Source of the DNA: Glaucostegus cemiculus
Lineage: Eukaryota
Assembly: GCA_976551045.1 (NCBI GenBank)
Contig: CDPCPM010000183.1
Coordinates: forward strand, 186,001-250,000
Length of the DNA: 64,000 nt
Direction: 5' to 3'
This document shows, one piece after another, positions 1-64,000 of the stretch (positions are counted from its first letter, which is position 1; every line of letters starts with the position of its first letter). The translations under genes and the position numbers were made by a program. The notes under the pieces are model-generated. The model worked only from the letters and a program-made list of their open reading frames with translations. It did no database searches and was not told where the DNA came from.

Positions 1-800
1 TTACCTGTTGAGCCAGATGCCTTGGGATCAAGGGAGAGTCAGGGGACTTCTGCTCCGGTGTTATGGGTTCTGAGGTAGCTGATGAGGCCAATGTGGGAAA
101 TGCAGACTCTTCCCCACAGATGGGGGCAGTGGTGGCTGACGGGCCGGGTGGGGGGTAGGTGGTGTCTGAGAAGGTGCACTCCGTCCACCTCCCAGGCAAG
201 GTCCCTGCCTGCTCCCAATACGTGGCCTCAGAGTTCTCAGCGCCATCCTGTGCTCCTTCTCCACTTCAAGCGGTTGTTGGCCAGAGATTCCTGGAAGTCA
301 GTGGGGGGGGGGGGGAGGTTGCATTTCTTCAAGGATGCTTTGAGCCACATCTTTGAATCCTTTCCAGTGCCCATCTGCTAATTTCTTCCCATGACGGAGC
401 TGGGAATAGAGTGTATAGTTAGGGAGCCTGGTGGTGGGCATGTGTTTGTCTTGGCTGAGGGGGTGTGACGAAGGCCTCCAACTGGGAAGTTGGGAAAGGA
501 CGCTGATGTGTCCATCCAGTAATCAGCTATTCAGTTAATTACAAAACAATCTTATCGAATGTAAAGATTCGATGTGTGTGTTGGGATTTAGTCTCATTCC
601 ATTCTAACTATGGAGAGATAACAGTTGAGTGCTTTCTGTACAACCTGATAATAATTAAACTCTCCTTCCTCTATCAGCACATGTAGGATCTCTGAGACTC
701 CCACGGCAATTGGTGAGAGCTGTCTCTTGCACCGTTATCCAATGGTATAATTAATTATGAATCCTTCTCTCAAGGTGCACCTTCCAGAGTCTCAGACTAG

Positions 801-967
801 GGGAGACACAAGAGAGACTGCAGAGGTTGGAAATCTGGAACAACACACACAAAATGGTGGAGGACTGTGTCCTGGTGAAGGGTCTCGGCCCGAAATGTCG
901 ACTGTTCATTTCCCTTCATAGGCGCTGCCTGACCTGCTGAGTTCCTCCAGTGTTCTGTGTGTGTTGC
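801..967. mobile_element. Short fold-back Penelope-derived element with a degenerate hammerhead
   Basis: Inverted arms (caacacacacaaaatggtggagga / tcctccagtgttctgtgtgtgttg) enclose gtcctggtgaagggtctcggcccgaaatgtcgac. Flanked by the direct repeat tctcaga(c/t)tag at 790-800 and 968-978. Confidence 0.7.
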
Positions 968-1441
968 TCTCAGATTAGTGGGGGTATATTGACAGAGGCC
1001 AGTTTTAGTTGGGCTTTCAGATGAGGAGTTGGCAGCTGAGCCTCTCCTCTCCCACTTGTTGCGTGCACTTCTGGTCGCCACGCTACAGGAAGGGTATGAT
1101 TGCGCTGGAGAGAGTGCAGATGAGATCCATCAGGAAGTTGCCTGGATTGGGGAACTTTATACATGGGGAAGGATTGGACGGGCTGGGTTTGTTCTCCCTG
1201 GCCGGTAGGGATCTTCGATGATGGACATTGCCTCCTTGAGGCAGCTCCTCCTGTAGATACCACCGATGGTGAATCAACAGCTATGCACATCTTTACAGAA
1301 GCATTATGGTCTTCATGTGACAATTTTCCATTTTTAAGGGCAATATGTTGTATTTAAATAATAATTGTTATTTTTCTCATCAACCAACTGGCAACCATTG
1401 CAAGTAATTTTAGAATACTCGTATCATTTCTTCTTGCTCAG

Positions 1442-1479
1442 GCACTGGCAGAGGACTGATGACCACCAAAGCTCTCCAG
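1442..1479 (+). CDS. SETD4: SET domain-containing protein 4, internal coding exon (38 bp; (G)TGRGLMTTKALQ)
   Basis: Acceptor ttcttgctcag, donor gtcagt. The peptide is the SAM-binding GxGRGL motif, matching human SETD4 GTGRGLMSQTSLQ as recalled. Phase fits the next exon. Confidence 0.9.
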
Positions 1480-2404
1480 GTCAGTGATTTGTTTTTCAGT
1501 GGTGTTATTCCCTCCCTCCCTCCATGTCTTTCGAATGCCCTGGTTGGTCACTGTGATGGCCTGTTGTTCAGTTTGATTGTCCCATTGCTCTGAACAGCTC
1601 ACCCCGTGCTGGACCTGACTAAAACTGGACGTCACACTAGTACAGCTAGCAGGGCTGTTGCTTCGCAGTGCCAGACACCTGGGTTTAATCCTGGCTTTGG
1701 CTGCTGTCTGTGTGGAGTTTGCATGTTCTCCCGACGATGCTGAGGGTTTCCTCTGGGCAGTCTGGTTTCCTCCCACATTTAAAGATGTGCATGTTGATAG
1801 GTCAGTACCTTTTGTAAATTGCCAAATTGCCCTGGTGTACAGGTGAGGGGTAGAATCTGGGGAAGTCGATGAGAATGCAAGAAGAATTTTAAAAAAAGGG
1901 TTTTAATGTAGGGTTAGTGTAAATGGGTGGTTAATGGTCAGCAGGGATTCAATGGGCTGAAGGGTCTGTTCCCGAGCTGTATCTCTCCCTGACTCTGAAT
2001 GTGAATGTAACTATGGCACTGGGCTTATTTACTTGCTTTTGAAATGTTTAAGCACTGCAAGGCGGGAGTCCTGCAACGGTCACCCGACTCGTACTTCTGA
2101 GAAATGCTGCCTTGCGAGAGGCAGACTCTCGTGATGGGTTTCAGATTTGGGAAAAGAGATTGGTGGATTAATCGTTTTAAGTTGCAGAACGTGGAACAGT
2201 ACAGCCCAGGAGCAGGCCCTTCAGCCCACGATGTCTGTGCTGACCACATTGCCCAGTTAAAGTACATATCTTCTGCCTGCACATGATCCCTATCCCTCCA
2301 TTCCCTGAGGGATATGGATTACGACTGAGCTCTCTGCTGACTGTTTTCTCTCCCCTGCGGATTTGATCCTATGGCAGGAAGGAGTATTAAGTAACTAAAA
2401 CTAC

Positions 2405-2540
2405 CTTTACAGTTCCGATGAATGGTCCTTGACCAGATACGTTGACTCTTCCTCTCCACGCTGACTATGCTTCGCCTCCCAGAGCATTTCCAGCCATTCT
2501 CTGTTTTTATTTTGGATTTTCGGCATCTGCAGTTTTTCGC
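2405..2540 (+). mobile_element. Degenerate Penelope-type terminus (similar remnants at 7470-7545, 9585-9675, 26755-26810)
   Basis: cagttccgatgaatggtccttgaccagatacgttgactc...gcatctgcag aligns to 25705-25830. Confidence 0.55.
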
Positions 2541-2572
2541 TCCAACCTACTTCACTGTCGTTTCTCCTTCAG

Positions 2573-2661
2573 CCTGGAGAACTTGTTATTGCTTTACCTG
2601 AGGAATGTTTGCTCACCACCAGAACAGTCCTCGGCAGTTATCTGGGTGGATACATTGAGAG
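2573..2661 (+). CDS. SETD4: SETD4 coding exon (89 bp; PGELVIALPEECLLTTRTVLGSYLGGYIER)
   Basis: Acceptor tttctccttcag, donor gtatgt. Matches human EGQMIISLPESCLLTTDTVIRSYLGAYI. Confidence 0.93.
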
Positions 2662-3084
2662 GTATGTTGATCTCAGTGAAGCAGGATTTGATCTCATCAG
2701 CCACTGGAAGTATTACTTTAAATTTCAAATCATTTCTCTTGACGGGTTGAGCATAATCTATCAGATAGAATCATACGGCCCAGAAATGGATCCTTTTGCC
2801 CCATCTCCTCCGTGCCAACCACAATGCACTAATCCTCTGCCTGCATTAGGCATGTACCCCACCACCTACCTGTAACCTTGCCCGAAGCTCTTGTAAAGTT
2901 GATGCACATTTGTTGCATCTTCCTTCCTTGCTTTTATTATCTCATTGAAGAATTTTATTGCTTCTTACGCATAATCATCTATACCAGCTACTTCTGATTG
3001 TTTTAAGTATTGGGCAGACCATAGGGCCATAAAAACTTTAGGTCCAAAAGAGTTTCTAACTAAATTATTGGTAAATTCTGCCTT

Positions 3085-4100
3085 TAGGATGAGACTTTAA
3101 ACTGAGACCCTGTCTGTCCACTGAAATGGATGTAAAAGATCACAAGCCAAGAAGAGTAGGAGAATTAATTCTTCTGTGTCCCACCTGTTGGATCTGGTTA
3201 TTTTCGAATCCGCAGGTTCTTTCAGGAGTCCAAGAATGAGTTGAAGGCAACTTGGTGCTTCACAAAGTTTTATTGGAAAAGTTTATAACAAAGAAACAGT
3301 CACAGAGCACATGGCACTGGTTTTACTACTAGGAGATGAGCCGAGACAAAGGAACTAAGAATGAGCAAGTGCCGGAGGGGAAGAGAGCAAGAGGGAGATA
3401 GAGGCGAGAGAGAGAGAGACCAAGATAAGCAAGAGAGCAATTAACAAAAAAAGACACCTTTTATACCTGAGATAAGGTAACAATAGTCCAATCAGAATAC
3501 TCTTTCCCATTATTGAGTGATCCAATACCAGAGGCCATGCATTTGTGAGAGGGGGGCGGTTCAGAACGGACGTGAGGGGTACGTTTTTTACTGAGAGAGT
3601 GGTGGATGCCAGGAATGCATTGCCTAATAGGGCGGTGGAGGCAAACTCATTGGGGGCTTTTAAGAGGGGCTTGGATGGGCACATGAATGAGAGGAAAATA
3701 GAAGGATGTGGTTATTCTTTAGGTAGGAGGGAATAGCTATGTCGGCACAACATTGTGGGCCGAAGGGCCTGTTCTGTGCTGTACTGTTCTATGTTCTTAA
3801 AACCTATTAGATCCCTGTGGAAAAATCAACCAATGAGAAAACACGTATTCACCTGATGGACGAACCAATAAGCTTGGAAGCGGCCATCCCTTGTGCAGCC
3901 ACTTGAGGTGTATTAAACACGAAACATGTTAAAGAAAACTACTTAAGACAGTCGAATCCAACACACCCATTATTTAACTCTCAACCAATATCAGAAAATA
4001 AAGCAGATTATCTGGTCGTTATCACATGGCTAGTTGTGAGAACATGCACTGTGAAGAATTAGCTCCTGAGGCCCAACATTGACTACACTCCAAATGTTAT
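3085..4100 (+). mobile_element. SacSINE1-like (DeuSINE) copy split by the solo LTR
   Basis: ggatgagactttaaactgagaccctgtctg...gtaaaagatc on the left and cagattatctggtcgttatcacat...gactacact on the right match the recalled Deu-domain SINE consensus. Confidence 0.6.
3186..3963 (-). mobile_element. Solo LTR with an internal CR1 fragment
   Basis: Termini TGTTGGAT...ATCCAACA (perfect 8-bp inverted repeat), 4-bp TSD CACC at 3182-3185 and 3964-3967. Minus-strand TATAAAA (3459-3465) and AATAAA (3269-3274). Several CCAAT boxes. Confidence 0.75.
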
Positions 4101-4187
4101 TAAATGTTGAGACCTCCTGATGCATGGGAGTCACCCTTTCCTTGTTAATATTCTGCATTGGTTAAAGTTTTGATTTGTTCTTCCCAG

Positions 4188-4617
4188 GTGGAAACCACGT
4201 TTGTCTCCTCTCCAAGCCCTGTGTACGTTCCTCATCGCTGAGAGACATTTTGGGAGCCGGTCTCCCTGGAAACCTTACATCGATGTCTTGCCAAAGTCAT
4301 ACACCTGTCCAGTTTATTTTACAGAGGGTTCAATAAGACTGCTTCCTGGACCTTTGATTAAAAAGTCTTGGGAGCAAAAGAAAGTGGTTCAGGAGCTCTA
4401 CCTTACTTCCAAGTGCTTCTTCAATTCTTTGCAGCCCTTGTTTTCTGAAAGCATAGAGAATATTTTTACGTTCAACGCCCTGTGTTGGGCCTGGTGCAGC
4501 GTCAATACCAGGACAATTTATATGAAGCACGAACAGAGCAAGTTCTTTTCCAGAGAGCCCGATGTCTACGCTTTGGCACCATACTTAGACCTGCTGAACC
4601 ACACACCTGATGCTCAG
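4188..4617 (+). CDS. SETD4: SETD4 large SET-domain exon (430 bp; WKPRLSPLQALCTFL...ALAPYLDLLNHTPDAQ)
   Basis: Acceptor ttcttcccag, donor gtaaga. Lies in ORF 4201..4671. Contains WAWCSVNTR and the SET motif LDLLNH. Confidence 0.97.
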
Positions 4618-5212
4618 GTAAGAAGGCAGAAAGCAGCTATGGTTAAAATAGATCGTTCCACAGGAAGCTGACATAATGTCTATTAACAAATACTGCTGCT
4701 GCTCTTAATAGCTCTGCAATTAAACTCAATGAAATAATCTTTAAAGTTGGATAGGTCTTCTCTCTAACCTATGCCCCCTTCATCGTCCTTTTCTAGATGT
4801 GTTTGCATTTTTGTGCGTGACGTAACGTTGATTTATGTTCAGTGTTGTGTGTGGCTCCTCAAGGTCACGTATTGGTGCAAAGATGGTTGAGAGGAGATTT
4901 GACGATGGGGGGCGGGTACAAAATCGTGATTGGTTCATAGTGGGGAGCTGTTCCCATCAGCAGATGGTTCATTGCCAAGAGTACATAGATATAAAGTTGT
5001 AGGTGAAACTACTGGAAGGGACGTGAGGGGAAACCTTCTTATGCAGGGAGCAGTGTTGCAGAACTCGCTATCTGTCAGAGTGGCAGTCACTTGGGCTTTC
5101 AAAAGGAGTATAAAAAACTGCAGATGCTGGAAATCTGAAACATACTGGAAGCACTTAGCAGTTCCTCCCAGTTTCCCCTTCTCGTATCTTTTTAAAGATG
5201 CAAAAATTAATA

Positions 5213-5862
5213 GAATATAGAACACTACAGCACAGTACAGGCCCTTTGGCCCACAATGTTGTGCCAACATTTTAGCCCGCTCTAAGATCCATCTCACCCT
5301 TCCCTCCCACACAGCCCCCTATTTCTCTATCATTCATGTGTCTATCTAAGAGTCTCTTAAACATCCCTAATGGATCTGCCTCTGCTGACAGTGTGTTCAA
5401 CGCACCCACCACTCTCTGTGTGGAAAAAAAAACTTACCCCTGACATCCCCCTTATATCTTCCTCCAATCACTTTAAAATTATGCTCCCTCATGTTAGCCA
5501 TTTTTGCCCTGGGAAAAAGTCTCTGACTGTCCTCTTGATCTATGCCTCTTAGTATCTTGTACACCTCTTTCAAGTCACCTTTCGTCCTCCTTCTCTCCAA
5601 AGAGAAAAGCCCTAGCTCACTCAACCTATCCTCATAAGACATGCTCTCCAATCCAGGCAACATCCTGGTAAATCTCCTCTGCCCCTTCTCTAAAGCTTCC
5701 ACATCCTTCCTATCATGAGGCGACCAGAACTGAACACAATACTCCAAGTGTGGTCTAACCAGAGTTCTACAGAGCTGCAACATTATCTGGCAGCTCTTAA
5801 ATTCAGTCCCCTGACTAATGAAGGCCAACACTTCATACGCCTTCTTAACAACCCTATCAACC
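5213..5862 (-). mobile_element. CR1/HER1-like LINE 3' fragment
   Basis: ORF 5397..5885 (LVRPHLEYCVQFWSPH...QRRFTRMLPGL) and the CR1 3' tail. Confidence 0.9.
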
Positions 5863-5864
5863 TG

Positions 5865-7155
5865 TGATGATGAGATTTTCCACACCAGTGCCTTTAAGAT
5901 GTCTTCCTTTTAATGTAACCATGGCTTCCCCTTGGCTGACAAGGCTCTTAGCTCTTTTTCCTACACTTTGCTTTCATCTCCCTGTCACCCCAGGCAGACA
6001 GGTTTCCTCGACCTTATCTTCCAGCCGTCCAGGATTCACATCAATGCATCATCGATAATTTCTGCTGACTTCATTGCGATTCCACCACTAGACACATCTT
6101 CCCTCCTCTTTCAGCATTCAGGAGGGATCGTTCCTGCTGCATCTTCCTGGTCTGTGCTTGCATCTCACCTGTCATCCCCTTTCTCACACCACTTCCCCAT
6201 GCCATTGCAGGAAGTGCAATGCTAGACCTTTTAACCTCTTTCCTTCCCACCATCCAGGGACCCAAACACTCCTTCCAGTTGAACCAATGATTCACACGTA
6301 CTCCCTCCAATTTGGTTTAATGCACTGGGTGCTCACCATGTTGTCTGCTCTACGTTAGAGAAGCCAAATGCAGGTTGGGTGACTACTTTAAGAACACTTC
6401 TCTTCAATCTACGCGCGTGACTCTGAGGTTCACTTTAATTCTCTGTCCCACTCCCACTCTAACCTCCCATGTCTGTGGTCTCCTGCATTGCTCCAATGAT
6501 GCCCAGTGCAAACTTAAAGAACAACACCTCAACTTCCACCTGGACACGTTGCAGCTCTTGGGACTTAATATTGAATTCAACAATTTCAGCTAACCACTCT
6601 TGAACTAACTACTCTCATATGCTAAAAGGTGATCTCTTGGACTCTTGATACCTTGCCATGGCCCTTGCACTTTATTTGTCTACCTGACCTGCACTTTTTC
6701 TGCAACTATAACACTACATTCTGCAATATCACCCCCCTCACCTGCCTATCAAACCCCCCCCCCCCAACACCTGGATCTACCCATCGTTCTCCCCGTGTCT
6801 GTGTGGATTTCCTCCGGGTGCTCCGGTTTCCTCCCACATTCCAAGGCCGTATGGGTTAGGAAGTTATGGGCATGTTATGTCGGCGCAGGAAGCGCGGCGA
6901 CACTTGCGGGCTGCCCCCCAAAATCACTGTGCAAAAGATGTATTTCACTGTGTGTTTCGATGTACATGTGACTAATAAAGATTTTATCTCTCGCCTGCCA
7001 GCTCTTGCTCCAGTCCTTCTCCCACCTCTTTACACTGGCTATCTCCTCTCTTTATTTCCAGTCCAGATGAAGGGTCTCCACCCGAAATGTTGACTGTCCA
7101 TTACCCTCTACGGATGCTGCCTGACTCGCTGAGTTCCTCCAGCTCTTTGTGTGTT
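5865..7155 (+). mobile_element. Decayed Penelope-like element (RT-EN linker, GIY-YIG, 3' end with hammerhead) with nested LINE-tail and SINE fragments
   Basis: KLKEQHLNFHLDTLQLLGLNIEFNNF in ORF 6375..6593 is homologous to the 22139 copy. cagtccagatgaagggtctccacccgaaatgttgactg at about 7059-7096. Confidence 0.75.
6786..6983 (+). mobile_element. 5'-truncated V-SINE-like element, tail A, nested in a PLE end
   Basis: Same core and tail as 14428-14683, ending gtgactaataaaga. Confidence 0.8.
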
Positions 7156-8721
7156 GCACCATATTCTGCATTCTGTTTTCCTTCTTACTACCTCAACGCA
7201 CTTGTGTACGAAATGATCTGTCTGGATGGCATGCAAACAGAAGCTTCTCAGTGTACCTCAGTACATGCGACAATAATAAACCAGTTTCATTTCCAATTTG
7301 CTCTTTCCACGGATGTGACTGTACGCTTTTGTTTCAGTTTATTTCCTCTCTTTTCCCCCTTCTGTCTCCATCTGCTGGTTTTTAAGTTGTTACCTTGACA
7401 ACTGTAGTCTGCACCCTATCACAGCGGTTCATCCTGTTCTTGCTGCTCCTCTCTGCAACTTCAAGCACGCTTTTCCAGTTCTGATCACCGGTCCTTCACC
7501 TGAACTCCGTCACTCACTCCACAGCTACTGCTTGATCCGCTGAGTTGTATTGAAGGGTGTTTGGATCGACGCTTGCCAGGAAGTAAGTTAATCCAGTGGG
7601 AAAGAGCAGGGAATGGGATCAAATCGTCTGCTAGATAAGGAACTGGTGTGTTGGAGACACTAGACTGCAGATTGGTATTGGTTTATTATTGCCACTTGTA
7701 CCGAGGTACGGTGAAAAGCTTGTCTTGCATACCAGTCGTACAGGTCAATTCATTGCACAGTGCAGTTACATAGTTAGTACAGAGTGCATTGATGTAGTAC
7801 AGGTAAAAACAACAGTACAGAATAAAGTGTCACAGCATGAGAGAAAATTCAGAGCAATAAGGTGCAAGGTCACAACAAGGTAGATCGTGAGGTCAGAGTC
7901 TACCTCATCGTATAAGGGAACTGCTCAATAGTCTTATCATAGTGGGGTAGAAGCTGTCCTTGAGCCTGGTGGTGTGTGCCGTCAGGCTCCTGTATCTTCT
8001 ACTTGATGGGAGAGGAGAGAAGAGAGAATGTCCTGGGTCTTTGATTATGCCGGCTGCTTCACCAAGGCAGCGAGAGGTAAAGACAGAGTCCAATGCAGGA
8101 ATCCGGAGCAACGAATCTCTCCTGGTGCAGGATTTCAACATGAAACATAGATAATTCCTTCTCACCTCCCCCACCCCCCCACCCCAACCCCCCCTCCGCA
8201 GGTGCTGTTCTTCCGGGAAACTGGTGTGTATTCAGTGGGTCGCACAACCTCTTTCTCTCCGGCTGCCCATTCATCCGAGACCACTGTTACAGCCAAATCA
8301 ATAATTGGCCTTCTCCATTTAAGATTTCAGGGTGGTTCCAGATGTCCTCCCCTGCAGTATTCTGCTGTGTCCTGCCCCGACCCCGTGCTGTCTCCGTGTT
8401 CACCCGTTCCTTCAGTTGGCAACCTTGACAAAACCATTGCCGATCCTTCTGCCAAGGTTTTCAGGACCAAAGTGTCAAGATGACTTGCTGACAGGAAGGA
8501 AAGCACCCAGCGCGAGCCAGCCTGAGCTGCTGATCTGTCCTCTCCTAGCAACGGTTTCCAGAGCAAGATTGGCATGAGTCGGGACCCTGGTCCAATGGCC
8601 ACCCAAGGCTCCGTGCCCCATTTCCCACCCAGAGAAACGAGTGTGAGTGGGAAAGGAAAACACCCGCTGTAGCCGTGACACAGAGATCGGAGAGTTAGCA
8701 GCAGCCATCCACAATTTTTGT

Positions 8722-8985
8722 GACATAGAACACTGCAGCACAGTACAGGCCCTTCAGCCCACAATGTTGTGCCGACATCCTGCTCTCAGACCTGTCTAAC
8801 CCTTCCTTCCCACATAGCCCTCCATTTTTCTATCATTCATGTATCTTAAATGTCCCTAATGTATCTTCCCCCACAACCTCTGCCGGCAGTGTGTTCCATG
8901 CACCCACCACTCTCTGTGTAAACAAAGAAACTTACCCTTGACATCCCCCTTATACCTTCCTCCAATCACCTTAAAATTATGACAC
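8722..8985 (-). mobile_element. CR1 3' end fragment
   Basis: Homologous to 5213-5480. Confidence 0.8.
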
Positions 8986-9747
8986 GCTTTTGTTCAGGAA
9001 AGTGACCCAGAATCCAACAAAATGTGGATGCTAGCCACAGCAGTGTTAAAGGATGTTGCCAAAGAGTTGGACTTTTACAAAGGGAGCAGGAGGAGGAAGA
9101 GCCGACATTGATGATCACACAAGAGGCCAAGCCTGGAAGTTGGAGGGGCAGAGGAGATTGCACAGGTGGGGAGGGGCCAAGGTCTTAGAGAGGGTTAAAC
9201 ACAAACATGACGTTTCAGCGTCTGTGGAGGCAAAGGGATGATTAACATTTCAAGTTCAAGTTTATTCTCATGGCGTACATACCCAATGTATAAACGCCGT
9301 GAAAATTAGCTTCTTCCAGCAGCAGCATAATACATTACAAACATAAATTAGGTAAACTTAAATTAACATAAATTATACATAATTTGCGTAACATAATAAA
9401 CAAAATTAACATAATGACATTGGTGCTAGTTGAGGGAGTTGAGATCCTGTGTCAGGTCCTTGCCTTCCCCACCTCTGACCCTGTAACTTCCAGAGCTCTC
9501 TGTTCCAGGTTTGGCCGCTTGCTCAGTCATCACTGTTGGCTGAGCCAAAAGCCCTTCCTTAAACCTCTCCGTCCTCCTGCTCCTCTGCCTCCACGGATGC
9601 TGCCCGACCCACGGAGTTCCTCCAGCAGCTGGCTTCTGTGCTCCAGATCACAGCATCGTCAGTCTCTTGTTGCTCCGTGACATTCCAGTTTTGTGCACCC
9701 TGAGCTGTTCACAGATCGAGTTTGACTTGTATTATTTTTGCTGTCAG

Positions 9748-9922
9748 GTATCAGCTGCCTTCAACCAGCGAAGTAAACGTTACGAGATCAGAACATTGAC
9801 AAAATGCAGGAGATACGAGCAGGTTTTTATCTGCTATGGTCCACACGACAACCAGCAGCTCCTCTTGGAGTACGGATTTGTGGCCGGCAGTAACCCACAC
9901 AGTGTGGTTTACGTTGACAAAG
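9748..9922 (+). CDS. SETD4: SETD4 coding exon (175 bp; VSAAFNQ...VFICYGPHDNQQLLLEYGFV...VYVDK)
   Basis: Acceptor ttttgctgtcag, donor gtgagg. Contains the catalytic Tyr motif FICYG and LLxYGF of LSMT-type SET proteins. Confidence 0.97.
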
Positions 9923-10473
9923 GTGAGGCTGTTGCACCTGAGCTGACGCAAGGGTGAATTTGTTACTCTTCGGTTACTCTTCCAGTCTTCTGTTACTATC
10001 CATCCCCTTCTTCCAAAGATTCACCTCTATGTTCAGTGTCTCATCAATAACTGAGGCTGGGAGGGTTGGAAGATCGCTCTGTGTATCAACAATGACCCTC
10101 TGGAACCCACTGTTGGAGAGCAGGTGTTTAATGGTAATTTTATCCCAACTCATGTAACCGGGTGAAAGGTTCACCTGCCAGATATACCCTTCTGGGGATT
10201 TTGTTGCAGAATAAAGTCCTGCAGGGTATAAAACCAGTGGTACATCCTAATGCCGTGTCTTTCCTTTTATCTAGTTAAGTTAAATGCACCTCAGATCACC
10301 CATCTCTTTTCAGTAAGTGTCGTGGTTCTCTACTGGCCCCTTCACTGTGACTAGTAACGAAGCACGTGGGGGAATGTGGACCTCATCGCAGTTGAATTTC
10401 AGTTCTTCATCACCTATGTCAACATGCTGTACATATGAAAAGATTATCTTTTTAAAGAGGCAAAAAATTAATA

Positions 10474-11211
10474 TAATATAGAACACTACAGCACAGTACA
10501 GGCCCTTCAGCCCACAATGTTGTGCTGATGTTTTATCTTGCTCTAATATCTATCTAACCCTTCCCTCCCACATCTAACCCCCCCCCCCCCCATTTTTCTA
10601 TCATTCATGTGCCTATCTAAGAGTCTCTTAAATGTCCCTAATGTATCTGCCCCCACAACCTCGGCAGGCAGTGTGTTCCATGTACCCACCACTCTCTGTG
10701 GGGAAAATAAAAACTTACTCCTGATATCTCCCTTGTATGTTCCTCCAACCACCTTAACATTATGCCCCTTCGTGTTAGCCATTGTCGCCCTGGGAAAAAG
10801 TCTCTGACTGTCCATTCGATCTATGCCTTTTATCATCTTGTACACCTCTATCAAGTCACCTTCTCATCCTCCTCCTCTTCAAAGAAAAAAGATCTCGCTC
10901 GCTCAACCTATCCTCATAAGACATGCTCTCCAATCCAGGCAACATCCTGGTAAATCTCCTCTGCACCCTCTCTAAAGCTTCCACATCCTTCCTATAATGA
11001 GGCGACCAGAACTGAACAGAGTACTCCATATGTGGTCTGACCAGAGTTCTATAGAGCTGCAGCATCACCTTGCAGCTCTTGAACTCAATCCCCCGACTAA
11101 TAAAGGCCAACACTCCATACGTCTTCTTAACAACCCTATCGACCTGCGTGGCAACCTTGAGGGATCTATGGACGGGGACCCCAAGATCCCTCTGTTCCTC
11201 TACACTGCTAA
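10474..11211 (-). mobile_element. CR1/HER1-like LINE 3' fragment
   Basis: ORFs 10856..11113 and 10543..10854 encode the CR1 ORF2 C-terminus. Confidence 0.9.
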
Positions 11212-11237
11212 AATGTGTGTTTGGTGTTGGATTTCAG

Positions 11238-11319
11238 ATATTCTTTGCAATCACCTTTCCCCAAAGGACAAACTGCTGAATGGAAAGCTGTTATTCCTGC
11301 AGGACCAAGGTCTCTTGGA
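11238..11319 (+). CDS. SETD4: SETD4 coding exon (82 bp; DILCNHLSPKDKLLNGKLLFLQDQGLLE)
   Basis: Acceptor atttcag, donor gtaagt. Phase-compatible with both neighbours. Aligns to human EILVKYLPSTDKQMDKKISILKDHGYIE. Confidence 0.9.
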
Positions 11320-13627
11320 GTAAGTATTGCTGCTCAGTGTTGCCAGCTTAAGTAACTTGAGTCGCAAAATGGAAGGCCTGTGTCAATGACTGCAGTGCAG
11401 TAGTTTATGAGAAGTTTGCCTGTTTGTTGGGATTTTCATGAACCTGGGATGTGCCAAAATGCCTCATTAAATTAAACTTTAAAACCTTATTTATGCAGCA
11501 TGGCCCAATGAGCCCACGCTGCCCAATTACACCCATGTTAACCTACTAACCCATACGTCTTTGGAATGTGGGAGGAAACTGGAGTACCCGGAGGAGACCC
11601 ACGCAGACACGGGGAGAACGTACAAACTCCTTACAGACAGCGACGGGAATCGAACCCGGGTCGCTGGCGCTGTAATGGGGTGATGCTACTGTGCCGCCCC
11701 TCACTTCCTAGGTGCAGTCACTGTTGTGATACGGAAGTTGCGGCAGACTGCGCAGTGCACAAGAAAGATCCCGCAGGCAGCATATGTAAATGAGCAGACC
11801 AAACTCTTTGCAGTCTCCATTGCGTTGGGGGAATCAGCAGATGAAAATTAGTGCGATACAGACAGGAGTTCAGGCTCCTGGTCTGTTCTGAATTCCTTGG
11901 CCTTATAATGGCGTGGGTCCATCATAATTGGCTTGAATGTTGAGGAGAGGAAAGTCATCTCCCGCTCCGACCCCTGCCCATCAGTCCTTCAGAGAGTAAA
12001 CATGCAACTGGCGATCTGACCAGGAGTGTACTGTGGTCTGACTGAATGGATCCATCCCAAAATCGCAGCCAAGTCATGTCCTTCCAGAGGTGAAGGCAGA
12101 TAGTAGGATTGTTAGGGAGGGAGTGACGAAGATGGAAGTCAAGGCCGTAGGCAGATCCATTTCAAATTTTGCGTTTTGTGATTAATCCCAAATTCAATTT
12201 GGATTTGACTGTTAAAATGTTCCTTGCCACCCTTCCCGCTTCAAACGTCGTACTGCGTGAGCAGAGGTACCGTGTTTGCCATTCAGTGATGAGGATTTCC
12301 TGTTGGTAAAGCACAAGTTTCCGGGATCAGTGCTGGAGATGACAGAGCTTCAGGTCGAAAGTGGATGAATTAGTTTTCTGCTTCCTGCTTGCAGTTTGGG
12401 GCTGGTACCTTCCCATCGTACAGGTGTGGTCGTGACCTACCTACACGCGCAATGAATGTCATCACTCAAACTAAAAAAGCTTTGCTGCATTTTAACTGCA
12501 CAATATTTTCTGCAAAAAGAGAAATACATCTGTGAGCGTATCTCTTCAGGGAGAGCTGATCTGGGTGGCCATCATCAGAGCTGTGTAGGATACCTGCCTG
12601 GGGATTTTAACGTTGAACCTAAAATCCTCAAACAGAACAGAATGATCACTGTTACAGCTTACACGCTGATCTGAATGTTCCAAAAGTGAGCTGCTTGATT
12701 TGCTGGGTGCAGAAATTCCTGCTTTAAATTTCAGAGAGTCTGGTGAGGATTTTGAGCTTTTTCTGCTGTACTTTAGATCTTAATTTTAATCGGCAAGGAC
12801 AGGATGAGTTGTTTTTGTTGCATTGTGCATGTGTTCACTGCGGATAGTGCTTTTGTTATTTGTTCTTGGAAAATTTATCTCCCAAGGAAGTGTTCTGCTG
12901 CCAGATTTTGTTCTTGCAATCATTAGAGTATAAACCATTTGTGGTAGTACCCAGTAAATGTCTCTAGATGGCTTAAAACACAGTTTCAAAATGCTTGCAC
13001 TGTATTCTGTGAGCTCTTGAAGGCCGCACCTTAGTTACAGAGCCAAAGAATAGTACAACATGGAAACAGGCCCTTTGGCCCAACTTGTCCATGCGAACCA
13101 AGATGCTTATTTAAGTTAGTTCCATTTGCCCGCGATATATTGAATAAGTGTCTTGGGTTTGTGGTAATGGGTTGAATCCAGAATCATTTTACTCTATTGT
13201 CAGAATGTGCCCGAGGTATTTGTGTTCCCTTGCATTTTGTGGGGAAAACTGAGGATCCATTAACACGTGTGTCAATAAGAATGATTCCTGTGACTGGCAT
13301 GGTGCTCCTCTGTTACCTCAGTAGGCCGATACACCAGCTGGCATGATAATGAGTCATACAAGTCAAGATATGGGAGAGGTAGGACTAAAATCCTTAAATG
13401 TGCTGGGCTGTAGTTAGTTACCATCTCTAAAGTACGCCACTACACCGATGTGCCAACATTTTTATTTTTGATGATTCGGGAAAAAGAGAAACAAAGCTAA
13501 CATTTCAGGATTGAACACCTTTCATTTTTTTTAAACTAAGGATCTTCACCAAGTGTTTCCAAAGTTTCCTGTTTCAATTTTTTTTTAAAATGTCACTATT
13601 TTAAAGTATTTAGTTATTCATTTTACA

Positions 13628-14330
13628 TGTTGTGGGTGCTGCTGAGGAGGGCAACATTTACTGCCCATCCCTAATTGCCCTCCGCTATGGTGGGAGCTGC
13701 CAGCTTGAACCACTGCAGTCCTTCAGGAGAAGGTTCTCCCAATGCGCTGGTGGGGAGGGAGTTCCAGGATTTAGACCAAGCAACTGTGAAGGACCAGCGA
13801 TGTATTTCCAAGTCGGGATGGTGTGTCAGGTGGTGGTGTTTTCCTGCACTTGCTGCCCTTGTCCTTGGTGGTGGAGGTCGAGGGTTTGGTAGGATGTGGG
13901 ACATTTTGTAGATGGTACACACTGCAGGACCAGTGTGCACCAGTGGTGGTGGGAATGAATGTTTAGGTTTGGGGATGAGGAACCAATCAAGAAGGCAGCT
14001 TTGTCCCAGATGGTGTTAAACTTTTCAAGTGTAGTTGGCACTGCACTTATTAAGGCAAGCAGAGAATTCTTCCATCACATTCCTGACTCTTTTCAAGCAG
14101 ATGGTGGAAAAGATCTGTGGTGTCAAGAGGTGAATCACTTGCTGCGGAACACCTAGCCTCTGACCTGGTTTTGTAGTCACAGTATTTGGCCCAACTCTGT
14201 CCCAGTGGCTTCTGTGGACTCATGCTAGTGCCATCAAGTGTCAAGGGTGGGTGGTTGGGCATGTTCTGGTTCATTGACTGGCACAGGTGTTCATGAATGT
14301 TCTTGCCACTTACCATTGCCTGGCTGAATG
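13628..14330 (-). mobile_element. Non-LTR retrotransposon 3' fragment of a third family (related pieces at 38740-38975 and 50400-50720)
   Basis: PTTLEKFNTIWDKAAFLIG and SFTVAWSKSWNSLP are RT C-terminal motifs. Confidence 0.6.
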
Positions 14331-14427
14331 TAGGTTGTGTTGATGCTTTGTTGCTCCCTGCTGGTACTTATGTGCCTTCTCCAGTCACACAAAATAGATT
14401 CACAGAGTCATACAGTATTGAAACAGG

Positions 14428-14683
14428 AGCCACAGTAGTGTAGCGGTTAGCGTAACGCTTTACAGCGCCAGCGACCCGGGTTCAATTCCGGCCGCTGTCT
14501 GTAAGGAGTTTGTACGTTCTCCCCTTGTCTGTGTGGGTTTCCTCCAACATTCCAAAGACGTACAGGTTAGGAAGTTGTGGACATGCTATGTTGGCTCCGA
14601 AAGTGTGGCAACACTTGCGGGCTGCCCCCAGAACACTATGCAAAAAGATGTATTTCACTGTGTGTTTCGATGCACGTGTGACT
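14428..14683 (+). mobile_element. tRNA-derived HE1/V-SINE-like element with 'tail A'
   Basis: A box tagtgtagcggtt, B box ggttcaattcc, V-like core gtctgtaaggagtttgtacgttctcccc, tail tttcactgtgtgtttcgatgcacgtgtgact. Confidence 0.85.
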
Positions 14684-16277
14684 ACTTATTCACGTCCATG
14701 CCAATAATCAAGATCCTATCTATAGAGTCATTAGAGTAATTCTGCACTAAAACGGGCCATTCAGCCCAACTCATCTATGCTGACCATGACGCCCACCAGG
14801 CTAGTCCCATTTGCCAGCATTTGATTCCTATCCCTGTAAACCCCTCCTTTCCATGTGCCTATCCAAATGTCATTTATACCAATCTCATTTACCAGCACTT
14901 GGTGCCTAGCCTACTACAGTCCTGTCCTCACACACTGCACCAATTATTTTCATCTCCTTGACTAGGGTAAGCTAATCAAGTGGCAGTTTGGCTGAAGCAG
15001 TTTGGAACTGAATCTGGTGCAAGTCACTTCTTCAAGGGCAAGGGAAGAAAATTAAAAGGGGGGGGAACTTCAGTGTCAGCGGGAAGTTTGAGTTCAGCCA
15101 CAAGTGTGTAGGCCAGAGCCAGTCAGTGGAGGCAGGCGTAATAAATGGAGCTGGTTCCGTGGCATTCACAGCATTGAAACTGACTGGGCCATCCAGTCTG
15201 CGCTGTGCTTACCCTGCACCAAACTGCTTCCCACCTTGCTTCATCTCACCCTAGCGTTATGGTGGTCTTTTCACATTAACAAGAGGCTTTTGCACTCACG
15301 TTAGACACTAGGTTTGACAGGTGATTTTCTGTCCTCCAGGGATTTGTGAGTAATTGCATCACCAGCAGTAAATTCAAGTGTACTCTTTCCAATTACTCTC
15401 ATAGGAGGTGTCGTGTCCATTGAAGCTAGAATTAAAAGAACCTTGCTGGAAGTTGCTAAAAACGTTCAGGCAAGGCAGGTGGAATATTGGTGGCTTCTAA
15501 ATATTACGCTGGCCCTGACCTGCAGCTTGAAGGCTCCTTGTTCAACCGGTGAACAATAAGCCCATTCGTTTGAGGTGCTTTCTGATTTCCAGCCCCACCT
15601 CCACTCCTCCATGTCGGAGGTTTTTGGTGGTTTAACCAACATCCATCCTGCATTGGAAAGTCATTGGGACGGGGGACCAAATGTGCAGTCACCTCTCAGG
15701 AGCACAATAGGATAATCCAATGAGCATAATAGCAGGAATGCCCATTCGGGTCTAATGTAATGTTCGCCTTAGTGTTAGCAATGCTGCCATTGGCTTCAAA
15801 TCCACGGTACAGAAATGTCATTTTTTGCACTGGACTCTATGCTTGAGTGGATGTCACAGAAAGACAGAATGGGGTTTAGTGGCGATACCCTCCACAGTTG
15901 AATAACCTTCCGGTATTGGCCACTAGGGTGAGGTGCTGCAGAACAGTTGTGGTTTATGATATCACAGTCCAGCGAGGAGTTGGTGCATGTGGGTAGGAAT
16001 GGAATTGAAGAGGAAACCAGTTTTAAAAACAAAACTCGGATGCATTTAGTATCTGATTCTGCTCAATGGCGCTCCCATTGGCGCCCTCTAAGTAGTTTCT
16101 ACAATCTTGCATTTCAAAATTTTGGGGAGGGAGAAGGCAACATTGGTAATCAGAGTGGCAATAATATAACAGCACAGCTTGAATGAGTAGAGTATCAACA
16201 GGAGAGTAACTGAGCCAAATGTAATTCTGTTTCTGTACTTCACCTGTGCTATCATTGGTATTCTTGTGTGTTTCTAG

Positions 16278-16358
16278 AAACTTGACTTTTGGATGCGATG
16301 GACCTTCTTGGCGGCTTCTGACTGCTCTTAAAGTGCTTTGTCTCAGGGCAGAACAATA
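16278..16358 (+). CDS. SETD4: SETD4 coding exon (81 bp; NLTFGCDGPSWRLLTALKVLCLRAEQY)
   Basis: Acceptor tgtttctag, donor gtaagt. Nearly identical to human NLTFGWDGPSWRLLTALKLLCL. Confidence 0.95.
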
Positions 16359-17134
16359 GTAAGTGGAAATGTTTATTTTATAAAGCACTAGCAATTTTGA
16401 AGTTAAGCTTCTTTACTAACCTGGAGAGGGCTTTGGAGGGTACAATGGGCATTGGAGAAAATGTGTGAGATCCCTCACAGTGAGCACTCCTTGTGGTGCC
16501 GAGTTAACTTCCTGAATCAAGAGTGAAAATTCACGGGGACAATGCTGTGGATTAGAGTCCATTCTGGAGCCACAATTTAGAGGCCATAATGCCATCTTGG
16601 TTACTGGTTTATTATTGTCACGTGGACTGAGGTACAGTGAAAAACTTTGCTCTGCGTGCCATCCATTTTATCCCATCAGTGCATTGAGGCAGTACAAGGG
16701 AAAAGCAACAACAGAATGCAGAATATAGTGTTACAGAGAAAGTGCAGTGCAAGCCCATGACGAGGTAGATTGTGAGGTCAAGAGCCCATCTTATCATACT
16801 AGAGGGCCGTTCGATACTCTTATAACAGCAGGATAGAAGCTGTCCTTGAGCCTGGTGGTGTGTGCCTTGCATCTTCTGCCCGATGGGAGGGGGGGGAAGA
16901 GAGAATGTCTTGGGTGGGTGGGGTCTTTGACAACGTAGGCTGCTTTTCTACTGCAGTGAGAAGTGTAGACAGAGTCTGTGGAGGGGCGGCTGGTTTTTGT
17001 GATGTGCTGAGCTGCTTGCCAACAATTTCAGGGGGTTGGGACATTATGGAGTTATGGAGAGATACAGTATGTGAAGAGGCCTTTCGGCCCACCGAGTTCC
17101 TACTTGACCATCTACTACCATTCATTATTTAACT

Positions 17135-17376
17135 TTTTTTATTTACAGCGTAGTAACAGGCCCTTTTGGCCCAATGAGTCCGCGCCGCCCATTTTAAACC
17201 CCCAGATTAACCTACCCGTACGTCTTTCAGAATGTGGGAGGAAACCGGAGCACCCGGAGGAAACCCACGCAGACACGGGAGAATGTACAAACTCCTTACA
17301 GTCAGCGACGGGAATCAAACCCCGATCGCTGGCGCTGTAACAGCGTTGCACTAACCGCTACGCTATCGTGCCGCCT
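17135..17376 (-). mobile_element. Full-length V-SINE-like element with a CR1/HER1-type 'tail B' (related copies at 11490-11697, 17440-17650, 1635-1995, 53920-54250)
   Basis: Same head and core as the tail-A copies, but the minus strand ends ggactcattgggccaaaagggcctgttactacgctgta, like the CR1 3' ends. Confidence 0.8.
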
Positions 17377-18019
17377 TAATTATTAATTCTACATTAATCC
17401 CATTTTTTATTCTTCCCGCTTTCTCGTCAACTCCCTTTGATTCGACCACTCAGGGGCAATTTACAACAGCCAGTTAACCTACTGACCTGCACATCTTTAA
17501 GATGTGGGAAGAAACCAGAGCACCCAGAGGAAACCCATGTGGTGACAGGGAGAGCATGCGAACTCCACGCAGACAACGCCCGAGGTGGGGATTGAACCCG
17601 GGTCTGTGGCACTGTGAGGCAGCAACTCTACCAGCTGCGCCACCGTGCCGTACAGTGGAGTGAGTGTTAAAGGTTCTGGGTCGAGAGGCCGAACATCCAG
17701 CGACCATAGGCCATATCAGAACCAAAGATGTGGATGGGATTAGGTCTGAGGATCTGTAAAGGAATTTAGAGTAAATAAATTCTAGGAACAGAACCTTCAC
17801 ACCAGTGTGTGTATCCGCAAGGCAGTGCTCCCATTGCACCCAAGGGAAGAGACTAGAATCGGCCACACTTGGCCAGAAGGATGGTGGGCCAGAGAAGGTT
17901 TCAAATTCCTGGGATACAAGGAAGTTGTTACCCAAATAAGAGAACAACTCTTGACCTTGAGGGAAGGACAAAGACGGCTGTGGAAAAGGCCCAAACCAGG
18001 GAGTGAGTGTAACATATGA

Positions 18020-19215
18020 GAGATCTGTTCAAGAGACTCATCATGGTGGGATAGAAGCTGTCCTTGAGCCTGGTGGTACGTGTGTCTCAAGCTTTTGTAC
18101 CTTCTGCCCGATGGGGGGGGAGAAGAGAGAGTGATTGGGGAGGGAGGGGTCCTAGATTGTGTTGGCTGCTTTCCAAGAGGCAGTGGGAAGTGTAGACGGA
18201 GTCAGTGGAGGGGATGTTGGTTATCAGAGTCAGATTTATTATCACTGATATATGATGTGAAGTTTTTTTGCAGCAGCAGTACAGTGCAAAGACATAAAAA
18301 AAATCAATAAATTACAAAAATAAATAAATAGTGCAAGAAAAGGAATAAGTAGTGTTCATGGGTTCATGGATTGTTCAGAAATCTGATGGCAGAGGGGAAG
18401 AAGCTGTTCCTGAAATGTTGAGTGTGGGTCTTCAGGCTCCTGTACCTCCTCACCGATGGTAGTTACAGGAAGAGGGCGTGTCCTGGATGGTGAGGGTCCT
18501 TGATGATAGATGCCGCCTTCTTGAGGCACCGCCTCTTGAAGATGTCCTCAGTGGTGGGGAGGGTTGTGCCCATGATGGAGCTGGCTGGGTCTACAACTCT
18601 CTGCAGCCTCTTGAGATCCTGTGCATTGGAGCCTCCATACCAGGCAGTGATGCAACCAGTCAGGATGCTCTCCACCATACATCTATAGAAATTTGTAAGA
18701 GCCTTTGGTGACATACTGAATCTCCTCAAACTCCTAACAAAGTAGAGCCACTGGCGAGTTGCCTTTGTGATTGCATCAATGTGTTGGGCTCAGAATAGAT
18801 CCTCTGAGATGTTTTTGCCCAGGAACTTGAAGCTGCTCACCCTTTCCACCGCTGACCCCTCACTGAGGACTGGTGTGTGTTCTCCTGATTTCCCCTTCCT
18901 GGAGTCCACAATCAGTTCCTTGGTCTTGCTGACGTTGAGTGTGAGGTTGTGGTTGTGACACCACTCACCCAGCTGATCTTTCTCACTGCTGTACACCTCG
19001 TTGCCACTTGAGATTCTAGCAACAACAGTGGTGTTTGTGGTAGACTGGTCTGTGTTCACAACTCTGTGAAATTTCTTGCAGTCTTGGGCAGGTCAGTTGC
19101 CATACCAAATTGTGATGCATCCGGATAGGATGCTTTCTATAGCAGATTTGTAGAAATTGGTGAGAGTCATTGGGGACATGCCTATTTTCTTTAGCCTTCT
19201 GAGTAAGTAGAGGTG
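18020..19215 (-). mobile_element. Two nested Rex1/Babar-like LINE fragments
   Basis: ORFs 18463..18729 (NFYRCMVESILTGCITAWYG) and 18790..19059 (WCHNHNLTLNVSKTKELIVD...FKFLG). The outer copy occupies 18020-18220 and 19040-19215. Confidence 0.8.
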
Positions 19216-20141
19216 CTATAAATAAGAGAAGGTGGATAGTGAAGTGAAATATGAACTATTAAAGATAGAATCAGAGGGAACCACAATGGATATACAGAAA
19301 TCTATATATTTGCTTAAGGAGGTTATCAAAATGGAAGAAGAGGGAAAATACAAATGGTGCAAGAGTACCTTAAGACAGGCCAATGGGAAGAATGTAGTCT
19401 GTTTATTATAAGTAGATCCCCAAGTACACACACCACTCACAGCTGGTGCACTGCTCCACACAGTAAACAGAAATTGCTAATGGAATGTTGACCTCCATCT
19501 CAAGGGCATGGAATTAAAAATGAGCACACAAAAAGCAAAGATTTAAAAGCCTTGGTCAGATCCCAGAGTACTGGGCAGTGAACCTCAGGAAATATGTTTT
19601 GGAGATTTCCATAATATTAGGGATTAAATTTTTAAACTGAGAGGAAACTGTATAAATGTGGATTGAACTCCCTTAACTGTAGACGGTTGAATGGATGTTT
19701 TTCACGTTATTGGAAATGAAAGGATTCAATTGGCAAAAAATACCTGGTCGGGGAATCAACAGTGGGAAGGTATTGTTTGAAAATTAGAACCATATATTTG
19801 CAAATGAGATTACAAAGGACTTTTGCACATAAAAGATGTTAGATTGTTGTTTACCTGTTATGACACAGAAGGCCATTCAGCCTACTGGGTTTATGCTAGC
19901 TCCCAACAGAGTGATCCTAATCCCCACACCCCTCCTGATGGTTCTTTAGTCCTACATTTTATTGTTTCTCGCATGCCCATTAATCCCCTTTTGATTCCTT
20001 TGTGACACACCCAGCCATTTACAATAGCCAGTTAAGCTATCAGCACATCTTTGGGGTGTCGGAGGAAACTAGAGCACCCAGTGGAAATCTAAGCAGTCAC
20101 AAGGAATGTATGCTATCTCCACACCCTGAGGTCAGGATTGA

Positions 20142-20390
20142 TAAGATATCTTTATTAGTCACATGTATATTGAAACACACAGTGAAATGCATCTTTTGTG
20201 TAGAGTGTTCTGGGGACAGCCCGCAAGTGTAACCACGCTTCCGGCGCCAACATTGCATGCCCACAACTTCCTAACCCGTACGTCTTTGGAATGTGGGAGG
20301 AAACTGGATTACCCGGAGGAAACCCACGCAGACACGGGGATAACGTACAAACTCCTTACAGACAGCGGCCGGAATTGAACTCTGGTCACT
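20142..20390 (-). mobile_element. V-SINE-like element, tail A, inserted into an older SINE (about 19990-20410)
   Basis: Reverse complement of the 14428 family. Older SINE sequence continues on both sides. Confidence 0.8.
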
Positions 20391-20594
20391 GGAGCTCTGA
20401 GGCTCTACTCCCCTTTAACATTTAATAAGAGAGGGACCTCGTTTCTTTCCTCGGGACCTCGGGGGCCTTTGAGTGGACGGACAGACTGGACAACTGAGTG
20501 TGTGATTTTCTTCATGTCACACAAAAGAGAGAATTGTTAAGGGGTAGCAAAGAACATGGTGGATAACCGGAGTTGTTATAGAACAGGGGAAAGC

Positions 20595-20995
20595 ATTTTG
20601 CATTTCTATAGTGCCTTTTGGAAAGCCAAGAAATGGTTTGTGGATAATGAAGCTCTTCTGAAAATTGGTAGCCTCCATAATGTTGGAAGTGGGGCAGTCA
20701 AAACGTGCCTAGCAAAAACAATCTGATAATGGACAGGTTTTTGTTCAAGCTCTACTGGTTCAGGTATATGTTAGCCTGGATGGCGGGGACAGTATCCCCT
20801 TGCTCCCCCCAACCCACCTCCATGGCGTTTTGTATGCCCACCTGAGAGTGTAGACACGGCCTTGGTTTAAGGTTTCATCATAAGGCTGATGCCCAGTGCA
20901 GCACTCCCTGCCGTTCTGCGTTGGACTGTTGGGCCAAGGTTTCAGTGTTCATGTCTTTGAGTGGGACTTGAACCTGGAACCATAATCTAATCTCA
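20595..20995 (-). mobile_element. SacSINE1-like (DeuSINE) near full-length copy (another remnant at about 11710-11830)
   Basis: ttgcatttctatagtgccttt tail, cacctgagag...ccttggtttaa core, gagtgggacttgaacc B-box end. Confidence 0.6.
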
Positions 20996-21276
20996 GTGAG
21001 TGGCTACTGTTCCTCAGTTTCATTCCTCCTTCATCACTCTGCAAATATCCTGGACATTCCTAACTTCTGGGTGTTCGAGGAGGACACCCACCACTGTCAC
21101 CACCAGAAGACCAAAGGCACAGGAAATTAGCTCTTCCTGGCTTGCTGATATTCCAAGAACAAATATGAATGCAGCCCCTGCAGGGTCTGGAGTGGAGCGG
21201 AGAGGATTCATGTTGAAGGTAAAGTGTGAAACTTTGAAAAGATGGATGAAACGGAGTTATTCTTTGTGCCCTGTAG

Positions 21277-21400
21277 TTCACAGAGAAAGAACATCTCGCT
21301 TGGACTGTGCGTCTCTGACGAAAATGAGAGGAGCAGTTTAGAGCTTGCAGAAAGACTCCGCCTCCACCTCATGAACGAAAACCAGGCTGTGATGCAACAA
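21277..21400 (+). CDS. SETD4: SETD4 coding exon (124 bp; SQRKNISLGLCVSDENERSSLELAERLRLHLMNENQAVMQQ)
   Basis: Acceptor ccctgtag, donor gtgagt. Phase fits. Aligns to human LGEVISDTNEKTSLDIAQKI...ETNAVLQK. Confidence 0.88.
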
Positions 21401-22029
21401 GTGAGTGGGTTTTTATCTGGTGGTGTTTCAGTTTGACGCATTGGGAGTAAAACCACTTAATCCGCTGTCCAATGTCTTGATGATCTGGCATCTAGTTCAC
21501 CGGGTAATGTTGGTACTGGTTTATTATTGTCCCTTGTACCGAGGTACAGTGAAAAACGTGTCTTGCATACCGATCGTACAGGTCAATTCATTACGCAGTG
21601 CAGTTACATTGAGTTAGTACAGAGTGCATTGAGGTAGTACAGGTAAAAACAATAACAGTACAGAGTAAAGTGTCACAGCGCAGAGAAAGTGCAGTGCAAT
21701 AAGGTGCAAGGTCACAACAAGGTAGATCGTGAGGTCAGAGTCCATCTCATCATACAAGGGAACCATTCAATAGTCTCATCATAGTGGAGTAAGAGCTGTC
21801 CTTAAGCCTGGTGGGTATGTGCCCTCAGGCTCTTGTATGGAAGAGGAGAAGAGGGAATGACCCAGGTCGGTGGGGTCTTTGATTATGCTGGCTGCTTCAC
21901 CAACACAGCGAGAGGTAAAAAGAGTCCATGGAGGGGAGGCTGGTATCCATGATGCACTGGGCTGTGACCCTGGTGCATGGGGTCTTTGATTATGCTTGCT
22001 GCTTTGCCAAGGCAGGCAGAGGTAAAGAG

Positions 22030-23240
22030 GTAATGTTTCCCGCATTTCCCCCAATTTCACAGGTCCCTGCACTTCTCCGAGACTCACGAGGGCCTGTGCT
22101 CTCCTAGGACTCAATAGGTCCCCAATTGCCATGCTCCCTTGAGATTCTCTGTGTCCTGGTTCCCATGTTTCCCTGAATCCAGCCATGTTATTTATTGCAT
22201 CTGGTGCTCCTGGTGCAGCCTCCTCTACATCGGTGAGATCAGACACAGATTGGGTAACCGCTTCGACAAGTACCTTTGCACCATCTGCTGTGCCCGCCGG
22301 GATCTCCCGGTGGCCAGCCATTTCAATTCTACTCCCCATTCCCTCACCAGCATGTCTGTCTGTGACCTCCTCCACTGCCTGGTTATGGCTAAGTGAAAAC
22401 GAGAGGAACAGCACCTCATATTCCACCTGGGCAGTCTCCAACCTGGCGGCATGAACATTGAATCCTCAAACTTTAGGTAACCACTCCCCCTCTTCCCCCA
22501 GTTTTCATTTTTCTCCTGATCTGACCAGCCCCCATTACCCTATCTCTTTTTCTTCCCCCACCCTCTTCATCTGCCCATCACCCACACACACTCCTCCTAC
22601 CAGTTCCCCTCCCCACTTCCTTCCCTTTATTCCATGCTCCAAGACAAGACTAGACAAGATTTCTTTATTAGTCACGTGTACATGGAAACACGTAGTGAAA
22701 TGCATCTTTTGTGTACAGTGTTCTGGGGGCAGCCCGCAAGTGTCGCCATGCTTCCGGCGCCAACACAGCATGCCCACAACTTCCTAACCCATACGTCTTT
22801 GGAATGTGGGAGGAAACCGGAGCACCCAGAGGAAACCCACGCAGACACGTGGAGAATGTACAAGCTCCTTACAGACAGCAGCCAGAATTGAACCTGGATC
22901 GCTGGTGCTGTCCTCTCCTATCAGATTCCACCATCTTCAGCCCTTTGTCACTTCTACCTGTCACCTCCCAGCTTCTGACACCATTCCCACTCTACCTCTG
23001 CCTGATCTGCCTATCACTCCCCTCACCTGGATCCACCTATCACCCGCCAGCTCTTGCCCCTCCCCTTCACCCCCACCTTTTTTTATTCCAACTATCTTTC
23101 CTCTTTCCAGTCCGGAAGACAGGCCTCGACCCGAAATGTCAACTGTCCATTTCCCTCCACGGATGTGGCCTGACCCACTGGGTTCCTCCAGTGTTTTGTG
23201 TGTTGCTGCAGGATCCAGCATCTGCAGTCTCTTGTCTACC
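22030..23240 (+). mobile_element. Penelope-like retroelement 3' part: GIY-YIG endonuclease remnant, pyrimidine-rich 3' region and degenerate hammerhead; interrupted by a SINE
   Basis: ORF 22139..22396 reads VIYCIWCSWCSLLYIGEIRHRLGNRF...VASHFN, the GIY-YIG/CCHH pattern of PLEs, followed by EEQHLIFHLGSLQPGGMNIE. Hammerhead-like cagtccggaagacaggcctcgacccgaaatgtcaactg at about 23108-23146. Confidence 0.85.
22652..22908 (-). mobile_element. V-SINE-like element, tail A, nested in the PLE
   Basis: tctttattagtcacgtgtacatggaaacac...ccagaattgaacc. PLE sequence resumes after it. Confidence 0.8.
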
Positions 23241-23419
23241 CCTGAATCTTACCAAGTTCAGTGGAGAATTTACTGTGACTTTTCAACAAAATATTCAAAA
23301 TGTGTTGGGATATGAATAACATGCAATAGTTTGTAAAATTTGTCAGTCTGGTACCTCCAAAGTTCTGAATGTGCCAGATTTTCAGTTTTACTTAAAGAAC
23401 AAATAGCAAGCAAAGTTTT

Positions 23420-24222
23420 AGAATTGGTTTGTTATTGTCACTTGTGCCGAGGTACAGTGAAAAACTTGTCTTGCATACCAGTCATGCAGATCAATTCATT
23501 ACACAGTGCACTGAGGTAGTACAGGGTAAAAACAATAACAGAGTAAAGTGCAACAGCTACAGAGGAAGTGTATTGCAGGTAGACAATAAGGTGCAAGGTC
23601 ACAACAAGGTAGATTGTGAGTCCATCTTATTTTACTAGGGAACTGTTCAATAGTCTTATAACAGTGGGATAAAAGCTGTCCTTGAGCCTGGTGGTATGTA
23701 CTTTCAGGCTTTTATATCTTCTCCTCAGGAGAGGGGAGAAGAGAGAATGACCCAGGTGGGTAGAGTCTTTGATTACGTTGGCTGTTTTACCGAGGCAGTG
23801 AGAAGTATAGAGTCCATGGAGGGGAGGCTGGTTTCTGTGATGTGTTGAGCTGTGTCCACAACTCTCTGCAGTTTCTTGTGGTCCTGGGCAGAGCAGTTGC
23901 CATACCAAGCTGCGGTCATCCAGAAAGGATGCTTTCTATGGTGCATTGATAAAAGTTGGTGAGTGTCAAAGGGGTCATGCCAAATTTCTTTAGCCTCCTG
24001 AGGAAGTAGAGGCGCTGGTGAGCTTTCCTGGCTGAGTTGTCTATGTGGTGCGACCAGACAGGCTATTGGTGATGTTCACTCCTAGGAACTTCAAGCTCTC
24101 AACTCTCGACCTCAGCACCATTAATGTAGACAGGAGGATATGCATCGCCCCCTTCCAGAAATCAATGACCAGCTCTTTTGTTTTGCTGACATTGAGGGAA
24201 AGATTGTTGTTATGATGCCATA
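23420..24222 (-). mobile_element. Rex1/Babar-like LINE 3' fragment (further copies at 7685-8095, 16605-17015, 21510-22030, 27160-27350)
   Basis: NNLSLNVSKTKELVIDF and HSLFSPL...TTRLKDSFYP motifs, plus a shared 3' UTR. Confidence 0.8.
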
Positions 24223-25199
24223 AGAGCATGGTGTCCTTTATCCTTTTTAACTTTAATAAGATGCTGGTTTGGCTTCATGTGAGGTATTGCACCCAATTCT
24301 GGATGCTTCCTATCAGATCTTGGAGAGAGTGCAGAGACTTATTGGAGTTAACTGAGAAATGAGGAATGAGATATGTGGCGATATCTGAGAGGCAGGGAGT
24401 GTTCTGCTTCAAATGAAGAATATTAAGGCAGATTTTCTCTGAATGCATGTAAAATTATGAGGTGTTTGATAAAGAATTATGAAGTGGAAATTGCATTCCA
24501 CTGGTAATGGGCTGATGGCCAGGGTATACAGTTAACAAAGAATCTGACGAGAGTTTATTATGCAGTCTTTTTGATATGGAATGCATTGCCTGAGGGGGTG
24601 GTAAAAGCAAATTCAAAAGTAACATTTAACAGGTAATGTACTATATGCCTGAAGATGAAAAATTTGCATGGCTGTTGGGAAAAATGCAGTTAATTGAATT
24701 GCTGCTTCAAAGAGGATATTCATGATGAGCCCTGTAAGATTCTGTAGTTACTGGTTCAAACTGTCTGGTTTTGCAGACATCTGGACGATTGAACATTTAT
24801 AATTTTTCCTATGCTGATTCATCCCAAGAGATTAGTGTGTTGGAAGGAAGAAAGTTTTTGTAAGTGTAATAGAGACTTATTTAAAAATACTTGGATGTTT
24901 ACTCAAGGTATTCTGCCAAACAAGGTTCTGGAACAGAATCACAGAAGGATTATAGCATGGAATGAGGCAATTGAACCATCAGTTCACCTTGGTTCTTTAC
25001 TTGCTTTGTTATTGCTTTGCAGGTTCCTCTTTATCACTATTCAATGGTTTTACAATTTTCCTTGCAAATTTATGCTCCCCCTGTAACCTTTCCCCTTCAT
25101 CAGCAGCCTTTAGAGTACCCAGAGTCACGTAATTGCATCTCTAACCAAATAGATTCTATACTAGATGCTCTCATGCTCTTTCCATAGTTAATACCGTCA

Positions 25200-25840
25200 C
25201 CATCTACCGCCTCCCATCCCTCTTTTCCCCCTCCCCTTCCAGTCTTCCTTCCCTTCCCAGTATCTCTTGAACCAGTTGTATCCGGGAATATTTAGTACCC
25301 AGTCCTGTCCACCATTTAGCTACTGTAGGCCACAACATTATTATTCCATTTCTCTAACTCCCAGTAGCCCCACCCCTTCTTTTTTCTCCCCCCCCCCCCA
25401 CCAACTCCTTTGTCTTCCCTTATTCCTGTGGCTCCCTTCCCCTGCCTTAATGACCTGCCCATCTCCTCTCCTCCCCTCCTCCATCCTTTATTCCATGGTC
25501 CACTGCCCTCTCCTACCGAATTCCTCCTTCTTCAGCCCTTTGCCTCTTCTACCTATCACATCTCAGCTTATTACATCTTCCCTCCTCCTTCCCCCACTCA
25601 CCTACCTTCCCCCCCCACTCACCTGAACTCACCTCTCCCCTGCCTGTGTGTGCTCCTCCCCCTCCCCCCACCTTCTTATTCTGGCTTCTGCCCTCTTCCT
25701 TTCCCGTCCTGATGAAGGGTCTCGACCCGAAACGTCGACTGTTCATTTCCCTCCACGGATGCTGCCTGACCTGCTGAGTTCCTCCAGCACTTTTTGTGTA
25801 TTGCTCCAGATTCCAGCATCTGCAGAATTCCTTGTGTCAT
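25200..25840 (+). mobile_element. Penelope-like element 3' region (C/T-rich) ending in the hammerhead-bearing terminus
   Basis: Collinear with 22460-23240 and 6730-7155. Confidence 0.75.
25706..25739 (+). ncRNA. Minimal type I hammerhead ribozyme motif in a Penelope-like element end (best-preserved copy)
   Basis: GTC-CTGATGA-A-GGGT(CTCG)ACCC-GAAAC-GTC-GAC: intact CUGAUGA and GAAA boxes, 4-bp stem II, GUC triplet, GUC/GAC stem I, palindromic ACGU in place of stem III. Confidence 0.75.
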
Positions 25841-28339
25841 CATTATTCCATGTGGCTAACCGGGCCAGCTTTCCATTAACCTTGTTTAATGTGCACCATG
25901 TGTTTACGTGAATCTATCTTCAATTTCAAGAGGCAGAGCAAGAGTTCGGAAGTGGGATCAGATTGGCTAGTTGCTGCTCAGCCAGTGTGAGTGTACGGAA
26001 GTGGATCTGAAACCATTTGTTGGTACTCCTCTCTGTACTGTGCTACCCAGTCTATTCACTACCTCAGTGTGAATGTCCCACTTGGCAGATTTGGTCTCTG
26101 TTTCTCTCTTTTTCTGAACTTGTTGGCACTTGCTGGTGTTGAGCTCCACAGACTCCAGCCATCCTGCATTGCCTTGCTCATGAAGTTATTGTTCATTAAT
26201 TGGACGTCCCAACTTAACTGGATTGTGTGTTCGCAGTCCCCAGCCCATGCTGTGATGCTGACGTTTTTAGCATGGTTGGCTGGACAAAGATCAAGAGCAA
26301 AAACCCCAGCTGCATCCCTTTCTCACCCTGATCTCTTCCCCTCTCAGACATTCTGGCTGGCCTGATGCTCTCTCCGACTCTTAGTGACTTGACTCGAGCC
26401 AGCGATCTTTCTGAAGCATTGTATTACATCAGTGACACTCAGGGGGCCAAATGGAAAAAAATACAATTTTTTTTTTGTTATTTTTGCCTTTTGACAACGT
26501 TTATGATTAAGTTGTAACATGAAAACAAAACACTAGAAATTAAACATAAAATGCTGGTATTAACTTTTTTTTTTCATTTATACCTTCTCCAGAGCGCTTT
26601 TTTAAAATTATTCATTACTACCTTTCTGATCCCCTTTCACCCTGCTGTTTCTCCTCTTTCGTGATTCGGTCTCTCTTGCCTTCCTTTCCATTCTCTCTGC
26701 CTCTCCTCTCCCTTCCTCATCCGTCCCATTGCTTGCTCTGCATCTTAAAACTTTTCCCAGTTCTGATGAAAGGACATCTGTCCACATGGTGAGTAATTCC
26801 AGCATGTTCTCCTATATTGGCTTAAGTTAAAATCCAAGGCTCCAGTCACCACCTGAACAGCTAATTTACACATGCAATCTGTGCAATAAGCAGAGATGTG
26901 TAAATTCACTCCTTCCCCAAGTAAGTAAGGATCCTCAATGATTTAGAAACAGCTGTTTTCCCTCCACCATCAGATTTCATGAACCCGTGAACACTATCTC
27001 ATTATTCCTTTTTGTTTGCATTATTTATTTGCTTTTGTATTTTATAGGATTTTTTATGTTTTTGCACCGTACTGCTGCCACAAAACAACAGATTTCATGC
27101 CATATAAGTCAGCAATAATAAACTCGATTCTGACTCGAAGCGTTAAAAATTGGAATTGGATTTTTATTGTTACTTGTACTGAGGTACAGTGAAAAACTTG
27201 TCTTGCACACCATACAGACAGATCAATTCATAACACACTGCATTGAGGTGGTAGAAGGTAAAACAATACAGAATGCAGAATTAAATGTCACAGCTACAGA
27301 GAAAGTGCAGTGCAGGTAGACAATAAGGTGCAAGGTCATAATGAGGCAGAAAAAGTAAGAAAGTGAAATGCAGACCTGCTTTCGGAAATGTATTTTGCTG
27401 TATTTATTATAGAAATGAAAGCTTTTGGCAAAATCCAGCTACCTGAATTCTTTCAGTTCAGAATAAGGTTTATGATCACTGACTGATATGATGTGAAATT
27501 TCCTCCTACTTTGGAAAGTTCCGGGGTCTGCAAGAAGATTTAGTTGTCTAGATTTTTACCAAGAGAAAGCTGGGGTCTTGGCTTTAACTAAAGCAAATTG
27601 GTATTGGCTTCTGCTTGGTCAATACAGATGAGTGTTCTCCAGTTTATATTGAAGCTGGAGTCCATGTGACTTAACTCCAGTCCTGTTTTTGAATGTGAGT
27701 GGTGCAATGAGAGCTCCTCCTGATGAGCTTTGAAAAGAGAATGAATGCTTTGTGCCTCTCGGCTGCCTGTTCCAATTACACTGACGGAATCCCAAAGGCA
27801 AATGCAGCAAAACCGTCTACAAGAGACAGAGATGATACCAGGATAGCCGAGACTGCCAGAATTAGAGGAGAGGAAATAATACAGGGAATTGTTAGACTGC
27901 AGGAAAGATGGCTGGAAACATTGGTCTGGGCCAAAATGAGTGAAGAAAAGTGCTCGTCTTGTATATGTTCTGCCTGCTGTTTCTGTGTAAAAAACCCAGG
28001 AAGCAACAGCAGGAGTATGACCAGAGGCATATTGGTATCACACAGAGTACGGACTCAGTGCTCCTCGCAAAGTTGGCAGAACTTACTGCCATCTTTGTCT
28101 GACCAGAATTTCAAATTAAGCTGACAAAATCCTGAGGGATTTTGTTTTACAAGTAATCTCTGTGAATTAACAAATTCTTTGTCTTGATTTGATCCTTTCG
28201 GATTGAGCGAGACCACCAGATCACCACGCCTGCATTTAGTGAAGCCTCCTCGCTACCAGTTTCAGATTTACCTTTTCTGGGTTGAGCAGAGGGAGCGATT
28301 TGCAGAATGTTGATTGGATTATCTGGTCGGTTTGTGATG

Positions 28340-30085
28340 AGTGGTTAAAATCATGAGAGGCCTTTGTAGGGTAAACAAGGACCTATTTGCTTCAAAAGAG
28401 AGGTTAGTAACCAAGACGCACAGGTTGATGTTAATTGGTTGAAGGATTAGTGGGTCTGGAACTCACTGCCTGAAAGGGTGCTGGAGGTAGAAATGCTCAC
28501 CACATTTGAAATGTATCTGGAGGAGCACTTGATCAGTCAGGGCATTGTACAAGAGTTGGGATGTTATGTTGCTGTTGTACAAGACGTTGGTGAGGCTGCA
28601 CTTGGGGGTTTTGTGTACAGTTTTGGTCACCCTATTATAGGAAAGATGTCATTAAGCTGGAAGGAGTGCAGCGAAGAGTTAAGGGAATGTTGCCAAGACT
28701 TGAGGGCCGGAGTTATAGGGAGAGGTTGGACAGGCTAAGACTTTATTCCCTGGAGCATAGGAGCCCGAGAGGTGACATTATAGAGGTGTATAAAATCACA
28801 AGGGGCATAGAAAGAGTGAATATACACAGCCTTTTGGATGAATATACACAGCCTTTGTGAATATGGCATCATGACAACAACCTTTCCCTCAATGTCAGCA
28901 AAACAAAAGAGCGGGTTGACTTCAGGAAAGGAGGCATGCACCTGTCTACATCAGTGGTGCTGAGGTCGAGAGGGTTGAGAGCTTCAAGTTCCTGGGTGTG
29001 AACAACACCAATATCCTGTCCAGGTCAAATCACATAGATGCCACAGCCAAGAAAGCTCACTAGCGCCTCTACTTCCTCAGGAGGCTAAAGAAATTCGCTA
29101 CGTCCCCTTTGACTCTCACCAACTTTAACTGATGCAACATCGAAGGCACTCTATCTGGTTGTATCATGGCTTGGTATGGCAACTGCTCTGCCCAGGACCA
29201 CAAGGAAACTGCAGAGAGTTGTGGATACAGCCCAGTGCATCACAGAAACCAGCCACCCCTCCTTGGACTCTGTCTTTACCTCTCTCTGCCTTAGTGAAGC
29301 AGCCAGCATAATCAATGACTCCACCCACTGGGTCATCCTCTCTTCTCTCCTCTTCCATTGGGTAGAAGATACAGGAGTCTGAGGGTATGTACCACCAGGT
29401 TTAAGGACAGCTTCTACCCCATTGTTATAAGACTATTGAATGGTTCCCTTATACGATGAGATGGACTCGGACCTCACAATCTACCTTGTTGTGACCTTGC
29501 ACCTTATTGTCTACCTGCACTGCACTTCCTCTGTAGCTGTGACACTTTGTTTTTACCTGTACTACCTCAATGCACACTGTACTAACTCTGTGTAACTGCA
29601 CTGTGTAATGAATTGACCTGTACGATCGGTATGCAAGACACGTTTTTCCACTGTACCTCGGTACAAGTGACAATAATATGCCAGTATCTTTTTCCCAGGG
29701 AAAGGGAACCAAAACCTCAGAGGTATAGGTTTAAGGTGGGAAGGGAAAGATTTAAAAGGGACCAGAGAAGCAACTTCCTTACGTAGAGGATGGTGCGTCT
29801 AAGGAGTGAGCTGCCAGAGGAAGTGGTTTAGGCAACAACAACATTTAAACAACAGTTGGATAAGTACATGGATAGGAAAGGTTTAGAGGGACATGGGCAA
29901 AGGGGACTAGCTTAGATGGGTACCTTGTTCACATGGCCGAGCTGGGCTAAAGAGCCTCTACTCTGCTGTATTACTCTATGACTCATTGAAGAGCCATAGC
30001 CTGCAGGGATGTGGATCAAGAACCGGGAATTGGGATCAAGATGAGAGATTAGATGGCCTCCTTCTGTGTCATAAATTTCTGATTC
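28340..30085 (+). mobile_element. Nested LINEs: old CR1 containing a younger CR1 containing a Rex1/Babar-like LINE (about 28865-29680)
   Basis: CR1 sequence breaks at about 28835 and resumes at about 29685. The outer CR1 breaks at about 28530 and resumes at about 29985. Confidence 0.75.
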
Positions 30086-30172
30086 CAGTGTTGCTGGGAT
30101 TTTCCACTGGGACTGCATGGGTTTCTGAGACACTTCATCATTTTGTTTGTTTTATTTTGCCTCCGTTTCCAG

Positions 30173-30310
30173 TTTTCCAAACAATCACACGATAGAGCTG
30201 AGATCTCGGAGCAGCTGGAGTTGGTGGCAGCCCTGCGGAGAGAGGAGCTTGGGATACTCCGAGTGTCAGTGGAAGTTCTACGAAACATGAAGGCCGCTAC
30301 TCCCAGCTAA
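30173..30310 (+). CDS. SETD4: SETD4 last coding exon (FSKQSHDRAEISEQLELVAALRREELGILRVSVEVLRNMKAATPS*)
   Basis: Long polypyrimidine tract ending tttccag, 46 codons to TAA at 30308-30310. Aligns to human QLTLVESLWTEELKILRASAETL. Confidence 0.88.
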   Translation, partial: FSKQSHDRAEISEQLELVAALRREELGILRVSVEVLRNMKAATPS

Positions 30311-31399
30311 CAATCAGAATGCACAGCGCTGGCAGTTCTCTCTGTTGTTGGTCTGGAATTGGACTGCTGGATTGAACAGCTGTTTGGACCTGGGAAAAAC
30401 ACATTTGTTGTGAGTTGTGAATCAGGTTATAGTTTTTTTTTAAGGAGATGGATGCCGTAAATGCTAATGCTTTTGGGGCTCAGAGGCTGGAAAAGATGAT
30501 CTCCCAAACCCTGTTCATTGCAGCTCAAAGGCTGAATGCCCCGCTGCCTCAGGGAAGTCATAATTAGAAGTCGGGACCCTCAGCACAAGGAAGGGTGGAA
30601 AATCTGAGGGCGTGGTTGATACACAGTGGTCTGGTGCAGTTGCTATTGGATACACAGGCTGCTGTTGTGGTTTGATTACATTGGAACAAGTGCTAGTGGA
30701 TGCTGCTTTGCACTTGCAGTTAAATCCATTACTGACTAGACCCTCCCATCTACTTAATAATTACTTCTAAAGGAATGTTCCACATTGTGAAAAATCACCA
30801 TTTTGTTGACAGATGGGCTTCAAATGCTGGTTCCTAGTGTTGTGTATTATTTTTTTAAAAGCAAAATCTATTGTATCCATAAGAATGAATCATTTACTGG
30901 TAATGTCACTATGATGTACATCATTTGTGTTTCCTTCCTTTGGATGTGTCATTAGCAGGTTTATGCACGCCCAAAATAATGAGCTGTGTAACACTGCTGG
31001 TTTATGTGCAGGATGACAGGACTATTCTGTGATAGGCGTGGGAAAGTTATGCATTTAGATTGATTGTACAGAACTCAAGCTACAGTTTAAAGGCGCATTT
31101 TGAATTCTATTACATCCATTTCTAGGTATGCACAGATATACTACGACACATCCACATTAGATAATGCAGGAAATCGTGTCAGTGACGCTACTGGTAAAGG
31201 AGAAGCTCCTCTGTACTGCCTGCAGGGGTGGTGAAAGCAGATTTAATCACCATAACAAAAACAAGTTTCATCCACCCATACGACAAGCTGGTTAAAAAAA
31301 AAATAATGGGTGTAGCACAGAAGTAGCCTTTTGACCCATTGTGTCCATGCCAGCTCTGTACCAGACCTCTTGGGACCAAAGGAAGAGTGCCACATTACA

Positions 31400-32200
31400 T
31401 CCAAAAATGGAGCAGTGATAAAGGTAATGGTTAATGGTGTGACCAAGGCACGTGTAGAGGGGTTTCACAGCATTCAAAGGAGGTATGACAAGTTTGCAGA
31501 TGGAAAGATTTGGCCTTGTGTTTAAGACGAAAGAGTCTTTACACTAGAGGAAGGTATTGATGGTCTGATGAGTTGGGTAGAGAAAATGTAAATTGGAATT
31601 TAATCCAGAGAAGTAGTTGGTAATACAAATGTGAGGTGCAACAAGTCAAGGGAATAAACAATAAATGGGAGGATATTGGATGGAGGAACAGATGGTATAA
31701 AATAGTTGAAAAGGTACACAGGATATTTCCCTTTATTAGCTGTGGCACAGGCATAAGAGCAGGGAGGCTGTGCCAGAATTTCATACAAGCCTAGTTGGCT
31801 GGAGCACGAGTACTGATTATTGTGTTACAGGGAAGATGTGATTGCATGGGAATGCCAGGGCTGGAAAACTGTAGTTATGAGGAAAGATTGGATAAGCCAA
31901 GGTTGTTTTCTTTGGAAAAGAGGCTTAATTGAAGTGCATAAGTTTATGAAGGGATCCAGATAAAGTTAAATAGTTCCTTCCTATTTAGTTCAAATCTGAT
32001 TTTTGACCAGTCTACCTCGCTTGTTGTAGGAACCAAGAGGAGAGGTGATGAAAATATTTTCACTCAAGGCTTGGTAGGGTTTGGAACTCACTGGCTAAAA
32101 GGATGTTGGAGGCAGAAGTCCTAAACACAGTTAAACAGTAACTGGATGTGTACCTGAGGAGCTGTGAGCTACAGGGCCACAGACCTCGTGCTGGGAGGCA
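31400..32200 (+). mobile_element. Old CR1 fragment downstream of SETD4 (similar old fragments at 1050-1210, 19480-19840, 24270-24750)
   Basis: aagtttgcagatg (FADD region), ggttgttttctttgga and tggaactcact motifs. Confidence 0.6.
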
Positions 32201-33659
32201 AGATATGTCACAATGTTGATTGAAGAGCAAGCTCACAGAGAACCCAAATGCGGTACACTGGTACAAGCCTGGAGTCAAGATACTTCCTCAGGACCGGACA
32301 CAGGCAACACTGGAAGGAATCTTGCCTCAGAGATCTGAGTAGTAATCCCAACACGAACTGAATCTTCAAGCAGAACTACAGAATACAGGCCTGCTCTAGA
32401 GTAGACCACCAAATCAAGGGCCAGTATTAAAAGACATTTAGGGATACAGAAGGTTTAGAAGGATAAAGGCCAAACACAGGCAAATGGGATGCAGAAGTCT
32501 TGCAAAACCACCGAAAGCAAGACAATGCCACCCATCCACCTCCACATCCCCTATCCCCCTTGTAGCTGTGTCGGCTGATCTCACATAGGTCTTACCAGCC
32601 ACCTCAGAAGCCACTAGAATGGAAATATTTCATCCTCAATCACAAGGGACTGCTTAAGAAGAGAAACAGATACTTTGGTGCTGATGTGATTCCAGGTTGT
32701 CCAAGTTCTATGCTGGAAATCAAATTTTAGGATTACTTTTGATAGGTCAATAAAGTACCAGTTTCTAATGTCATTGTGCAACTACAAGTCCCTCTTGCAG
32801 GTTGGTGGAGAGTGGGTCAGTGATCCAAGGTTTCATGTCACCAGTAAATTCACGAGATTGAGTCAAGTCCAGTGTGGGGAGGATTCTGCAAGTGGTTAGC
32901 AATTAGTCACCTTCTTTGATATTGTTCTGCTCACCACAAATGGTCAGAGAGCCATGGAATTAACAAGCTAATTTACTGAATTCTGCAAGTATCCTCTCTT
33001 CCCTATCCAGAATCTTCAGGGTCATTCACTGTAGCCACAATTTTGATAATTTCAAGTTAAGTATTGGACTTTACCATGAATTAAATGTCTCTTTGCCAGA
33101 TATTCAGTGTTATTTTGAGAAGCTATCCACTGGTGAGAGAATGCTAAGCTACAGAGAAATTAGTGACCCTCTTCCAACAGTGCTATTTAGAGATTTGGCA
33201 CAGTGAAGCTCAAGTAGTTGGTTATGGTGTCATCTGAAAAGTCATTTTGTACAAAAACAATTTGAGAGGAAATATACAAAGCAATTAAAAGATCAATAAC
33301 TTCAAGAATGATTGCATTTGTAAAAAAGGATAAGCAAATTTACAACAGTTGGAGAAATTATTGGAAAATTTCCAGTTTGAACTACAAGTTTAATAGTTAA
33401 CATTTATGTGAGAAAAGTGAATATAGTTAATGCAAAAGTAATATTTTAGTTAGCAGTGGTTTCCTCCCCCATTCCCTCCTGCTCAGTATATCAGCTCCTG
33501 CTGGGAAATAATTCCATGGGTATACTTTTCTAGTTCTTTGTATATGAACTTTTCTATTGCCAGAAAGGAATATGAATGGTTAGGTTCTTTTATTTTAGCC
33601 CAGAAACAGAACAAATATTTACTAAAAACACAGTAATGCTACTCGTGGTTTACATGAAG

Positions 33660-35097
33660 CAAGAGAGGTGATTGCTGGGGCCTTGATAGATATCTTTGTA
33701 TCCTCTAGCCACAGGCAAGGTCCCAGAGGACTAGAAAACAGCCAATGTTGTTTCTTTGCTTAAGAAGGGCAATAGGGACAAACCAGGAAATTATAGGCCA
33801 GTGAGCCTTCCATCAGTGAAAAAGATTCGTAGGGTTAGGATTTACTTAAATCAGGAAAAGCATGGACTTGTTAGGGATAGTCAAGATGGCTTTGTGCAGG
33901 GGAGATCACATCTTACAAATTTGATTGGGTTGTTTGAGGTGATGAAGATGATTGATAGGGTAGGGCAGTGGATGTTGTGTACGTGGACTTCAGTAAAGCA
34001 TTCAACAAGGTAGGCCGATCCAAAAGACAAATGGGATCTAGAGACTTGGTAGATCAGATTCAAAATCAGCTTGGCTATAGAAGACAGAGGGTAGTGGTGG
34101 AGTGTTATTCTGACTGGAGGTCTGTGACCAGTGGTGTTCTGCAGGGATCAGTGCTGGGACCTCTGTTGTTAAAGGATTTGTACAAAATGTAGGTAGATCT
34201 GAAATACTACTTTTGCAGATGAAAATTGGTGGAATTGTGGACAGTGAAGAAGGTTGTCAAAGGATACAGCATGATGTGGGTCAGTTGGAAATATGGACAA
34301 AGATGGAGTTTAATCTGTTCAAGTGTGAGGTGTTGCACTTTGGGAGGTCAAATGTAAGGGGAAAGTAATACAGTAAACAGCAGGACCCTTAGGAGAATTG
34401 ATGAGGAGGGATCTTGGGGTGCAAGTCCATAGCTCCCTGCGAGTGACAACACAAGTAGATAGGGTGGTAATGAAGGCCTATGGCATGCTTGCCTTCATCA
34501 TTTAGGGTGCCGAGTATAAAAGTTGGCACATCACATTGCAGCTGTATAAAACTTTGGTTAGGCATATGTGGAGTATTGTGTGCAATTTCGGTTGCCTCAT
34601 TGAAGGATGTGGAGGCTTTGGAGAGGGTGAAGCAGGGGCTCAGTGGGGTGTTGCCTGGATTAGATAGTATTAGCTACAAGGAGAGGTCAGACAAACTAGG
34701 ATTGTTTTCTCTGGAGTTGCAGAGGAAGTGACATATTAGAAGTATATAAAATTTTGAGAGGCAATAGATATGGAGGGTCGTCAGTCTTTTTTTCCCCCAA
34801 GGTGGAAATATCAAAAAGCAGAAGGAATAGCTTTCAGGTGAGAGGGGGAAAGTTTAAAGGAAAATTTAAAAGACTTCTTTAAAAACAGTGGTAGGTGCCC
34901 GGAACCCATTTCCAGGGGAGATGGTGCAAGCAGATATGATAGAACAATTTAAAAGGCATTTAAACAGGCACTTGAACAGGGCAGGAATGGAAGGGTACAG
35001 ACCATGTTCAAGAAGACGTGACTGGTTTAATATGGCATCATGTTCAGCAGACGTCCTTGGCAGAAGGGCCTGTTCCTGTGCCATACTGTTCTCTGTT
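33660..35097 (+). mobile_element. CR1 LINE, about 1.4 kb decayed RT and 3' tail, intergenic
   Basis: KKGNRDKPGNYRPVSL, DVVYVDFSKAF and SGVLQGSVLGPLL RT motifs, with frameshifts. Confidence 0.9.
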
Positions 35098-35354
35098 CAG
35101 TGAGAGTAAAAGGTGGTAATGTGTGGGTGATCCACAAGGAACCTGTTAAAATTGCAGGTAGCTATTGCGTAGCTTTTTTTAAATTGTTAGGCCATAACCA
35201 AGTATTGGTGGAAGATTTAGACATACATTCACTCAAAATTCTTTCTTGTTTCCCCCTTACATCAGCTCAATAGCAACTGCTCTAGAGAACAATGCTAACA
35301 ATAAACTGAAAGTGAGTCCAAGCTTTTTTTTTTGCAGAATCCAATGCATCAGAT

Positions 35355-35360
35355 TTTATT
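35355..35360 (-). terminator. Candidate CRYZL1 polyadenylation signal AATAAA (alternative at 35896-35901)
   Basis: tttatt on the + strand about 1 kb past the stop codon, just before the intergenic CR1. No transcript evidence. Confidence 0.4.
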
Positions 35361-36341
35361 AACACAGACAAACAAAATGAAACTCTAGCAAGCAGGCTTT
35401 CCATACTGGGCTGATTGATCAGACAGAAATAGTTTTGTGAGCTAAAGCAATTCACGGGGGCCCAGGTTTATGTGAACATGCTCTTCAAAGCTTATGCAAA
35501 GAATTATAAACAATACAAATTAGTCAGTCTTGAAAAAAAAATGTTGAATTCAGCTGGGATTGGCAGATACATCTTAAGTGGGAACAGGAGTACTCATGTA
35601 TTCACCCAAACTCAGATAATGAAAAAAAAATTATGTTGTACAAGGATGCTTGGATAATTTAAAGCTATCAGTTTTGGTTTCTACACCAAGTTTTGTTAGG
35701 GAGGAGTAAATTAGGAAATGCTGCAGAATCTCTCAACAAAGGATTCATTAAATTCAGTACAGTTGATTCAGATTTATAACACTGCCGTCATATAATTGGT
35801 TGTGTTATTGCAATCCCTTTGTCTAAAAATACTAACTAATTATTTTCTGACAACACTTGCAAGATCCATCAGTAGAGGAACCCACTATTAAGCCATTTAT
35901 TCACATCCTTATCTTGATCAGGTAGTCAATTATTTGAACCTAATAAGGAGGGTGGATGCACTTTAACAGTCACAACTCTCTGGGAACATATCATCAATCA
36001 TTCTGCTGTTGAAAAGATGCAGCAGCAAACTGATAAGAGATTACAGATACCACCAAACTAGTAAAATAAAATGAAAAAAGTATCAGATTTTAGCTTCTGG
36101 AATGTTTTAAAAATAATTCAAAGTTAGTCCCAAGGTTAAGTATGTGAAGAGACCAAGTTCTTACCAGAGTAATAGGAAAGTTTTTCAGTAACAAACAACT
36201 TACTATAAATGGGAGGAAAATAATTTAAATGCAAAATTACTTAAGTGGAATTGAAGCATTTGCCCCAGAACAACACAGATACATCTGAAGTCAGCACCAG
36301 TCTTTTAGCTGTTCGCAGGAATTAGTTATCACGACACTGTT

Positions 36342-36441
36342 TCAGAGCTGAACGACTTGCTTTTTTCTGACTTGGTTCTTCTGAACCATCTCCATGGCAA
36401 CGGTGGCTTCATATATTGGAATGGGTTCATCCAACTGAGGC
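36342..36441 (-). CDS. CRYZL1: CRYZL1 last coding exon ([32 protein letters not shown])
   Basis: Acceptor tcttttcag, TGA at 36344-36342. The 11 exons sum to 981 nt in one open frame. Confidence 0.95.
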
Positions 36442-36803
36442 CTGAAAAGAGACAAGCAGTTGGAAATGTCTAGACACTGTGCAAAGTCTCCACAGTACCT
36501 TGTACCTTTCTGTAGAAGGCGAGGCTAGCTACATTTCCTTTCCATAAGATAATTGACTATCATTCTCAGTCTCATCACTCAACATGCATTTTAAATACAA
36601 TCACACATAACAAGACAAATATTGAAGTCTGTGTTTTTGGTTGTCAGTATCTCAAGAGATTCTATGTAATACAACCATCTGTACATATACTTAAGTGCAG
36701 TGAAGTCTTAATTCCAACACTGAACATTCCATTACCAGTTTATTACACAATTGCCTCTCTAAGTGGCACCAGGAATTGCGAGAACAAATATCAAAATGTT
36801 TAC

Positions 36804-36849
36804 CGGAATGTTCCGATGGACAGCTTCTCCATCACGTCCTTCAAAATAT
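36804..36849 (-). CDS. CRYZL1: CRYZL1 coding exon (46 bp; HILKDVMEKLSIGTFR)
   Basis: Acceptor gcctag, donor gtaaac. Matches human ILKDVMEKLSTGVFR. Confidence 0.93.
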
Positions 36850-39800
36850 CTAGGCAACGGGATTCAGGCTTAACAAGCTGTAGGTAATGAAATGTGAAAC
36901 TGCACATAAATGCAAAACAATGCAGAGGGGAAAGTATACAAAATTCTCCCATTTCTGCAAATTCTCCTTGTTTCCAAATGATTGTGATTCTAAAATTAGA
37001 TTGGCTGCTTTGGATATTCGGCAGCTGTTTCACTGTTCAAGAACTGCTCCCCATATTGATCGAATTTTCATGGCCTGGACCCAAATGTGTGGAAGTCTTT
37101 AATGTTTGTTAAATACAAAAAACAGTATCATTATTTCAAATGGAATTATGAAAAAGGAAAGAAGATCACAACCTAGAGAAAGAAAAATTTGCAAGTTTTA
37201 TGAAAATGTTGAAAACAAAAACATTAAATTGCAGAGATTTTAGGCTTTCAAACAGAAAGGCCACAAGGTTTGTGCAGAGTCAGTTGGTAATTGGTGGTGG
37301 AAGCAAACACACTCCAAGTGGCTGAAATGAACTGTTAATAGGATAGTGGTGATGGTGTAGGTGGTGATGGTGTAGGTGGTGATGGTGTAGGTGGTATGAA
37401 ATATAGGTCAAGGTTTACACCACTGATTGACATTCAGTCATTACTAACTGGAAATGTCAGGAATGTTGCACATGGACAGGTTATGGCTCGAATATGATGC
37501 TTCATGCAACTGAAGAGCCAACTACTCACTGTCTTGGCTTGTGCAACAAGAACACACGAGTTTTGAAATAAAAATACCCCAGCAAGCTAGTCATCACCCC
37601 ATGAAGAATATAATTTGTGGAAAAGTGGCTAAAGGTGAGGTGAATGTAGCTCACAGAGTTTGTCTGTTTAAAAAGGTTGAGTAAAGCTGTATTATAACAT
37701 AATCAACAATAAAATTAACATTCCCTTCATGGATACAATTGTAACAACAGTCAAGTTGCAGATTTGACTGATTTTACTGGTAGATTAAGCAGCAACAAGT
37801 TTTCTAAAATACTCAAAAAAAAATTTTGAATACGGCAACTGTAATCTATCAACATCTCCACAGTGAACTCATCACAAATTTATTAAAAGCTTTAAAAAAA
37901 ATCAGTTTTACGTAACAATAAAATTCCCACAAGGTAGCTCCTCGTTACACTTATTAAAGTTTAACTATTTGCTGGAAAGCAATGAGCTAATCTACTTATC
38001 TGTATCAAAAATTGTGTGGAAATTGCAGCAGTAAATTTGACAGAATCAAATTACACCATGGAATCATGCTACTTAAATCAGTTACCCAGGCTACTCATTC
38101 TCCAACTATTAAATAGCTGTATGCCACATATTACACTGGCATTATAGTATTGAGAATCACTCATGGGTGAACACAGCTACATGCTTCAGTCATTTTGCAG
38201 CAGCTTTATTAAATCACAAACCAGTTCTGAATACTGGCAAGGGTATAGTTTCTCACATAAGTGGTGTCGGAGCTAAGCACTATGGGTGGCTCAGCTGTAC
38301 AAAAGAAGCAAAGAAAAATCATGAGGGCAAAAGTTACGGATTTCTAAAGTTTGGTGAGAAGACGCGCATCTCTGCAGCAGCAGATCCAATTCCATGGTGC
38401 TAAGACAAAGTGAACATGCTAGAGGGGCACTGACAGTCAAAGATATCATGATTCATATGGTTACCAATGACACTGATAGAACAAGGAACTGGGTACACAA
38501 TTTAAGATCTCAGGAAACTGGAGTTAAAGAAGCAGGAGCTCAAAAAGTAGGTTACTTTCAGTGCAACACACTAGTGAGCTCAGGAATAGTTGAGTGCAAA
38601 TCAGTGGAGAGATGATACCAGATTGAGAGCTTTTGATTCCTGGGGCAATGGGACCAGTTAGGTGGAACCTAACTGAGCCACATGGGCAGCACTTCAAACA
38701 GCACAAACCAATATCCTATATTGTAATGACATTCCCTAGCACCTACAGCCCTCGTTTTCCTTGCCAGTCGATGTAGTGGATTTGGGAGTATTGTTGGAGT
38801 AGCCTAGCCAAGTAAATGATTTGCATTTTATACATGGTACAAACTGCAGCTGCTGTGCTCTACTGGTGGAAAGTGGGCTACTTCTCCCAGAGAGTGTTGA
38901 GTTTGAGTTGTTGGTGCTGCACTCATCCAGGTGAGTGGAGAATATTCCATCACACTCCTGACTTGTGTCTTGTAGACCGAGAAAAGTCACATTAGCAGTT
39001 TTGCAACCTTCAGGCACCGGTGCTAGCAGCCATGGAGGAATGAAAAATTGTTGTCAAAATCTTTACACTTTCCTCCCTTGCTTCTTTTAACACCGTGGAG
39101 AATTTGTGACAGTGTTACAAGTCCAAGTGCAGAGTAGGTTGGATATAATATGCGGAAAGGGGAGAAGAGAGGATTTTTGAGGCAGTGATGAAAATACAGT
39201 TGGATTTAATATCATAATGGGAAAGGACATGATAAAATAGGAGTAAAAGTTCTAAGTTAGAGGAAGGCAAATTTTAGCAAGTCGTGAAATGTACTGGAAA
39301 ACATCTACTTGAAGTGTCAGAGTAGTGGAAGGCATTCAAGTAGGAGACTAAAGGGACTCCAGGGAAACCTGCTCTTAAGTCAAAGAAATGGGTGGGACAG
39401 CCAAATCTACAGTCCACTGCATGGCTCGGTACACATAAGCTAGGATAAACTACCACTTGTTTTTCTGCCTTATGCAAGAAACAGAGTTCAACCCTGCTGA
39501 AACCATAGGAGGGTACAGAAAATGAAGGGGTGATATTAAAAGAGAAGTCAGGAAAGCAAAAGTAGGGTATGAAAAAAAAGCTTTAAATAAAATCCAAAGC
39601 ATGAATTTATGTGCTCATGATAAGGATACTCCCTAACAAGAAATTAAAGAAAATAGGGTTACACTTGTGCGTGATGAGCAAGTGATATGATCAAACTCCA
39701 GCAATATCAATAGACCAAAATCAATGTGTGTTGTAAACGGCAAAATAATAATGGGTATGTACAGTATACTGTGCAGTTATCAGCCATGTCATCATTACGT

Positions 39801-39852
39801 CAAGTTGATATGTATTTTTACTTAACCACCTCTGGGTTTTAGGAAAGGATAC
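36850..39852 (-). other. Candidate U12-type (minor spliceosome) GT-AG intron of CRYZL1
   Basis: Donor reads GTATCCTTT, the U12 consensus. The acceptor has no long polypyrimidine tract and a weak branch-like CCTGAAT shortly before the AG. Confidence 0.8.
37346..37395 (+). repeat. Minisatellite (GTGGTGATGGTGTAG)x3.3
   Basis: Three perfect 15-bp units plus GTGGT. Confidence 0.95.
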
Positions 39853-39958
39853 GCAGATACTTCCCTTGTTGCATATTTGATAGTTGCCACACTTCCTCAT
39901 TCAGAAATGAAATACTTGCTCCTTTACAAAATAGAAGTCGACTATCTGGTGGATCTAG
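39853..39958 (-). CDS. CRYZL1: CRYZL1 coding exon (106 bp; [35 protein letters not shown])
   Basis: Acceptor ttccacag, donor GTATCCTTT (U12-type). Confidence 0.95.
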
Positions 39959-41501
39959 CTGTGGAAGTAAAAATTTAAGCCTTGAGAGAGAAACCGAGTT
40001 ATATTCTACAATAATACCAGTTTTTATCAGTTGTAGATCTCATTCGGTCATCGAGTCATACAGAGGCCCTTTGACCCACCAAGTCTGCTCATCAAGTGCC
40101 CATTTACACTAATCCTTGTACCAAGCCATTTATTCTCCCTACATTCCCATCACTTCCCTCAATTTCTACTGTACAGGAGGGGAAATTTAAAGTGGCCAAT
40201 TAACAGTTACAGGGTTAATGTGAATATTTCACTCAAGGTCAGTATTGAACCCAGGTCACTGGAGCTGTGAAGCATCAGCTCTACTAACTGTGCTGCCAAG
40301 AAAACTTGCCTTTTTTGTACAGGAGCCCAAAAAGTTTTACTTGTTAATGACAGTGAGTATTTAGGTTATACTGACTTGAATGATCACAGGTTTGATTTTC
40401 TAATCTTGATCAAGTTAATTGACCAGGTTGCAGCAGGGATGCTATAATGGCCCCAGCATCCCAAATCAGAGAGAACATTGATCAAGCTTCGCCAAGTGCG
40501 TTCACGCATGCCTGCCTGCTCGCTCTTGGGTTTGCGTATGCACATATTATACAAGAACATGATTGGGGCATTCTGTGGCATTCCCCCATTAGAACAGAAA
40601 ATAAAAAGAATTACACATTTGCAAGAAGCATTAGTAAATCATTTGGCAGATTCATGGCTGTTTTTTTTAAGATTGATATCAACTACCAGATTTTTTTTTA
40701 AATGATCAAATCCTCTAAAAACATGGATTGCATTCTGTGAATATTAGGCCAGCCCTTTGGAATATTACATTAATAAAATAAATGTCACACTAACCACCAT
40801 CATACCCACATACATTACTCCATGCAAGAAGAATTGAAAGCAGAATACAGCAAATGCAAAAGTTTAAGGTCTGCACTGATTTACAATTAAATGTTGCTGA
40901 ATGGGATTTCCAAAAAATGAAAATACTGTAGATGAGTAGAAATGAGAAGGGAGAAAGTTAAGGCATTACTGTAGTTGGACTTCACATTACAAGCAACAGA
41001 TCTAGACCTTAAAGGATTTGTTTGGCCATTAATTAGAAAAAAAGAACAAAATGGTTTGACAAAATAAACCTTGGTTACATACATATTCAGCTTATGAAAG
41101 CTTAATTATATTTTTATTCAAAATATCAGCATGGTAAGGGTTCTTCTGTGTTTCTAAGCAAATAACTTGAGCCTCAGTTTGTGAGGGTGTGGTCTAATAA
41201 AAACTGGTTGAGTCCCTTTAGCACTCAAAATGAGAGTGCTAACTGACATGGTACTCAGGCCAATTTGGTTGAGACAATGGGAAGGCATGAAAACACAGCA
41301 ATGTAGAAAAATAGGAGATGTAGGCTATTCAGTCTTCAAACCTTTTCTGCCAATAAATAGGATCATGGCTGATTTTCTACCTTAATACCATATTCCCGTT
41401 CTCTCCTCAAGGGAAAGAGGAAAGCAAAGGGAAGAAAGACATGAGAGAAAGCGAGCATTAATTTTGCATCCCATCAGGACAGTACATTGTGTTTAATGAG
41501 G

Positions 41502-41627
41502 ACACAAGAGACTGCAGAGGCTGGAATCTGGAGCAACAAATAATCTGCTGGAGGAGCTCAGTGGGTGAGCAGCATCTGTGGGGGAGAAGGAACTGTAGAC
41601 ATTTTGGGTCAAAATCCTGCATCATTA
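41502..41627 (-). mobile_element. Penelope-derived terminal fragment with a 12-bp TSD
   Basis: Direct repeat tgtttaatgagg at 41490-41501 and 41628-41639. Internal sequence is homologous to the 25710-25840 end, with a degenerate hammerhead. Confidence 0.7.
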
Positions 41628-42878
41628 TGTTTAATGAGGTGGGGGTAATGTTAGTGGTAGGAAGATAATGTCTGGTCGTGTTCCACTGCACCACGATTGG
41701 TGTGATGATTTAGATTTAAAAGAGCTATGCTATTCCAGTCAAGCTGTGAATCAAAACTTTTTTTTCCTATTGGTGATGAAAGTTGAAGGAGATATTGAAT
41801 GGATATCATTTGTCCTTTGATTAAATGCAACATCGCATCATACAGGGATCTTAGCACATGATACACAGAACTCAAACACAAAAGGTTAACCAATGTTTGC
41901 AAGGCCTATGCCTTCAGGTATATAGCTATTAATTTACACTTTTCCACTCACTCATTTATCTAATTCTATGGTAAAAATCCCCATTTACAGAGTGTACAGA
42001 ATAGAAATAGGCCATTTATTCATAATGATGTTATATCCATTCTTCTTAATATAATTGTTAGTGAATGCATCCATTCCACTCCCCTTCATGCATTTATTTC
42101 ACCAACATTTATTAAAAGATCTATGCTAATTTAAATGCTTTTTTTTAATTTAAAAATTAATGTCCACAAACACTCCTCCACAGCTGATAAAATGCAGAGC
42201 ACTCACACCACAGCACCATCCAGTACTTGGTATTTGAAACATTATATTGGTTTAGGTCTTAAGGGCAAGGTTAACTTGGAAGATTTTAGGTAAAATGTTA
42301 AATCAGGTACCTAACTTAATGTAAAACATATTGATCATTTATATAAAAAATGAACTAAAAACAGGAAAAATATTTTCAGTGAACCTAGTGCATTTATCCA
42401 AAAATTTTTAAAATGGGCAAAGATATTCAGAGCAACACTGGAAATGAATGTTTCATTAAGGCAACATTCCTGTTTTATGGGACACACCTGCATGGTAAAG
42501 CCCCATCCTTCATCTGCAAGTCACAAAAGCAAACATGAAACTATTACTTGTCTATCATGATTTATGGTCATAGGTTTTACTGTCAAGATTAGTAATTTAC
42601 GTATATTTATCTGGATTAAGTAATAATGAAATAAAGATTAGACCCTCCCAACCCCCAGGTTTCTTTTCCCCATTCTAGAATGCCGTAAAATTTTACAGCT
42701 GTTTTGTAATGTGATAGCTGGGTTTTAATTTTTCTCTACATAAACGAAAAGTAAAAGGAACTTTTGGGGATTACACAAGTGATCGGATTTCCTATGAAGT
42801 TTCATATTCTGTATCTTGCAGAGCACTGTAAGGTTGGCAAAGTACAGAAGACGTTTCAGTGACAGCTTTCTGTATTAC

Positions 42879-42997
42879 CTGTAGATTCTCTTCTGTTGTT
42901 ATCCAGTGACCTGCAACAGCTAGAAGACTGAGAATGTCATGTTTATGTGGGAGATGTTGTTTGATAGCTGGCTCATCTTCTTTGCTGTAGAGCTGCA
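42879..42997 (-). CDS. CRYZL1: CRYZL1 coding exon (119 bp; [40 protein letters not shown])
   Basis: Acceptor gttatag, donor gtaata. Lies in ORF 42792..42998. Confidence 0.95.
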
Positions 42998-44490
42998 CTA
43001 TAACTCAAAATATCAAAGCGTACATTACTTAATCTGTGGCAGCTTAAATCATGAGATAAGCAAGACCAAGACAACAAGGTTTGATTCAGTTTTTAAAACA
43101 TCAAGACCGTTTTGTGATAAATGTGCCCATTAATAACTTTGGAAAAAGTTGACTTAAGTAAATTAGATTTCCTTGCTGAGTAGTCATGCTGATACATGGT
43201 AAAACTATGCAGCAGCCATTTCCAACTCCAAAATAATAAAAATAGTCTGCATCTCAGTAAGAATGTATACTAGCATTTAATAGCTTCAAATTATTTTAAA
43301 ACATGCTTTATTTTAAAGGAAATTTTCTGCATTCCATACACTGGTCTAGTGAAAGAGCACACAAGTAAGCTTTTTCCAGTATCTTGCCAGTGTCACCCTG
43401 CAAATGTTTGGAGCTAGAGTGAATCAAGATCACACTTAGTCCAAATTTTCATCTTTCTTGTAGACTTTATTAATCTGCATCTAACACGCCAAGCAGTTGC
43501 ACGGCAGAGACTCCTATGCTTTTGAACAGAGTACTGAATCTTAATCCAGTTGGGTAGGTTGGAGACATGTCAGTTATTACATTGGAAAAAATGTCTAAAA
43601 CATGAACCAAACCTTCCCATTAATAGTTTTAACAGTTGCAGTTAAGACAGACAATCCATTCACAGGAAGTGGGCTTCATTCTAACCAGCAAGGCTGTGTG
43701 TATTTATTTTAGCTGTCCTTCCAGTTTTACCCTACCGCAGCTGGGTTTGTCAGACTATGGGAAATTGGCATCCAAAGATCTGGTGAGGACAGAGTCATCA
43801 GGCAAAGGCATTTAATAGACAAGCAGAGCAGGAACATGCCCAAACAAGTTTAGCTTGCAAATCCCATTGATTTGTCTACTGACTTCCTACTACCATTTGT
43901 GCAGTCTCAATGAATGTATATTAAAATTGCAATTACACTTACTTACAACTATAAAGCAAAACATTATTAGAAATTTGGTTCAGAATTACCAAGTGATTTT
44001 AAAACAGTCCCATTTTAGTTGCTTCAAAGACTGAAAGTCTTGGTTGCTGAGCCATTAATATCATACCGTGTCCAATTCCATTTGTGATTGCGAATGAAAT
44101 TGCTGTTATCAGCCTGGCAGAAGCAGAACTTCTACCATTTGTCTGCAGTACTCATGTTCAGGGGGAAACTTGTCAAGATTTTGGTTGATGCAAAGTGAAC
44201 CCCAGAGAAAGTTCCTATAGGAGTGGGTGACAATAAGGACTTGGTCATGTGGATTCTCTTTATGAGAAGAAAGCTTGCTGACACTTCATATCAGGACTCA
44301 TACATGGTGCACATTTAAATGGGGTGACAAAGAGCATTTGACATCAGTAGGACTCCACTCCAGTCATGGGCCAAGTTGAAAGGAAAGAACTGAATACAAT
44401 AGTGTTAAAATAAAGCTTAATACTGTATAATGCTCATTTTAAGATACTTTAAAAAATCATAAAACAAGTTAAAAATATTGCAGAACAAAC

Positions 44491-44589
44491 CTCCACAATC
44501 CACCACAATGTTGACGCCTAGACCACCCGTTTCTTCCAAACAGCTGTCTACAAGGTCAACCTTACTGTCAGACAAGTTGATCACTCTGG
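44491..44589 (-). CDS. CRYZL1: CRYZL1 coding exon (99 bp; [33 protein letters not shown])
   Basis: Acceptor tgtcacag, donor gtttgt. Lies in ORF 44417..44611. Confidence 0.95.
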
Positions 44590-47384
44590 CTGTGACAGAG
44601 CAGAAATTCAATTAGTCTACTGCCCCTTAGAATAGTATTTCTCAATAATTGATTAACAGAAAGGTGAACCATTCTAGTCAATGATTTTGGTTCACAATAA
44701 AAACTGCTTAACTTTTAAAATTATGAATTTCTACTGTGCATCTAAACACTTGTGAGCTTAGCTATAAAGCAGTAAGAGCAAACCAAATCTTGAGAGAAAA
44801 AAAATCAAAGTGTGATGGTACACGAGGGCAATTGACAAGTACTGTACAAGTACCAACATCTAGAATGCAGAGCAAAAGTTCTAAACAAAATTGATACCTT
44901 AAAATTAGATTATTAGCTAGCCTATAATTAGAAGTATACAGAGCTGATCAAAACCAATTTTTAACTTAAAGTAGTGAGAGACACGGTAGGGCAGGTGATC
45001 TGTTGTGGCAATAGCATGGAGCCGCTGGGATCATGGTGATCTACAGCTGCCTCTACCGAAGTAACCATCTGCACTGAGCAATTTGGGCTCAGAATTGATG
45101 GAACTCAAACTACAAACAGTGCAATGCATCAGGAAGGGAGAAAGTTACCTGGACACATGTTTCCAAGAGGCAGTCACATCCCTCAGATTAAATACTGTAG
45201 ATTTGTCAATGGTTAGGGACCGGAAATAAGGCAGGGACTGTAAATAAGGCAGCTACAGAGATACAGAAGGTAATATTGGAGGAGCCTCAAGGACTTACAT
45301 TTGTCATAAAGTCATTTGGCTATTCATTTTTCATTTCGTAACAGTAAAGATTTTCCACTGAAGGAATAAAAAGTTTCTACAAGAAGGACCTGTGGTTGAT
45401 TAAGTCAGTGAATGATGGTATCAACTTGAAAATAAATATTGTGACTATGAATACAGACTAGAAGACCAATAAAATGTAAGAAAAAGCCAGAATAGAAGCT
45501 AACAAGAAATATAAAAACAAACAAGTGCTTCTACAGATGACAGATAGGAAAACAAATTGTGAGGACAGAGACTGCAAAGGGATATTGAGTGAGGAAAAGT
45601 CAGTAGGCAGCGAGGAAAAACTTGGCCGATGGGGGATAGTGGTGGGGAATTGCAATGAATCCACTTTTCGTGGGAAGAACAAAGCAGAATAAATGGAAAG
45701 CGATCACAATATATTTAGTGATTTGGATTATCCCACGCATGAAAGACAGTGGGTACAGCAAGTATTTCTTTCTGCAATAGGCAAAAAAAACCAGACAAAT
45801 GTAAAATTTAAAAAGGATTGCAGAATTTTATCACTCCAGAAAGTTTTTATGATGCCTGATCAGCAAGACTGATCAAAAAATAAAAATTATATCTGTGATG
45901 GCTTTTCTTCTGAAGTGATAATTAGTCACAATGTTTAGTCAAACTGATGATTATAAAACATGTTTTTTCCACTAACTTCAATGATTTATGAATTAATATT
46001 TCAAGTTATGAAAATAACTTCATACTTAATAAACCATGTCATCATGCTGCATAATGATTGGTTATTATTATTTAAATTATATTATTGCCCACACAATGCA
46101 GTCACAGCTTTAAATTTTGTCACTGATTGTAGAGTATTAAGTTTTCAATCCCAATCACTTGGTTTATCTTATTCTCCCAACAGGCGAAATGTAAACCAGA
46201 GACCAACTCACAGACAAATGTAGTTAAAATCTTTCTAACAAGATGCAAGTATTAATGAACTCGTTGCATTTGGAAAGATGACTTCAGGGTTAAATTTCTT
46301 TTCCCATCCCTAAAAATACTCGTGGACCAATATGATGACTATTAAGCTCTACTGAGCTGAAAAAACAGCTGCAGGGAAGTGGGAGCATTCAATGATGTCT
46401 ACATACACAGACACCAAATTCTGAAGATAAAATGCAAGTACTTAGCTCAAGCAGTATCCAGTTTAATCCAAGAAAATTAATCACTATTTTGTTTGATGTT
46501 GAGATAATGCTCTTTTAAAAGCTGTTGTGTTCTATTAGCGCAAATGTTCATTCACTCAGTAAACACTTCTGGCACATGCATATAATAGAATCTGAAATAC
46601 AGTGGGGTGTGTAAAATAGTTTTGGAGAAACAACTGAGCAACTGAATGTTCTTTCATGTTTGGATTGTTTAAAGGCCAATAATTACTTTTATTTACATAT
46701 CAAGGGCCTTTAAGAGGGAAAAAAAAACAATCCTTGTCTCTGGGTAGGCAATGTACAGTTTGATCTTCAAAGCCACCACTGAAGTTTGACGGAAAAATGG
46801 AAGGAAATCAAAAAATTGCAACATACCCCAAAACATGTCATAATAACTCAGACAGAATTTGATTAAATTTAGAAACCATAACCACGGGCTTGCTCTTTTG
46901 GTTGAAAAAAATTCCAGGTAGCAGAGCCAAAATTGAGACCCAAAATACCACTTCCTGAGGGAGCTCCCACCAAGGCAGGAGCAATACCTAACTGATAATG
47001 CAACACTGCTGCTAAAATCACTATTACCATTATACTGTAATATAAATGCAACATTGTATATTTACTTTGCAGGCTGGAAGTTAAAGGGGGAAGAAAATAA
47101 TTTCTAGGTTTTGGTTTTGAACTAAGACATTACTAAGAGACAATGACTTACCTACCAAAGGTTGTCGAATGCCTTAGGTTTTGCAGCCATAAGCAGACCA
47201 AAGACAGGAAATAGAGGAGAGAACAAAATTAAAAAATGGAAAATAATCCATCAAAACAATAAAAAAATAAAAAAATATTTAAAAATCAACACACGGTTCA
47301 AGTCGAGTACATTGCTGCAATATGAGAAATGATTTATTCAAATACGAAGATCCAACATCATTATTTTGATTTAGGTTAAATTTC

Positions 47385-48760
47385 ATCACTTTTGCTGACA
47401 ATTACCACGCTGCTCTCACTTTCACATGGCCCATCTCTGATTCTTCTTCTTTCTTCCCCAATTTCTCTTTTACCATCATGGGATGGGTTAGTGATTTATA
47501 CCTATTACTAGACCACAACTATCTTGGACTACTCTTCTTCCCTGTTCTGCTTCCTGTACATCTCCATTCTATTCTCCCATTATCTCTCGCTCCATAGATC
47601 TGTTCTGATGCCAACATTTTCCACATCAGTGCTTCAGAGATGTCTTCTCTTCCTGTGGTCTCCCTTTTGCTATAGTTACCAAGCATTCAAAAACATCTAT
47701 GTCCCTCATTTCTCCTCTCAACCCCTCTTTCCACCCAGAACAATAAGGTCGCACTTACCTTATCAGCCTCCATATTCAATGGATGATACTCTGGAATTTA
47801 TGCCCTCTTCAATTAGATTCCACCACATCTTCCCTTCCCCTACTCTTTCCCCATTCCAAAGGGACTGTTCCCTCTGCAGTTCATTGATTAACTGTTCTAT
47901 TTCCACCATCTATTCCCCCTTTCATGGCATGTTCCTGTTCCAAATGCAAAAGATTCAACACCTATGCTTTTGCCTCTTTCCTTCCCACCATCCAGAGACT
48001 CGTATACTCTTTTGAGGAGAAGCAATGATTCACTTGCACTTCTTTCAGTTTACTGCATTCAGTGCTCACAATGTGGCCTCCTGATTACTGAGGAAATCAG
48101 ACATTAATTGGGTGACCCTTGTACAGGACTGAGCTTCCAACTGCCTGTCACTTTAACTTTCTATTCCACTCTGACCTCTGTCTTCGGTTGCCTACATTGT
48201 TCCAACAAAGCCCAATGTAAGCCTGAGCAACAGGTATTATCCAGGTGCTCAACAGCTCCAAGGAGTCAACACTGATTTCACTCATCGCTGATAACTACCA
48301 TTTCCATTAGAACTGGTCAGTGCTGATACAAGGTTACAATGTGCGATATTACCTTAGTATTATCTCTCTCCACAGATACTGCCTGACCTCCTGGGTACTT
48401 TCAGTATGTTTACAGTAACTTCAGTGTGCTGTATCAGATCCAGCATTGTGTTTTGTTTTGTCCCTTCCCCTCGGCTCCTGTGTCTTTATTCATCTCCCTC
48501 CATTTAAACCCTCATCCAAACAGAAAAGCTCAAATAAATAAGCTTTCACCACCCTCTCTCAGATAGCACCATCATTCTTTGCAATATTTTGATCTGTTTT
48601 TGCTAGCCAACCTCTGACAGACATCTCCTTGTTCTCTCTGCAACCTTAAACAGACTTGTTTACTTACTTTCCCTTGTTGACATGAAAAGGTTATTGACCC
48701 AGAACATTACATCCGTTTCCCTCTCCACAAAGGCTGCCTGCCCTGCTGAGTACCTAGAAC
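47385..48760 (+). mobile_element. Old Penelope-like element remnant (RT C-terminus, GIY-YIG, two degenerate termini)
   Basis: tgcattcagtgctcacaatgtggcctcc and cctgtcactttaac are homologous to the GIY-YIG copies. gctgcctg-type termini at about 48375 and 48730. Confidence 0.6.
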
Positions 48761-48769
48761 ATATTCATC

Positions 48770-49930
48770 CTCAAATCCCCTCTAATCTACTGACTCCTTA
48801 TCTTAAACCCATACCTTCTGGTTTGGGGCATGTCTGTTATTGCAAAGTTTCTCATTATTCAACCCTATCTATGCCCCTCATAATTGTGTACACCTTTCTC
48901 AGGTTCCCCCTCTGCTTTCCACACTCCAAGGAGAACAAACTCAGTCTCTATTTGTAATCAAAATGTTGCACCCCAGGCAACATGCTGGTAAATCTCCTCT
49001 GCACTCTCTTCAATGCAGTCACGCCTTTCCCATAGTGTTGTGAACGGAACTGCACACAGACAGGTTGTGACCAGAACTAGCAGTGACCTAACCAAAGTGT
49101 TATGAAGTTATATCGTGCTCTCATATCCTTTGCCCCAGCTAATGAAGGCCAACATCCCATATGTCTTCTTCATTACCTTATTTAATGTTGATATTTTAGG
49201 GATTGATGGACCTGTACACTGTGGTAACTCTATCCTTTGATAGTCTTTAAATATCTAACATTCACTGTACATGTCCTGTTCTTATTAGGCCTCCCAAAAT
49301 GCAACACTTGACACTTACTGGGATTAAATTCCACTTGCCATTGCTTTGACTAACCTACCAGCTGATCGATACAATTCTGTAACCCAAGATAATCTTCATC
49401 ACCATCAACAACTACTACAATTTTGTCATCTGTCAACTTGCTAATCATATCTTCTACATTCATATACAAATCTATACTGGATATGACAGATAGGTCCCAG
49501 CACCAATCACTGTGGTACTCCACTGGGTCACAGGCTTCCAATCAAAAAAGCAACCCTCACCATCTGTCTCGTATTAGCAAGCCAACTTTGGATCCAATAT
49601 GCCGACTCCTTTATATCCCAAGAGCATTTGAAGCAGTGTTACATGAGATCTTGTCTGAGATCCTTCTGAAGTCCATGTAGACTATATCACCTGCACTGCC
49701 TTCAATATATTTTGTCACTCAATTAGATTAAACTCCTCAATTAAACTCAATTAGATTAGTCAGACAGGATCCCTCACCAACAAAACGATGCTGACAATCC
49801 CCGATCACTCCCTGCCTTTCCAACTGCAGATTAATCATGTCCCTCAGAACTTTTTTTTCCTCCAATAACTTCTATATCATTGACTTTGGTCTCACTGGCC
49901 TGCAGTTACTTAGCTTATCCCTGCTGCCAG
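48770..49930 (-). mobile_element. CR1 LINE decayed RT fragment
   Basis: Reverse-complement homology to 33760-34870. Confidence 0.8.
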
Positions 49931-52041
49931 TCTTCAAAGTAAAGATTTTTCATTTTCTTATGATTGGAGTCGCATAATAATCTTCTAAAAATCTTTTTAT
50001 TTGCTGGGCAATAAGGGACAGGGAATTTTTGTTTGCATGCACTGTTCACAGCTGCAAATTCCATTCATCTACATCATCATCTGTAAAGCAGGTGAGTCAG
50101 TCAGGTGGGAAATATAACTTGTCTAACTGTTTTCATCTTGAATGTTCCATTGTTAGGATTCAATCTAGATCTCAGGGGATGAGTAATAAATCATTCCCTA
50201 TTCTTTGTCAGGCTGTTTAACTCCAACACTGCTGAAACCTTGCAAGTATACTCAGTAGGTAGCTGAGGCATTCTATTCAGAACTATTATTGTTTTGAAGC
50301 AAATTAAACTCAACTGGAGCACAAGGAGGGCTCTACAATTGAGTCAAGGAAAGAAAAATATTAATGATTTACAAACAGCAAAACCCACCCAGTATTTAGC
50401 TTTGTACTGACAAGTGGCAAGTAATAGTCACATCACACAAGTGACAATGGCCATTGCCATGAAGAGTCCAGCAACCTTCTCTTGACATTTAGCAGCACTA
50501 TCACAGACAATAACTCCCACCGCCAACAACATGCTTACCACTGACCTCAAACTGAACTGGTGCAGTCACATAAATACGGTGGCAATCCAGAGGCTGGGTA
50601 TTCTGCAGTGGGCAACTCGCCGGGCTCTCTGAAGCCATGTCAGGCACATAATGGAATGCTCTCTACTTTCCTTAATGAATATAGCTCCAACAATAATTAA
50701 GCAGTTTGAAATGATCCTATCAAATGGTTCTTTTCTCCCCCCAACAAGACTATAGATCATTTGAAATTTCATTCAAAATTGAAAATTTGAAGTGCATCTA
50801 AAATGTGGCTCGCTGCAACAGGCAGATGAACATGGACTACGCATTTAACTTTGGCCTGATGGTTGCTTCCAATCTGGGATTGCCCATCTATTAAAAGTTT
50901 TGAGATTATTGACACTCCACATAACCACCACACATATTGACTACTTTAACATGGATGGCATGCACTCTCTCCTCAGTTCACTCACAGTAACTAAGGGACT
51001 TCTCAAACAAATTGAGACAAGTTTTAAAATAAGCACCATGAAAACCCCAACATAAACAGCATTTATTTGAATGCCACAACATTGCCTGAAACTAGAGCCA
51101 TATCCTAAATATGAACTTGGTTTAATTTTTATCTTAATAGGAAATTGCACTTATCTGCATAACAATTACATCCTTTATTTTAGTTGTATCTTGCGGAACA
51201 TTCCTCAACAGGCCAAAGAAACAAATACTTCAACAAATGAAAACATTCACAAAAGACAGCTTCAATTAATCTTTTGGAACATAAATCTGCACATAAAGTA
51301 ACAGTTATACTTTACAAAATTCCTCGGAACAAAATAACAAGATTATAGCAGGATTATAATTGTAACCTATGTACATTTTCTGGGGTCAATGAAATAATTT
51401 TAAGCTTTTCCATGCAACCAATTCTAGGGTCATAACTACTGTTACACTGCTATTTCTGCTCAGTACAAAAATATTGTAACAGCTGAACATTTTGAAATAT
51501 TCAACCATTCGGTTCTTGAACCGATCAACACAACCCTAATCACTACAGTTTAGTAGCACTATGACCAGTTTGATCACTTTGCACTAAAATGGACTTTGTT
51601 TTCTTTGGTTCTAATTGTGTGTTTTTTTTTGTAAAAATTGTTTATGTTTTCCTTGTAAATGCTGCTTATATGATGCTATGTGCCTGTGCTGGTGCTGCAA
51701 GCAAGTTTTTCATTGCCCCTGTGCATACATGTACTTGTGCATTTGATAATAAAGTCAACTTTGACTGGAAGTCTGGCTCGGTGAGAATTGGCAGTTTCTA
51801 CCATCTAGAATGAAGCTTAGCCACTTGGGAGAGATGATGAAAAAGCAAACCTCCTGGGAAAAATGTATTACAACATCAGTAGCTTAAAGGCAGCTAGAAA
51901 GTTGAAAGTACAAACACTGGTATTTGTACAGTCATAACATCTTTTAAATTACCTAGTATTTTCCACAATTATGAAATATTTTTCTTACCATGACAAAAAT
52001 ATTTTCAACAGAAGACCTCACAAACCAAAAGTAACACATAC

Positions 52042-52153
52042 CAACTGTCGGCCTTAATCCTTCCAAGTACTTTTTGTCCTCATTGCTGTGCGCAGTAGAA
52101 ATTATTTTTGCACCTCGATGATGAGCCAATTGAATAACAATAGTACTAAATGG
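52042..52153 (-). CDS. CRYZL1: CRYZL1 coding exon (112 bp; [37 protein letters not shown])
   Basis: Acceptor ttttccag, donor gtatgt. Matches human [15 protein letters not shown]. Confidence 0.95.
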
Positions 52154-52731
52154 CTGGAAAACAAAGGCAGGACAGGTATTCAGCTAATATTCAGCTAAGT
52201 GACAAATTACTTATGATGGCATTATTTACTACAATGTTTCTTTTTATTATTCACACCGATTGTTTGAAACTTCTGCTAATGCACATCAATATAAATGTTA
52301 AACTCCTTTTCCAAGAAAGACCGATTCTCTTCAGTCTAATCCAATCGTGTTTTGACTGCAGATTTAGCACACAAGTGCACGGGAAAGGTTCCTCCCCACA
52401 CCCCCATGGCAATACAAAGCATACTGCCAAGAAATACTTCAATATTATTACAACAGAAAGATAATTAGGGAGAGAAAACAGGCAAGTTAAGAGCATGAAG
52501 GAATCAACTAGCATTTAACACAATGGTGAACAGAAGATAATTAACGTGTTCTGTATATCTTGGAACCTTTTACTACGGAGAGAAATATATTCTGCTGGGA
52601 TTGCCACAGAGCTGATCAATGGCAAGAATAAATACAAAGTATGCCACAGGTAAATTATTAGGAGCCTTGTTATATATTACTAATATCATACTCAAGGAAT
52701 TTCAACTTGCTTATCACACTTGTTATATGTA

Positions 52732-52950
52732 GAGGTCCTCCTCAGCTTACAAGTGCCCGACCTATCGACAGCCTGTACATACAAATGAGTGTTTGGGAGA
52801 CTGCTGGGATGGATTTGCTGGCTGCTGTGGGGCTGCAGGCATCTTCTGCTGTGCGGGAACTTAGTTCACGAATGCTCTTCCAACTTGTGAACAGTTCGAG
52901 TTACGAACAGTTCAGAGGAACTGAACCCTACCATTACCTGGGAGGACCTG
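52732..52950. mobile_element. Non-autonomous Tc1/mariner (Tigger-like) DNA transposon (MITE)
   Basis: Terminal inverted repeats gaggtcctcctcag / ctgggaggacctg, with TA on the left flank. Confidence 0.55.
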
Positions 52951-55368
52951 GACAAGGACTTTAAAAGTACAGTGGTCTTTCCCTTGCTTAGAGATGAGTA
53001 TTACACTGAGTGTAATGCAAATATCCTTCAGCTTCAAGAAAGCAGCTAGCAATAACTTTATAGATTAAGACAAACATGTTATTGTTACTATTCATTTAGA
53101 ATTAGATGCCCTTATTTAAATCTTATTTGGCATCAAACAGTATATACAGCAAACAAGTACCCAAAAGGCCTGGGTATTTAATTAAATGTATCTTTATCAG
53201 CAGTTACTAGTCTCATAATGCCATTATGAAGTTGGAGATAATATTAATAATTTCATACGACTGCAAAACCAGATCAGCAGTTTCCCGAGACTCTGCTAAC
53301 TACGTCAGTGTGATAACAATAACACTTAAAGCTGATGTTCTGCAACTCTCAGTCCGTGACCATTGCGTCAACTATTGCCCATTTTGCAGGAAAAGCTCTA
53401 CTGTGCTTTAGGCATTATAATCACCTATAAACTAAAGCTCTGCTTAGTACTTAATGCAGAATCCCATTAATTGCTGCTGTTGGATTTTTCTCCTTTTCAC
53501 ATAACGGTAAAAGGCAAACCAAGGTCTTTGTTACCCTCTCACAGGAAAATAGCAAACTTTGAATGTTCAGTGTTCCAGTTCTTTGAGCTTTTTCAGCATA
53601 AACAAAAAGGGTTTCAGCACGAGGTTTAAATGAAGGAATTCTTAGACTCATGAGTATATTGTGTTTTATAAAATAAAACTGATGACACTGGCTGCAGCCA
53701 CATACCTGCTCGAAAGAAAACACCTCAGATAAAACTAAATATCTGAAATTTCAAATCCATCTCCAATTTACACAAAGGATGCCCTGCTTCCCAAAAAGAA
53801 ACCCGACTTGTCTGGCAAAGTTTATATCGACAAAAATCATCATTTATCATGTCACTTTTTCGCAAGTTCCTTTTCATGATGTCCTGGAATTTGCTCATAA
53901 ATGCCAACAATGGCATTCCATTGGCACAGCTGTTGATGCTGCTGCCTCTCAGCTTCAGGGACCCAGGTCCCGATCTCAGGTGCTGTCTCTGCATGTTCTC
54001 TCCACAACAGCATGGGCTTTCTCCAGTTGCTCCAGGTTTCTTCCACATCCCAAAATTGTGGTGATGCTTAATTGCCTACTGTAAATTATCCCTTAGTATA
54101 GTTTAATGGCAAAAAGGATTAACAGGGAGTAGATGGGCAAATCTGTGAAAGAACAAGTGGAAGAGGTATGGGAAAATGAAACTAATGACCAACGGAATTG
54201 CGGCTCTGGGAGTTGCCAAAGGAGCCAAATGGCCTCCTTCTGTGTCATTATAAGCGCAAAAACTAATTGATTCTGGTCATCTCCTTAAGTCAACCGTTTT
54301 TCCTTAAAGGCTGGAAATTACATGTTTAACATTCAGAAAGTTTTTGAGTAATTTGTTGGGCAACTTGTATGGATTCAGCAATATAACTTGATTGCAAATT
54401 GTTAAGTCAGTGACATGTTAGAGCAGACCCGACTACACAGTTCTGATAAAAATTCAGAACAGCAATTATGGAAAGCAAATTAGATATTAAATGGTGACAA
54501 ATTTGTAGTTATAAGAATCATTCCCAACAGTAAAGATGGTTGCTTCTTCTTTAAACAAAGGGTGGGGGGGGGGGGGAAGAATAAAAAAGAGGGTGGGTTG
54601 TCAAATCTCCTATCTCCTGTTTAATATTCTTGGAGTGTATTCTGCTTTTTTGTTTCCGTGGCCTCCAACTCTGCAGCGTCAATCATAACATTATACTGGC
54701 ATTAGCATTCAGGGCAAGTTTAAAAAAAAACAGAATTTGTGCTGTGTCACATAACTATGACTCATTGCATGAATAAGCATCTTTGGAAGAACTCCTCAAT
54801 GTCAAAGGAAGCAAAATGTATCAAAAAATTGTTACCAAAGAGTGAAATGCTCCAGTATGATGTGAAGCTGGTAACACTATATAACAATGGTAACAATATA
54901 GAAAGAAAATAGAGACACAATGGAGGAAGAAAATGGTACAGGGAAATGTGCTTTGTTAAAAACAAGAAACCTTAATTTAGAAGGGAACTAACAAAGAAAT
55001 CGTTTTTAAAGTAATGAAGTGGTTATTAATAAAATCATTACCCACAAAGATAGAATAGATCAAAATGACATAGACAATTCAAAACTGTGCTTAAGTAATG
55101 TAGGACATCTACAAATGGCATCAGAAAAAGGTACAAAAATCAAATTGCAAGTTATCTGGACCAAAAGGTCAAAAGATTAAAAAAAAACATAGAAAGGGTC
55201 AACTTTACATTCCATTTTCAAAGAAAAGGACAGAATGACATTCCTGACTACCTCAAGAACTACATGACACCAACAGATAACAGCTTTCCTCTTACTACTT
55301 ATTGTTTCTTAGTTGGCAGTGATGCACCAGATCTTGCACCTTAGCTGATTAGGTTTTGTCATACGTAC

Positions 55369-55502
55369 ATTTGCTCCATCCATTACTAGAACCGTTGTTT
55401 CAGCACTGACATGAGAGAGTGTATGCAGGGCCATATATGCACGTAGTCCATCACAAATAGTTCCTGCAGCATCCACCCAGCTCACATTTTCTGGTTTAGT
55501 TA
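55369..55502 (-). CDS. CRYZL1: CRYZL1 coding exon (134 bp; VTKPENVSWVDAAGTICDGLRAYMALHTLSHVSAETTVLVMDGAN)
   Basis: Acceptor aatgcag, donor gtacgt. Lies in ORF 55309..55563. Confidence 0.95.
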
Positions 55503-57079
55503 CTGCATTTGTAAATAAGTATGTTAGAAGAAGACATGTACAAAGTATTAAATTGTTAGCCATTTCCTTTTCTCCACTTGTTCAATAACAACATATTAAC
55601 ATCAGAAGCCAGACAGAAATGTAAGCACAGTTAACTAGTAGGTTCATAAAGTTGAACATTTCTCACAACCTGTGTATTAAACCACGTGACTGTGCACCAA
55701 AGTGTTTGACTGTAACTTTCTATAGGTGCGGAGGGTAAAGACTCTACATGAACTTTAAAAATAATTTTAAATATGACATTTTTTTTAAAAAAAGAACTTT
55801 TAAATAGCAAACAGATCAATCAGAGAACCATTAATGAAACAACCAGGAAAACATAAGGGGGTACTTTAACCAGCATTTCAAAAGACACACTATGGGTTAA
55901 ATAGTTAAAAGTAAACAATTAGCTACCAAAGCATGTAATAAAAAGAATTGATTTATCACAATGCCAATCACCCACTCTATTCAGCTTGTCACAATTTCCA
56001 CAGCAACGGCCAATCATTGCAGGACTCTACCCATTGTCTTGAAATCATGGTAATTCAACCAGAAAATGTGCAATCTCACACACACATAAACACACGCTAC
56101 GCAATTAACTCAATGCTTGATGGCTTTAATTTAATTAGGAACACTATAGATGTACTGATGGATTGCAGCTGCAGATGTGAAGCCCAGATACTGAAAGAAT
56201 AAATACATTCACTTCTTTCCTTATGTAGTGAAAATGTGGGGTACTTGTTGGAATAACAGGAAGTCAAATTTCCCCATTTCATTAAACTCCACAATCAGTA
56301 CAACTCACCAGCTGGATCTCTACGGCATTGCTTGTAGCTAAATAAGTATTTTTTTAAAAAAAGCCCTTTTATATTCCTGTAACAACATTCCTCTACATTC
56401 TGCACAAAACATCCTTCCGTTTTTTTTATTTTTCTTTGTGACAGATAACTTAGAGATAACCTCCTTTATTTACTTCTCCTCCGCTCCACCACCTTCTCTC
56501 CCCCCACCCACCGCTTTTTCAATGTTTTCTTTTGCATGTCTCCAGCTCTCTTTGGTTGAGACTTTTTTTTCCCTACACAATTTCCCACTGTTGGCTGAGA
56601 GTAACAGTTAGTCACCAAAGAACGATTCCCCCCCCCCCCCCCCCAATTGTTTACTTAGAAGTATGAATTAGCCAATTCTGTCACCAGGTCATTAACCTGG
56701 TACATGTACAGAGACTGTAAACTACTAACCTGTACTGATCAGTTACTTCATTGTGTAACTGTTCTACCTTCAAAAACAGGCTGACAAAAAATTCATCTGA
56801 AATCCTCTTTCCAAAGTCATTGCAGAAATAACACAATTTTTCAGAATTCCAGTAAAAACATTGAAGTGCACAAAAATTACAAGTGCCAGAAATAATTATT
56901 GAGAGAAAATGATTTACTTAACATTCAAACACCTTATATTTTTTTCACTGAGTGACTAATATTTAGTTTGATCATGAAAGTGCACAAGAGCACAGCAATG
57001 TCCTCTGAACTGTTGTAACAGGGCTCCCATTCCCACAATAATAAAACATAATTCATCACTGGAAAGTATTTAAACATAC

Positions 57080-57148
57080 CAAGACTGTGCTCATGAACCA
57101 GCAATGTATTTGAGAGTCCAGACTCTGTGCAATCCAAAGGAAGAATAC
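57080..57148 (-). CDS. CRYZL1: CRYZL1 coding exon (69 bp; GILPLDCTESGLSNTLLVHEHSL)
   Basis: Acceptor ttcccag, donor gtatgt. Follows an 86-bp intron. Confidence 0.93.
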
Positions 57149-57234
57149 CTGGGAATTGAGCAGCATGATGACAGACATTAGCATTGCATTAAAGCAGCTT
57201 TTACAGAAAGGTCTGTCACATATTGTCCACTTAC

Positions 57235-57279
57235 CAACCACTTCATCATTTGGCTTAAAGAAGCTCACTTTTGGTCCAA
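57235..57279 (-). CDS. CRYZL1: CRYZL1 coding exon (45 bp; VGPKVSFFKPNDEVV)
   Basis: Acceptor ttttcag, donor gtaagt. Matches human VGSKVSFFQPDDEVVG. Confidence 0.93.
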
Positions 57280-58119
57280 CTGAAAATGAAATACAAGAAT
57301 ATCATATATAATTCAAACAAATAGAAGGCATAATAGGTCATTATCTAATATTATTTGTAACATAGCACTAGCAGGAATGCATTTAAATAAAACAGCTGAA
57401 AAGAACAGTTCCCATCCTACTTATGACAAAAAGTCCAGCTTATTCATCCAGTAATTCAGAGAGCTATTATCTAGCAATGAAACAATATAGATTCTAGCTA
57501 TGGCAAATTTTAAAAATGCAATCAGTGGAGTGCTAGGAAACCATATTGGCCTTTGCACTATGGATCAGGAAGGAGGCAATTAGCCTGAATTCTCATATTT
57601 GATGGCTATGAAACAACAAGAGCAGGTGCCTATATATTGTCTGAGGACTGTGATACACTTAGCTGTGATATCCTTATACAAGAGTGGCAAGCAGACTATT
57701 GCAAATGAGTAAGGGACAGTAGGGCATCTACCCCCCTGTGGAGACCTTAACAAAAGGGAGAGAGAGAAGCAAAATAGCAAAACATTTTCATCCTTTTTAC
57801 ACTGGACCTTTAATTTTGTTAGTTAGAGGTGGTGATCGTGCCAATACCACAATGATTTCCCTTGTTTGAAAGCAATGAATTCAGATACATATGAATGAAG
57901 CACTTTAGCTTAATATTGATATCATACAATAATTCTACTCTTTTACATTGCCTTAGATGATAATCAGTGATGGGCAGTTTGGGGGAGCTAAAATCTTACC
58001 ATTGTAACTTGAAAATAGGAATTCAGTTTAACAAAAACCTGTAGTGTAAAAACTGTTATTGATTAGAAAAATAGCCATCACACAACCGGCTGTAAAAATT
58101 CAACAGCTTTTTAAGAGCA

Positions 58120-59040
58120 AAAGAAATAAAATGCTGGAAATACTGTGTATTTGCAGAGACAGAAACTGGTTTTTACCATTTCATCAGAATGGGGAATAGC
58201 TGGAGATGAAGCAGATTTTAACATGTGGGGAAAGAGTGGATGGGAACACAGAACAAGAGGGAAGGCTTGTGATTAAATGGAAGGCAGAAGAGATTAACAG
58301 AGCAAGCAGGTGACAATGCAAAGTGAAAAGAGACGGTATTAGAGAACAAGGTGGTGGTCTGGAGAAGAGAGTACAGCAATTATTTAAAATTACTGAGGTA
58401 ATGTGGAAACACTGCTGGAAATGTGAATGAAAATGTCAAGAATACCAATTATCTGTAATTGTTGACTTCAAATATATTGATTCCTAAAGGCTGCAATGTG
58501 CCCATCTGGAAGGTGATGTGCTTTTTCTCAAGTTACATTAAGTTTTGTTGGAACAGTGTAGGAGGCTGGAAGCACAGATCAAAAATGGGAAATAATACAT
58601 ACAATTAAAGTGACAGGTGGCTGGAAGTTGAGGGTTTACACTTGCAGACCAAACAGTAGGGTTCTCAAAAGTGGTCACCAAAGTGTGTCTGTTCATCCCA
58701 ATGTTGAGAGACCACATTCTGAGTGCAAATACACTACACCAAATTGAAAGCAGCACATAGGTTGTAAAGTGAAAACACAGGGAATTCTATCCAAGTTCTG
58801 GCAGCGAGAAGGAGCTAGATCAGAAATGTGGGAAATGAAGTGCTAGAGTTGCCAACATGATGCAAGGGAATATGTTGGAAGCACAGAACAGATGCGAGAA
58901 TGGAATGCTGACAGATGTTGGGTGGGAAGAAATGGAGTTATGGCAGTGGTGGGAATCTGTGGACTTGCAGTGGACACTAATCACAAGCTTATGCCAGAGA
59001 TGATAGATATGGAAAGAAGAATCAGAGATGGACCAGTTAA
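58120..59040 (-). mobile_element. Old Penelope-like element remnant on the minus strand
   Basis: Reverse complement resembles the GIY-YIG region. ctgatgaaa and tccagcattt terminus at about 58130-58190. Confidence 0.55.
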
Positions 59041-59194
59041 AAGCAAGAATGGGGTAGAAATTGCAATTTAAAAAAAAAAATTATGCTGTCCTTGAATGGT
59101 TTGTCTTTTGTGACTCTCTTTGCTCCATATTGTACTGAGTTATATTGGAAGCAAGACTTGCAAAAATCAGGCCTAACTGGCCATTCTACACTTT

Positions 59195-60174
59195 TGTAAT
59201 CCCAGAGAGCGAGTTGACTGACCAAGACGGGTGAGGAAAACTGAGGATGGTCAGAGAGCAGGAAGTGGGGCTGAAGTAGGTGATCACTAAATCACGGAAG
59301 AAGGCAACTTCTAAGTCTTCATGATGCACATACATATATTCTTAACAGGGCACAATATTAGACAGCAAGTAGAATCGGGAATCATTGAGCTTTGTAGCAG
59401 CCTGAGCAGTATCAAGGATCCCATTAGGCTCTGGGAGGACACTCTGCTGGCCATAAGCAGATGCTGGGAACCAAGAACAAAGAAGCCCAGTGAAGCAAGG
59501 TCACATGATCAACACCTGGTCAGTACCAACCTGAGAACATAGCTGAGATGGCTTTTCGTCCTGCCATGAGCTATCCTACTGGGAGCCATCTGGAGAACAG
59601 AACAAGCAAATAGGATTGTTTTGGGAACGGCATCTTGTGAAAGGGAGAGTCTGACGAATTGCAACAGCACAAACAGACACTCTGATAATTAAGAAACCAA
59701 TGGTTGAAGTAATTGTGGAACGTTGCCAGCAAGGACTTGAGGATGTTAAAGAAACATACTCTTATGGATAAGGGTTGGAATCACAGCTGTGTCAATGGCA
59801 ATAAAGAACTAAGCAATGTTTGGAAGGTATGCAAAGAAATGCATAAAAAGGTGCCTTTTGAAATGACCAGCAGCAGTGACTACAGAGACCAACCACTGAA
59901 GAAGGGACTCGGAGAAGAACTCACCAAGATCAAACCCTGGCCAGTTCATCAAGAGTGGGTGCTATCCAAATCCAAATAGTGAATTTTGGAAGTTGTGAAA
60001 GTGAACTAGAGAGTTGTGCAACTAAAAGACTTATGAAACTAAAGAGTTAATGAATCTTGTTTGAAACTGTGTAGTGAAGCTTTGAGTTGTTCGAACTAAT
60101 TGCGATTAATAAAGTATAGTTATTTGGTAAAGCTATTGGTGTGTTTTATCATGCACTGCATATAACTGATAACA
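59195..60174 (+). mobile_element. Probable solo LTR
   Basis: TGTAAT...ATAACA termini flanked by CTTT on both sides. CCAAT at 59697, TATA-like CATAAAAA at 59842, AATAAA at 60108. The left boundary is ambiguous (alternative at 59109). Confidence 0.45.
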
Positions 60175-60209
60175 CTTTTCTCCTAGCCCAGGAATGATAA
60201 AGACAATAT

Positions 60210-60992
60210 TCAAGTCAAGTCGAGTATATTGTCATCTGCACAAGTACATGTATGCACAGGTGCAATGAAAAGCTTACTTGCAGCAGCATCATAGGCACAT
60301 AGCAGCATACGAGCAATAGAAAAAAACACAAATTATACACAATTTTTAATAAGAAAGAACACAAAACAAAAAATCTGAAGTCCATTTTAGTGCAAAGTGA
60401 TCAAAGCAGTCATAGTGTTACTGAACTGTAGTGATTAAGGTTGTGCCAGTTAGTTCAAGAACCAATTGATTGAAGGGAAGTAGCTGTTCTTGAACTTTGT
60501 GGTGTGGGACTTCAGGCTTCTGTACCTCCTGCCTGATAGTAGTGTAAAAAGATGGCATGGCCCAGATGATGGATGTTGCCTTCTTGAGGCAGCGCCTCCT
60601 GTAGATACTAACAGTGGTGGAGAGGGATATGCCCATGATGTATTGGGCAGAGTCCACTACTCTCTGCAGCTTCTTAGATTCCTGTGAATTCAAATTGCCA
60701 TACCAGACCAAGATGCAACCAGTCAGGACACTTTCAGCAGTACATTTGCAGAAGTTTGTTGGAGTATTCGGTGACAAACCAAACCTCCTAAGTAAAGACT
60801 CTAGCACATTTTCCTTATGATTACATTTATGTGCTGGGCCTAGGACAGGTCATCTGATATATTAACACACAGGAACTTAAAGCTGCTGACTCTCTCCACC
60901 AATGATTCCCCAACATAGACAGGCACATGTTCGCCCTCCTTCCAATCTACTCTTTAGTTTTGTTGATGTTGAGCGAGAGGTTGTTCCCTTAA
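60210..60992 (-). mobile_element. Rex1/Babar-like LINE 3' fragment (related + strand tail at 51510-51765)
   Basis: ORF 60418..60807 reads NFCKCTAESVLTGCILVWYG...KKLQRVV. Confidence 0.8.
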
Positions 60993-61268
60993 CACCAGCC
61001 TTACTGACTTTAAATAAAGCGGCAAAGGTCCAGGAACTAATTGCACGCGTTATTCCCCAATGGAGCCTTCAGGGGAAATCTAAATGCATTTTGGACTCTA
61101 TTGTTTCTCAGCACCATGTTCAGTGTTTGCACAGAAAATGATGCTAAATGTTTCACATATGGAGTTAAGTGATTTTCAAAAAGAAATGCCATACCCTAAC
61201 ATTTTCTGGATAAATCCTTGACCAACAGGATCAAAACAACAGACCATAAAATTACATCACAAACTTAC

Positions 61269-61341
61269 CCTCAATAACAACACCAGCAACTTCTCTTCCA
61301 ATTGGTAAGAAATCTTCCTGCACTTTTAACTCTGCCAGCAG
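61269..61341 (-). CDS. CRYZL1: CRYZL1 coding exon (73 bp; LLAELKVQEDFLPIGREVAGVVIE)
   Basis: Acceptor tatatctag, donor gtaagt. Contains the MDR-family GxExxGxV motif. Confidence 0.93.
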
Positions 61342-61357
61342 CTAGATATAAAATTAA

Positions 61358-61536
61358 GAGAAACAAAGGACTGCAGATGCTGGAATCTAGATGAAGAACG
61401 ATGATGCTGGAGGAACTCAGCAGGCCAGGCAGCATCCATGGAGAAAAGCAGGCAGTCAACGTTTCACATCAGGACCCTTCTTCAGGGCCCAAAACATTGA
61501 CTGCCTGCTTCTCCCCAGATGCTGCCCGGCCTGCTG
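61358..61536. mobile_element. Short fold-back Penelope-derived element with a 14-bp TSD
   Basis: Perfect direct repeat agatataaaattaa at 61344-61357 and 61537-61550. Internal inverted arms of about 50 bp. Minus strand reads ctgaagaagggtc...gaaacgttgactg. Confidence 0.8.
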
Positions 61537-62789
61537 AGATATAAAATTAATGCTTCAATGACTAAGAATAGTCAGTTGAGGTCTCTCACTTTCCAAAAAT
61601 CATTCTGAAGGTATTATGCACAGAGGGTACTGGACAAATACTTTAACATCATAAAATGTACTACTATGAAGAAATACAGAGTGTTTATAATTGTAGAGCT
61701 ATTTCAAAAAGCTGGCATGGACACTTTAGAGTGAAAGATCATCTTCTGCACTGTGTGATGAGGATTTTAGGAATAAAAAGAAATCAAGACAGTAGAATAA
61801 TTGCCAGACAAGTTTTTAAGAATTTGGACTGCATTCAACTTTTAGGTGACTAAAATAGGAATTAAATTGGATGTACCCCAGAAATATCTTCAGTATAGGT
61901 AATTTGGATTCAATTCACAATTCTGAACACAGTTCAGAATTCTGCTGAGAATCAAAAGATTGGAATTTTAAAAAGAGAAAAGGTAGGTGACAAATTGTTA
62001 GGAGTGTAAATGCAAAAGCAAAGAAAATAGATTAAGACAGGATTTTGGATTTTACAATTGGAAGAATATAGTACAAGCATAAAGAAGAAAGTGTGCATTT
62101 GCTTAAAACATTAAGGAAGCTAATGTTACAGTACTGAATTTGATTTCTGAACGTCATTACGGAAATGATATTAAAACCACAGAAAGGGCATAGTTTAAAG
62201 TCAGCAGGTCTCAAAAACTGTTGATTTTTTGTTAAGTAAACTTTGGAACATTTATATCACATCTGTCAATTTTCACCATGAAGATTATTCACATCAAATG
62301 GCACCTTTCCTAATTAGCACAACCATGACAAATGCTGCTGGCAACAAATGACTTGAGTAGAACATCAAGCCCATAACTCTTTAGTTTAATATTAAGTAAC
62401 AAAGAGGACTAATTTCAGTGCAGTGATATTAAATAGGGTTTTAAGTGGGCTACAGACCCTTTCATCAAATGGATTCAAGGTTATAAGACAGAATTTTAAA
62501 ATGTTATATTTTTAATTTTTTTTCTTTACATTCATAACCAATTATGGATTCTGCAACAAAGGGCATCCAAATCATTCTTGAAATCATAAACATAGGTCTA
62601 CCTACAAAATGAAAAACGAAAAACTGCCTTTTCTCTGATCGTTGGAATTATTTTTCTCAAATTGGCTTATTCATTTCACACAGTTCATTAATACTATCCA
62701 ACTGGATACTTACAAAAATCATTTCAGATATTTTTTTAAAATACTATCCTGTGTCTGGGCAAAACAAGCCATAAACATTGGATACAATA

Positions 62790-63078
62790 TAGATATCTTT
62801 ATTAGTCACATGTACATTGAAACACACAGTGAAATACATCTTTTTGCGATAGCATTCTGGAGGCAGCCTGCAAGTGTCACCACACTTCCAGCACCAAAAT
62901 AGCATGCCCACAACTTCCTAACCCATGCGTCTTTGGAATGTGGGAAGAAACCAGTGCACCCGGAGGAAACCCACACAGACACTGGGAGAACATACAAACT
63001 CCTACAGACAGTGGCTGGATTTGAACCCGAGTTGCTGGTGCTGTAAAGCTTTATGCTATCCGCTACACTACCATGCCT
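62790..63078 (-). mobile_element. Full-length V-SINE-like element, tail A
   Basis: Tail, core, B box (ttgaaccc) and A box (cgctacacta) all present. Confidence 0.85.
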
Positions 63079-63437
63079 GCTTAGACTCTCTAAGGTAGAT
63101 CAAATCCACTTTACGCTTCCTGCTGGATTAGGAGTAACGTGCTGGAATGGTGTAGCGTATGACCTAACTATTTTCCTGAAGCACATTAATGAGAAATTGT
63201 GGAGAGGCTGAGCGTTGTGCTCATACATTACAAAAAGGACTAAAAAAAAGTGCAGAAGCAGGTTTATTTTTCTTCTAACTAGCTCAAACAATTAATTGTG
63301 TGGTTGGAAATGCTTTGAGAAGTTTATTGATAAATAAATTATCTGTGGAAACTACAATATCATAAAAATATCCGGACAGAAAGAAATACAGCCATCTCGT
63401 CATATAATCATCTTGTGCGACACCAAATTACACTTAC

Positions 63438-63515
63438 CTTTGTGTTCATAGGGCTGAATGCACAAGCTTTAACCTGTATTTTGACATAATGATCATATAC
63501 ACTTGGAACAGATTC
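63438..63515 (-). CDS. CRYZL1: Crystallin zeta-like 1 (FERRY subunit 4) coding exon (78 bp; ESVPSVYDHYVKIQVKACAFSPMNTK)
   Basis: Minus-strand acceptor ttttctag, donor gtaagt. Matches human VKLQVKACALSQINTK. Confidence 0.93.
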
Positions 63516-64000
63516 CTAGAAAATAAAATAAAATGTCTTGTTAACCACATGTTGATAATAGGACATCACCATTGTGTAATCTTGATGGAATAGCTTGTTT
63601 ATGTTTCACTGATGTACAGATGTGCGTCTAAGTGAAATCACAATGTATACAGTTCAAGGTGATTTCACTAATAACATCATTGGTTTGGGAGAAGTCTACT
63701 GTTCCCTATTGTTTTTATTCTGGAGTCACAGCAAAATTTAAAAAAAATGCATATGCTGGTGAACTCTCAAGAGATCAGGGAGCAAATGCAGAAAGAGAAA
63801 CCCATAGCACATACTGCCTAACCTGATGAGAGTTTATCATTAAATTCATTTTTTTTATGTTAGGTTTCCAACGATCCTTGAATGTTGCTCAATTTATTAC
63901 AACTGGGCTTGCCGAGGGCCTGGATGTTTACAGCATGGTGCAAATAAGGGAGTTTGAAGAAAATAAATGTACATGCACACACCTCTTATTGGAATATTCC

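What the first reader, a model, noticed from the sequence alone, without database searches (positions are those of the whole stretch)
801..61536. Dispersed family of about ten hammerhead-bearing termini in one 64-kb window
Seen: variants of cagtc-ctgatga-agggtc..gaccc-gaaacgt(c/t)-gactg followed by gatgctgcctgacctgctgagttcctccagca on the + strand at about 868, 2410, 7059, 7477, 23108, 25706, 26757 and 48680, and on the - strand at about 41600, 58175 and 61455-61487. Four follow GIY-YIG remnants, which ties the motif to PLEs. The rest are solitary. Inference: a very high-copy ribozyme-bearing retroelement family, partly non-autonomous (retrozyme-like), whose ribozyme may not be annotated in this lineage.
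Basis: partly seen in the sequence, partly recalled or inferred. Interest (0 to 1): 0.7.

Follow-up and report, generated by a model that had tools for sequence, protein, structure and literature searches.

The report
Decayed Penelope transposon ends with hammerheads
These scattered repeats are end-pieces of a very common Penelope-like jumping gene in what is likely a ray genome, carrying a tiny hammerhead RNA motif already known from such elements; only one copy here keeps the whole motif, the rest are likely inert, and there is no sign of a separate "retrozyme" element.

Summary
The repeat family is real, but "ten ribozymes" overstates it: 2 of the 11 named sites keep the whole catalytic core and 1 (25704-25741) also keeps stems and palindrome. 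The motif is the minimal type I hammerhead in the terminal repeat (pLTR) of a Neptune-type Penelope-like element (PLE). It lies about 350 nt behind the GIY-YIG domain in 20 of 20 endonuclease-chosen loci and directly before the ORF in 5'-complete copies. Sampling 800 kb gives about 380,000 termini genome-wide; this window has ordinary density. Solitary copies are 5'-truncated or inverted by-products of the PLE, with its bimodal 3' "tail". I found no tandem arrays, no shared deletion family and no discrete RNA ends, so a retrozyme is not supported. The association is published (Cervera 2014; Craig 2021; Li 2026 preprint). Two small extras: 5' junctions pile up at the hammerhead's 5' edge, not at its cut site, and a subfamily with A9 changed to C amplified. 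This scan noted the same reading, the fixed start and 14-bp duplications before, in this and other shark or ray genomes.

The parts
803..865 (-). inverted arm (tail only) of a heads-inward terminus pair
868..971 (+). terminus, subfamily A, starts 3 nt before the core; A6 changed; pair flanked by an 11-nt near-repeat (below my TSD threshold)
2405..2535 (+). old, degenerate terminus; U4 and A14 changed
5979..6587 (+). PLE thumb-linker-GIY-YIG remnant with stops
   Evidence: tblastn E=7e-27
7055..7175 (+). 3' terminus of that copy; U4 changed; separated from the ORF remnant by another repeat at 6785-6997
7471..7546 (+). very degenerate terminus remnant
   Evidence: nhmmer E=5e-4
9587..9668 (+). 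tail-only remnant, hammerhead absent
22175..22477 (+). GIY-YIG endonuclease remnant
   Evidence: 64% identity to P0003, E=5e-34
22908..23236 (+). 3' UTR and terminus of that copy; U4 changed, stem II 3/5
25345..25844 (+). best copy: last ORF codons, 3' UTR, terminus with long tail (subfamily A)
   Evidence: 77% over 514 nt to L090; score 153
25704..25741 (+). minimal type I hammerhead: intact core, extra A before stem II, 5-bp stem II, ACGU palindrome in place of stem III, GUC cut site predicted after 25736
26752..26800 (+). 5' half of an old terminus, stem II and GAAA box deleted
   Evidence: E=0.8
41502..41624 (-). solitary terminus, subfamily C (A9 to C), G12 changed; flanked by a 17-nt duplication with 1 mismatch
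47376..48239 (+). very old RT-thumb and GIY-YIG remnants
   Evidence: tblastn E=2e-4 and 4e-5
48361..48438 (+). tail remnant behind that ORF remnant
48679..48758 (+). second, very degenerate terminus 355 nt further on, same strand
58130..58195 (-). trace of a terminus (first box only), assigned by its position behind the ORF remnant
   Evidence: not detected by the profile
58452..59101 (-). very old RT-thumb and GIY-YIG remnants
   Evidence: tblastn E=1e-5 and 7e-4
61368..61491 (-). terminus, subfamily B (N7=A); core letters intact, stems damaged
61486..61540 (+). inverted arm of that insertion; the pair lies between a perfect 14-bp target-site duplication

Best explanation
The repeats are the terminal repeat (pseudo-LTR: minimal hammerhead plus 95-130 nt tail) of a very abundant Neptune-type Penelope-like retrotransposon, left as 5'-truncated and inverted copies that are likely inert, in what is likely a batoid ray genome. 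Shown: the terminus sits at both ends of the element (after the GIY-YIG domain and directly before the ORF start); 3' ends fall in two groups about 35 nt apart; heads-inward pairs are common and often lie between 11-19 bp duplications; most copies have a broken core. Inferred from work on other PLEs: the RT-endonuclease protein cut the target, primed reverse transcription at one of two internal sites in the tail, often from both DNA ends, and usually stopped early, so that many copies hold only the terminus. The hammerhead lacks a real stem III and would fold into an active form only as a dimer through its ACGU palindrome, perhaps with protein help, in transcripts carrying two termini. Inferred here: cleaved RNA was not the main template, because 5' junctions show no spike at the cut site; many short copies end instead at the hammerhead's 5' edge, possibly the 5' end of the RNA. 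After insertion, CpG decay (G12 and the palindrome lie in CpG) destroys the motif.
For: Terminus 330-370 nt behind the endonuclease, same strand, in 20 of 20 loci chosen among endonuclease hits for long open frames. In 13 of the 30 best loci for the ORF 5' region a same-strand terminus ends within about 30 nt of it (counted by eye). DKG, YIDD-type RT, CX4CX2C linker and GIY-YIG with CCHH residues seen in loci and homologues; CX2-5CxxC marks Neptune and Nematis (PMC8557442, passages). Closest proteins: Mobula and Hypanus, 59-75% identity. About 52,000 first-look candidates for the endonuclease, longest open frame 395 aa among 150 scored. 107 termini in 800 kb, 0 in the reversed control. Of 97 rows (93 distinct subfamily-B copies chosen by the tail alone) 3' ends cluster at +85..104 (40) and +120..139 (51), with 4 between. 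Neighbours under 1 kb: 18 heads-inward, 5 direct, 5 tails-inward. Duplications in 11 of 24 short inverted pairs, 0 of 275 shuffled controls. Core intact without indel in 5 of 59 random copies, with stems and palindrome in 1 of 59. Architecture (long stem II, extra base before it, palindromic 15.2-16.2, solitary and opposite-strand copies) matches PMC4209133 (parts 1-2 of 4 read).
Against: No full-length intact copy was seen, and clade assignment rests on motifs, not a tree. Only 1 of 29 short solitary B copies shows a duplication, which simple target-primed insertion does not explain. About half of B copies (51 of 93) start within -9..+51 of the core, more than uniform truncation predicts. Structure support is weak: the stem I pair -1/+28 covaries (C-G 26, T-A 12, mixed 12; p=0.0016) but ranks 10th of 291 pairs and is confounded by subfamily and CpG decay; the monomer's best fold is not the hammerhead. 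Cleavage itself was not tested.
Confidence: 0.9

Rival explanations
1. A non-autonomous retrozyme: short units bounded by hammerheads are transcribed, cut into monomers, circularised and reinserted by the PLE machinery.
For: 17 of 30 loci with the ORF 5' region are internally deleted, many with two same-strand termini 0.43-0.86 kb apart that could release a monomer. The preprint 10.64898/2026.07.22.740005 (parts 1-3 of 5 read) reports retrozymes of 363 bp average in one chondrichthyan; one same-strand pair 365 nt apart and one 355 nt apart (window 48361/48716) exist.
Against: All 17 deletion breakpoints differ and the one junction searched is unique among 40 scored matches. No array of the terminus in the window or in the loci held (one 40-nt local duplication only). 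5' junctions at the cut site +-1 in 2 of 93 copies, no more than neighbouring positions. No start or end peak, and no monomer joint among the joints shown, in three raw RNA runs of one study from a related organism.
Confidence: 0.05
2. A fixed-length SINE-like unit (hammerhead plus tail, 100-135 nt) transcribed on its own from a start at the hammerhead's 5' edge and mobilised in trans.
For: Junction rate 2.6% per nt at -9..-1 against 0.14% at -110..-10; about 15 of the first 100 core-bearing B copies end at 0..-7 and 1-2 at -8..-15 (counted by eye); some carry an extra G.
Against: Short copies carry the diagnostic letters of each autonomous subfamily; starts are spread over 60 nt; about half of the short copies are arms of inverted pairs (24 of 53); reads of the terminus run on into unlike flanks in 95-97% and lie on both strands.
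Confidence: 0.04
3. The hammerhead likeness is chance within an ordinary repeat end.
For: No Rfam hit; folding z-scores near zero; weak covariation.
Against: All four subfamily majorities keep both boxes, stem II, stem I and the palindrome with only N7, loop II, position 17 and (in C) position 9 varying; position and form match published PLE hammerheads.
Confidence: 0.01

Closest known systems
Minimal type I hammerheads (min-HHR) in pLTRs of metazoan PLEs (Cervera and De la Pena 2014, PMC4209133; parts 1-2 of 4 read, two supplements searched, file 1 not searchable)
   Same: No stem III, palindromic 15.2-16.2, extra base before stem II, short stem I, location in both terminal repeats, most copies solitary, some on opposite strands 100-700 bp apart; reported for fish Xena, Poseidon and Neptune elements.
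   Different: No cartilaginous fish named in what I read; copy number here (about 380,000 termini, mostly broken) far exceeds the 4,000-9,000 motifs counted by descriptor in coelacanth and Xenopus, though the counts are not of the same kind; stem II is 5 bp; one subfamily has C at position 9.
Neptune clade of EN+ Penelope-like elements (Craig et al. 2021, PMC8557442; passages read)
   Same: RT with DKG motif, CX2-5CxxC linker, C-terminal GIY-YIG; 5' truncation, partial tandems, inverted 5'-truncated copies, optional 30-40 bp tail, hammerhead in the pLTR.
   Different: No intact full-length copy seen; Neptune versus Nematis not separated by a tree.
Poseidon_Ac of Anolis carolinensis (Frangieh et al. 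2024, PMC11167929; parts 1-2 of 4 read)
   Same: Two RT start sites that define the tail; both DNA strands cut and extended; hammerhead not needed for insertion in vitro; no RNA-seq reads ending at the cut site.
   Different: There the ORF starts inside the hammerhead; here the AUG in the core opens only a short frame (absent in subfamily B) and the long frame starts about 45 nt behind the tail.
Non-LTR retrozymes (Cervera and de la Pena 2020, PMC7229834, passages; Li, Clavereau and Pollet 2026 preprint, parts 1-3 of 5)
   Same: Type I hammerhead; proposed origin from PLE pLTRs; reported in one chondrichthyan.
   Different: Defined by head-to-tail arrays of 150-450 bp units and abundant circular RNA; neither was found for this family.

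Membership tests
EN+ Penelope-like elements | RT followed by C-terminal GIY-YIG endonuclease in one ORF | tested here: met
   RT then EN in order in most of 30 RT-chosen loci; Pfam GIY-YIG E=0.003, below the curated cut-off; homologue P0021 has RVT_1 and GIY-YIG; all copies seen are broken
EN+ Penelope-like elements | Same terminal repeat before and after the ORF (pLTR) | tested here: met
EN+ Penelope-like elements | 5' truncation, inverted 5'-truncated partner, optional 30-40 bp tail | tested here: met
Neptune clade | CX2-5CxxC linker between RT and EN | tested here: met
   CX4CX2C in P0001, P0002; shorter variant in P0003; shared with Nematis
Neptune clade | RT phylogeny | not tested
   no named clade references were on hand
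Minimal type I hammerhead | Core boxes CUGANGA and GAAA, UH site, stems I and II | tested here: met
   majorities of subfamilies A, B, D and copy 25704-25741; not met at position 9 in subfamily C and in 9 of 11 window sites
Minimal type I hammerhead | Palindromic 15.2-16.2 allowing a dimer | tested here: met
   ACGU in all four majorities
Minimal type I hammerhead | Covariation in stems | tested here: inconclusive
   one pair p=0.0016, rank 10 of 291, confounded
Minimal type I hammerhead | Self-cleavage as a dimer | not testable with these tools
   needs an in vitro assay
Non-LTR retrozyme | Head-to-tail arrays with a hammerhead in each unit | tested here: not met
   none in the window or in 360 loci; whole genome not scanned
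Non-LTR retrozyme | One amplified unit independent of the ORF | tested here: not met
   17 of 17 breakpoints differ; one junction searched is unique
Non-LTR retrozyme | Abundant monomer or circular RNA | tested here: inconclusive
   no end peaks in ordinary RNA-seq of a related organism; such libraries can miss small circles

The most novel reading that the evidence does not exclude
The genome holds a fossil map of how PLEs copy themselves. The element's capped RNA starts at an initiator-like site 4-6 nt before the hammerhead core; RT priming in the tail of the 5' repeat runs off this end and yields the mass of 100-135 nt solitary termini; uncut RNA is the template; and a subfamily with A9 changed to C spread to thousands of copies, so either cleavage is dispensable for retrotransposition in vivo or the bulged base of PLE hammerheads lies between G8 and A9 rather than after A9.
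Probability: 0.3. Interest if true: 0.5.

Novelty: new member of a known kind. Interest (0 to 1): 0.2.

Why it matters
Mostly as annotation: hammerhead-like motifs in shark and ray introns should be read as PLE debris, about one terminus per 7-8 kb here, not as regulatory ribozymes or retrozymes. The role of the PLE hammerhead is still open, and this family offers hundreds of thousands of junctions plus natural core variants (N7, position 9, position 17) with which to test whether cleavage matters for retrotransposition and where the RNA starts.

Tried and rejected
Rfam scan: no hammerhead family, two weak miRNA-like hits on the 61.4 kb hairpin. Fossil of self-cleavage in 5' junctions: no spike, 2 of 93 within 1 nt of the cut; several junctions scored inside the hammerhead are alignment breaks in longer copies, so the rate there is an upper bound. 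Splicing to the acceptor-like sequence before the hammerhead: short copies share no upstream exon and the deletion junctions show no GT at the 5' break. Cap-derived extra G: 11 of 12 in the first sample shrank to G 42, A 38, T 20 in the first 100 of 219 genome-wide matches (counted by hand; about 26 G expected from base composition), so only modest support. Joining of inverted arms through stem complementarity: fits one pair (L279), no general rule by eye. One search had a two-column offset; its labels were discarded and redone, where 6 further random copies keep the core letters but carry an indel. No RNA holder listed for the window stretch; the raw runs laid were added by species label from an organism holding at most a third of the words. 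Luense et al. on PLE hammerhead variants is not held: title only seen, so the A9 variant or chondrichthyan examples may be in it. Searches for hammerhead+Penelope+shark, Penelope+elasmobranch (listing only) and hammerhead+A9C found no paper on this family. Supplement file 1 of PMC4209133 and the bioRxiv supplements could not be seen and may list the family. Dfam and Repbase were not available.
Full report
Observation. The window is G000:C183:186001-250000 of a 2.85 Gb genome. The repeat family is real: 12 profile hits at E<0.001, and 10 at score 20 or more with a profile from genome copies, against 0 in reversed sequence. The ribozyme claim holds for the family, not for most copies. Of the 11 named sites, 25706 and 61487 keep all core letters, and only 25704-25741 also keeps stems and the ACGU palindrome. 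Sites 26757 and 58175 retain only the first box. The loose core pattern is not enriched in the window (5 matches, 2.3 expected), and Rfam finds no hammerhead. The four GIY-YIG remnants are confirmed.

What it belongs to. An endonuclease frame from a related locus has about 52,000 first-look candidates in the genome; among the 150 scored none has an open frame above 395 aa. Its closest named proteins come from Mobula and Hypanus at 59-75% identity, so the host is likely a batoid. In 20 of 20 loci picked from those hits the terminus follows the endonuclease by 330-370 nt on the same strand. RT-chosen loci show RT, linker, endonuclease, 3' UTR and terminus in order, with DKG and YIDD-type motifs and a CX4CX2C linker, which Craig et al. 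give as a mark of Neptune and Nematis. In 13 of 30 loci holding the ORF 5' region the same terminus ends just before it (counted by eye), so it is a pseudo-LTR. The long frame starts about 45 nt behind the tail.

Abundance and decay. Sixteen 50-kb blocks taken at round coordinates hold 107 termini, about 380,000 genome-wide (bootstrap 278,000-492,000); 5 of 16 blocks are as dense as the window. Of 59 random copies spanning the core, 5 are intact without indel and 1 also has stems and palindrome; G12 and the palindrome lie in CpG and are 48-64% conserved. Exact 31-letter cores occur 357 times for subfamily A, 1,249 for B (N7=A) and 78 for C (A9 to C), with 0 for reversed controls; an older group D has a U-A pair closing stem I. 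Long copies of A, B and C each run back into a 3' UTR and endonuclease. C makes up 13 of 70 random copies at position 9.

How solitary copies arose. In 93 distinct B copies chosen by the tail alone, 3' ends are bimodal about 35 nt apart, the tail signature that Frangieh et al. traced to two RT start sites. Close neighbours are mostly heads-inward pairs (18 of 28 within 1 kb), and 11 of 24 short pairs lie between 11-19 bp duplications, against 0 of 275 controls, 1 of 29 short solitary and 3 of 40 long copies (long copies were not always fully held). In the window the 61.4 kb pair has a perfect 14-bp duplication and the 41.6 kb copy a 17-nt one. 5' junctions show no spike at the cut site (2 of 93). 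They run at 0.8% per nt inside the terminus, 2.6% at -9..-1 and 0.14% at -110..-10; a second sample agrees. About 7 of 17 internally deleted units also rejoin at this edge. A start of transcription at an initiator-like sequence (consensus recalled) would explain this; an extra G was striking in a small sample (11 of 12) and modest in a larger one (42 of 100). RT stalling on the hairpin and joining of two cDNAs remain rivals. PLE promoters inside the pLTR are known from Drosophila (PMC2377424, passages).

Retrozyme test. Tandem Repeats Finder finds no array of the terminus in the window or in the loci held. Internally deleted units with two termini 0.43-0.86 kb apart exist, but all 17 breakpoints differ and the junction searched is unique among 40 scored matches. 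In three raw RNA runs of one study from a related organism, family reads are 0.13-0.26% of records, lie on both strands, run on into unlike sequence in 95-97%, and show no place where many molecules begin or end; the ORF start region is covered some 50-100 times less. This fits read-through in host transcripts; it cannot exclude small circles.

Structure. The majorities of all four subfamilies keep both boxes, a 5-bp stem II, a 3-5 bp stem I and the palindrome. Covariation is weak and confounded, and the monomer prefers another fold (-9.6 against -5.5 kcal/mol), as expected for a motif thought to need dimerisation or protein. Cleavage was not tested.

Comparison and verdict. Cervera and De la Pena described this motif, its place in fish PLE pLTRs, solitary copies and opposite-strand pairs; Li et al. 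link retrozymes to pLTRs and include one chondrichthyan. My literature searches found no paper on this family, but a key paper, supplements, Dfam and Repbase were out of reach. Earlier notes of this scan reached the same reading in this and other genomes; they are not independent support, and one gave the lead for the duplication test. Verdict: a new member of a known kind, mostly inert; interest 0.2, with a modest open point in the junction pattern and the A9 variant.

Noticed in passing
window 4189-4557 (+), probably also 9781-9925: Exon of a SET-domain methyltransferase (weak match to SETD3 structures, E=2e-7; SETD4 is my guess); several termini lie in its introns.
   Followed up: partly
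L191-L220; window 41502-41624: Subfamily C with A9 changed to C while the next A stays 93% conserved, and a weaker stem I; at least 78 exact cores, 13 of 70 random copies.
   Followed up: partly
L001-L006 (contigs C3, C4): Six copies share long flanks on both sides and a change in stem I: a duplicated larger unit that carried one terminus, not separate insertions.
   Followed up: no
L333, L334, L338-L340, L342, L345-L347, L351-L354, L356, L359, L360, L335: More than half of the loci holding the ORF 5' region are internally deleted, breaking 280-630 nt into the element and rejoining at the 3' end, often at the hammerhead edge; suggests frequent template jumps.
   Followed up: partly
window 11415-11675, 17230-17620, 20140-20400, 22653-22913, 62787-63046, and inverted at 6785-6997, 14425-14646: Abundant SINE-like repeat with a tRNA-like end; inserted into the 3' UTR of two PLE copies, so younger than them.
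   Followed up: no
window 5397-5909, 10543-11233, 18463-19092, 60418-60849 (all -): Fragments of LINE-type reverse transcriptase frames of at least two families (assignment recalled, not tested).
   Followed up: no
run X23 laid on window 25560-25900: One subfamily-C-like copy with a fixed 5' flank gives about 3,000 one-strand reads: a terminus inside a highly expressed transcript of the related organism.
   Followed up: no
just 5' of the hammerhead in all subfamilies, e.g. window 25690-25708: Pyrimidine run plus CAG resembles a splice acceptor; in D. virilis the PLE intron ends at helix I (PMC4209133). No spliced copy was seen here.
   Followed up: partly
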